NCBI RefSeq assembly: GCF_000008665.1 | Contig: NC_000917.1 | Span: forward strand, 1,050,001-1,082,000 | DNA from: Archaeoglobus fulgidus DSM 4304 | Lineage (GTDB): Archaea; Halobacteriota; Archaeoglobi; Archaeoglobales; Archaeoglobaceae | Direction of reading: 5' to 3' | Length of the DNA stretch: 32,000 nt | Shown here: positions 1 to 32,000 of the stretch, piece after piece | Numbering within the stretch: the first letter of the stretch is position 1 | How the letters are laid out: every line of letters begins with the position of its first letter | Program-made: the position numbers and the translations under genes | Notes under the pieces: model-generated | What the model was told of the DNA's origin: nothing | Database searches by the model: none | The model's input: only the letters and a program-made list of their open reading frames with translations

Positions 1-116
1 GAGAGAGTACTGAGGGGGAATATGCTCAAAAGAGGCAGAGGCGGCAATGGTTAGGTTCTGATGGGGACATACATGCAGTACAACATGGGCCTGAGGCCCG
101 AGAAAGTTATGAGGGA

Positions 117-1227
117 GTGGAGGCTGTGATAGCGGTTATCGGCGCGGGAACGATGGGGGCGGCGATTGCCTTGCTTTTCGCCAACGCAGGCTTTGAGGTT
201 ACGCTTGTGGACAAAAGCAGGGGAGCTCTCAGAAGGGCTGAGGATAGGCACAGAGGGGAAAGCTTGGAAGAGCTTGAGGAGGCAGGGTTGAGGAAGCAGG
301 ATAATCCAGCATCTTTGATAACCTACACGACCGAGCTGAGGGTTTATGAGTGCGATTTTATTGTTGAGGCAATAGTGGAAAGGCTTCGGGATAAAATTGA
401 GCTCTTCAGAAAAATTGAGGAGATAAACAGCCCGGCAGTTCTCGCAACAAACACCTCAAGCTTCATGCCGTCCGAGATTGCAAGACATCTCGCAAATCCA
501 GAAAGGCTGACGCTATTCCATTTTTCCAACCCTCCCATCCTTATGCCCCTCGTCGAGGTTGGTGGGGAGATTGTTTCTGACGAAACGGTTGAGAGGGCCG
601 TTGAGATGGCAAAGTCCATAGGCAAGGAGCCCGTGGTTTTAAGGAAGGAGTGCAGGGGGCATGTTTTGAACAGAATGCTCGCTGCTGCTGGTGTGGCGGT
701 TGGGTACTGTCTGCTTTACAGCAGGCCGGAGGAGATTGACGCTGCACTGAGAAACCTCGGCATGAGGTACGGCTTTTTCGAAACTATCGACCTCATAGGC
801 CTTGATGTTGCAAAGGACGTCCTTGAGAGCTTCAGGGAGTACTATGGGGATAAGTACAGGGGAATCAGAGCAATGGACTTCTTCATGGAGAAGATGGTCG
901 AGTGGGGTAAGCTTGGAAAGAAGAGCGGTGAGGGGTTCTATAAGTGGGATGGGAGAAGGGCGAGCATCCCGGAAAGCCAATCCTGCGGATGTAACACCAC
1001 TCGTTGCCGCAATTGTCAACGAGGCGTTCAGAATCGTGGAGGACGGGATTGCTGAAGAGGAGATTGTAAACAGAGTTTACAGGCTGGCAACGAACGCGCC
1101 CTACGGTATAATTGATGCAGCCGAGCTACTTGGATACCAGTGCTTGATTGAGGCTCTGGACGATGCCTTCAATAAGACAGGCCTCGAGGTTTTCAGACCG
1201 TGCAAGACGCTAAGGAGTAAGGCTTAA
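117..1227 (+). pseudogene. hbd: 3-hydroxyacyl-CoA dehydrogenase, reading frame broken by an apparent 1-nt insertion near 951-975
   Basis: The N-terminal Rossmann motif VIGAGTMGAAIA and the HFSNPP motif lie in ORF 117..1055. After GEGFYKWDG that frame turns to Cys/Arg-rich nonsense. The conserved C-terminal domain (KANPADVTPLVAAIVNEAFRIVEDGIA...) continues in the +1 frame, ORF 802..1227. The GTG start at 117 is uncertain. Confidence 0.7.
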
Positions 1228-1250
1228 TTTTTTTGAACCAATTTTACCGC

Positions 1251-1571
1251 ATGGAGGAGCTTTTAGACATTCTGAGGGAGTTCAGGGATTCGAGGGGATG
1301 GCTTAAATACCACACTCCCAAGAATCTCGCCGTTTCAATCTCGATTGAGGTTGCTGAGCTTCTTGAGATTTTCCAGTGGACTCGCAGCAGCGATGAGGAG
1401 TTTGAGGTTCTGGAAAGGAGAAAGGGCGAAGTTGAGGAGGAAATTGCAGACGTGCTGATTTACCTCCTCTTTCTCTGTGACGTTGCCGAAATAAACCCGA
1501 TAGAGGCGGTGAAGAGAAAGATGGAGAAGAACGAGAGGAAGTATCCGAAGAACAGAGTTCACGAGTTCTGA
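1251..1571 (+). CDS. MazG-like nucleotide pyrophosphohydrolase (dCTP pyrophosphatase/DCTPP1-like)
   Basis: FRDSRGWLKYHTPKNLAVSISIEVAELLEIFQW and EEEIADVLIYLL match the all-alpha MazG/DCTPP1 EExxE/D signature. The ATG at 1251 is preferred over the upstream TTG at 1233. Confidence 0.75.
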   Translation: MEELLDILREFRDSRGWLKYHTPKNLAVSISIEVAELLEIFQWTRSSDEEFEVLERRKGEVEEEIADVLIYLLFLCDVAEINPIEAVKRKMEKNERKYPKNRVHEF

Positions 1572-1633
1572 TGCTTTTCCCGTAAAATCAAAAATTCGAC
1601 AACAGTTATTAACCAGCCCGCCAACTGAATCCC

Positions 1634-2581
1634 ATGCTCCCGGACGTTCAGCTTTTGAAGCCCGAAGTTCCCATAGGACTCAGCAGAGTTGGTGCTACGG
1701 GCATAAAGAAGCTTGTGGAGGTTCAGAGGGAGGGAAAAAGGCCCATCATCCTTATCTCCACCTTCGACGTTTTCGTTGACCTTCCCGCTCATCTCAAAGG
1801 CGTCAATCTTAGCAGGAACTTTGAGGTTATAGACGAGGTTCTCGAAACCCTCACCGCAAAACCGATAGAGAACATCGAGGACTTGGTTGTGGAGATAGCC
1901 GACCACCTTCTCAAAAGGCACGAGTACGCAACGAAGGCGGAGGCGAGGATGAACTCAGAGCTCATAATGAGAAAGAGAACTCCCAAAACTGGGCAGAGAA
2001 CTCAAGAGGTCGTGAAGATTTTCGGTGAGGCCACGCTGGGCAGGGATGGGAGCAAGGTCATAATGGTCGGTGTGGAGGTTACGGGAATCACAGCCTGCCC
2101 CTGCGCTCAGGAACTCGTGAAGGCAAGCTCCGCAGAGAGATTGGCAAAAATGGGGTTTGACGAGGAAACAATTCAGAAAATACTCGACGCCATACCTGTA
2201 GCCACCCACAACCAGCGCGGCAGGGCAACGCTGAAGGTTCAGGTCACGGACAGCTTTAAGGTTCCAATAGCCAAGCTGATTGATGTTGCAAAGTCCTCGA
2301 TGAGCTACGAAACCTACGAGATTCTGAAGAGGGAGGACGAGCTTGCCGTTGTTGAGGCGGCTCACAGAAACACAAGGTTCGTGGAGGATGGTGTGAGGTA
2401 CATGGCGATGGAGCTGCTGAAAACCTTTCCAAACGCTCCCGATGACATCCTCGTGTTTCTGAGACAGGAGAACGAGGAGAGCATTCATCAGCACAACGTC
2501 GTGGCGGAGAGGTTTGCCACCTTCGGGGAGTTGAGGAATGAAATTGGCTCTCCTGATGCTTCTGGCAGCAGCGCTGATTGA
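1634..2581 (+). CDS. mptA: GTP cyclohydrolase MptA / FolE2 (type IB) family
   Basis: The length is about 315 aa. The motif [10 protein letters not shown] and overall resemblance to COG1469/FolE2-MptA proteins are recalled from memory, not searched. Confidence 0.65.
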
Positions 2582-3842
2582 GGTCTATCCAAACCCCTAC
2601 GGACTGGATGATGCCGAATACGTAAAGTTCCGCTGCAACTCCAGCTGTCTGCTTACGGACGGAGAGGGCTGGGTTGAAGCCGGGCCCGGAACGCATATCG
2701 CAGCTAAGAATCTCAGCTACTTCGAGGAGAGGTTTGGCTACAGGGCAGACGTTCAATTCTCCCCACAAATGGCCCTCTCCAACAGCGGAGAGGAGGTTTG
2801 CGTTGAGGACGCGGAGGGAAAGGACTGCTTTTACTACGGCAAGGACATTAAATTCCTCGATGATGGTGTAATCTACTACAGAACCGCCTCAGGCTGGGAT
2901 TTCCGCTACGAGGACTGGAGCAACTTTTCCTGCCTTACCGAGGTTGTTGAAGGTCAGCTTATCCTAACGCCGTCGGACTTCACCCTCGATGACGGGTGGG
3001 TTGTGGCTTCCTACACCTTCCACGCACCCTTCAGCCCTTCAAAGCTCTTCGTGGATGCGAGAACCGATAGACCTTGCAGGGAGTTCGAAACAGACACGGT
3101 TTTCCTCTCAGCCCCCTCATATCGAAACTTCCACTACAAGTTCGCCGTGAAGGGCGATAAGGTGGTAATCACAACCGAGAACTGGCAGTTCAGCAAGAGA
3201 GGCTTTGTAGTGCTGTTTGAAAATCACAACGTCTCGGAAATGCTCCAGAACCTTCTCAGGAACGATGAAAAGTACAGAACAAGCGTTTCAAAAACTTGCT
3301 CCAACTGGACTTACAGGAATGGTGCGGACGGTAGAACCTTGACCTTCAAAGCCCCAATCACGGTTTTTATCCTGCCCGACTGCAATCCTGTGCTAAAATT
3401 CATATCCTCCGCCAGAGAGAGGCTGCTAATAATAGCCCCCTACATCGACTTCAGGTGGTACAAGGATGACGGCCTTCTCGAGGCCATAAAGGGGGCAAAG
3501 GAGAGCGGAGCCGAGGTAAAGGTTGTTCTGAACGCAAAGTACGCTAAGGAGGAGGCTGTGAGCACTCTCAGAAAAGAAGGTGTGAAGGTTGAGCTTATCG
3601 ATAATCTCCATGGAAAGGCCATCGTTTCCGACAAAAGGCTGCTGATAACTTCCGCAAACATGAACATGCACGGCCTGAAGCTGAACAGGGAGATCGGGGT
3701 TATAATTAACAACCCCGAAATGGCGGATGCAGTTATAAAAGAGTTTGAAGGCGGTGAGGTAACACCCTTAGATTTGTTGTTAACCTTCGCAGCTTTTCTC
3801 GCCTCGGTTGCTATTTTCAGAAAAATGAAGGATAAGTTTTAA
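2538..3842 (+). CDS. Secreted/membrane-anchored phospholipase D (HKD) superfamily protein with an uncharacterised N-terminal domain
   Basis: There is an N-terminal signal-like [17 protein letters not shown] single HKD motif, [19 protein letters not shown], sits near the C-terminus. A C-terminal TM plus basic tail ([22 protein letters not shown]) follows. The gene overlaps the mptA 3' end by 44 nt. Confidence 0.7.
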
Positions 3843-3877
3843 TTATCACCTATGAGAAAATAAAGTGAGGTGTCAGA

Positions 3878-4513
3878 ATGGGATTGATGCTCGCCCTAAG
3901 GAAGAGATTCGGATTCATTCTGAAGCTGTTCTTCAAGAAAGACAAGATGAGGATAGGTATTTACGGCCCTCCAAATGCTGGCAAAACCACGCTTGCAAAC
4001 AGGATTCTGAGGGACTGGACGGGAGATGTCATCGGCTCGCCGAGCGATGTACCGCACGAGACAAGAAGGGCCAAGCTCAGGGAGGGTGTTAAGATAGAGG
4101 TTGACGGAAAGACGCTAACCATCGACATTGTCGACACGCCCGGACTTGCGACGAAGATAGACTTTCAGGAGTTCCTGAAATACGGACTGGATGAGGAGGA
4201 GGCGAGGAGAAGAGCGAAAGAGGCTACTGAGGGTGTTATTGAGGCCATAAAGTGGCTCGACGACCTCGATGGCGTGCTTCTCGTGATGGACGCGACAGAG
4301 GACCCCTTCACTCAGGTGAATGTGACCATAGTGGGCAACATGGAGGCCAGAAACCTACCGCTGCTCATAGTGGCGAACAAAATAGATTTGCCAAACGCCT
4401 CACCGGCGAGGATAAAGTCGGCCTTCCCGCAGCACCCCGTCGTGCCGATTTCGGCTTTGAAGGGCATCAATATAGACTCGTTGTATAAAGCAATGGCCGA
4501 GAGGTTCGGGTGA
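3878..4513 (+). CDS. Small GTP-binding protein (Era/EngB-like P-loop GTPase)
   Basis: GTPase motifs are present: G1 GPPNAGKT, G3 DTPG, G4 NKID, G5 SAL. The SD-like GTGAGGTG lies 6 nt upstream of the ATG. Confidence 0.85.
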   Translation: MGLMLALRKRFGFILKLFFKKDKMRIGIYGPPNAGKTTLANRILRDWTGDVIGSPSDVPHETRRAKLREGVKIEVDGKTLTIDIVDTPGLATKIDFQEFLKYGLDEEEARRRAKEATEGVIEAIKWLDDLDGVLLVMDATEDPFTQVNVTIVGNMEARNLPLLIVANKIDLPNASPARIKSAFPQHPVVPISALKGINIDSLYKAMAERFG

Positions 4514-4533
4514 TGGGAATGGAAGGAGTTCAG

Positions 4534-4866
4534 ATGCACTTGATATCGAAAGAAATGCTTGAAAAGATGCCCTCAATGGAGAAGCTGAGGATGATTCTGG
4601 ACAATGTCAAGGAGGGAAAAATTGTTGTTCTCGAAACGGGCCTGACTCCAGAGGAGGAGGCCAAGCTGATAGAGATGACGATGCTTGAAATAGACCACGA
4701 GAACTTCATAGGCATTGAGGTTGAGTCGTATCCGGTAAGGGAGAGAGGCGTATTTTCGAAGCTATTTGGCAAGCCGAAAGGGAGGCTGACGGTTATAGGT
4801 CCTGCGAACAGGCTGAAAACACTCGAAAAGCAGGCTGACGTGATTAAGGCCCTCGTTCAGGTTTAG
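4534..4866 (+). CDS. Conserved archaeal protein (DUF2073-like), GTPase-associated
   Basis: The ORF 4510..4866 is coupled to the GTPase stop. GGAAGGAG lies 6 nt before the ATG at 4534, and alternative starts exist at 4510 and 4513. The family name is from memory. Confidence 0.55.
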   Translation: MHLISKEMLEKMPSMEKLRMILDNVKEGKIVVLETGLTPEEEAKLIEMTMLEIDHENFIGIEVESYPVRERGVFSKLFGKPKGRLTVIGPANRLKTLEKQADVIKALVQV

Positions 4867-4879
4867 AGGTTAGATTCCC

Positions 4880-5203
4880 ATGGCACACAGATGCACCAAG
4901 TGCGGAAAGCTGTACCCAACTGGAGATATGAGGTTACTCCAGGGCTGCGAGTGCGGAAACAACAAGTTCCTCTACGTTCCCGACGAGAAAAGGCCAGCAG
5001 AACCGGAGAAGGTTGAAGAGGAGATCAGGAAGGAGTTTACTGAGATGGGAATTGAGACCGTCAGAATTCTCTCTCCCGGAAGGTACGAGATCAACATAGA
5101 AAGGCTTCTGCAGGGTGAGGGAATCGTTATCGCTCTTCAGGAGGACGGAAGGTACGTTATCCACCTCCCCTCTTTATTGAAGAGAAAGAGGGTCGAGAAG
5201 TAG
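4880..5203 (+). CDS. Zn-ribbon protein (DUF2072-like)
   Basis: CTKCGK...x14...CECG forms a four-Cys ribbon at the N-terminus. It is the third gene of the GTPase trio. Confidence 0.6.
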   Translation: MAHRCTKCGKLYPTGDMRLLQGCECGNNKFLYVPDEKRPAEPEKVEEEIRKEFTEMGIETVRILSPGRYEINIERLLQGEGIVIALQEDGRYVIHLPSLLKRKRVEK

Positions 5204-5207
5204 TTAA

Positions 5208-5217
5208 TTTTAAATAA
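5208..5217 (+). promoter_or_regulatory. Candidate archaeal TATA box for the histidine kinase gene
   Basis: TTTTAAATAA is centred about 28 nt upstream of the ATG at 5241. Confidence 0.4.
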
Positions 5218-5240
5218 TCATTTGTATTAGGAGATGGGAA

Positions 5241-6611
5241 ATGGAATTCGACGCCAGCTTCTGGAGGAAAGTCGTGGACAAGTCATTGGCGGCCATTTAC
5301 ATTACAGATGAGAACGGCAAGGTTCTTTACGTCAATGATGTGGTGGAGAGGGCAACAAAGTACTCCAAGGAGGAGATTTACGCAATGGAGAGCATCTTTG
5401 AGCTCGCACATCCTGAAGACCGCCGATATCTTAAGAGGGAGTTTGAGGAGCTTGGAGAGGAGGGAAGATTTTACGAGTCTCGCTACATAACCAAGGACGG
5501 GAGGGTTAGGCACGTTTGGGGGTTTACCGCAAAGTTCACGTTTTTGGGGAAGAGTTACATCATAGGGAACTGGATTGACGTAACGAAGTCAAAAGAGCTT
5601 GAGCAGGCTTTAAGAGAGAGCGAGGAGTTCTACAGAACACTCGTTGAGGATTCTCTGACACCCGTTTACCTCTTGCAGGATGGGATAATGGTCTACGTCA
5701 ACAAGGCCTTCGAAGAGGCAACGGGCTACAAGAGAGAGGAAATCGTTGGTAGAAACCCCTTCTTCCTGATCCATCCCGAAGATAGGGGGCTGGTTTACAA
5801 GAGGTACATTGAAAGGGAAAAGGGTCTGCGAGACACAATGGAAACCTACAGCTGGAGGATAATAAGGAAGGACGGGGAAGTCAGGTGGGTAACCGCAAGG
5901 CCGGGAAGGGTTACGTACAGAGGTAGGCCAGCGGTTGCCGCCACCGTCGTTGACACGACAGAGATACACAAGCTCAACATAGAGCTCAAAAAGAAAGGAG
6001 AGTATCTTGCCTTCGTTAACAAGGTCATGAGGCACGATATTGCCAACGCAATCACAGCAATAAGGGCGGTGCTGGAGATAGTCAGGGACTCTCCAGAAGA
6101 GGCAGAAAAACTGATTCCCCTTGCAATCAGAAGGTCTGATTACGTGTTCAGGCTTATCAATGACGCGAGAGAGCTTGAAAAAGCTCTTGAAGAGCTCAAA
6201 CCTGTCAATGTTGCTGAGATGGTTAGAGAGGTGGCTGAGCAGTTCAGGAACGTTGAGGTGAGTGTTGAGGCAGAAAACGTGGTAGTGAGCGCCAATGAGG
6301 GGCTAAGGGCAGTTTTGAACAACATCCTGCAGAACGCAATGGTTCACGGGGGAGGGAAGGCCAGGGTCGAAGTTTTGGCGAACGAAAGGAATGGAATAGT
6401 GAGAGTTATTGACTACGGGAAAGGTGTTCCTGATGAGATCAAAGAGAAAATTTTCGAGGAGGGCTTCACCACCGGAGAGGGAATGGGGCTCGGCCTTTAC
6501 ATCACAAAAAGGATTCTCGAAATTTTTGGTGGAGAAATAAAGGTTAGAGACAACGAGCCAAGCGGAGCAATTTTTGAAATAAAAATACCGAAAATTAAAG
6601 AGGAAGGCTGA
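5241..6611 (+). CDS. Sensor histidine kinase with two PAS domains, cytoplasmic
   Basis: There are two PAS/PAC-like repeats (YITDENGKVLYVN..., YLLQDGIMVYVNKAFEEATGY...). Kinase motifs are the H-box MRHDIANAI, N-box NILQNAMVHG, G1 DYGKGVP and G2 GMGLGL. No TM segments and no adjacent receiver gene were seen. Confidence 0.9.
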   Translation: MEFDASFWRKVVDKSLAAIYITDENGKVLYVNDVVERATKYSKEEIYAMESIFELAHPEDRRYLKREFEELGEEGRFYESRYITKDGRVRHVWGFTAKFTFLGKSYIIGNWIDVTKSKELEQALRESEEFYRTLVEDSLTPVYLLQDGIMVYVNKAFEEATGYKREEIVGRNPFFLIHPEDRGLVYKRYIEREKGLRDTMETYSWRIIRKDGEVRWVTARPGRVTYRGRPAVAATVVDTTEIHKLNIELKKKGEYLAFVNKVMRHDIANAITAIRAVLEIVRDSPEEAEKLIPLAIRRSDYVFRLINDARELEKALEELKPVNVAEMVREVAEQFRNVEVSVEAENVVVSANEGLRAVLNNILQNAMVHGGGKARVEVLANERNGIVRVIDYGKGVPDEIKEKIFEEGFTTGEGMGLGLYITKRILEIFGGEIKVRDNEPSGAIFEIKIPKIKEEG

Positions 6612-6990
6612 GAGCCCTCGTCGGGCAGACCTTCACGCACGAGCCGCAGTGAACGCACTTCTCCGTGTTTATCGCTACTCTCTTGTCTCCGTTTATGTAT
6701 ATCGCCTCCGTCGGGCAGATGCTTACGCAGGCACCGCAGTGAACGCACTTCTCATCGTCCTTCTGAACTGCTTCGAGCAGCTCGATAACCTCTACCCCCT
6801 GCTCCTTAAGAAAGCTCTCCACCTCCTTTGCCTTTTCATCGTCAACCTCTATCAGAATCTCCCCTCTCCTCGCACCCACGGAAGCTCTGAGTATATTGAT
6901 TAGGGTTCCCGTTTTCAGGGTGGCTTTGGACAGCACAGGCTCCGTAACGGTTTTTGAGTCGAACCTCAGCAGCAGCTTCACGATTATCAC
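6595..6990 (-). CDS. NIL-domain / 2x[4Fe-4S] ferredoxin fusion (MA1822-type homocysteine biosynthesis partner)
   Basis: An N-terminal NIL-like region is followed by CVHCGACVSICP and CVHCGSCVKVCP. The GTG start overlaps the stop of the upstream COG1900 gene (GTGA). Confidence 0.8.
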   Translation of the reverse strand: MIIVKLLLRFDSKTVTEPVLSKATLKTGTLINILRASVGARRGEILIEVDDEKAKEVESFLKEQGVEVIELLEAVQKDDEKCVHCGACVSICPTEAIYINGDKRVAINTEKCVHCGSCVKVCPTRALSLPL

Positions 6991-8462
6991 CTCGCAATGA
7001 GCTTGCTCAAATCCTCGCTGGTCACTATTCCGAGCACCCTCTTTCTTGAATCGACAACAGGCAAAGCTGAAATGTTGTTTTGCTCCATTTTCCTCGCCGC
7101 AACCTCTACAGGCTCGTCAGGGTGGGTGTAGATGACGTTTCTCGTCATTATGCTCTTAACTGCACCCTTCCTGTTTCTGGCCACAGCTTTGGCGATGTCC
7201 CACGAAGTGATTATACCCACAAGCCTTCCCTCCTCAACCACCGGAATGTGGTTAATGCCCTTGTCCATCATTATTCTCGCCGCCTCCTCTATCGCCGTCT
7301 CCGGAGAGATCGTGTACGCCTCGACCATCACGCTCTTGACGACCTTAACCTCTCTCTGCCTCATCGGCTTGAATACCTCCTTGGTTGGAATTCTGTCAAC
7401 CGGAGCGGTTAGGAGAAATTCTCCCCTCTCGATCTGACGCTTGAGCTCCTTCATTATCTTCTCGGCCATGTAGAAGCTTGAGAGCGGAGAAACCCTCACC
7501 TCTTCGCCGTTAATCTCAACCCTACCGCTTATCAGCTCCTCGTAGGTCACCTTCCTAACAACAGGTCTGTCTCTCCTCGCAACACCGAAGTCGAGGATTT
7601 TGGTCTCTATCTCGCTATTTCTGACAGCCGTAAACTTGGCCATCTCTGCGTCGAGTATCGGGATTGGGATGCCTATGCCGACGAAAAGAGTAGCTCCGTA
7701 GCCGGGGAAGTACGCAGCCTTCATGTATTCAGGCTTCATCTCCTTGAGATTGCCCTTCACCATGAGGGTTCCGTAGGGCGGGGCGTGCTGAGTTCCCTCC
7801 CCGATAACGTAGCCTTTAGCCCCGCAGAGGAATATCCTCGTTCCTATGCCAATTGTGCGGTACTCAGGGTCGTTGTTCAGCGGGCTTATCTCACCGGTGC
7901 CAGCAAAGGTCACGTTGCCGAAGTTCGGCAGCAGGGTACCCATGTAAGTCCTGAGAAGCTTGTTGGAGCTGTTCGTTGCGGCATTGTAGCGCTGGTAAGC
8001 GTTTCTTGGATTTACCATGACCGCCTGATTAACGTCCTCAAGCGATACTTCAGTAACAATTTCCTTTCGCGGATAGCAGTCAGTGCCGTAGGCCGTTGCC
8101 TTCAGCTCAACCTCCCTGCCCTTAACAAGCTCCTCAATCACATGGCTCCCGCCGTACTCCTCAACGCTTTCTGAAAGCTGCGTTACTCCAAGATAAGCAT
8201 CAACAGCTGCAATGCCTGTGTAAGCCTCAACGTCGTTCATCCACACCCTTTGCATCTTTATCGGCGGGTCGGCATGACCAAAGTTGAAGAAGGCGCCGCT
8301 TGAGCACATCGCCCCGAAGGTTCCAGTTGTGACAACATCAACCTCCTTTGCGGCCTTCTCAGGTCCAAGCTCCTCTACAATATCCTTCATTTCGGCAGCG
8401 GTGACAACCACAACGTTCCCTTCCCTGATTTTCTGGTTGATCTCCTCAACGGTTTTGGCCAT
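6987..8462 (-). CDS. COG1900 (DUF39) domain protein with a C-terminal CBS pair (MA1821-type homocysteine biosynthesis protein)
   Basis: The protein is 491 aa. A large N-terminal domain is followed by two CBS-like repeats (VMVEAYTISPETAIEEAARIMMDKGINHIPVV; IMTRNVIYTHPDEPVEVAARKMEQNNISALPVV). It is paired with the NIL-ferredoxin. Confidence 0.8.
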   Translation of the reverse strand: MAKTVEEINQKIREGNVVVVTAAEMKDIVEELGPEKAAKEVDVVTTGTFGAMCSSGAFFNFGHADPPIKMQRVWMNDVEAYTGIAAVDAYLGVTQLSESVEEYGGSHVIEELVKGREVELKATAYGTDCYPRKEIVTEVSLEDVNQAVMVNPRNAYQRYNAATNSSNKLLRTYMGTLLPNFGNVTFAGTGEISPLNNDPEYRTIGIGTRIFLCGAKGYVIGEGTQHAPPYGTLMVKGNLKEMKPEYMKAAYFPGYGATLFVGIGIPIPILDAEMAKFTAVRNSEIETKILDFGVARRDRPVVRKVTYEELISGRVEINGEEVRVSPLSSFYMAEKIMKELKRQIERGEFLLTAPVDRIPTKEVFKPMRQREVKVVKSVMVEAYTISPETAIEEAARIMMDKGINHIPVVEEGRLVGIITSWDIAKAVARNRKGAVKSIMTRNVIYTHPDEPVEVAARKMEQNNISALPVVDSRKRVLGIVTSEDLSKLIAR

Positions 8463-8483
8463 GTAATGTGAAGTGGGCTGAGG

Positions 8484-8491
8484 TATATAAA
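8484..8491 (-). promoter_or_regulatory. Candidate BRE/TATA (AAAAGT-TTTATATA) for the COG1900 operon, implying a leaderless mRNA
   Basis: The minus strand reads AAAAGTTTATATACC. The TATA centre lies about 25 nt upstream of the ATG at 8462, and no SD lies between them. Confidence 0.5.
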
Positions 8492-8601
8492 CTTTTGTAA
8501 TGTTTGAGCTGCTTTAAATTACTGTTGGTAATCAAATTCTTAAGGATTGAGATAAGATTGAGCAAAGAAGTGTGATATAATAAAAATAATATTGCCAAGA
8601 A

Positions 8602-9951
8602 TTAATCTTTCACTTCGATACAATATTTTTCTACTAAATCCTGCCACTTTTCATAATCTTCATGTGAAAGAATGTAATTGTTAGCTTCTGCAATTGCGTT
8701 TAATCTCTGCCACTCTCTCGCGTCTTGGTATTCTTTACCAACAGAATCGAGAGAATCTCCATCACTCACAATGTATATTTTTGGCTTAGACTTAAGAGCC
8801 CCAACCCCTAAGTACTCTCCAGACATATCAGTAATGATGCTCGGAGTTGTGGTCTCCACGAAACAATAGCCAGAGCCTTGGTAAATGTAATTGGCGTATC
8901 TTCCGGGGCACTTTATTCCGACTGCCATGTGGTTTTCATCTTCATATACAAGTAAGACCACTCCAAAACCCAGTTCCTTAAGCAACAAGGCCAATAGCAG
9001 TGATTTGTCCTGACAAACACCTTTATAATCATACAGAGCCTCGTAGGGATATTTCCAACTCTCAGTGCTCAGGGTGAAAACCTTCTCGTAGTCGTAAGGA
9101 ATCATCTGCACAATGCTAATGGCAATTCTGGCCTGATCATCTTTAGTTTGCCCAATTACCTTTATCAGCTTAATGAGTTCTTGGATAAATTCAACCTGAT
9201 CTGGTTGGTTAATAATCATTTGATAAATCTCCTGATCGCTTGGGCATTCTGGATCGCAGACAAATGTTCTGGGGAGATTTGAGAGATACTCTTTTAGACC
9301 CCTATACACTGTGAAAGGCAGAGAACTTTTAAGCCCGTTATTGCAGTAGCTCAGAGACCTGTGCTCCGGCCCTAAGGTTAGCTGATATATGCAGCCATCT
9401 CCTTTAGGTATGTACTTTTTTGGGCATCCGCACAAAGAGGCTTTTTTGACAAGAGACCCATTATCACAGAAAAGTGGTCTTGTTGGCGAGCAGGAACCAT
9501 ATGGAGTTCCGTCGTCACACTTTTTGATAGCTGGTGAAGGAGGAACGGTTTGCGAAGGTGGCACTTCTGAAAAAGTTATCGTTCCAGACTGTACGTCAAA
9601 AGGGAAGATATCCGGTAACTGTTTGGAGCGCGAGTAGGTATAGGCTGCAGACACAATAGCGACAAGTAGAACTATAGCGATTAGATACTTAATCGCACTT
9701 CCGCTCTTTTTCTTTTTTACCTGCACTGGAACCCAGTTGTCCTCCGTTCTAACTTTTAATCTTGACGTTCTGCGTCTCGAATAAGTTTTCTTTCTGTGGG
9801 TTCTTGGTGGTGGCGCCTTTCTTCCCCACTGAACTATATTAGGACAGTTGTGTTTAGGAGGTAGCCTATGATCTTCACAAAAAAGACTTCCACAATAGTT
9901 ACATCTAAATGGTAAGTCCACTTTTTTGCCACAGAAATCACATTTAGCCAT
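8602..9951 (-). CDS. Membrane protein: N-terminal AN1-type zinc finger, basic linker, one TM, Cys-rich region and transglutaminase-like (Cys-His) C-terminal domain
   Basis: CDFCGKKVDLPFRCNYCGSLFCEDHRLPPKHNC fits C-x2-C-x9-C-x2-C-x4-C-x2-H-x5-H-x-C. The TM segment is YLIAIVLLVAIVSAAYTY. GVCQDKSLLLALLLKELGF...HMAVGI...GYCFVETT resembles a transglutaminase-core Cys/His arrangement. Confidence 0.6.
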   Translation of the reverse strand: MAKCDFCGKKVDLPFRCNYCGSLFCEDHRLPPKHNCPNIVQWGRKAPPPRTHRKKTYSRRRTSRLKVRTEDNWVPVQVKKKKSGSAIKYLIAIVLLVAIVSAAYTYSRSKQLPDIFPFDVQSGTITFSEVPPSQTVPPSPAIKKCDDGTPYGSCSPTRPLFCDNGSLVKKASLCGCPKKYIPKGDGCIYQLTLGPEHRSLSYCNNGLKSSLPFTVYRGLKEYLSNLPRTFVCDPECPSDQEIYQMIINQPDQVEFIQELIKLIKVIGQTKDDQARIAISIVQMIPYDYEKVFTLSTESWKYPYEALYDYKGVCQDKSLLLALLLKELGFGVVLLVYEDENHMAVGIKCPGRYANYIYQGSGYCFVETTTPSIITDMSGEYLGVGALKSKPKIYIVSDGDSLDSVGKEYQDAREWQRLNAIAEANNYILSHEDYEKWQDLVEKYCIEVKD

Positions 9952-10468
9952 TTATTAGACCCCCATTATTCCACATCGAATCATAAAAAAGCAATCCGAC
10001 AAACAAAAGCAAAAACACCTTTTGTAGTAAAACTTCTCCTTCAGAACCTGTCTTGACGAGATTTATCCGAAAATTTCCGTTTTTGGGCCACAACCAGTTC
10101 ACTCCTGTGGGGTTCAAGCTGTCACTGATCAAGTGAGCCACGTATCCCAAAAAGAAAACAATAGAGTAAATCGGGCTGGACCCGAAGATTAAAAGCAAAA
10201 TTGCAAAAATAAAAGAGAAAATTCCGGCACCAACGAGGCTGTGTGTCCAACCTCTGTGATGCGTTGTTTTTAGAATCGCTCCAGAAAAAACACCCCAGTA
10301 GCTCTTGCTGATGTAGGAGTGGGGGTGATCAATGTCAGGGAGCAGAGTGGAAAACATTGAGATTGTCAGTGCATAGCTATAGGGGATAAACTCGGTGAAC
10401 GATGGAATGAACTCGGCAATTGCGGTGATGAAAAGCATTGAGAAGATCACATGTGTAGTGTGCCTCAT
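9944..10468 (-). CDS. DUF457/YdjM-like membrane-bound metal-dependent hydrolase
   Basis: The protein is polytopic and hydrophobic, with LPDIDHPHS, HHRGWTHS and HLISD His/Asp motifs. The ATG overlaps the upstream stop (TGATG). Its 3' end overlaps the AN1 gene start by 8 nt. Confidence 0.65.
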   Translation of the reverse strand: MRHTTHVIFSMLFITAIAEFIPSFTEFIPYSYALTISMFSTLLPDIDHPHSYISKSYWGVFSGAILKTTHHRGWTHSLVGAGIFSFIFAILLLIFGSSPIYSIVFFLGYVAHLISDSLNPTGVNWLWPKNGNFRINLVKTGSEGEVLLQKVFLLLFVGLLFYDSMWNNGGLING

Positions 10469-10659
10469 CACCAGAGACCGAATCCCTTCTTTCTCTTCTT
10501 CTTTCTCTCAGCGCGCCTCTCTGCGGCACCCAGTGGATCGATAGTCGTGGGGTCTAAAACTCTTACACCTCCAAACTTGGTTTCATGCGACTTCGCAATG
10601 TGCTGATTCAAACCCCTTTTCGTTTTAAACCACCTACCACAATAAGGACATTCGGGCAT
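10468..10659 (-). CDS. Small C2H2 zinc-finger protein with a lysine/arginine-rich tail
   Basis: CPYCGRWFKTKRGLNQHIAKSH fits C-x2-C-x12-H-x4-H. The tail is ERKKKRKKG. AAGGTGTGA lies just upstream of the ATG. Confidence 0.55.
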   Translation of the reverse strand: MPECPYCGRWFKTKRGLNQHIAKSHETKFGGVRVLDPTTIDPLGAAERRAERKKKRKKGFGLW

Positions 10660-10788
10660 ATGTCACACCTTGCTATACTAAATTAAAGTAGTCTTAAATT
10701 TTTCGTTCCATATTGCATTCTTTCATCCACCCCCCAATAACTACCGGCAAATATGATGAGTTCCAGCTATCGAGGGGTTAGCAGTCTT

Positions 10789-10809
10789 TCCCCAATTCCT
10801 GATTGGGGA
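10789..10809. repeat. Perfect 8-bp-stem inverted repeat TCCCCAAT-tcctg-ATTGGGGA
   Basis: Read directly from the sequence. It lies in the 283-bp AT-rich intergenic region between the hbd stop (10943) and the C2H2 gene start (10659). Confidence 0.8.
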
Positions 10810-10913
10810 TATTTTAAAGCTTTTAACACTTTTCAATAGATTGTCCAAGCGGGATTTTTTCGATGATAAAATGCTGAATATCTTTTTTCTCAGAATATTT
10901 TTTTATTAGTCGT

Positions 10914-10936
10914 ATGAAAAAAGTATTGAAAATTTT
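10914..10936 (-). terminator. Candidate oligo-T archaeal terminator after hbd
   Basis: The minus strand just after the stop reads TCTAAAATTTTCAATACTTTTTTC, which contains T4 and T6 runs. Confidence 0.35.
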
Positions 10937-10942
10937 AGATGA

Positions 10943-11830
10943 TTAGCGCTCTATCCCGTAGTAGTCGTACCACCCTCCTCTGCTTCCGGGCTTCCTTCCC
11001 ACGTAACCTGAAAGGACGAGCTTCTTCAACGTGTTTGGTGCAGCGTAGTGCGGCTCCTTCGTTTCGTTGTACAGATACTCGGCAATGTGCAGCGCAGTAT
11101 CCAAGCCAATGAGGTCCATGAGCTCAAAGGGACCCATTGGGAAGCCGAAAGCCAGCTTGCACATCTCGTCAATCTCCTTAATTCCTGCAATTCCAATCTC
11201 GAAGAGTCTTACCGCCTCAACGAGCCACGAGTTTATGAATCTGGTTGTGAAGAAGCCCGGACCATCTCCTGCCTCGATGGGAATCTTGCCCATCTTCTTG
11301 GAAAGCTCAACGGTGATGTTGAAGGTTTCATCGCTCGTTAATGCCCCTCTTATAACCTCGATCAGCCTCATAACCGGAGCAGGATTGAACCAGTGCATCC
11401 CGATGAACTTGTCCTTCCTCTCCACAGCCGTAGCCAGATCAGAAATCATTATTGCGGAGGTGTTTGAGGCTATGATGGTTTCTGGCTTGCATATTCTGTC
11501 CAGCTCGGCAAAAATCTTCTTCTTTAGGTCAGCTTTCTCGGTTACAGCCTCAATTATGAAGTCCGCATCCTTTAAAGCTTCGAGAGACGTTGATGTCCTT
11601 ATCCTCGCCATCACCGCCTTTGCCTCATCCTCGCTCATCTTTCCCTTCTCCACAAGCCTTCTCAGGCCAAAGGGGCCTGATTCTATCAGCTCCATCGCCT
11701 TTTTAAGCACTTCTTCACTCACGTCAACCATTACCACATCATAGCCGGTTCTCGCAGCCACCTGAGCAATTCCATGCCCCATAACTCCAGCGCCAACAAC
11801 TCCAATAACCTTAATATCCTCCAGCTTCAT
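10943..11830 (-). CDS. hbd: 3-hydroxybutyryl/3-hydroxyacyl-CoA dehydrogenase
   Basis: VIGVVGAGVMGHGIAQV, SNTS, HWFNPAP and a full C-terminal domain are present. The start abuts the stop of the upstream crotonase gene. Confidence 0.9.
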   Translation of the reverse strand: MKLEDIKVIGVVGAGVMGHGIAQVAARTGYDVVMVDVSEEVLKKAMELIESGPFGLRRLVEKGKMSEDEAKAVMARIRTSTSLEALKDADFIIEAVTEKADLKKKIFAELDRICKPETIIASNTSAIMISDLATAVERKDKFIGMHWFNPAPVMRLIEVIRGALTSDETFNITVELSKKMGKIPIEAGDGPGFFTTRFINSWLVEAVRLFEIGIAGIKEIDEMCKLAFGFPMGPFELMDLIGLDTALHIAEYLYNETKEPHYAAPNTLKKLVLSGYVGRKPGSRGGWYDYYGIER

Positions 11831-12664
11831 TCAATCACCTCCTTCAACAAACTTCCAGAAGTCGGGCTTCCTCTTCTCCATGAAGGCGTTTCTGCCCTCA
11901 AGCGACTCCTCAGTGCCGTAGTAGAGGCTTAGCCCTCCCACGCCAAGCTCCGTTATGCCCGCAAGGCCTTCAGTGTCAGCCAGAAAGGCGTATTTTAGCA
12001 TTTTCAATGCTGTAGGGCTTTTTTCAAGCAGCTCGCTGCACCACTTCTCCACCTCTTCGTCAAGCTTCTCGTGGGGGACAACAGCATTGACAAGGCCCAT
12101 TTTCAGGGCCTCTTCAGCGGTGTAGAGCCTGCAGAGGAACCAGATTTCCTTCGCCCTCTTCATTCCAACGTTTCTCCAAAGCTCTCCAGTGCCAAAACCT
12201 GGGTCGAAGCTGCCAACCCTCGGCCCCGCCTGACCGAACTTTGCTTTTTCAGAGGCTATTGAGAGATCACAGTTCACCTGCCAAACATGCCCCCCACCGA
12301 CAGCATAGCCATTCACTCTCGCAATGACTGGCTTGGGAATGTGCCTGATGAGAAAGGTGACTATCTGCCATCCCACCTCAAGCGGTAAAGCGGCAATAGT
12401 CCCCTCAAGCTCCTCGCTGCTGTAGCTGTACCCACCCAGATCCCTGATGGACTGGTCCCCACCGACGCAGAAGGCTTTATCCCCTGCCCCCGTGAAAACG
12501 ACAACACCAATCTTCCTGTCCGTCCATGCGTCAATGAAGGCCTTGCTAATCTCGTAAACCGTCACGGGCGTGCAGGCGTTCAGCTTTTCGGGGCGGTTGA
12601 TGGTTATTTTCGCCACTCTTCCCTCTTTCTCGTAGATTATGTCCTGAAACTTCAAAAAGCCCAC
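11831..12664 (-). CDS. MenB/BadI-type crotonase (1,4-dihydroxy-2-naphthoyl-CoA synthase / 2-ketocyclohexanecarboxyl-CoA hydrolase family)
   Basis: GAGDKAFCVGGDQ, GYAVGGGH, GQAGPRVGSFD, KRAKEIWFLCR and EGRNAFMEKRKPDF closely parallel MenB as recalled from memory. The start is GTG at 12664 or the in-frame TTG at 12655, which sits 6 nt after GGAGGTG. Confidence 0.85.
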   Translation of the reverse strand: MGFLKFQDIIYEKEGRVAKITINRPEKLNACTPVTVYEISKAFIDAWTDRKIGVVVFTGAGDKAFCVGGDQSIRDLGGYSYSSEELEGTIAALPLEVGWQIVTFLIRHIPKPVIARVNGYAVGGGHVWQVNCDLSIASEKAKFGQAGPRVGSFDPGFGTGELWRNVGMKRAKEIWFLCRLYTAEEALKMGLVNAVVPHEKLDEEVEKWCSELLEKSPTALKMLKYAFLADTEGLAGITELGVGGLSLYYGTEESLEGRNAFMEKRKPDFWKFVEGGD

Positions 12665-12696
12665 CTCCGGGCAGGGAAAAATGTACTGGAAAATAC

Positions 12697-14691
12697 TTAA
12701 GATTTCCTCTTTGCAACCGTAACCATGTGTCTCAGTGCCCTTACAGCCCTTTCTGGAGTGGGGTAAACGGGAACTCCGCTCCTCTCAATCTCAATCCTCG
12801 CCTGCCTCAGCTCCTCTATGTCGTCCTTCATGGTGAAAAGGACCGGCTTGCTGAACTTCCTGGTCCACGAGAAGTCGACGCCGAGCTTCATAATGCTGGG
12901 AATGAAAACCCCCGCAACAATCGCATCTATGTTCTCATCCTCGTTGAAGACCTTCAGCACCTCATTGAAGACCTCATCACCGCTTTTTTCTGCTATTGGA
13001 TAGAGGTCGAGCGGGTTGTTGATGCTGTGCCACTCCGGGGCGAGTTCGTACAGCCTTTCGAGCGTTTTCTCCGAGTACTTCGCCAGCTCCAAGCCGTTCT
13101 CCACTACTGCATCCGCTGACATCACGCACTCTGCCCCAGAAGGCTGGATTACGCCAACTCTCGTGCCTCTGGGAAGGGGCTGCAAGGCGAGGGCCTTCGC
13201 AGCATCCACCAGCTCCTCGAAATCGTAAACCTTTGCCACTCCTGCTTGTTTGCATGCGGCCTCGAAAATCTCCTCGCTTGTTGATATTGAGGCGGTGTGG
13301 CTTAAGGCGCTCCTCTTCCCCGCCTCAGTCCTCCCCGACTTCAGAACGACGATGGGCTTGGTTGAGGCTTTCATGAGCTCGTAGAACTTCCTGCCGTTTG
13401 TGAAGCCTTCGAGGTAGGCTGCAACAACCCTCGTTTTTTCATCCTTCAGCAAAAAGTTTAGCACCTCCACCTCTCCAACATCAGCCTTGTTGCCTATTGC
13501 AACGATTTTGCTGAATCCTACATGCCACAGAGGCAGGAGAATGAAGTTGGCAACCGCACCGCTCTGGGCGAGAACACCGATGTTTCCTTGACCGATTTTT
13601 CTGAGCACTGAGAAGAAGGAGGTCAATCCCGATTCAGGGTCGAGTATGCCCATAGTGTTTGGCCCGACTATCCTCATTCCGCTTTTCCTTGCAATCTCCA
13701 CAATCTGCCTTTCCAGCTCCTTTCCCTGCTCCCAGCCCTCCGCAAAACCTGCGCTCAAAACAATGATTCCTTTAACTCCCTTCTCCGCACACTCCTTAAC
13801 GACCTCTATGGCGTTTTTTGAGGGGACTGCTATTACGGCGAGGTCAACCTTATCCGGAATCGCTCTGACTGAGGGATAGCACTTATAGCCAAGAATCTCG
13901 CCTGCATTGGGGTTGACGGGATAAACCTTCCCCCTAAAGCCAAGGTGCTTCAAATTGGAAAGAACCCTCCCACCGGGCTTGAGAAGGTTCCTTGAAGCCC
14001 CAATAACCGCCACACTCTTGGCTTTGAAAAAGAAGCTTATATCCTCAACACCCATCTCAAATCTCTTCCTCTCCCCCACCACAATCCTCGCATCCGCCAC
14101 AACAGCTCCTCTCTCATACACAAAAACCGGATTCAGGTCCATCTCCACTATACTCTCCCTCTCAACAACCTCATTCAGCTTAAGCAGCAAATCAACAACT
14201 GCCCCAACATCCCCCCTAACTCCTCTGTAACCCTCAAGCAGCTTATACCCCTTAACCTCCCTAACCATCTCCTCCGCATCTCTCCTTGTTAGGGGAAGCA
14301 GGCGGAAGCTGACATCCTTCAGAACCTCAACAAAAACACCACCAAGCCCAAACATTGCAACGCTTCCAAACTGCTCGTTCTCTGCAACGCCAACAATAAC
14401 CTCGATCCCCTTCTCAAGCTGGGGCTGAACGTTAACTCCCTCAGCTTTTGGAATGGACATCAGCCTTTGGAAAACCTCCCTAACCTCATCCTCCGATTTA
14501 ACGTTAAGAATGACTCCACCAACGTCGCTCTTGTGCACAATTTCTCTGCCTGCAACCTTCATCACAACGGGAAAGCCGATTTCCTTCGCAGCTTTAACAG
14601 CCTGCTCTTCTGTTTCGCAGAAGATGCACTTTGCAGTCTTTATGCCGTACTTTTCCAGCAGAGCTTTGGATTCGTGTTCGAGGAGTAGCAT
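12697..14691 (-). CDS. NDP-forming acyl-CoA synthetase, fused with permuted domain order (ATP-grasp/beta part first, CoA-binding/alpha part second)
   Basis: The N-terminal section (LLEHESKALLEKYGIKT...VVMKV...) is an ATP-grasp domain. It is followed by KSVAVIGAS..., VNPN, GPNTMGI, QSGA and the phosphohistidine loop ALSHTAS. Confidence 0.85.
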   Translation of the reverse strand: MLLLEHESKALLEKYGIKTAKCIFCETEEQAVKAAKEIGFPVVMKVAGREIVHKSDVGGVILNVKSEDEVREVFQRLMSIPKAEGVNVQPQLEKGIEVIVGVAENEQFGSVAMFGLGGVFVEVLKDVSFRLLPLTRRDAEEMVREVKGYKLLEGYRGVRGDVGAVVDLLLKLNEVVERESIVEMDLNPVFVYERGAVVADARIVVGERKRFEMGVEDISFFFKAKSVAVIGASRNLLKPGGRVLSNLKHLGFRGKVYPVNPNAGEILGYKCYPSVRAIPDKVDLAVIAVPSKNAIEVVKECAEKGVKGIIVLSAGFAEGWEQGKELERQIVEIARKSGMRIVGPNTMGILDPESGLTSFFSVLRKIGQGNIGVLAQSGAVANFILLPLWHVGFSKIVAIGNKADVGEVEVLNFLLKDEKTRVVAAYLEGFTNGRKFYELMKASTKPIVVLKSGRTEAGKRSALSHTASISTSEEIFEAACKQAGVAKVYDFEELVDAAKALALQPLPRGTRVGVIQPSGAECVMSADAVVENGLELAKYSEKTLERLYELAPEWHSINNPLDLYPIAEKSGDEVFNEVLKVFNEDENIDAIVAGVFIPSIMKLGVDFSWTRKFSKPVLFTMKDDIEELRQARIEIERSGVPVYPTPERAVRALRHMVTVAKRKS

Positions 14692-14710
14692 GAAATTGCT
14701 TTGATTAACA

Positions 14711-14719
14711 TATATATTA
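14711..14719 (-). promoter_or_regulatory. Candidate TATA box (TAATATATA) for the acyl-CoA synthetase operon, leaderless
   Basis: It is centred about 24 nt upstream of the ATG at 14691, with no SD. Confidence 0.45.
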
Positions 14720-14741
14720 CTATTTTGCTGTAATTTTTAAT

Positions 14742-15323
14742 TCAGAAAATTCTTAAAAGTGTACCATCCAGCATAATTGCGTACCATCTTTTGTAATCGT
14801 ACCTCCTGAACATGAAGCCAGCTGGTCTGTCAAGGTTAACCGCGGTGGAGGCGCAGAGGTCGTTGAATGCAGGAAGAACGACGACTCTTTTGTCTTCAAC
14901 CTCTCCTGTGAGAAAAACTCTCTCTCTGTAACCGCCAGCAGAGTCTTTTACGAAGTAAGCCGGATGTGCGTGGCCGAAAATCAGAACCTTTGCATCCAGG
15001 ACTTCCTCATCAGGCACAGCATGACCGTGGAAAATTCCGTACTTTCCGATTCTGATGCTTTTCTCCCCACTCAATCCGATGTCGTGATTTCCCCTTATAA
15101 GAATCAGATCAGTTACTTCACCAATCTCCCTGATAAACCTCTCGTGCAACCCCTTTTTGCCGATATGCTTCAAATCACCTGCTACAATCAGAGCTTCGAC
15201 TCGCTCTGCTATGCTGAGAGCCTTCTCAATCAGTTCGTTATCATAGTGCCTAACCAGACCGAGATGTATGTCAGCGATTACAGCTTTCCTGCCGATAAAG
15301 AGCACATCCTCCTCTATCCTCAT
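14742..15323 (-). CDS. Calcineurin-like metallophosphoesterase (small SbcD/Mre11-related archaeal type)
   Basis: The motifs ADIHLG, GDLKH, GNHD, HGH and GHAHP appear in canonical order. Confidence 0.8.
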   Translation of the reverse strand: MRIEEDVLFIGRKAVIADIHLGLVRHYDNELIEKALSIAERVEALIVAGDLKHIGKKGLHERFIREIGEVTDLILIRGNHDIGLSGEKSIRIGKYGIFHGHAVPDEEVLDAKVLIFGHAHPAYFVKDSAGGYRERVFLTGEVEDKRVVVLPAFNDLCASTAVNLDRPAGFMFRRYDYKRWYAIMLDGTLLRIF

Positions 15324-15324
15324 C

Positions 15325-15771
15325 TCACTGGAATACTTCTCTCTCTACCTCCTCGATGTAAGGCGCGATGTTTATCCCCACCTCTTTGGCTACGATTAGT
15401 GCAGCCACCGGAAAACTGATTATGCCGCCAAGCTCTTCCTGCTTCCTGTTTACCATGGAAACGACTTCCCTGCCATCCTTTTTTAGTTTTACAGCTATCT
15501 CTTCAATGATTCTATCCGTTACCGACCTTGACAGAAGCTCTGAAAGGTCAGGCTTGAAGTCCGTAAGTTCAACCTCATCCAGGTCAAAGGTTGGCTGGAG
15601 TTCATCATCGCCTGCAAGCAACCCCTCCTTCTCGGCCTCCTCCACGACCTTCTTGCTCCCTTCGTGGGTAAACCAGTTCAAATCGAAGCTCATGGTATAA
15701 ATCAACTCGCTTCTTTTCATTTTCTTTTTTCCCTTGCTCTTGAAGGCTGCAGCGATCACCTTGCGCATCAT
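15325..15771 (-). CDS. Conserved hypothetical protein, co-operonic with RFC-L
   Basis: The 148-aa ORF starts immediately after the rfcL stop and ends 1 nt before the phosphoesterase start. No motif was recognised. Confidence 0.55.
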   Translation of the reverse strand: MMRKVIAAAFKSKGKKKMKRSELIYTMSFDLNWFTHEGSKKVVEEAEKEGLLAGDDELQPTFDLDEVELTDFKPDLSELLSRSVTDRIIEEIAVKLKKDGREVVSMVNRKQEELGGIISFPVAALIVAKEVGINIAPYIEEVEREVFQ

Positions 15772-17211
15772 TCAGGAAAAGAAGGAATCGAGAGTTAAAT
15801 TTTTTCCGGCTTTCTTTCTCGCTCTTGGCTCCTCTCTCTCTTCTTCAGGTTTCTCCTCAGCAACTTCCTCAACACTCTCCTCCTTCTCTTCCTTTTCAGC
15901 TTTCACAAAGCTTTCAAGGAAGGTCTCGTCCTCAATTCTGTGCATTCCGTGCTTCTCAACGTATTTCCAGATTTCGTCCCCCTTCTCCCCAACAAGGAAT
16001 TCCAGTTCCTCCTTTGTGAACTCGTAGAAGGCCGCGATGGTTGCAGCTTTGTCCACATCAAGCTCCTTTAAGAGCAGCTTTATCACGGGGAACATTTCGG
16101 TGCGGGCTTTTCTCATAGAGAGGTGGCTGTACTTCCCAATCTTTTCGAGTATTTTTCTCGTCATTTCCCTTTTCTGCCTGAGCTGGAAGAGCATCTGCCA
16201 GACGGCCGGCCTTCTGTACCTAGTGAAGCCTTTCTTGGGTTCCTCCTTCATTTGCTGAACGCCGACGGTCATGAGATAGCTTGCGTACTTCCACAGCCTG
16301 TAGAACTGCCTTCTCCTAACTCTACCGAGAAAAATATCTGCTCTTGAAAGCGCCTCGTAAGCGTTGACCAGCTCAACGCCAGAGTACTCCAGGGGCAGGT
16401 TCTCGTCAACCCAGTGGATGACGTCTTCCGGAGACTCGTCAAGAAGCATGGCCTCATTGTAAACAGCCGGATTTTTTGTTTTGAAAATCATTTGCATTAC
16501 TCTGAAAATGTCTTTTTCCTGCGTTCTCTTCGTTAAGAAGACATCTTCCGGTTTCAGCTCCTCTTTCCCCTCTGCGAGGGCTTGAAAATCGTTAATTGCA
16601 GCTCTTAAATCTCCTCCGGCGTTCTCAGCTATTTTTAGAAGAACGCTTTTATCTACCTTAATTCCCTCCTTCAAAGCAATTCTCTCAAGAACTCTGGCAA
16701 CCTGCTGTTTTGTTAGCCTTTTGAAGTTAATCATCTCGCAAAGATTCCTCAGCTCAGGGGAGAGCTTGTAAGGGTCGTTGGCAATCAGAATTAAGGGTTG
16801 TGCGGGCTTCCTTTTAATGAGCCTTATTAGTGCAGCCTCTCCCCCAACATCCTCCTTCTTGTGAATGTTGTCAACCTCGTCAAGAATAATTAGCTTCAGC
16901 TTCCCGATTCTTGATGAAAGAAACTCCCCCTCGTCGCTTATTGTCTCGTTAAACGCTCCTTCTCCAACAATTCTTTCTATAACCCTCCAGCTCCTCTGGT
17001 CACTGGCGTTAAGCTCAACAGCCTCCCAGCCCATTGTGTTGGCAAGGGCCAGAGCGAGGGACGTTTTTCCCACGCCGGGAGGACCGGCGAGAAGAAGGGG
17101 CTTACTTCCTCTCTTCCAGCTTTTAGCCCATTTAATGACCCTGGTGATTATGCTCTTGTCTGCAACGACTTCTTCAAGAGTTTTCGGTCGATACTTCTCA
17201 ACCCACAGCAT
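15772..17211 (-). CDS. rfcL: Replication factor C large subunit
   Basis: MLWVEKYRPKTLEEV is present, with Walker A GPPGVGKTS and Walker B LIILDEVD. The tail is an acidic, Lys-rich C-terminal region. Confidence 0.92.
   Translation of the reverse strand: MLWVEKYRPKTLEEVVADKSIITRVIKWAKSWKRGSKPLLLAGPPGVGKTSLALALANTMGWEAVELNASDQRSWRVIERIVGEGAFNETISDEGEFLSSRIGKLKLIILDEVDNIHKKEDVGGEAALIRLIKRKPAQPLILIANDPYKLSPELRNLCEMINFKRLTKQQVARVLERIALKEGIKVDKSVLLKIAENAGGDLRAAINDFQALAEGKEELKPEDVFLTKRTQEKDIFRVMQMIFKTKNPAVYNEAMLLDESPEDVIHWVDENLPLEYSGVELVNAYEALSRADIFLGRVRRRQFYRLWKYASYLMTVGVQQMKEEPKKGFTRYRRPAVWQMLFQLRQKREMTRKILEKIGKYSHLSMRKARTEMFPVIKLLLKELDVDKAATIAAFYEFTKEELEFLVGEKGDEIWKYVEKHGMHRIEDETFLESFVKAEKEEKEESVEEVAEEKPEEEREEPRARKKAGKNLTLDSFFS
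15778..15801 (-). other. C-terminal PIP-box-like PCNA interaction motif NLTLDSFF in RFC-L
   Basis: The penultimate eight residues fit (Q/N)xxLxxFF. Confidence 0.6.
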
Positions 17212-17238
17212 TCAAATCCAGTCGTCCAAAGGAGTATA

Positions 17239-18285
17239 TCACTTTATCTCAGAGAATGCCGGAATGATTCTCTCCGCATACACCTTCAGGACGTACTTGG
17301 GGTCGGGGCCGACGTTTATGAGCATGAAGTGCTTCACACCCGCCTTCACGAACTCCTCAATCTTTTCCTCGCAGTCCTCAGGAGTTCCAACGATGAAGAA
17401 GTCCCTTATCATCTCCTCGGTGACAAGGGATGAAAGCTTTACGAACTCCATAAGCATTTTGTCATCAAGAAGAAGTTGCTCGAAGTAGAATTTTTTTGAT
17501 ATGCCTTCCGGCATTTCGAGGCTGTATCCCGCCTGCTCCGCCTTTTCTGCCGCAGAAACAATCACACCGCTGAACTGCCTCGCCCTCTCCATTGCCCTCT
17601 CAAAAGATGTATCAACTGCGGTGTATATCTGCAACGCCGTGTCGATTTCATCAAGATTTCTTCCAGCCTTACTGCATCCGCGCTCAACGTCTTTTAGGTT
17701 CTCCCTGTACGTCTTCGGCGTTTCTGCAATGGGCATCCATCCGTCGCATATCTCTCCAGCGAGCTCTCTCGTTTTGACTCCATTTGCTCCGAGATAAATG
17801 GGAATCTTCTGTAGCGGCTTTATTTGAAGGAAGGCATCATCCAGCCTGAACCTTTTTCCCTCGTAGCTGAATCTATCTCCTGCCCACAGCCTCTTTATGA
17901 TCTCTATGCCCTCTCTCAGCGTCGTGTAGGGCTTTTTCCACTCTATGCCGAAGGGCTTTATGTTCATCGCCTCTCCTGCACCGAGCCCAAGGAAAGCCCT
18001 CCCATACGAGAGGTGGTCTATGGTGGCCATAATCTGAGCCAGAACGGAGGGATGGTAGCGAACAACATCGGTCACGCCCGTTCCCAGCATAGCCTTTGAA
18101 GTTTTGACTGCTAAAGCGGACAGCAGGGAAAGGGCGTTTGGCGTAAAGCCTGGGGGAACCATAAGAGTGTGGTCCGGCACCGTTAAAGAGAACATCCCGC
18201 TGTCCTCAGCCTGCTGGGCAATCTTAATAACCTTTTCAAGCGCGGGCATCGGAGGTGAGAGGAGCATGCCGAATCTGACGCTCAT
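17239..18285 (-). CDS. Luciferase-like (LLM) F420-dependent oxidoreductase, Mer-related
   Basis: The protein has the length of a TIM-barrel LLM family member, with Mer-like segments (FGMLLSP..., LGLGAGEAMN, GANGVKTRELAGEICDGW). The ATG at 18285 is preferred over the TTG at 18291. Confidence 0.8.
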   Translation of the reverse strand: MSVRFGMLLSPPMPALEKVIKIAQQAEDSGMFSLTVPDHTLMVPPGFTPNALSLLSALAVKTSKAMLGTGVTDVVRYHPSVLAQIMATIDHLSYGRAFLGLGAGEAMNIKPFGIEWKKPYTTLREGIEIIKRLWAGDRFSYEGKRFRLDDAFLQIKPLQKIPIYLGANGVKTRELAGEICDGWMPIAETPKTYRENLKDVERGCSKAGRNLDEIDTALQIYTAVDTSFERAMERARQFSGVIVSAAEKAEQAGYSLEMPEGISKKFYFEQLLLDDKMLMEFVKLSSLVTEEMIRDFFIVGTPEDCEEKIEEFVKAGVKHFMLINVGPDPKYVLKVYAERIIPAFSEIK

Positions 18286-18330
18286 AGCCAACAGGGAGAT
18301 TTCTCATTACTTATACTTTAACTATCTGTT

Positions 18331-18350
18331 GGAAAAAATAAAAATTAAAA
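18331..18350 (-). terminator. Oligo-T tract directly after the thiolase stop
   Basis: The minus strand reads TTTTAATTTTTATTTTTTCC. A TATA-like TTAAAGTATAA follows (about 18311..18322) for the LLM gene. Confidence 0.4.
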
Positions 18351-19625
18351 TCAGACTCTCTCAACAACCATCGCCATTCCCTGCCCACCGCCGATGCAGA
18401 GAGAGGCCAGACCGTAGTCCACCCCTCTCCTCTCCATCTCGTAGATGAGCGTTGTTGTTATCCTCGCCCCTGTGCAGCCAATTGGGTGGCCGAGGGATAT
18501 ACCGCTGCCGTTGACGTTGACCTTTTCCATGTCCAGTCCAAGCTCCTTTATGCAGGCTAACGCCTGAGCTGCAAAGGCTTCATTGAGCTCAATCAGCCCT
18601 ATGTCCTTGATTTCAGGCCCAGCTTTCTTCAGAACCTTTCTTATGGCTGGTATAGGCCCAAGGCCCATGTATGCAGGGTCGATGCCCGCTGAAGCAACAG
18701 CAAGTATTCTGACTTTCGGCTCCAGCCCGTAGTCCTTCGCTGCCTTCTCGTCCATAACCAGAACGGCAGCGGCTCCATCATTAACCCCACTCGCATTTCC
18801 TGCAGTGACAGTTCCATCCTTCTTGAAGACAGGGGGTAGCTTCGCGAGCTTCTCAAGGCTCGTGTCCCTTCTTGGATGCTCGTCGGTGTCCACCACAACT
18901 GCTCCCTTCTTCTGCTTAACCTCCACCGGGACTATCTCCTGAGCGAACTTGCCCTCGTCAATGGCCCTTACAGCCCTCATGTGGCTCTCGTATGCAAGCT
19001 GGTCCTGCTCCTCTCTGCTTATGCCGTACCTCTCCACTATGTTTTCGGCTGTCATCCCCATGTGGTAGCCGTAGAACTTCTCCCAGAGGCCGTCGTAAAC
19101 CATGAGGTCCAGAATCTCGTCCTTGGCTGTGACGCTCATCCTGTATCCCCACCTCGCCTTTGGCAGGGCGTAGGGGGCGTTGCTCATGCTCTCCATCCCT
19201 CCTGCGATGATTGCCTTAGCGTCTCCAGCCTTTACGGCGTGGTAGGCGAGGGCGATGGCCTTCAAGCCGCTCCCGCAAACCTTGTTGACAGTGTAAGCGG
19301 GAATCTCCTTTGGTATTCCCGCAAGAATTGACGCCTGCCTCGCTGGATTCTGTCCCTGAGCTGCCTGCAAAACGTTTCCCATAATGACTTCGTCAATCTC
19401 CACCTCAACCCCATCGTAGTCGTAGGCCGACTCCAGATCAATTCTGCCCTTCTCCAGCTTCTCCGGGTAGAACTCAATGGATTCGGGAGTGGGCTTTGGT
19501 GCAACGCCCAGCTTTTTCAGCATTCCCTTAATCGCAACAGCCCCAAGCTCGTATGCAGCTACATCCTTCAAGCTGCCTCCAAATCTACCCACGGGGGTTC
19601 TTGCCGCTCCTACAATAACTGCCAT
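18351..19625 (-). CDS. Acetyl-CoA C-acetyltransferase (thiolase II type)
   Basis: [28 protein letters not shown] and CIGGGQG are present. GGAGGTG lies 5 nt upstream of the ATG. Confidence 0.92.
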
Positions 19626-19637
19626 AATACACCTCCT

Positions 19638-20415
19638 TCACTTTTTTCTTATTAAAATACCATCCGGGTCCAATTCTTTAAGTGTGTCGATTTCCTCTCT
19701 TGTTGGTGGTTCGGTGTACTCGACTTCCTCCGGGATGATAATTTCAAAAGAGCTGTTATTCAACACGTCCTCAACGTTACGTCCTTCATGAAGCGCTAAG
19801 AGCTTCATTCTCTTCGTTTGCTCATCAAAACCGTAAACACCAATCTGCGTTATCACCCTGTAGGGGCCAGTGCCTTCCGGAAGTCCAGAACTTTCTCTGC
19901 TACCGTCGAGGTATCCGGGAGTTGTAAGAAAGTCAAGCTTTTCCACGAACCTGAGCTTATCCTGTCTCATCAGAACAATGTTTCTCCAGGAAAGCGAGGC
20001 GACATCGTTTGCTCCACCACTTCCGGGAAGCCTAACCTTCGGTTTTTCCCAGTCCCCTATGACTGTTGTGTTGATGTTGCCATAGGGGTCAATCTGTGCT
20101 GCCCCAAGGGAATCCGTAATCCACGTACCCCATCTGTGCCAAGGACATGACGTAATCCATGCTCGATGCCATAACCGCTTTGTAAAATGTCGCACTCTCT
20201 CCAACAGAAATGGGAATTCTCGGCAGTTTTGGTGCGATTCCTCCTGCCTCAAACACCAGTACAAGGTTTGGTGCGTAAAGTCTCTGAGCAAGACACGCAG
20301 CCAGAACAGGCATTCCTGTCCCCACAAACACACTTTTTCGGTCTTCGAGAATTCTTGCGGCGACACAAACCATGTACTCGGTATCAGAATACTCCACCAA
20401 GATTATCACCTCCAC
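19638..20415 (-). pseudogene. Family I CoA-transferase subunit B (glutaconate/3-oxoacid type), frame broken by an apparent 1-nt insertion at about 20105-20112
   Basis: ORF 20089..20415 encodes the N-terminal half, including the catalytic-Glu region LVFEAGG, and ends ...MGYVDYGFPWGSTD*. The conserved continuation LGAAQIDPYGNINTTVIG...PGSGGANDVA lies in another frame (ORF 19638..20366). The minus strand reads GGATTCCCTTGGGG, and removing one C restores YGFLGAAQID. Confidence 0.75.
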
Positions 20416-21422
20416 GGGTAAACAGGGCGCTCCCTGAGCTGCTCAATCCTTCTGAGTTTTTCGAGCCTCTTAGAACCACCGACAACTTCGAGGTACTCCC
20501 AGAAATCGTTGACTCCATAAACGTACTTTTCAAAGTACTCCTTGGCTCCCTCCTCCGTTCTCGTCAATGCAAGATACTCGGCAATGTGCTCCTCGTCAAA
20601 GTAGTAGAGCAAAGGCATATTACAGGGATGGGACGCAAAGGGCTGCTCTACAACGGCATCCACAAGGAAGTAGGGGATGGAGGTTCTCCACGGACTCTCC
20701 CTGATTTTGTCCGTCGGGACTATCTCCTCGGTTGTGACTATCAGCCTCTTCGCTGCCCTCGCAAGCTCGTAGTCTTCAACAAGGATTCCATCAATCTGAG
20801 CATTTCCGTATTTGTCGGCACGGTGAACGTGTATTATGGCCACATCGGGGAAGCAGGCCGGAATCAAGGTGACGGGCTTTCCGCTGTATGGGTCTCTGAT
20901 GATTTTGGCAGAACTCTTTTTGAACGTGTCCGTTCCCATCAAAATCCTTGCTGGAATGAAGGGAAGACCCATTGCCGCTGCTTTGAACCTCCATTGCAAA
21001 GCTGCGTTGCTCCACTCGGTGATAACCTTTACCTCCCCACCCTCAACCTTCCTTCTCGAAGCGGGCGACAGCCCCCTCAGCTCGTGGCCAAAGCTGTATG
21101 CAGCCTCAACCTTTTCAACGCAGCCGGCAGCCATCAGCACATCGAGGTCGTGCACCGAGGTCTTTCCCGCCATCGTAAGTCCCTTTACTCCCTGCCTGAT
21201 GATTTCATAAATGATGTTCATGGAAACCCTTACATGCCCGAATCCCCCGCTGGCGACGTACATGCCATCTTTGATGAAGTTCGAAACCGCCTCTTCTGCG
21301 GACATCGTCTTGTCAGCCATCTCTCTGCTCTTGTTGTCCCTCACCCACTCCCGGAACTCGTCAGGGTCACACCAGCCAACGAGGGGGCCTTCGCCTTCAT
21401 CCATAATTTCCAGAGGTTCCAT
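20406..21422 (-). CDS. Family I CoA-transferase subunit A (glutaconate/3-oxoacid CoA-transferase-like)
   Basis: The gene begins MEPLEIMDEGEG... after GGAGGTG, and SGGFG is present. The 109-aa N-terminal extension in the ORF track overlaps the cyclase gene and is Arg/Gly-rich nonsense. Confidence 0.8.
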   Translation of the reverse strand: MEPLEIMDEGEGPLVGWCDPDEFREWVRDNKSREMADKTMSAEEAVSNFIKDGMYVASGGFGHVRVSMNIIYEIIRQGVKGLTMAGKTSVHDLDVLMAAGCVEKVEAAYSFGHELRGLSPASRRKVEGGEVKVITEWSNAALQWRFKAAAMGLPFIPARILMGTDTFKKSSAKIIRDPYSGKPVTLIPACFPDVAIIHVHRADKYGNAQIDGILVEDYELARAAKRLIVTTEEIVPTDKIRESPWRTSIPYFLVDAVVEQPFASHPCNMPLLYYFDEEHIAEYLALTRTEEGAKEYFEKYVYGVNDFWEYLEVVGGSKRLEKLRRIEQLRERPVYPWR

Positions 21423-21472
21423 CTCTGCACCTCCTGTGTGAAAAATCAGAAACGGGAAAAATTGAAAAGAGG

Positions 21473-22345
21473 TTACCTCTTTTCGACAAGGGCGACGAGT
21501 CTGACTATTGAGCCATCTCCCTTGACCCACCTTATCGGCAGGCCGATTATCGTGCACCTCTGCCCTGTGACCTTGTCGATGTCCCCTCCTACATTCTCCC
21601 ATCCCATTATTCCGTGTGTAAGGAGCAGCCTGTGGCACGGCTCCCAGTAAGGGAAGTCCTCGCTGACATCTCTGCCCGTCAGCTGCTTGTACTCCTCCTT
21701 CAGCCACGGTAGAATTGAGTTTCTCTCGTCTGCACCGGGGTGGTGCCATGCTTCTCTCGTTGCAAGGGGGTGGTCGAGAGCCTGAGTGTCAATTCCCACG
21801 GCCTTAACCTTCTTTTTAACGAACCACTCACCTGCCTCCTTGTAAAATCCGGGCGCGTAGCAGAAGTACTTGACGCTGTCGCTCCAGTACCTGTGCCAGC
21901 CTGTGTTAACGATAACGATGTCTCCCTTCTCTATTGGAGGGTCGGCCTTCTCCAGATCCTCGGCGGTTATTACCTCCCACTTCTTTTTGGGAATCGAGAC
22001 CACAACACCCTCTCCCATGTACCTCTCTATCGGAACCTCGTCAATCGATGGAAATCCCTCCTCAACGTGTATCGGTGCGTCAGCATGCGTTGAAACGTGC
22101 ATGGTCGTCGTGATTATCTGGGAAAGAACTCTTGACTTGGCGTGGTAGTGGTAGCGGTCGATAATTACATCGTTGAAGTACGGCCACAGCGGCACACCGT
22201 AACCAAAGGGATTTGACAGGTCGTACACCTCAACTTCCTTTCCCAGAATCTTCAGCGCCGGCTTTTCCAGAATGTCCTCCGGATTCCCAATCAGCTCAGG
22301 GTCGAGCATTCCGTGAAGGTACGGAGAATCTGCTTCGTCCACCAT
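21473..22345 (-). CDS. Putative-cyclase family metal hydrolase (kynurenine formamidase / isatin hydrolase-type fold)
   Basis: HVSTHADAPIH fits the family signature HxxTHxDxPxH. GAGGTGAT lies 5 nt upstream of the ATG. Confidence 0.8.
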   Translation of the reverse strand: MVDEADSPYLHGMLDPELIGNPEDILEKPALKILGKEVEVYDLSNPFGYGVPLWPYFNDVIIDRYHYHAKSRVLSQIITTTMHVSTHADAPIHVEEGFPSIDEVPIERYMGEGVVVSIPKKKWEVITAEDLEKADPPIEKGDIVIVNTGWHRYWSDSVKYFCYAPGFYKEAGEWFVKKKVKAVGIDTQALDHPLATREAWHHPGADERNSILPWLKEEYKQLTGRDVSEDFPYWEPCHRLLLTHGIMGWENVGGDIDKVTGQRCTIIGLPIRWVKGDGSIVRLVALVEKR

Positions 22346-22386
22346 TCACCATCACCTCAAATGGACTTTCTGTAGAAACTTATTAA

Positions 22387-22402
22387 GAATTATCAATAAT
22401 TC
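22387..22402. promoter_or_regulatory. Perfect 16-bp palindrome GAATTATCAATAATTC in a divergent promoter region
   Basis: Read directly. It lies 42-57 nt upstream of the cyclase ATG (22345), where a TATA box would be expected. Confidence 0.4.
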
Positions 22403-22418
22403 TGTATAATTTTATGTG

Positions 22419-22432
22419 CAGCTATGTAGCTG
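22419..22432. promoter_or_regulatory. Perfect 14-bp palindrome CAGCTATGTAGCTG
   Basis: Read directly. It lies 17 nt from the first palindrome in the same intergenic region. Confidence 0.35.
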
Positions 22433-22502
22433 GAATTTGCGAGGTAGTGAGCAGCGCTTTCACCCAACCACTTCGTGCGTGGATTATTATTTAAGAATCG
22501 AA

Positions 22503-22510
22503 TTTAAAAA
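22503..22510 (+). promoter_or_regulatory. Candidate TATA box TTTAAAAA for the plus-strand hypothetical gene (leaderless)
   Basis: It is centred about 27 nt upstream of the ATG at 22533. Confidence 0.45.
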
Positions 22511-22532
22511 ACTTTTTGAACTTTGTAAAATA

Positions 22533-23102
22533 ATGAAAAATATGAAGACTAAGATGGTCAGGCTTGGCACATACGTTTCACAGGACGCATACAAACTCCT
22601 CAGAGAGCTGACAGAGCTTTACGGAAACCAGAGCAACGTCCTTGACCAGGCTATAAGGCTTCTCTACGACGTATCAAAGTATGGCTCAAAAGCTGACAGG
22701 ATTTTAATACGGGAGAAGCTAATTAACGAGTTCGAGAACATACTGATTTCCAAAAAGAATTTCATGCACCTTCTTGAAGGAAAAAAGGAGGGTCTGTTTG
22801 ACGAAGACGTTATAACAGCAGTAATACTGAGTTTTGTTGACGAGAGCATGGATTCCAAAAGCTTTTTCCCGAAGATGATGGATGCCCTAAAGAAGATTTA
22901 CGTCGAGGGGAACAGGTGGTTCACGAACATTGAGTACAAGGAGACTGAGAGCGGTTACAAGGTGACCTTCTACCACAACCTGAACAGCGAGTTCAGCGAC
23001 TTTGCATCCGAGTACTTCAGGAGATTTTTCAAAATAGGATATAAAATAGTTGAGGAGCAGAAGCTGAACAAGCTCTTCATCCTTCAGGTTTCCGAGTTTT
23101 AG
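22533..23102 (+). CDS. Hypothetical protein with a ribbon-helix-helix-like N-terminus; candidate cluster regulator
   Basis: MVRLGTYVSQDAYKLLRELTELYGNQSNVLDQAIRLLY has a strand-helix-helix pattern. The gene is AT-richer than its neighbours and is the only plus-strand gene in the cluster. The start could be 22533, 22542 or 22554; the track start at 22416 is unlikely. Confidence 0.45.
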   Translation: MKNMKTKMVRLGTYVSQDAYKLLRELTELYGNQSNVLDQAIRLLYDVSKYGSKADRILIREKLINEFENILISKKNFMHLLEGKKEGLFDEDVITAVILSFVDESMDSKSFFPKMMDALKKIYVEGNRWFTNIEYKETESGYKVTFYHNLNSEFSDFASEYFRRFFKIGYKIVEEQKLNKLFILQVSEF

Positions 23103-23574
23103 ATTTCTTCTTCAAATCCTCCACCGATTTGACCTGAAGACACTGAGCAACGCAGGCTGAAACGCAGGCGGGTTTTTTACCTTCCTCAATGCGCGGCATG
23201 CAGAGGTCGTAGATTCTGACTTTTCCATCATCGCCCAGCTGCGGCGCTCCGAATGGGCACACCTCCATGCAAATTTTGCAGCCTATGCACAAATCCAGGT
23301 CCAAGACCGTCATTCCATCCTCGCTTTTCCTCAGCGCACCAGTCGGGCACTCATCCACGCACGGGGCACTCAGGCAGTGCCTGCAAACGACGACTTTGAA
23401 GTGCTGCTGTACCTTCTCACCCGTAATCCTTGGTCCATCGTGGAAAACTCTGATTCTTCCGGGGTCGTCGAAGTTCTCGGAGCTGTGCTCGACCTTGCAT
23501 GCTATTACGCAGGCATAGCAGCCAATGCATTTCCTGCGGTCGTGAACGAAGGTCAGTTTTGACAATTCACTCAC
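23077..23574 (-). CDS. Four-cluster [4Fe-4S] ferredoxin-type subunit of a molybdopterin oxidoreductase (DmsB/PsrB-like)
   Basis: Four cluster motifs are present: CIGCYACVIAC, CRHCLSAPCVDECP, CIGCKICMEVCP and CMPR...CVSACVAQC. The GTG start at 23574 overlaps the stop of the catalytic subunit (GTGAGTGA). An alternative ATG lies at 23628. Confidence 0.85.
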   Translation of the reverse strand: MSELSKLTFVHDRRKCIGCYACVIACKVEHSSENFDDPGRIRVFHDGPRITGEKVQQHFKVVVCRHCLSAPCVDECPTGALRKSEDGMTVLDLDLCIGCKICMEVCPFGAPQLGDDGKVRIYDLCMPRIEEGKKPACVSACVAQCLQVKSVEDLKKKSKTRKPEG

Positions 23575-25687
23575 CCCCGTCGCATCTGTAAATCCTGCAA
23601 AGCATAGCCCTGAAGGTCGTGGAGCCAATGCAGGGGTCGAAGGGAGGTTTGTTGCTCGTCAGAACGTTGGCGTTGCTCTCGAAAATACCGAGGTCGGGTT
23701 TTTCCGGATAGTACCATGAAGCCTGAGCGAACACGTAGCGAGGATTCATAGCCTCAAAAAGCCTCGCCCTCTGCCTTATCCTTCCACGCGGGGTCTCAAT
23801 CCATATCCAGTCTCCGTCCTTTATTCCATATTTCTCAGCAGTTTCTGGATGTATCAGGGCTACTGGGTCGGGCTGCAGCTCTCTTAACCACGGATTCTGG
23901 CGGTACTGGGAGTGGAAGTAGTACGGCACCCTCCCGCCTGTGGAGAGTATCAGCGGATACTTCTCGCTCAGCTCCGGCGTGCTGTAGGGGCTTTCATTCG
24001 GCTCCCGGTAGTGGGGAAGCGGGTCGTAGTTGAGGTTTTCGAGGATGGTTGAGTAAAGCTCTATTTTGCCGGTCGGTGTTGGAAATCCTCCTCCCTCCCT
24101 CCAGTAGTTGGTTTTGTACTTGTAGTAGTGCTCCTTTCCGGTTCTTGCCAGCACGCCGATTTCCTTGAACTCCTCCCATGTAATCCCCGCCTTCCTGAGC
24201 TGGTAGTTCAGCATTTCGTAAACGTCGCTGAACCAGTACTTCGGTGCAAGCCTCTTGCCGAGTTCGTTGAATATCACGTTGTCGGGCAGAGCTTCCCCAA
24301 CAGGTTCAACCGCCCTGACTATCGCCGAGACGAAGAATCTGGGGTGCATGTCGTAAATATCGTCGGTTTCGAGCCAGTGTGCCGCTGGGAGAACGATGTC
24401 GGCATACTTTGCCGTCGGTGACATGTAGAGGTCAACAACCGAGATGAACTCCACGTTGAGCAATGCCTTGAGCACGTCTTTCGAGTTGGCGTAGGCCAGC
24501 ACGGGATTCGTTCCCTGAAGGTGCATCATTTTTATTCTTCTCTCCCCATTGAGCAGGTCCTCACAAACGCTCTCGAAGTGGCACATTGCGAAGGGCGGAA
24601 GGGCGAGAAGTTTGTACCTGTCAGCGCCGATGGGCAGCTCTTCAGGTGGCGGAACCTCTAAGGCGAACTCCTCCATCTCCCCTGTTTCTGGAGGCACCCA
24701 GTTCACCATTCCGCCAGGCCTCTCTATGTTGCCGGTTACCGCCATCAGACAGATTATTGCTCTGAGAGTTTGAATGGAGTTGTTTCCCGCTTCCAGAGCC
24801 TGACCTATCTGTATGCAGCCCGGTCTTGATGTTGCGAACCACTCCGCGGCGAGCTTTATCTTATCCTCGGGCACCCACGTGATTCTGCTCACCTTGTCAG
24901 GGCTGTACTCTTCAACTCTCTCCCTCAGCCTGTCGAAGCCGTGAGTCCACTGCTCCACGAAGTCTTTGTCGTAGAGCTCCTCGCTGATGATGACGTTGAG
25001 CATACCCAACGCGAGCGCAGCGTCAGTCCCCGGCCTTACGGGCAGCCAGAGGTCCGCTCTGTGTGCAACGGGAGTTGCCTTCGGGTCAACGAGGATGAAG
25101 TGCTCTGCCTCCTCCAGAGCCCTCAAAAACCAGACCGCCATCTCGCCGTCGGCGTTGGTGTACTCAAGCTGCTTTCCCCAGTGGACTATGGTTTTGGGGT
25201 ACTCCCCACCCCATCCGTGGTAGTCGCAGTACAGCCTGCCACCGACGGTAATGCCAAAGGCTGCGAGCCTTGGAGCATAGCAGAAATGTGCAGGCAGGAG
25301 GACGTTTGGCGATCCTATCGACCTCGCAAATCTGAACGTGTAGCGGTTGTAGCCTCTCCCTGTTCCCTGACCGATTAAAATTGAGGAGGGGCCGTACTCC
25401 TCGATGTATTCCTTCATTTTTTCCGCTATCGTATCCAGAGCCTCCTTCCAGCTTATTCTTTTCCACTCTCCCTCTCCTCTCTCGCCAACTCTCTTCAGCG
25501 GATATTTGAGCCTCGAAGGGTTGTAAACCTCCTTGATGCTCGCCAGTCCCTTTGGACACATCGTTCCTCTGGTAAGCGAGCTGGGATCACCCTCTATGTG
25601 CACTATTTTCCCTGACTTTACCTTAACGAGCACCCTGCATCCGCCGTGACAGCTCTTGCAGGTAGTTTTTACGACATGCTCGGACAT
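23567..25687 (-). CDS. Mo/W-bis(pyranopterin guanine dinucleotide) oxidoreductase catalytic subunit, no Tat signal
   Basis: The gene starts MSEHVVKTTCKSCHGGC...C(PKG), an N-terminal FS0 cluster motif, after GAGGTG. A DMSO-reductase-family body of about 706 aa follows. The candidate Mo ligand region is LLPAHFCYAPR. No RR motif or hydrophobic signal was seen. Confidence 0.85.
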   Translation of the reverse strand: MSEHVVKTTCKSCHGGCRVLVKVKSGKIVHIEGDPSSLTRGTMCPKGLASIKEVYNPSRLKYPLKRVGERGEGEWKRISWKEALDTIAEKMKEYIEEYGPSSILIGQGTGRGYNRYTFRFARSIGSPNVLLPAHFCYAPRLAAFGITVGGRLYCDYHGWGGEYPKTIVHWGKQLEYTNADGEMAVWFLRALEEAEHFILVDPKATPVAHRADLWLPVRPGTDAALALGMLNVIISEELYDKDFVEQWTHGFDRLRERVEEYSPDKVSRITWVPEDKIKLAAEWFATSRPGCIQIGQALEAGNNSIQTLRAIICLMAVTGNIERPGGMVNWVPPETGEMEEFALEVPPPEELPIGADRYKLLALPPFAMCHFESVCEDLLNGERRIKMMHLQGTNPVLAYANSKDVLKALLNVEFISVVDLYMSPTAKYADIVLPAAHWLETDDIYDMHPRFFVSAIVRAVEPVGEALPDNVIFNELGKRLAPKYWFSDVYEMLNYQLRKAGITWEEFKEIGVLARTGKEHYYKYKTNYWREGGGFPTPTGKIELYSTILENLNYDPLPHYREPNESPYSTPELSEKYPLILSTGGRVPYYFHSQYRQNPWLRELQPDPVALIHPETAEKYGIKDGDWIWIETPRGRIRQRARLFEAMNPRYVFAQASWYYPEKPDLGIFESNANVLTSNKPPFDPCIGSTTFRAMLCRIYRCDGGE

Positions 25688-25716
25688 TTCAGCACCTCTC
25701 AAAAAAATGGAAGGGA

Positions 25717-25824
25717 TTACTTTCTTCTTCTGGCTCCGTAAAATCCGAAGCCAAAATAAATGAACATGAGGGCGATTATCAGCGCCATCCACGTCACGGT
25801 TCCGACTTCAAGCATCATCTTCAT
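25717..25824 (-). CDS. Unannotated mini-ORF, 35 aa, single TM with a basic tail
   Basis: My own translation gives MKMMLEVGTVTWMALIIALMFIYFGFGFYGARRRK*. GAGGGTGA lies upstream of the internal ATGs. It overlaps the preceding mini-ORF by 17 nt in another frame and ends 29 nt before the Mo-enzyme ATG. Confidence 0.4.
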   Translation of the reverse strand: MKMMLEVGTVTWMALIIALMFIYFGFGFYGARRRK

Positions 25825-25930
25825 CACCCTCTTCCTCGCTCCAGTCAAGGAATAGCGAGATGACGTATCCCACCAGAGCTATTCCCACACTGAATCCGAA
25901 GCATTGCAGTATAACGTCTGCCGGAAACAT
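25808..25930 (-). CDS. Unannotated mini-ORF, 40 aa, single TM with an acidic tail
   Basis: My own translation gives MFPADVILQCFGFSVGIALVGYVISLFLDWSEEEGDEDDA*. GAGGGGGTGA lies 7 nt upstream of the ATG. The ORF starts 6 nt after the symporter stop. Confidence 0.45.
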   Translation of the reverse strand: MFPADVILQCFGFSVGIALVGYVISLFLDWSEEEGDEDDA

Positions 25931-25936
25931 TCCCTT

Positions 25937-27397
25937 TCACCCCCTCACAGCCAAAGCTTTTTCTCTGAAGAGTCCCGGCTTCCCTGGCAGAACCGCGTTT
26001 AGCAGTGAGCCGATCACCAGAGTAACTATGAGAGCGAGATAGACCTGATGCAGCCAACCCGGAGCTCCGAGAACTTCTGGCAGTGGAGTCATCGTCCATG
26101 CGTTTATGGTCACCCAAACCAGCAAGCACGTGATAATCGCCGCTGGGGCGGACCTCTTCCAGAAGAGCCCGAATATGACGAACCAGAACACTGGGACGAG
26201 CCATGAGAACAACCACATCATGGCGGCGAGTATTGGTGGGAGGCTCACAGCAGGAATCAGCGCGGCAACAGCGAGCAGAACGGTAAGAATTCTGGAGAGC
26301 CGGAGAAGCTCCTCATGCGAGGCATTCGGCTTGAGAACGGCCTTGTAAATGTCGTTAACGAATATCGTTGTGGGGGCGAGAAGTGTGATGGCGTAGGATG
26401 ACAGCACAGCAACAAGACAGGTTGCAAGAAGCAGTGCCGACGCCCATGTTGGCAGAACCGACACAATCATTGCGGGTGTAGCAGTCTTCGCACCGAGCTC
26501 GGCAAATTCCGGTGTTGCCCTTGCAGCCATTCCCATAACTGCGGCAAACACGGCAAAGGATCCGTTCACAGGCACGGCAATGAGCATAGCTTTTCTAAGC
26601 ACATCCGGAGATTTTGCTGCCAGTGCCGCATGCAGTCCCTGCTGGCTGATTCCCTGGAAAAACACCGTTGCGAGCACGTTCACGAGAGCAAAGCCGACGA
26701 AAACCTCCCATGATCCGAATATGTTGAGTTTGCCCGCCAAATCGTTGGAGATGTAGAACTCGTTAACGCCCTCCCATCCGTTCTGCAGCCCTGAGCCGAG
26801 AACGAAGGTTGCGGCAATGATGCCTATGTAAAGAATAACCGCGTTGAGAACGTTGAGCCATGCAACCTCTTTCATGCCCGAAAGGACGACGTAAAGAATT
26901 CCTATCAGCGCTCCAATCACTATCCCCACTTCTATAGAAGTTCCGGTGAGAATTGAGACGAAAACACCGAGTCCCTGTGTTTCAAGGGTGCAGATTCCGA
27001 AAATGGCTCCGGCTATGACAGCACCGACCATCAGCCTCAACCAGTAGTTGCTGAAAATGACGTCAAGAAACTCTGGAACGGACTCCACTTTGAGCTTTCT
27101 CGCCCATCTTCCAGTAAAAAGACATACAATTGCCAGCATTATTGCGTGTGCGAAGGAAAACCAGACCGCGGGCAATCCGATGTCATATGCCGACTCCATA
27201 ACTCCCAGTATGTGGGGAGTTCCAAGCACCGTAAGGGCGAGGGTAACACCAACTGGAACCGCACCCAGACCCCTTTTCGCAACCAGATAGTCCTCTTCGG
27301 ATTTTTCCATCCTTTTCATCAGGTAGAATCCAACACCAAGGGTTGTCACCAGGAAATACACCAAAACGGGTATCAGTATATCCCATCTTGCCTCCAA
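25937..27397 (-). CDS. Sodium:solute symporter (SSS) family transporter
   Basis: The protein is a 486-aa polytopic membrane protein. An N-terminal TM1 is followed by EEDYLVAKRGLG, typical of SSS/PutP-PanF-like carriers. The TTG start lies 6 nt after GGAGGTGG. Confidence 0.85.
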   Translation of the reverse strand: MEARWDILIPVLVYFLVTTLGVGFYLMKRMEKSEEDYLVAKRGLGAVPVGVTLALTVLGTPHILGVMESAYDIGLPAVWFSFAHAIMLAIVCLFTGRWARKLKVESVPEFLDVIFSNYWLRLMVGAVIAGAIFGICTLETQGLGVFVSILTGTSIEVGIVIGALIGILYVVLSGMKEVAWLNVLNAVILYIGIIAATFVLGSGLQNGWEGVNEFYISNDLAGKLNIFGSWEVFVGFALVNVLATVFFQGISQQGLHAALAAKSPDVLRKAMLIAVPVNGSFAVFAAVMGMAARATPEFAELGAKTATPAMIVSVLPTWASALLLATCLVAVLSSYAITLLAPTTIFVNDIYKAVLKPNASHEELLRLSRILTVLLAVAALIPAVSLPPILAAMMWLFSWLVPVFWFVIFGLFWKRSAPAAIITCLLVWVTINAWTMTPLPEVLGAPGWLHQVYLALIVTLVIGSLLNAVLPGKPGLFREKALAVRG

Positions 27398-27414
27398 AAT
27401 ACCACCTCCTGCAA

Positions 27415-28362
27415 TTAACCATCCTCCAAAATCAATTTGAGAATCTTCGCCAGCTGATCATCTCTCCACTTCGCAAGCTCATCGTATGACATTCTTTTGA
27501 TGATATCGTACCCCTCCATTGATTTGAGTATGGCGTCAAATGAGCCTTCCGGATACTCCGACCAGTTCGCCAGATCAGACCACAGTCGCCTGTAGTGGTC
27601 ATCGAAGAATTCGAGGAAGTACTTCATCCCGCCCTGACCACCACCGAGATGGTAGGTGAGGTAAACCCCAGTAATCGCCCATCTGATTCCCGGACCGTAT
27701 TTAACTGCCACATCTATCTCCTCAGGTGTGGCTATTCCCTGATAAACGAGGTTCACCGCCTCCCTCCACAGTGCTGCAGCAAGTCTGTTCGCCACCATTC
27801 CCGGAACGTCCTTCTTTACGACGATGGGCTTCTTGCCCATTCTCTCCATGAATTCAACTGTTTTCTCTGTGCAGCTTTCGTCCGTCTGCTTTCTCGGAAC
27901 GACCTCAACAAGCGGAATGAGGTGGGGCGGATTGTACGGATGGGCGGTAATGCACCTCTCGGGATGCTTTCTGGCAGCGGTCTGAATTTCTGATATGCTC
28001 AGACCTGATGTGCTCGTGGCGAGAATCGTTTCCGGTTCTGCAATTGCATCCATCTTTTCAAAAAGGTCTCTCTTAACTTCCAGCTTTTCCACCGCCGACT
28101 CCTGAACGTAGTATGCCCCTTTCAGTGCCTCTTCGAGGTTTTCAGTGAATTTAACTCTGCTCAGGGCGCTTTTCACGTCATCCTCACTACCAGAAAAAAT
28201 TTCACTGAGAGTTGAAACTGTGCGAGCGATGCTCGCTTCTGCCCTATTCAGAGCCTCAGGAAACGGGTCGTAAACCGCAACGTCACAACCACGCCAAGCA
28301 AAAAGTGACGCCCAGCTTGCGCCAACTGTTCCGGCGCCAATGCAGGCAACCTTTACGCCCAC
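27415..28362 (-). CDS. 3-hydroxyacyl dehydrogenase family, L-carnitine dehydrogenase / lambda-crystallin (free 3-hydroxy-acid) branch
   Basis: CIGAGTVGASWASLFAWRGCDV resembles the GxGxxGxxWA signature of LcdH/CRYL1-type enzymes, and HPYNPPHLIPLVEV is present. The GTG start follows GGAGGGG and overlaps the SDR 3' end by 10 nt. Confidence 0.75.
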   Translation of the reverse strand: MGVKVACIGAGTVGASWASLFAWRGCDVAVYDPFPEALNRAEASIARTVSTLSEIFSGSEDDVKSALSRVKFTENLEEALKGAYYVQESAVEKLEVKRDLFEKMDAIAEPETILATSTSGLSISEIQTAARKHPERCITAHPYNPPHLIPLVEVVPRKQTDESCTEKTVEFMERMGKKPIVVKKDVPGMVANRLAAALWREAVNLVYQGIATPEEIDVAVKYGPGIRWAITGVYLTYHLGGGQGGMKYFLEFFDDHYRRLWSDLANWSEYPEGSFDAILKSMEGYDIIKRMSYDELAKWRDDQLAKILKLILEDG

Positions 28363-29198
28363 GAAGTAACCCCTCCATCGATGTAGAGTATCTGCCCTGT
28401 CACGAAGTTCGACGCGTCAGAGGCGAAGAAAACAACTGCACCAATAAGGTCGTCTGGATACCCCCACCTTCCGAGAAGAATGCGCGATTTCATCGTCTTT
28501 GATAGTTCAGGATCCTTCATGATGTGGGCGGTGAGCGGTGTCGCAATTACTGTCGGGGCTATTGCGTTCACGAGGATGTTGTATTTTGCCCATTCACACG
28601 CCAGCTGTTTTGTTATCATGTTGACGGCAGCCTTACTGGAGCAGTAGGCGATGTAGTTTTTGGGCATACCGTAGCTGCTTCTGACAGAGGACACGTTGAT
28701 TATTTTCCCTCCATTCTGCTTGACCATCACCTTGCCGACCTCTCTGCAAACCAGGAACACTCCCGTGACGTTTGCATCCATGACCTTGTTCCAGTCTTCC
28801 AGCGGATACTCCTCAGCAGGTTTCGGAATGTTTATCCCCGCGCAGTTAACGAGGATGTCAATCCTGCCGAACTCCTCCACCGTCCTGTTCACAAGATTTG
28901 CTACATCCTCCTCGCTTGTGATGTCGCACTTTACTGCCAGTGCTCTTTGCCCAAGCTTTTCTATGCTTTCCTTCAGTTTTTCCAGCACCTCCAGTCTTCT
29001 TCCCACCACAACAACGTCGCACCCAAAGTCCGCCAGTCCGAGAGCGATTGGCCCACCAAGTCCACCGGTGGCACCTGTGACAATGGCCACCTTTCCGGTC
29101 AAGTCAAACATCTTTCTGTACCCCATCGAACCGCTCTGAATTCTCTCCTCCAGAGATTTCTCGTAATCCTCTATGGACTCGAAAACCTCCTTTACCAT
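28353..29198 (-). CDS. Classical short-chain dehydrogenase/reductase with a 35-aa N-terminal extension
   Basis: TGATGGLG, NCAGI, and Ser...YCSSKAA (the YxxxK motif) are present. The ATG at 29198 lies 7 nt after GAGGTGG, which overlaps the cupin stop. Confidence 0.85.
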   Translation of the reverse strand: MVKEVFESIEDYEKSLEERIQSGSMGYRKMFDLTGKVAIVTGATGGLGGPIALGLADFGCDVVVVGRRLEVLEKLKESIEKLGQRALAVKCDITSEEDVANLVNRTVEEFGRIDILVNCAGINIPKPAEEYPLEDWNKVMDANVTGVFLVCREVGKVMVKQNGGKIINVSSVRSSYGMPKNYIAYCSSKAAVNMITKQLACEWAKYNILVNAIAPTVIATPLTAHIMKDPELSKTMKSRILLGRWGYPDDLIGAVVFFASDASNFVTGQILYIDGGVTSWA

Positions 29199-29208
29199 TT
29201 TGACCACC

Positions 29209-29553
29209 TCACGCCTTGGGGTAGCTCGCAATTACAAGCATTGTTGCCGGCATGTTCGTCTCGTTTACCAGGTACCTCGACTCGCCCGGCGGAATGTACA
29301 GGGAGTCCATCGGCCCCAGCTCAATTTTCTCCCCGCCTTCCTTCACTACGGTCATCTTTCCGCTCAGCACTATGTACACCTTCTCAATGTCGCTCTTGTC
29401 CCAGTCTGCACCTCCTCCGGGGAGAAAATGAGACAGACCAACCCAGAAGTTCTCAGAGCCTGTGGTTTCCTTGTGATGCAGCCTCAAAGCAACCATGTTA
29501 AAATGGCCCGGCGCCTCGTATGGTTTCACATCATCTATGCAGACCTTCTTCAT
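29209..29553 (-). CDS. Small cupin-fold protein
   Basis: The 114-aa protein has a beta-barrel pattern (...FLPGGGADWDKSDIEKVYIVLSGKMTV...ELGPMDSLYIPPGE...). No canonical HxH metal motif was seen. Confidence 0.65.
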   Translation of the reverse strand: MKKVCIDDVKPYEAPGHFNMVALRLHHKETTGSENFWVGLSHFLPGGGADWDKSDIEKVYIVLSGKMTVVKEGGEKIELGPMDSLYIPPGESRYLVNETNMPATMLVIASYPKA

Positions 29554-29571
29554 GATTTAGCTTCAAAAAAG

Positions 29572-29580
29572 TTAATTTAA
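29572..29580 (-). promoter_or_regulatory. Candidate TATA box (TTAAATTAA) for the cupin-to-FeS operon, leaderless
   Basis: It is centred about 23 nt upstream of the ATG at 29553. Confidence 0.45.
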
Positions 29581-29590
29581 GTATGTTTTC

Positions 29591-29637
29591 AATATCATTA
29601 CATATCATTATACAATGTGGTTCGACTCTACATATCA
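29591..29637. promoter_or_regulatory. Direct repeats ATATCATTA x2 (29592-29600, 29602-29610) plus a third ACATATCA (29630-29637)
   Basis: Read directly. They lie 40-85 nt upstream of the cupin start, just beyond the TATA candidate. Confidence 0.4.
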
Positions 29638-29644
29638 GCCACAC

Positions 29645-29658
29645 CTCGTTTAAACGAG
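29645..29658. repeat. Perfect 14-bp palindrome CTCGTTTAAACGAG
   Basis: Read directly. It lies between the F420-reductase stop and the cupin promoter. Confidence 0.7.
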
Positions 29659-29718
29659 CTTCGCTTGAACAATTCGAAAAATCTGTTAAAGAAAAGGTAA
29701 ATACTACAAATAGAAATT

Positions 29719-30360
29719 TTAGCGAAATGAAATTCCAAGTTCTCCAGTTTTGTTCCTTTTCATCACGTTGAGTATAAGCGGCGTCAGGGATTCCACCAGA
29801 TGAGCGTTTGAAAGCCCGCCAGCATCCAGGGCTCTCAGCCCCGAAATTTTCTCAGTAAGGTCAACAACCACCTCTTTTGCACCGCTGTCACCGCAAATCG
29901 GGACGTCCCACTCGAACTCTTCGCCAAGATTTGCGAACCTCCTTGCGGGAATCGAGTGGTATGCTGCAACTACGCTGCTTTCTTCCAGTACTGACGCAAG
30001 CTTCTCTGCTGCCGAGCCCTCCTCAGGTCTGACGTAAACGAAGTTATCGCCGACTTTTTTCATAGGCACCAGCGGTGAGATTACCACCTTCCCCGCCAGC
30101 TGCCTTTTCAGCATTTCCGCTGTGTCAAAGGCGAACTCCCACGGAATCGTGAATACAGCAACATCGCAGGTTTCTGCGGCATCCTCATTTCGCATTCCTA
30201 TTATGGATGCATCGCCGACCTTTTTCAGGTAATCCGATGCCAGTTTCTCAGCCTTTTCAAGCTTTCTTGAGCCAACTATGATTTCGTAGCCCAGCTTGCC
30301 CCATCGCAGAGCCAGACCTTCCCCAAGGTTGCCCGTACCTCCAAGAAGGGCGATTTTCAT
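29719..30360 (-). CDS. NADPH-dependent F420 reductase (NpdG/Fno family)
   Basis: MKIALLGGTGNLGEGLALRWGKLGYEIIVGSR is the Fno/NpdG N-terminal signature. The length is 213 aa. Confidence 0.85.
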   Translation of the reverse strand: MKIALLGGTGNLGEGLALRWGKLGYEIIVGSRKLEKAEKLASDYLKKVGDASIIGMRNEDAAETCDVAVFTIPWEFAFDTAEMLKRQLAGKVVISPLVPMKKVGDNFVYVRPEEGSAAEKLASVLEESSVVAAYHSIPARRFANLGEEFEWDVPICGDSGAKEVVVDLTEKISGLRALDAGGLSNAHLVESLTPLILNVMKRNKTGELGISFR

Positions 30361-30376
30361 TGCACCACCAAAAAAG

Positions 30377-31318
30377 TTAGAAGTTTACCCTTTCCTTTCC
30401 CTTAAGTCCGAGTATCTCCCTCACCTCGTCAGGTGTTGCGGGCCTCTTTCCGAGTTCCTTCACAATCCTTACCATTTTTTCGACCTGCTCGGCGTTGCTT
30501 TTAGCAAGCTTGCCTCTTTCAATGTAAAGGCTGTCCTCAAGCCCCACTCTCACGTCACCGCCCATTATCACCGCAAGCGTTCCGAGAGGCATCTGAAATC
30601 TGCCCGCTCCAACAAGGGACCACGTGTAGTTCTCCCTGCCAATTAACCTGTCTGCCGTCTGCTTCATGAACAGAACATCCTCAACAGCGGTTCCAATTCC
30701 GCCGAGTATCCCATGGATGAACTGCAGCCTGAGTGGCGGTTCGAGGTAGCCCTCGTGGAACATGAAGGCCGTGTTGTATATCTGCCCTATGTCGTAGCAC
30801 TCAAGCTCCGGCTTCGTGTCGTTCTCCTTGAAAATTCTCGAAAGCGCCTCAAGGTCCTTGAACGTGTTTCTGAAAACTATGTCCCTCGTCATTTCGAGAT
30901 ACTCGGGCTCCCAGTCGTACTTGAACTCCTTGTACTTTTTGAGTAGTGGATGAATGGCGAAGTTCATGGAGCCCATGTTGAAGGTTGCGATTTCCGGTTT
31001 CAGGGCGGGCACGACCTTTGCCCTCTCCTCAACGGGTATTCCCAGTGTGCCTCCTCCTCCGGTTGTAACATTAATAACAACATCGCTCTGCTTTTTGATT
31101 TCCCTGCATATGTACCTGAAAACCTCAACATCCGTTGTGGGGCGCCCGTCTTTCGGGTCTCTCGCGTGAATGTGAACCATTCCGGCCCCTGCCTCTGCGG
31201 CCTTCACCGCTTCCTCCACAATCTGGTCGGGTGTGACCGGCAGGTACGGGGACATGCTCGGAGTGTGTATCGCTCCCGTTATGGCGCACGTGACAATAAC
31301 CACATCGTCCTTCCTCAT
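30377..31318 (-). CDS. Beta-keto acid cleavage enzyme (BKACE/DUF849; 3-keto-5-aminohexanoate cleavage enzyme family)
   Basis: VIVTCAITGA, the Zn-site-like MVHIHARDP and a TIM-barrel length of 313 aa support the call. Confidence 0.85.
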   Translation of the reverse strand: MRKDDVVIVTCAITGAIHTPSMSPYLPVTPDQIVEEAVKAAEAGAGMVHIHARDPKDGRPTTDVEVFRYICREIKKQSDVVINVTTGGGGTLGIPVEERAKVVPALKPEIATFNMGSMNFAIHPLLKKYKEFKYDWEPEYLEMTRDIVFRNTFKDLEALSRIFKENDTKPELECYDIGQIYNTAFMFHEGYLEPPLRLQFIHGILGGIGTAVEDVLFMKQTADRLIGRENYTWSLVGAGRFQMPLGTLAVIMGGDVRVGLEDSLYIERGKLAKSNAEQVEKMVRIVKELGKRPATPDEVREILGLKGKERVNF

Positions 31319-31336
31319 GTCACAGATAGGATTTAA

Positions 31337-31348
31337 CTTATTATATTT
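31337..31348 (-). promoter_or_regulatory. Candidate TATA (AAATATAATAAG) for the BKACE-F420 reductase unit
   Basis: It is centred about 24 nt upstream of the ATG at 31318. Confidence 0.4.
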
Positions 31349-31395
31349 GATTAATCTTCTAAATCACATAAATTGACATAAACCGGTAAAAAAGG

Positions 31396-31403
31396 TATTT
31401 AAG
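31396..31403 (+). promoter_or_regulatory. Candidate BRE/TATA (AAAAAAGG-TATTTAAG) for acd
   Basis: It is centred about 27 nt upstream of the ATG at 31427. Confidence 0.45.
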
Positions 31404-31426
31404 AGAGAAAAATCTGCCGTTCTCCA

Positions 31427-32000
31427 ATGGAGCGCTTGTTTTACCCGAAAGTCGTGGCAGTGATAGGTGCTTCACCTCAGGAGGGAAAGGTGGGTAACAC
31501 GATTATGAAAAATCTCAGAAACTTCAGCGGCACTGTCTATGCTGTAAACCCGAAGTACAGGGAAATACTTGGATTCCCGTGCTACCCCTCGGTACTCAAG
31601 ATACCCGAAAATGTGGACCTGGCCATCATCGTTGTTCCAGCGAAGCTCGTTCCGAAGGCAGTGGAGGAGTGCGGAAGGAAGGACGTTGAAGGTGCCGTGG
31701 TGATTTCGGCAGGCTTCAAGGAGGCCGGGATTGAGGGGGCAAAGCTTGAGAGGGAACTGGTCGAGGTGGCCGAAAGGTATGGCGTTAAGCTGGTTGGCCC
31801 CAACTGTCTCGGCATGATAAACACCGAGATTGCTATGAACGCCACGTTCAGCAGAGTGGCCCCCGAAAAGGGCAGAATAGCGTTCCTCAGCCAGTCCGGA
31901 GCCTTCATTCTCGCGGTTCTTGAATGGTCAAAACGCAACGGTGTCGGTTTCAGCAAGGTTGTCAGCTTGGGAAACAAGGCCATGCTCGACGAATCCGACT
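31427..32000 (+). CDS. acd: ADP-forming acetyl/acyl-CoA synthetase, canonical alpha-first order, 5' partial (runs off the window)
   Basis: This gene is not in the ORF track. My own translation gives MERLFYPKVVAVIGASPQEGKVGNTIMKNL...VNPKY...GPNCLGMIN...SQSGAF... with no stop up to 32000. The track ORF 31582..31983(-) is its antisense shadow. Confidence 0.85.
   Translation, partial: MERLFYPKVVAVIGASPQEGKVGNTIMKNLRNFSGTVYAVNPKYREILGFPCYPSVLKIPENVDLAIIVVPAKLVPKAVEECGRKDVEGAVVISAGFKEAGIEGAKLERELVEVAERYGVKLVGPNCLGMINTEIAMNATFSRVAPEKGRIAFLSQSGAFILAVLEWSKRNGVGFSKVVSLGNKAMLDESD

Follow-up and report, generated by a model that had tools for sequence, protein, structure and literature searches.

A probable phloroglucinol-type catabolic locus in Archaeoglobus fulgidus and the conserved Mo/W enzyme family within it

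Introduction

Between positions 17239 and 31318 of the window (the whole 32,000-nucleotide stretch of Archaeoglobus fulgidus DSM 4304 DNA analysed here), a run of catabolic enzyme genes raises the question of what compound they would degrade. The original prediction was a phloroglucinol-type route, phloroglucinol being a phenol of plants and algae, and such a route was thought to have been reported only in bacteria. That novelty had already been refuted: the study that characterised the anaerobic phloroglucinol cluster of Clostridium scatologenes (PGR, DPGC, TfD, TAL, thiolase and CoA-transferase) names Archaeoglobus as a carrier and includes the DSM 4304 cyclase, O29068, in its Data sets S3 and S4 (Zhou et al., 2023, mBio, PMC10470551). 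The locus is thus already published as a phloroglucinol cluster, and an archaeal version is not new. On sequence comparison, we consider the locus likely to represent the C. scatologenes-type cluster in A. fulgidus; it also holds genes for a Mo/W enzyme and a small cupin, which occur next to genes of this pathway in numerous other microorganisms.

Results and discussion

Organization of the locus

Translation of open reading frames, combined with Pfam and NCBIfam scans, recovered every enzyme family originally named, at the positions given for it:

17239-18291, minus: Mer-like F420-type luciferase-like oxidoreductase (LLM; PF00296)
18351-19625, minus: acetoacetyl-CoA thiolase (Thiolase_N and Thiolase_C; TIGR01930, 491 bits against a cut-off of 240.6)
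19638-20409, minus: CoA-transferase subunit B, frameshifted (three-frame translation)
20406-21422, minus: Family I CoA-transferase subunit A (PF01144, 174 bits)
21473-22345, minus: cyclase-family hydrolase, predicted dihydrophloroglucinol cyclohydrolase (O29068; PF04199)
22539-23102, plus: hypothetical 187-aa protein (no Pfam match)
23077-23565, minus: four-cluster ferredoxin-type (4Fe-4S) beta subunit, AF1202 (Fer4_11; DmsB-like, 117 bits)
23567-25687, minus: Mo/W bis-MGD alpha subunit, AF1203 (PF04879, PF00384, PF01568)
25808-25930, minus: 40-aa hydrophobic ORF (translation), directly 3' of the symporter gene
25937-27397, minus: SSS transporter (sodium:solute symporter), presumed substrate importer (PF00474)
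27415-28362, minus: free-acid-type 3HCDH, candidate 3-hydroxy-5-oxohexanoate dehydrogenase (TfD/HOHD; 3HCDH_N and 3HCDH)
28353-29198, minus: SDR of the 'type II' clade, candidate (dihydro)phloroglucinol-forming reductase (adh_short_C2, 225 bits)
29209-29553, minus: small cupin (PF07883)
29719-30360, minus: npdG, NADPH-dependent F420 reductase paralogue, AF1209 (TIGR01915, 229 bits against a cut-off of 149.8)
30377-31318, minus: BKACE, predicted triacetate acetoacetate-lyase (TAL; PF05853, 359 bits)

Only the hypothetical gene at 22539-23102 lies on the plus strand. Genes overlap or abut at the CoA-transferase A/B, SDR/3HCDH and Mo/W alpha/beta junctions, and gaps of 50-165 nt separate about four units, which bears out the predicted minus-strand cluster of about four transcription units. 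By consecutive locus-tag numbering the BKACE is probably AF1210, and the locus would span AF1196/7-AF1210. The window is 99.5% identical at the DNA level, over 18.4 kb, to strain DSM 8774, and the gene order of the cluster is common to DSM 4304, DSM 8774 and an Archaeoglobus sp.

Core enzymes

From SDR through cyclase (DPGC), free-acid 3HCDH and BKACE (TAL) to CoA-transferase and thiolase, the proposed core agrees with the pathway characterised in C. scatologenes (PMC10470551). The BKACE scores 452.2 bits, above the cut-off of 430, with the NCBIfam equivalog NF053538 (3,5-dioxohexanoate:acetyl-CoA acetone transferase, which is the TAL reaction). It is essentially identical to PDB 3LOT (706.9 bits) and matches at 315 bits BKACE15 of P. 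denitrificans (8RIO), whose activity on 3,5-dioxohexanoate has been confirmed experimentally. Its predicted function is that of a TAL, which would convert 3,5-dioxohexanoate and acetyl-CoA to acetoacetate and acetoacetyl-CoA. The cyclase is 41% identical (E 3e-62) to the characterised C. scatologenes CsDPGC and keeps its WPY motif and HxxxHxDxPxH ligands; kynurenine formamidase and isatin hydrolase are only distantly related to it, and its nearest relatives, at about 80% identity, are from Bathyarchaeia and Nitrososphaerota. The 3HCDH is 37% identical to CsTfD over 230 aa, and its top PDB match is lambda-crystallin (L-gulonate 3-dehydrogenase; 165 bits). Identity of about 37% is typical of the 3HCDH family generally, which counts against the pathway reading.

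The original prediction had named lysine, kynurenine and carnitine metabolism as clades into which these proteins might instead fall, and none of them claimed a protein: the BKACE scores 259.7 against a lysine-KCE cut-off of 382, the cyclase reaches 62.5 bits, far short of the arylformamidase cut-off of 223, and the 3HCDH lies below both carnitine-dehydrogenase cut-offs.

The SDR is syntenic with the other core genes, but its 'type II' clade excludes PDB 5G4K, the presumed solved PGR, together with the cluster SDRs of mycobacteria and deltaproteobacteria; it scores 148 bits with 5G4K versus 219 bits with Thermotoga maritima gluconate 5-dehydrogenase. This difference in clade counts against the pathway reading.

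Conservation of the gene set

Our synteny survey comprised 78 species-level loci related to the cyclase locus. One Archaeoglobus sp. MAG is the sole representative of the Archaeoglobi among them; A. fulgidus was not returned, and DSM 8774 was found separately. The cyclase is accompanied by the SDR in 64 of the 78 loci, the cupin in 52, the 3HCDH in 51 and the BKACE in 34, with all four together in 27. Dozens of genomes group cyclase, SDR, 3HCDH and BKACE. The genes are syntenic in relatives; a lack of such synteny had been named in the original prediction as grounds for its rejection. The cupin is likewise co-conserved with the pathway genes; its canonical His metal ligands are replaced, and with NF050094, a model for the cupin of M. 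tuberculosis, it scores 80 bits and does not reach the cut-off. The SSS symporter is kept only in Archaeoglobus, TRAP or ABC transporters occupying the equivalent place in other lineages.

An F420-dependent version of the route, as first suggested, fared poorly, the F420 genes not being co-conserved outside A. fulgidus. npdG lies beside none of the 78 related loci, and the LLM found only weak matches, in 3 of the 78. npdG is present in DSM 8774; its membership in the pathway is uncertain. That of the LLM, whose best PDB match is Mer (184 bits) and which falls below every NCBIfam cut-off, is doubtful. Low expression of npdG (AF1209) has been reported (PMC3949148).

A frameshift in CoA-transferase subunit B

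The original prediction overlooked a +1 frameshift in CoA-transferase B, where a 1-nt insertion leaves one C too many at about 20107-20109. With one C deleted in silico the gene reads as a 256-aa protein, and DNA alignments show it intact in Archaeoglobus sp. and DSM 8774; A/B pairs 62-68% identical adjoin the cyclase in related loci (L016, L043, L049 and L067). The frameshift in the DSM 4304 genome counts against the pathway reading. It might mark lost function in a cluster that DSM 4304 would have acquired by horizontal transfer and that would now be decaying or non-functional, a history with which the intact genes of the other two genomes, the scarcity of Archaeoglobi in the survey, the archaeal cyclase relatives outside the Archaeoglobi and low expression (PMC3949148) would agree. 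However, no other gene is interrupted, and the two strains are nearly identical across the region; the extra base could be a genome sequence error, and even without the transferase acetoacetate and acetoacetyl-CoA could be formed. We regard decay as improbable.

The Mo/W enzyme

The alpha subunit begins MSEHVVKTTCKSCHGGC and has no twin-arginine signal, so it is cytoplasmic, as originally proposed. Its closest solved relative and best PDB match (380 bits) is the cytoplasmic acetylene hydratase of Pelobacter acetylenicus (2E7Z), with which it shares an N-terminal [4Fe-4S] motif and a conserved Cys metal ligand; in the A. fulgidus enzyme's family a CKSCHGxC motif and Cys136 are invariant. The suggested likeness to the Pelobacter pyrogallol-phloroglucinol transhydroxylase did not hold up: the transhydroxylase large subunit is absent among the 60 PDB sequences matched at E <= 1e-10. 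The beta subunit is best matched by PsrB/NrfC (2VPW_B, 84 bits) and reaches only 35 bits with the pyrogallol hydroxytransferase small subunit, which has 274 aa versus 162 aa in A. fulgidus. The relation is at superfamily level only. The transhydroxylase, also a cytoplasmic alpha/beta bis-MGD enzyme and one that acts upstream of phloroglucinol degradation, may be analogous in function.

In L039 (a proteobacterial MAG), L083 (an archaeon) and L087 (a deltaproteobacterium) the gene for the alpha subunit forms part of the operon, and in L086 it adjoins one of the phloretin-hydrolase family. The alpha subunit belongs to a conserved uncharacterised family that recurs in phloroglucinol/flavonoid-type clusters of archaea and bacteria, and because of this recurrent linkage the Mo enzyme appears to be a functional part of the cluster, in support of the original view.

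In work on A. fulgidus energy metabolism, AF1203/AF1202 have been called a putative cytoplasmic formate dehydrogenase (PMC3949148, PMC4543118), which would place them in the cluster by chance. FdhF-type enzymes are indeed the second-best PDB matches (240 and 200 bits), but acetylene hydratase scores far higher, and the protein reaches 322 of the 666 bits required by the TIGR01591 Fdh-alpha model. Tyr/Phe-x-Pro comes after the metal-ligand Cys, where formate dehydrogenases have a Sec/Cys-His dyad. In unrelated phyla the enzyme is linked to genes for cyclase, SDR and BKACE, and AF1203/AF1202 are not regulated under CO or H2 (PMC4543118); both observations also argue against this assignment, which we consider very improbable.

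An unlikely alternative keeps the downstream chemistry, from a cyclic 1,3-dione to 3,5-dioxohexanoate, with a physiological substrate other than phloroglucinol, the Mo/W enzyme committing some other phenol to the pathway. On pyrogallol, hydroxyhydroquinone or tetrahydroxybenzene this first step might be a reductive dehydroxylation or a hydroxyl transfer; alternatively, the keto tautomer of resorcinol might be hydrated, in the manner of acetylene hydratase, to give dihydrophloroglucinol directly. Acetylene hydratase is the closest characterised relative, and catechol dehydroxylases form its sister group (PMC7028382); in several phyla the cluster contains an alpha-subunit gene, cyclase-Mo pairs occur without an SDR in L009 and L019, and the A. 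fulgidus SDR falls outside the presumed PGR clade. Alpha subunits without beta in L086 and L087 are as expected of a non-redox enzyme, whereas the separate four-cluster beta subunit kept in A. fulgidus suggests redox chemistry. Moreover, an invariant His of the alpha family takes the place of Asp13, the catalytic residue in acetylene hydratase, and three other contexts of that family (with SnoaL, OYE-type reductases or acyl-CoA dehydrogenases) are without phloroglucinol genes.

Proposed pathway

In the phloroglucinol-type pathway that we favour, the SSS transporter would import a solute, and the SDR, with NADPH as reductant, would form dihydrophloroglucinol from phloroglucinol or from a very close analogue. 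The family assignments, the TAL equivalog match, the homology to DPGC and the synteny are shown, whereas this SDR activity and the substrate we infer. The Mn-type cyclase-family hydrolase would open the ring by a retro-Claisen reaction to 3-hydroxy-5-oxohexanoate, which the free-acid 3HCDH would oxidize to 3,5-dioxohexanoate for transfer by the BKACE onto acetyl-CoA. CoA-transferase and thiolase would convert the resulting acetoacetate and acetoacetyl-CoA to acetyl-CoA, which either the ADP-forming acetyl-CoA synthetases encoded nearby or the acetyl-CoA pathway could then use. The small cupin and the Mo/W enzyme, the latter together with its ferredoxin-like partner, may be accessory to the core in an extended form of the cluster that several phyla share; most likely they would convert some other hydroxylated aromatic to the substrate of the core enzymes. 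Acetoacetate, triacetate and other beta-keto acids are unstable at 80 °C, which counts against the pathway, as does low or unchanged expression of AF1202, AF1203 and AF1209 under standard conditions in published transcriptomes (PMC3949148, PMC4543118).

Comparison with related clusters

The C. scatologenes cluster shares with that of A. fulgidus the four enzyme families, the thiolase and the CoA-transferase, as well as the cyclase ligands and WPY motif. It differs in the clade of its SDR, in having an MFS rather than an SSS transporter, and in its acetate or butyrate kinase genes, in place of which ADP-forming acetyl-CoA synthetases flank the A. fulgidus cluster. The cupin, the acetylene-hydratase-like Mo/W enzyme with its beta subunit, the Fno paralogue and the LLM are additions in A. 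fulgidus, which, unlike C. scatologenes, is a hyperthermophilic sulfate reducer.

The M. tuberculosis cluster Rv1714-Rv1718 (SDR, FadB3, cyclase, cupin Rv1717 and BKACE) likewise has a cupin. Its cyclase falls in the same UniRef50 cluster (A5U375), mycobacterial cyclases being about 64% identical to that of A. fulgidus. In contrast, its SDR is 'type I', with 5G4K as top PDB match, its BKACE is only about 33% identical, and it has no Mo enzyme. Rv1714-Rv1716 are mentioned in PMC5894108.

Minor genes

The plus-strand hypothetical gene at 22539-23102, which has a weak AF_0136_C annotation, has a 74% identical counterpart in the corresponding place in Archaeoglobus sp.; it might be a regulator. 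The 40-aa ORF is called at the matching position in Archaeoglobus sp. and DSM 8774, and an RFC large-subunit gene follows directly after the LLM on the same strand.

Gene content and layout

An ORF listing, together with Pfam and NCBIfam scans of the window, gave the gene calls below for the cluster (17239-31318).

Genes of the cluster (coordinates in the window, strand, assignment); family names are from the ORF listing and Pfam/NCBIfam
30377-31318, minus, beta-keto-acid cleavage enzyme (BKACE)
29719-30360, minus, npdG-type F420:NADP oxidoreductase
29209-29553, minus, cupin, 114 aa
28353-29198, minus, short-chain dehydrogenase/reductase (SDR)
27415-28362, minus, 3HCDH-family dehydrogenase
25937-27397, minus, SSS transporter
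25808-25930, minus, hydrophobic ORF, 40 aa
23567-25687, minus, bis-MGD Mo/W alpha subunit
23077-23565, minus, ferredoxin-like beta subunit, 162 aa
22539-23102, plus, hypothetical gene, 187 aa; the sole plus-strand gene
21473-22345, minus, cyclase-family hydrolase
20406-21422, minus, CoA-transferase A
19638-20409, minus, CoA-transferase B, broken by a 1-nt insertion
18351-19625, minus, thiolase
17239-18291, minus, Mer-like LLM oxidoreductase

The gene families of the original prediction were all borne out, at the coordinates it gave, by the ORF listing, Pfam and NCBIfam, and within each of the four blocks that it claimed the gene junctions abut or overlap. What it overlooked is a +1 frameshift in the CoA-transferase B gene (19638-20409), due to an extra C in GGATTCCCTTGGGG (minus strand, about 20107-20109; window 20100-20115). 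The gene is intact, with one base fewer at the same site, in A. fulgidus DSM 8774, to which an 18.4-kb stretch of the window is 99.5% identical, and in an Archaeoglobus sp. MAG. The frameshift could be real and peculiar to this strain, or else a mistake in its genome sequence.

The plus-strand gene (22539-23102) had no Pfam match. A sigma-70 promoter/terminator scan found terminator-like sites at background level, and as such a scan is inapplicable to archaea it was not used. The 40-aa ORF at 25808-25930 has an acidic tail, directly follows the SSS transporter gene and is kept in Archaeoglobus sp. and DSM 8774; it may encode a small transporter subunit.

Genes for an Archaeoglobus-type acetate-CoA ligase and the RFC large subunit flank the cluster. 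On each side there is a gene for an ADP-forming acetyl-CoA synthetase, one starting at 31427 and divergent from the BKACE gene, the other at 12697-14691 with genes for an enoyl-CoA hydratase and a 3HCDH (3-hydroxyacyl-CoA dehydrogenase) downstream (window 10943-14691). These synthetases fit with acetyl-CoA as the end product, and their position may also be coincidence. Elsewhere in the window there is a further 3HCDH gene (117-1055), and between 8000 and 11000 the G+C content falls to 0.42-0.43 over the genes of a YdjM-family membrane protein and of a 449-aa protein whose N terminus carries an AN1 zinc finger.

The predicted core phloroglucinol pathway

In the route characterised in Clostridium scatologenes, an NADPH-dependent phloroglucinol reductase (PGR, an SDR) is followed by a Mn-dependent dihydrophloroglucinol cyclohydrolase (DPGC) of the 'cyclase' family, an (S)-3-hydroxy-5-oxohexanoate dehydrogenase (TfD, 3HCDH family) and a triacetate acetoacetate-lyase (TAL, BKACE family), with a thiolase and a CoA-transferase assisting (Zhou et al., 2023, mBio, PMC10470551). 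The placing of DPGC in the cyclase family, which the original prediction had also given, is correct according to the same study.

Two of the steps are well supported. The A. fulgidus BKACE, which had been put forward as a TAL candidate, has a crystal structure (PDB 3LOT). It exceeds the cut-off of the NCBIfam equivalog NF053538, the model of 3,5-dioxohexanoate:acetyl-CoA acetone transferase (452.2 bits, cut-off 430), and stays below that of the lysine KCE model (259.7 bits, cut-off 382). Against Paracoccus BKACE15, whose activity on 3,5-dioxohexanoate has been confirmed by experiment, its score is 315 bits. We therefore regard it as a predicted 3,5-dioxohexanoate-specific BKACE. The cyclase, suggested earlier as the ring-opening enzyme, is about 41% identical to C. 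scatologenes DPGC (E 3e-62), an approximate value since the DPGC and TfD sequences were rebuilt from OCR text of the supplementary alignments of Zhou et al. It keeps the HxxxHxDxPxH metal site (His/His/Asp/His) as well as the WPY residues that set DPGC apart from isatin hydrolase; our cyclase alignment (A1) shows no variation in LWPYF or in the ligand motif H83..H87xD89xPxH93, and kynurenine formamidases and isatin hydrolases are remote matches. These features argue well for a predicted dihydrophloroglucinol cyclohydrolase.

The cluster might instead have belonged to lysine fermentation or to carnitine or kynurenine metabolism, clades into which its enzymes could have fallen. Every relevant equivalog score was below its cut-off, and we rejected these readings. 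No NCBIfam model for DPGC, PGR or TfD was matched, the hits being to generic or below-cut-off families alone.

The 3HCDH-family dehydrogenase is 37% identical over 230 aa to C. scatologenes TfD, as read by OCR from the supplement; 3HCDHs from other clusters share 32-45% of its residues. Its nearest PDB matches are free-acid dehydrogenases (lambda-crystallin). Judged by this likeness and identity, a TfD role would be allowed, these features being compatible with it and not diagnostic.

The SDR is the more complicated case. In an NJ tree, the SDRs adjoining DPGC-like cyclases (loci L005-L082 of other genomes) divide deeply into two clades whose substrate loops read PTVFR[ST]xLTxWM and P[TC][IV]xxTPLT, respectively. 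The first of these includes PDB 5G4K along with mycobacterial and deltaproteobacterial SDRs; the A. fulgidus SDR and other archaeal SDRs fall in the clade that has neither 5G4K nor the PTVFR[ST]xLTxWM loop. 5G4K is the top PDB match of the mycobacterial cluster SDR and ranks only about 38th for that of A. fulgidus, with 148 bits vs 219 bits for 1VL8, a Thermotoga gluconate 5-dehydrogenase. We take 5G4K to be the solved phloroglucinol reductase of Conradt because it is the best match of the mycobacterial enzyme; a literature search for 5G4K/5G4L under that description found nothing. Given this placement and rank, the A. fulgidus SDR is a candidate phloroglucinol reductase on the strength of its linkage. 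The second SDR type, which is conserved in most clusters, is not explained by the characterised pathway.

Distribution of the cluster

We scanned species-representative genomes with the cyclase alignment, which returned 78 loci, and compared the window proteins by BLAST with the ORFs of these loci, counting matches within 10 kb of the cyclase. The SDR was found there in 64 of the 78, the cupin in 52, the 3HCDH in 51 and BKACE in 34, with all four beside the cyclase at 27 loci; the same CoA-transferase pair was near the cyclase at five. No locus had npdG within 10 kb, and the LLM oxidoreductase gave weak matches alone, at three. The complete A. fulgidus gene order, npdG and LLM included, recurs in DSM 8774, and the Archaeoglobus sp. 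MAG keeps the order from the cupin to CoA-transferase B. Synteny in relatives, on which the original prediction depended, thus holds for the core (27/78 loci, Archaeoglobus sp. and DSM 8774) and fails for the F420 genes.

A pattern-limited cyclase scan found none in other Archaeoglobi among its best 80 loci, which suggests that the cluster is absent from further members of the class. The nearest cyclases, at 70-82% identity, are instead those of Bathyarchaeia, Nitrososphaerota/Caldarchaeales, Nezhaarchaeales, Hadesarchaea and Promethearchaeota, and this distribution points to horizontal spread.

An archaeal pathway of this kind was thought to be new, as it was believed to have been reported in bacteria only. 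Zhou et al. (2023) in fact name Archaeoglobus and list O29068, a 278-aa form of this cyclase from A. fulgidus DSM 4304, in their data sets (PMC10470551), so that an archaeal anaerobic phloroglucinol pathway is already published as a bioinformatic statement. If this prediction is true, a compound central to the breakdown of flavonoids, tannins and phlorotannins could be mineralised by a hyperthermophilic marine sulfate reducer, and polyphenol turnover would reach hot anoxic habitats and many uncultured archaea with cyclase genes at 70-82% identity (Bathyarchaeia, Nitrososphaerota, Nezhaarchaeales and Hadesarchaea). Our literature search turned up neither subsequent studies of the cluster in archaea nor archaeal induction, growth, enzyme-activity or other physiological data. 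The cupin, F420 and the Mo enzyme are unmentioned for these clusters in that paper (PMC10470551). The core pathway of the original interpretation stands, its transhydroxylase homology is wrong and its use of F420 is unsupported; the remaining interest lies in the Mo/W enzyme family, which resembles acetylene hydratase, in the cupin and in the second SDR type.

F420 genes and the cupin

The npdG product is a true member of the Fno family (TIGR01915 equivalog, 229 bits, cut-off 149.8), an assignment that concerns family only and is silent on any role in the pathway. The LLM protein is Mer-like and stays under every NCBIfam cut-off. Since neither gene is linked to the cluster beyond A. fulgidus among the 78 loci, and since AF1209 (npdG) is reported as weakly expressed (PMC3949148), an F420-using version of the pathway is unsupported. 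At most, Fno might tie the SDR's need for NADPH to the F420 pool.

The cupin, by comparison, is among the most consistently co-located genes, commoner than BKACE (52 vs 34 of the 78 loci). It lacks the canonical His metal ligands and resembles the cupin of the mycobacterial cluster (80 bits), apparently Rv1717. A PDB search with it gave weak matches to generic Mn cupins (23.5 bits at most) and no functional lead. The published phloroglucinol pathway does not explain this protein.

The Mo/W enzyme AF1203/AF1202

The Mo/W enzyme (alpha subunit AF1203, beta subunit AF1202) is cytoplasmic as predicted, since its alpha subunit lacks a twin-arginine leader. Its proposed link to the Pelobacter pyrogallol-phloroglucinol transhydroxylase goes no further than the superfamily. 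None of the 60 PDB sequences matching alpha at E <= 1e-10 is the large subunit of that enzyme, and even arsenite oxidase outscores the transhydroxylase. The Pelobacter small subunit (274 aa) reaches 35 bits at rank 26, whereas the A. fulgidus beta subunit has 162 aa and is DmsB/PsrB-like.

Among solved structures, alpha comes closest to acetylene hydratase (380 bits, E 1.5e-112). The two share an N-terminal [4Fe-4S] motif, here CKSCHGGC...C44, and a Cys ligand to W/Mo, Cys136 of alpha aligning with the YMC residue of acetylene hydratase; the motif and Cys136 are invariant in 13 of 13 family members. The catalytic residue of acetylene hydratase is Asp13, next to a cluster Cys, whereas the AF1203 family has an invariant His14 instead. 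This family is large and generically named, with members at 60-80% identity in Bathyarchaeia, Promethearchaeota, Chloroflexota, Deltaproteobacteria and Spirochaetia, none of them characterised. Catechol dehydroxylases of gut Actinobacteria are a known sister group of acetylene hydratase, with homologues 'even in Archaea' (PMC7028382).

Alpha homologues recur in related surroundings. A proteobacterial MAG (L039) has a co-directional block of cyclase, cupin, BKACE, SDR, 3HCDH, alpha and beta, and an archaeal contig (L083) has cupin, SDR, 3HCDH, alpha and beta with a cyclase 5 kb away. At L087, in a deltaproteobacterium, alpha comes immediately after the BKACE gene, and at L086 its neighbours are genes for CoA-transferase, a SnoaL protein, an enoate reductase of the OYE type and a phloretin-hydrolase-family protein; neither locus has an adjacent ferredoxin-like beta gene, so beta is not an obligatory partner. 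At three further loci (L084, L085 and L088; 68-69% identity) no phloroglucinol genes accompany alpha. Its neighbours there are SnoaL-like proteins, OYE/Pyr_redox enoate-reductase-like genes, two acyl-CoA dehydrogenases and an HpaB-like gene, a block that suggests a second pathway context for the family.

The literature on A. fulgidus describes AF1203/AF1202 as an 'unknown cytoplasmic formate dehydrogenase', unregulated on CO or H2 (PMC3949148, PMC4543118). Against the Fdh-alpha model TIGR01591, AF1203 scores 322 bits, with a cut-off of 666. Formate dehydrogenases have a Sec/Cys-His active-site dyad, and the residue after the Cys ligand of AF1203 is Tyr or Phe in place of the His. The conserved neighbourhood also argues against this identity, and the label is poorly supported on these sequence features. 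From the recurrent genomic contexts and the kinship with acetylene hydratase and catechol dehydroxylases, we think that AF1203/AF1202 truly belongs, in an accessory role, to an extended polyphenol/phloroglucinol cluster, a function more likely than that of the 'formate dehydrogenase' it serves as in published metabolic models.

As such an accessory part, the enzyme probably turns another hydroxylated aromatic compound into a substrate of the core enzymes; dehydroxylation, hydroxyl transfer and the hydration of resorcinol to dihydrophloroglucinol are conceivable reactions. A more far-reaching proposal is possible, if rather doubtful: that AF1203-type proteins are a new, widely transferred family of acetylene-hydratase-like cytoplasmic Mo/W enzymes (invariant CKSCHGxC, His for the catalytic Asp; 60-80% identity across Archaeoglobus, Bathyarchaeia, Deltaproteobacteria and Chloroflexota) that would feed polyphenols into the phloroglucinol pathway, by oxygen-independent dehydroxylation or hydroxyl shift of tri- and tetrahydroxybenzenes or by that same hydration of resorcinol, with the co-conserved, metal-ligand-poor cupin as an extra pathway component so far overlooked. 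If this were true, the role of AF1202/03 as formate dehydrogenase in models of energy metabolism would be overturned.

Variant loci

A single Bathyarchaeia MAG (DRTY-6_201907_bins_50) twice pairs a DPGC-like cyclase with a Mo enzyme resembling acetylene hydratase, at separate loci (L009 and L019) that have neither an SDR nor a 3HCDH or BKACE nearby; the Pfam neighbours of the L019 pair (HpaB-like, DUF362, M24, thioesterase) define no clear pathway. In three Nitrososphaerota MAGs (L003, L004 and L010), an HMGL-like gene (aldolase/lyase family) takes the place of BKACE after the genes for cyclase, SDR, cupin and 3HCDH, and an ABC transporter accompanies them. This HMGL-like gene may provide an alternative C-C cleavage step.

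Follow-up and report, generated by a model that had tools for sequence, protein, structure and literature searches.

Our analysis of a 32,000-nucleotide stretch of the Archaeoglobus fulgidus DSM 4304 genome (NC_000917.1:1050001-1082000; the window, in whose coordinates all positions are given) revealed a soluble, two-subunit Mo/W-bisPGD enzyme, here referred to as alpha-beta, that is encoded within an operon for anaerobic phloroglucinol degradation. The pair is known as AF1202/AF1203 and has tentatively been called a cytoplasmic formate dehydrogenase (FDH) (PMC3949148, PMC4543118). Its relation to acetylene hydratase (AH) and the catechol dehydroxylases, together with its place inside the phloroglucinol operon, suggests that the enzyme probably acts on a plant-type polyphenol, taking a hydroxyl group off the molecule or shifting it to another position. 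Our leading proposal, held with slightly less than even confidence, is that alpha-beta may be a Gordonibacter-type cytoplasmic polyphenol dehydroxylase, an accessory module of the operon that would supply phloroglucinol.

Alpha-beta is a soluble, anchor-free enzyme

A first-pass annotation had described a signal-less bisPGD enzyme with a four-cluster subunit and no membrane anchor at 23077-25687, a range that spans beta and alpha exactly. The features of this region are as follows.

23567..25687, minus strand: alpha, Mo/W-bisPGD catalytic subunit, 706 aa (Pfam, NCBIfam, PDB, AF2/Foldseek, Shine-Dalgarno sequence)
23077..23565, minus strand: beta, ferredoxin-like, ~162 aa, four [4Fe-4S] motifs (Cys groups, Pfam, PDB)
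22533..23102, plus strand: ORF of 189 aa, convergent on beta (identity to an L081 ORF, 42%)

The translated alpha ORF runs from an ATG at 25687 to a stop at 23567, with a GAGGTG Shine-Dalgarno sequence 5-6 nt 5′ of the start codon, and matches the Pfam families Molybdop_Fe4S4 (E value of 1e-14), Molybdopterin (5e-48), and Molydop_binding (4e-27). As originally described, the protein opens with a CxxCxxxC…C [4Fe-4S] motif (MSEHVVKTTC10-KS-C13-HGG-C17 … C44); Cys10, Cys13, Cys17, and Cys44, as well as Lys46, are invariant in 37 orthologues, and the first Cys lies only 5-10 residues past the start in every orthologue. The absence of a twin-arginine leader was also upheld, because the only upstream in-frame extension (from GTG 25792, +35 aa), which runs across a distinct small ORF read in a different frame, contains neither a twin-arginine motif nor an h-region, and no real Tat motif was found among 188 homologues. 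Likewise, no NrfD/PsrC/DmsC-type anchor gene was detected in the window, whose sole multi-TM protein is an SSF symporter, or in 28 non-redundant related loci. Such an anchor is co-conserved only in a sister clade (54-60% identity) with a beta-NrfD-alpha arrangement that forms a quinone-linked module, and not in the gene's own clade. Taken together, these data established that alpha-beta is a soluble, cytoplasmic, two-subunit enzyme without an anchor, as had been proposed.

The beta gene starts at TTG 23565 or GTG 23574 and abuts or overlaps the alpha stop codon. Its product carries the 16 Cys residues of a four-cluster protein in four groups (CxxCxxCxxxC, CxxCx4CxxxCP, CxxCxxCxxxCP, and Cx12CxxxCxxxC), and it matches Pfam Fer4_11, with PsrB (2vpw_B, 84 bits) as the top PDB match. 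The gene lies immediately 3′ of alpha in 23 of the 28 related loci and is absent from three alpha orthologues (L156/L166, L168, and L103). The convergent 189-aa ORF, for which a Pfam search returned no match, is a candidate regulator; its counterpart on the Archaeoglobi-like contig L081 is located directly upstream of a cupin-SDR-3HCDH-alpha-beta operon.

Alpha groups with acetylene hydratase and the catechol dehydroxylases

Ranking of PDB entries against alpha placed AH (2e7z, 380 bits) first, followed by FdhF (240) and Psr (236), and a Foldseek search with the AF2 model of alpha (pLDDT of 82.5) also returned 2e7z as the top hit (E value of 1e-52, TM of 0.86). AH, one of the analogues originally suggested, is thus the nearest solved relative by both sequence and fold. 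Missing from that list of analogues, however, was the functionally closest class, that of the Gordonibacter-type catechol dehydroxylases (Dodh, Cldh, Gp Hcdh, and Eadh1/2), which are bis-MGD enzymes of gut Coriobacteriia. While alpha is 37% identical to AH and about 35-39% identical to homologues from Gordonibacter/Eggerthellaceae, the lineages holding catechol dehydroxylases, its signature residues match the latter and not AH. In the alignment, alpha shares with these homologues His14 (the His after the second cluster Cys), Gly110/Arg111, the ligand Cys136, an aromatic residue or His at 137, Arg140, and Asp155, whereas AH carries Asp, Ile/Asn, Cys, Ile, Thr, and Ser at positions 14, 110/111, 136, 137, 140, and 155. 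Cys136, the Cys of HFCYAPR that had been put forward as metal ligand, aligns with the W-ligand Cys141 of AH and is retained as the candidate ligand.

In a tree built by neighbour-joining only, with the catechol dehydroxylases represented by Gordonibacter/Eggerthellaceae homologues and by no characterised enzyme by name, 80 of 100 bootstraps put AH outside the group descending from the most recent common ancestor of alpha and an enzyme from Gordonibacter sp. 28C. The alpha subfamily itself forms a separate clade with 60-80% internal identity that is spread across archaea and several bacterial phyla. Judged by these comparisons, alpha is assigned to the acetylene-hydratase/catechol-dehydroxylase clade, with a predicted two-subunit "Gordonibacter-type" architecture, and the signatures of FDH and AH are absent from it.

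By its definition in the literature, the Gordonibacter type consists of two cytoplasmic subunits that lack a Tat signal, in which a smaller catalytic subunit is paired with an FeS protein, and a transporter is encoded next to them. The layout of the alpha-beta locus is identical: a catalytic subunit of ~700 aa from the superclade next to AH, predicted to be cytoplasmic and devoid of a Tat signal, is encoded beside genes for an FeS protein and a transporter. The differences are that the partner has ~162 aa and four clusters in A. fulgidus as opposed to 111 aa in Gordonibacter sp. 28C, that alpha retains all four cluster Cys residues while the first is often missing from Coriobacteriia homologues, and that the A. 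fulgidus pair sits in a phloroglucinol catabolic operon and not in a respiratory or biotransformation context. AH of Pelobacter (Syntrophotalea) acetylenicus (PDB 2E7Z) has the size of alpha and is likewise cytoplasmic, with a [4Fe-4S] cluster at the N-terminus and a Cys as metal ligand, but it is monomeric and has no partner for electron transfer. Moreover, its Asp13, Ile14, Ile113/Asn, Ile142, and Trp179 are replaced in alpha by an invariant His14, Gly, Gly/Arg, Tyr, and Ala, respectively, its Trp472 has no counterpart, and alpha contains a conserved insert, LYCDYHGWGGEYP.

The alpha-beta genes are linked to the phloroglucinol pathway

The genes flanking alpha-beta had been described as carbon catabolic, which is correct; they are, however, not generic dehydrogenase genes but those of the anaerobic phloroglucinol pathway (PGR, DPGC, TfD, and TAL) published in PMC10470551. 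The enzyme families agree with that paper, which describes the cluster in Archaeoglobus and includes the A. fulgidus locus in its supplement.

18351..19625, minus strand: thiolase, acetoacetyl-CoA to 2 acetyl-CoA (typical thiolase translation; role per PMC10470551)
19638..21422, minus strand: CoA-transferase, subunits A (20406-21422) and B (19638-20415) (Pfam CoA_trans)
21473..22345, minus strand: DPGC, dihydrophloroglucinol cyclohydrolase, Cyclase family (Pfam Cyclase; supplement of PMC10470551)
25717..25824, minus strand: hydrophobic small ORF, 35 aa, between symporter and alpha (sequence reading)
25937..27397, minus strand: sodium:solute symporter, SSF family (Pfam SSF, E value of 3e-28)
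27415..28362, minus strand: candidate TfD, 3-hydroxyacyl-CoA-dehydrogenase family (Pfam 3HCDH_N/3HCDH; family per PMC10470551)
28353..29198, minus strand: candidate PGR (phloroglucinol reductase), SDR (Pfam adh_short_C2, E value of 9e-67)
29209..29553, minus strand: cupin, 114 aa (Pfam Cupin_2)
29719..30360, minus strand: NpdG, NADPH-dependent F420 reductase (TIGR01915, 229 bits, cut-off 149.8)
30377..31318, minus strand: TAL, BKACE enzyme (NF053538 equivalog, 452 bits, cut-off 430)

TAL, a 3,5-dioxohexanoate:acetyl-CoA acetone transferase (triacetate acetoacetate-lyase), scores above its equivalog cut-off, and the DPGC homologues in the supplement of PMC10470551 include entries from A. fulgidus DSM 8774 (290 aa, the length of our ORF) and DSM 4304 (O29068). 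TfD is the (S)-3-hydroxy-5-oxohexanoate dehydrogenase of that pathway (PMC10470551), and its candidate gene is co-located in 7 related loci. The SDR, whose top PDB matches are gluconate-5-dehydrogenase-like SDRs, is a candidate PGR by family level and context only. NpdG likely couples the archaeal F420 pool to the NADPH required by PGR. The cupin (42-84% identity in 8 related loci, each time adjoining PGR/DPGC/TfD/TAL genes) is a conserved companion of the pathway genes without an assigned role. The CoA-transferase, whose subunit B reads with a frameshift near 20100-20107, presumably activates acetoacetate, and the symporter is the presumed importer of the enzyme's substrate. The 35-aa ORF, which has its own Shine-Dalgarno-like GAGGGTG and gave no match in a family search, may encode a symporter accessory peptide.

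The linkage extends beyond A. fulgidus. DPGC, the most frequent neighbour, was found in 9 of 31 loci of orthologues with at least 61% identity (Archaeoglobi, Bathyarchaeia, Deltaproteobacteria, and other lineages) against a single locus among 133 from more remote clades (Fisher p = 9e-7). DPGC shows 40-81% identity in 9 related loci, and most of the DPGC-bearing orthologue loci also contain the SDR, TfD, TAL, and cupin genes in a single operon with alpha-beta last. The gene linkage of alpha-beta to the phloroglucinol pathway is therefore evident. Other orthologues adjoin genes of a flavonoid-type context (phloretin/DAPG-hydrolase, OYE enoate-reductase, and SnoaL) or of acetoacetate-CoA ligase. 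In related loci, the place of the symporter is taken by transporters of the TRAP, LivK-type ABC, or Tct kind. No phloroglucinol gene was seen in the available flank of roughly half of the orthologue loci that were informative (e.g., L103, L084, and L104).

A possible polyphenol dehydroxylase feeding phloroglucinol degradation

In the scheme that we tentatively favour, the adjacent symporter would bring in a polyhydroxylated aromatic, the likeliest being a ring of the pyrogallol or 1,2,3,5-tetrahydroxybenzene type, either by itself or as part of a polyphenol or an aromatic acid. This substrate would reach the Cys136-ligated metal centre lined by His14, Arg111, Tyr137, Arg140, and Asp155. There, a ring hydroxyl would be removed by two-electron oxygen-atom transfer, as in catechol dehydroxylases, with electrons supplied by a soluble donor and relayed by the [4Fe-4S] clusters, four in beta and one in alpha. 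About a third of the related loci encode a PadH-like NAD(P)H flavoprotein that may be this donor, and a putative carrier (ferredoxin?) may serve in A. fulgidus. The product, phloroglucinol or a precursor, would then be converted by PGR, DPGC, TfD, TAL, CoA-transferase, and thiolase to acetyl-CoA. We infer redox direction, substrate, and donor alike; net redox chemistry is supported by the Pyr_redox_2/PadH-like flavoprotein gene abutting alpha or beta in 10 of the 28 loci and by the NrfD module of the sister clade. On the other hand, few natural sources of 1,2,3,5-tetrahydroxybenzene are known, and phloroglucinol is not obtained by simply dehydroxylating pyrogallol or gallate. The TRAP/Tct/LivK-type transporters of related loci hint at a carboxylated substrate, for which a decarboxylase would be needed, and none was identified in the window. 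Also to be weighed are the three orthologues without beta, the lack of a flavoprotein homologue in the window, and the half or so of loci without phloroglucinol genes. The literature holds no report that A. fulgidus uses such compounds.

A rather unlikely but serious alternative is a redox-neutral transhydroxylase or isomerase that makes phloroglucinol by moving a hydroxyl group on pyrogallol or hydroxyhydroquinone. It would match the Pelobacter pyrogallol-phloroglucinol transhydroxylase in function but have arisen independently in the Cys-ligand AH clade. Beta (and the flavoprotein, where one is encoded) would then only poise or re-reduce the metal, or buffer electrons between the hydroxylating and dehydroxylating half-reactions. 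The operon context calls for exactly such a step, which classical gallate/pyrogallol degraders use; AH itself is active only once reduced to W(IV), and the orthologues lacking beta also fit. The Pelobacter enzyme (AthL/BthL of Pelobacter acidigallici, PDB 4V4C) reportedly has an FeS beta subunit even though it catalyses no net redox reaction. Like alpha-beta, it is a cytoplasmic, anchor-free Mo-bisPGD enzyme; its reaction directly precedes the same pathway, and its removal/addition of polyhydroxybenzene hydroxyls suits the context. Unlike alpha, however, it belongs to the Ser-ligand DMSO-reductase branch; its alpha (875 aa) lacks an FeS cluster, and its beta (274 aa) has three clusters and an Ig-like domain. 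In line with the earlier view that alpha is not a simple transhydroxylase ortholog, 4V4C was absent from the PDB sequence matches of alpha and ranked 28th by fold. Furthermore, one phloroglucinol operon (L109) already contains a true Pelobacter-type enzyme (914 bits to 4v4c) together with a 63%-identical alpha-family member, so the two are probably not redundant, and transhydroxylase-like genes adjoin other wider-clade members too. The recurrent flavoprotein and the sister-clade anchor also favour net electron flow.

The L109 pairing would also make sense if the alpha-family enzyme produced the transhydroxylase co-substrate, that is, if it were an oxidative, water-dependent hydroxylase forming 1,2,3,5-tetrahydroxybenzene from pyrogallol, or phloroglucinol from resorcinol, with beta passing the electrons on to NAD(P)+, ferredoxin, or quinone. 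Mo phenol hydroxylases such as resorcinol hydroxylase exist, and the flavoprotein and NrfD modules could as well accept electrons. We consider this doubtful, as the phenol hydroxylases and transhydroxylases known so far fall in the Ser-ligand clade, whereas alpha is of the Cys-ligand AH/dehydroxylase clade, in which every characterised redox enzyme works reductively.

The orthologues next to enoate-reductase, SnoaL, and phloretin-hydrolase genes raise the question of whether the enzyme makes no phloroglucinol and instead dehydroxylates the other half of flavonoids (e.g., 3,4-dihydroxyphenyl-acetate/-propionate) or uses catechols as an electron sink. Gordonibacter Dodh and Hcdh work on such acids, and TRAP and LivK-type transporters fit carboxylates. 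Yet the operons of A. fulgidus, L081, L090, L096, L156, and L108/L109 combine alpha-beta with phloroglucinol-pathway genes only and lack flavonoid-cleaving genes, which renders this reading improbable.

An AH-like hydratase might act on acetylene, or it might form dihydrophloroglucinol by the addition of water to resorcinol in its keto form; such an enzyme would agree with the closest solved structure and with DPGC, which would process dihydrophloroglucinol. This role is very improbable because the alpha subfamily has an invariant His in place of Asp13 of AH, a residue that is peculiar to the AH subfamily and indispensable for activity, and because Trp179 and Trp472 are not retained. Beta, flavoprotein, and NrfD partners point to electron transfer, PGR would be superfluous, and the favoured direction is the dehydration of dihydrophloroglucinol to resorcinol.

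The cytoplasmic FDH of A. fulgidus energy-metabolism models is scarcely credible. FdhH/FdhF, second among the structural relatives, resemble alpha-beta as cytoplasmic, Cys/Sec-ligand bisPGD enzymes that have an N-terminal cluster and pair with a polyferredoxin-type protein, and A. fulgidus oxidises formate according to the literature, but the match to TIGR01591 (Fdh-alpha) is partial and far under the cut-off (322 versus 666 bits). The label for AF1202/AF1203 fails the FDH signature test: in the FdhF alignment, the catalytic His beside the ligand is Tyr137 in alpha, and the Arg-containing motif PLRGQNNVQG is missing. The genes reportedly lack differential expression under conditions where FDH is expected (literature), and they sit in an aromatic-catabolic operon kept across phyla. 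A respiratory polysulfide, thiosulfate, tetrathionate, or DMSO-type reductase, which the first-pass annotation had argued against, is just as hard to uphold: A. fulgidus respires sulfur oxyanions (literature), PsrABC/PhsABC share the Cys-ligand alpha with N-terminal cluster and a PsrB-like beta, and PhsA tops the NCBIfam ranking, but its 323 bits are less than half of the cut-off (694), DmsB (117 bits for beta) is also under its cut-off, Tat leader and PsrC/NrfD anchor are missing, AH scores clearly above Psr, and the gene context is catabolic.

Collectively, the observations of the first-pass annotation were confirmed and its interpretation was partly supported. If alpha-beta is indeed a polyphenol dehydroxylase that feeds phloroglucinol degradation, the respiratory or formate-oxidising role assumed for AF1202/AF1203 in earlier papers would be displaced.

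Results

Architecture of the enzyme and layout of its gene neighborhood

The genes of interest, including those of the Mo/W-bisPGD subunit (alpha) and its FeS partner (beta), all lie on the minus strand and are arranged as two rows, with an ORF on the plus strand between them.

Features of the region (window coordinates, strand, description)
31318 to 23077, minus: row 1, comprising TAL (a BKACE protein), NpdG, cupin, SDR, 3HCDH, SSF symporter, 35-aa small ORF, alpha and beta
29719-30360, minus: NpdG, NADPH-dependent F420 reductase (score above the NCBIfam cut-off)
29209-29553, minus: 114-aa cupin
25717-25824, minus: 35-aa hydrophobic small ORF MKMMLEVGTVTWMALIIALMFIYFGFGFYGARRRK, located between alpha and the SSF symporter; has an SD-like sequence of its own
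23567-25687, minus: alpha, 706 aa
23077-23565, minus: beta, approximately 162 aa
22533-23102, plus: 189-aa ORF between the rows, without known family
22345 to 17239, minus: row 2, comprising cyclase, CoA-transferase subunits A and B, thiolase and luciferase-like oxidoreductase
19638-20415, minus: CoA-transferase subunit B, split across two frames, frameshift near 20100-20107
17239-18291, minus: luciferase-like oxidoreductase, possibly F420-dependent

The remaining genes of the window encode beta-oxidation-type proteins, an ADP-forming acetyl-CoA synthetase, replication factor C and housekeeping functions, and a respiratory module is absent across its whole length.

The alpha protein carries the PF00384, PF01568 and PF04879 domains, all far above their gathering scores, and the top Foldseek matches of its AlphaFold2 model (pLDDT of 82.5, pTM of 0.88) were all bisPGD enzymes; domains and fold together place it in the Mo/W-bisPGD (DMSO reductase/MopB) superfamily. 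The protein is near-identical in Archaeoglobus fulgidus DSM 8774. Its ATG start codon at position 25687 is preceded by a good Shine-Dalgarno sequence. A 741-aa database version that starts from a GTG at position 25792 is an in-frame 5′ extension, which is probably over-extended because the separate 35-aa small ORF overlaps it; this longer form also lacks a twin-arginine motif.

The first-pass annotation, made from sequence alone, had proposed that alpha begins with a CxxCxxxC...C cluster motif in place of a Tat leader and that it is paired with a four-cluster subunit but no membrane anchor. Both observations held. The C10-x2-C13-x3-C17…C44 motif and Lys46 are unchanged across 37 orthologues, and none of the 188 homologues collected has a genuine Tat leader. 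The beta protein contains four full cluster motifs, resembles PsrB most and carries no extra domain. Neither the window nor any of 28 non-redundant close-orthologue loci contains an NrfD/DmsC gene. In the window, the beta gene abuts the stop codon of alpha or overlaps with it. It lies directly 3′ of alpha in 23 of 28 related loci; three orthologues (L156/L166, L168 and L103) have no beta.

Alpha probably belongs with acetylene hydratase and the catechol dehydroxylases

In a search against all PDB sequences, alpha matched Pelobacter acetylenicus acetylene hydratase (AH; PDB 2e7z) with 380 bits, followed by FdhF (240 bits) and Psr/Phs (236 bits); the Pelobacter pyrogallol-phloroglucinol transhydroxylase AthL/BthL (PDB 4v4c) was absent among the matches. 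A fold search with the AlphaFold model returned the same order, with AH at an E value of 1e-52 and a TM score of 0.86 and the transhydroxylase at rank 28. Orthology to the transhydroxylase, already doubted in the first reading, can therefore be rejected; by contrast, a true orthologue encoded on the metagenome contig L109 scores 914 bits to 4v4c. The two enzymes also differ in build: AthL/BthL combines an approximately 875-aa Ser-ligand alpha subunit devoid of an FeS cluster with an approximately 274-aa beta subunit bearing a C-terminal Ig-like domain, whereas in the window alpha the FeS motif is present and the ligand is Cys.

The Cys of HFCYAPR, previously put forward as the candidate metal ligand, is Cys136; it aligns with Cys141, the tungsten ligand of AH, and is invariant in 37 orthologues. 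The active site of AH contains Trp179 and Trp472, with hydrophobic residues enclosing the acetylene pocket. In alpha, Trp179 is replaced by Ala179, Trp472 falls inside an AH-specific insertion that has no counterpart, and Ile14, Ile113 and Ile142 are replaced by Gly, Gly and Tyr. Moreover, Asp13 beside the second cluster Cys is a residue peculiar to the AH subfamily and is indispensable, the D13A variant losing activity (PMC12096430), whereas alpha carries His14 at this position, which is invariant in the family. Relative to AH, alpha also has an additional conserved insert, LYCDYHGWGGEYP, and it is paired with the four-cluster beta, whereas AH is a monomer without an electron-transfer subunit. 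In view of the replacement of Asp13, Trp179 and Trp472, we reject a true acetylene hydratase.

Two transcriptome papers (PMC3949148 and PMC4543118) list AF1202/AF1203, the literature names of this pair, as a putative cytoplasmic formate dehydrogenase (FDH) or group it with thiosulfate/polysulfide reductases. Their authors found no regulation of AF1202/AF1203 fitting an FDH. The FDH label is rejected: the hallmark His following the Cys/Sec ligand is Tyr137 in alpha (reading C136-Y137), the FDH arginine motif PLRGQNNVQG is not found in alpha upon alignment to FdhF, and alpha scores 322 bits against the cut-off of 666 for TIGR01591. A periplasmic polysulfide, thiosulfate or DMSO reductase, which the first-pass annotation had argued against, is likewise rejected on account of the missing Tat signal and anchor and of scores of 323 against a cut-off of 694 for the PhsA model and 276 against 778 for DmsA. 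Indeed, alpha stays below half of the cut-off of each of the curated NCBIfam models (PhsA, FDH, DmsA and others).

The affinity is instead probably to homologues from Gordonibacter and other Eggerthellaceae, the source of the first Mo-dependent catechol dehydroxylases, which were shown to be the sister group of AH. His14, Arg111, an aromatic residue or His at position 137, Arg140 and Asp155 of alpha are common to the homologues from these bacteria. A neighbor-joining tree was built from 71 representatives, with Gordonibacter/Eggerthellaceae homologues standing for the catechol dehydroxylases and a transhydroxylase-like sequence as the root. In 80 of 100 bootstraps, AH fell outside the smallest clade uniting alpha with an enzyme of Gordonibacter sp. 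28C. The Gordonibacter-type dehydroxylase, which reductively strips a hydroxyl from a catechol, is defined by two cytoplasmic subunits, a smaller Tat-less catalytic subunit and an FeS protein, often beside a transporter, and alpha-beta has the same two-subunit, anchor-free cytoplasmic architecture. The FeS partner differs, however, as that of Gordonibacter has just 111 aa, whereas the A. fulgidus beta is a four-cluster protein.

The neighbors constitute the anaerobic phloroglucinol pathway

The genes surrounding alpha-beta had been described as dehydrogenases and a solute symporter. These are present, but the description is incomplete, since the neighbors are those of the anaerobic phloroglucinol pathway. 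According to a 2023 study of Clostridium scatologenes (PMC10470551), this pathway consists of an SDR (PGR), a cyclase-family hydrolase (DPGC), a 3HCDH dehydrogenase (TfD) and a BKACE (TAL), plus a thiolase and a CoA-transferase. The SDR, cyclase, 3HCDH and BKACE families all occur inside 10 kb of the window, with PGR, DPGC and TfD assigned by family and context only; the BKACE is identified as 3,5-dioxohexanoate:acetyl-CoA acetone transferase (TAL) by an NCBIfam equivalog score of 452 bits against a cut-off of 430. The same study noted the cluster in Archaeoglobus, and its supplement lists A. fulgidus DPGC homologues, one of which, at 290 aa, has the length of the window cyclase ORF; the molybdoenzyme is not discussed there. 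Our literature search found no paper linking the Mo enzyme subfamily of alpha with the phloroglucinol cluster.

The linkage is conserved. Well over 100 cluster representatives in the protein database share 60 to 80% identity with alpha and come from Archaeoglobi, Bathyarchaeia, Promethearchaeota, Chloroflexota, Deltaproteobacteria, Spirochaetia and Bacillota. We fetched 168 related loci and searched them with the window proteins, distinguishing orthologues with at least 61% identity to alpha (subfamily A) from a sister clade with 54 to 60% identity (subfamily B). In subfamily A, alpha-beta repeatedly forms the end of an operon DPGC-cupin-TAL-SDR-TfD-alpha-beta (L090, L096, L156/L166, L108/L109 and L081) or adjoins DPGC and cupin (L082, L086, L092 and L097). 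Of 31 subfamily A loci, 9 have DPGC, as opposed to 1 of 133 loci of more distant clades (Fisher P = 9e-7). Other subfamily A members adjoin genes for phloretin/DAPG-hydrolase, OYE-type enoate reductase and SnoaL, a flavonoid-type context that likewise ends in phloroglucinol, and some adjoin acetoacetate-CoA ligase. A transporter is adjacent nearly always, namely, SSF in the window and TRAP, Tct or LivK-type ABC systems in other loci. In a Desulfobacterales clade with 44 to 48% identity, only alpha-beta is conserved and the other neighbors are not, so that this context is uninformative. This conserved linkage of alpha to phloroglucinol genes is the main new evidence of our analysis.

The 114-aa cupin accompanies the phloroglucinol genes in archaea and bacteria (window, L081, L089, L090, L092, L096, L097, L108/L109 and L156) with 42 to 84% identity. 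It stands outside the four-enzyme pathway as published and may represent a fifth pathway component. Among NCBIfam models, the nearest is that of a mycobacterial cupin under the name beta-D-galactosidase, for which it reaches 80 bits (cut-off, 175). A RidA-family protein is recurrent too, in four loci. A UbiD decarboxylase in L081 was considered as a gallate decarboxylase but is the menaquinone decarboxylase of the futalosine pathway (TIGR03701, 642 bits).

Putative electron partners and coexisting transhydroxylases

In 10 of 28 subfamily A loci (L086-L093, L097 and L101; for example, L087 3122-4405), alpha or beta directly adjoins a Pyr_redox_2 flavoprotein of 406 to 427 aa that most resembles PadH, the phenylglyoxylate dehydrogenase subunit that binds NADH; tblastn found no homologue of this flavoprotein in the window. 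Subfamily B displays a conserved beta′(approximately 240 aa)-NrfD-alpha module with a Tat-less alpha (L004, L114, L122, L136 and 42 further loci), which is predicted to form a membrane-bound complex facing the cytoplasm. Co-conservation of an anchor, which would have spoken against the first-pass interpretation, is thus absent among the close orthologues but does occur in the sister clade. Subfamily B genes often lie beside those for carboxylesterase, ThDP-enzyme and Zn-ADH and sometimes beside transhydroxylase-like genes. Together, the flavoprotein of subfamily A and the NrfD module of subfamily B imply a net flow of electrons into or out of the active site and not a purely hydrolytic or isomerizing role.

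On L109 (Ga0114921_10000401, 1643-12200), a single operon encodes the Pelobacter-type transhydroxylase alpha/beta, followed by DPGC, RidA, cupin, TfD, TAL, SDR and an AH-like alpha/beta with 63% identity to the window protein; a third AH-like gene, which is truncated, is found upstream. Several loci of the wider clade, that of Gordonibacter sp. 28C among them, also have transhydroxylase-like genes as neighbors. Given that both enzymes share the L109 operon and are neighbors elsewhere, the two types look complementary, not redundant. The Gordonibacter locus (L038 9899-16275) contains a Tat-less catechol-dehydroxylase-like gene and the gene of a 111-aa FeS protein and, directly after these, a transhydroxylase-like pair (896 and 272 aa), and the pairing of both Mo enzyme types is thus not confined to environmental loci.

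Other features of the cluster

The 189-aa ORF is convergent with beta, the 3′ ends of the two genes sharing 26 nt. A homologue with 42% identity is located on the related archaeal contig L081 (4462-5043), immediately 5′ of the cupin-SDR-3HCDH-alpha-beta operon, and we consider the ORF a candidate regulator specific to the cluster. The family search with the 35-aa small ORF gave no match; its product may be an accessory peptide of the symporter.

CoA-transferase subunit B consists of an N-terminal part (20089-20415) and a C-terminal part running from approximately 20100 down to 19638. One additional base in ggattcccttggggc interrupts …GYVDYGF|LGAAQIDPYGN…; either the gene is a pseudogene, the shift is programmed or the sequence is in error. 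The 9-mer AACTTATTA, chosen post hoc, occurs at 22377-22385 and 31335-31343, the only two copies in 32 kb versus 0.14 expected. Both copies are located 17 to 40 nt 5′ of the DPGC and TAL start codons at the head of the two minus-strand operons, and this post hoc pattern may reflect a promoter/operator element common to both.

NpdG and the luciferase-like oxidoreductase suggest an adaptation of archaea by which the F420 pool is coupled to the reductase step that needs NADPH. The oxidoreductase was rejected as a conserved pathway member, as it shares only 30% identity with its L090 counterpart.

Discussion

Our results place alpha-beta, with good support, as a cytoplasmic enzyme of the AH/catechol-dehydroxylase clade that is neither AH nor FDH and is distinct from Psr/Phs-type reductases and Pelobacter-type transhydroxylases. 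It is probably tied functionally to the catabolism of phloroglucinol and polyphenols. The first-pass interpretation, a cytoplasmic hydroxylase, hydratase or transhydroxylase, rested on accurate observation and pointed in the right direction but was incomplete. The standing annotation of AF1202/AF1203 in models of A. fulgidus energy metabolism is corrected, as both the FDH and the putative sulfur-oxyanion reductase labels are opposed by sequence signatures and conserved context.

As the putative reaction, we favor a reductive dehydroxylation, in which a ring of the pyrogallol or tetrahydroxybenzene type would lose a hydroxyl and give phloroglucinol. One weak point of this proposal is that the natural sources of tetrahydroxybenzene are obscure; furthermore, transporters of the carboxylate type in related loci hint that the substrate is acidic, which counts against it as well. 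Three main rivals have to be weighed. The enzyme might dehydroxylate catecholic acids that are freed together with phloroglucinol from flavonoids, a reading to be set beside these transporters and the flavonoid-type gene contexts. It might hydroxylate its substrate oxidatively and so feed a transhydroxylase; such a partner is encoded in the L109 operon. Finally, it might catalyze a redox-buffered transhydroxylation, with the four-cluster beta present in most loci and the flavoprotein in 10 of 28.

A bolder reading, which we regard as unlikely, is that the subfamily constitutes a second, independently evolved route from pyrogallol- or tetrahydroxy-type phenols to phloroglucinol. Here, a Cys-ligated Mo/W enzyme of the AH clade would remove and relocate the hydroxyl, and an internal electron buffer (the four-cluster beta with or without the NAD(P)H flavoprotein) would replace the tetrahydroxybenzene co-substrate of the Pelobacter transhydroxylase. 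If true, this route would be at work at about 80 °C in an archaeon that reduces sulfate, would have a wide distribution among sediment Bathyarchaeia, Chloroflexota and Desulfobacterota, and would supply a missing link from tannin or flavonoid carbon to anaerobic mineralization, archaea included.

On the evidence at hand, alpha-beta is an environmentally widespread variant of the recently recognized catechol-dehydroxylase/AH class that has been recruited into a phloroglucinol operon, and it is not categorically new. The finding offers a testable lead, with few candidate substrates and a hyperthermophilic enzyme from a cultivable archaeon. It extends a clade characterized so far only in gut Coriobacteriia to a well-delimited environmental subfamily, which retains 60 to 80% identity over archaea and several bacterial phyla and is physically tied to the phloroglucinol pathway. 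The finding also points to an unrecognized upstream step in the anaerobic breakdown of phenols that derive from tannins and flavonoids, and so has a bearing on why polyphenols persist in anoxic sediments and peat (the "enzyme latch" question).
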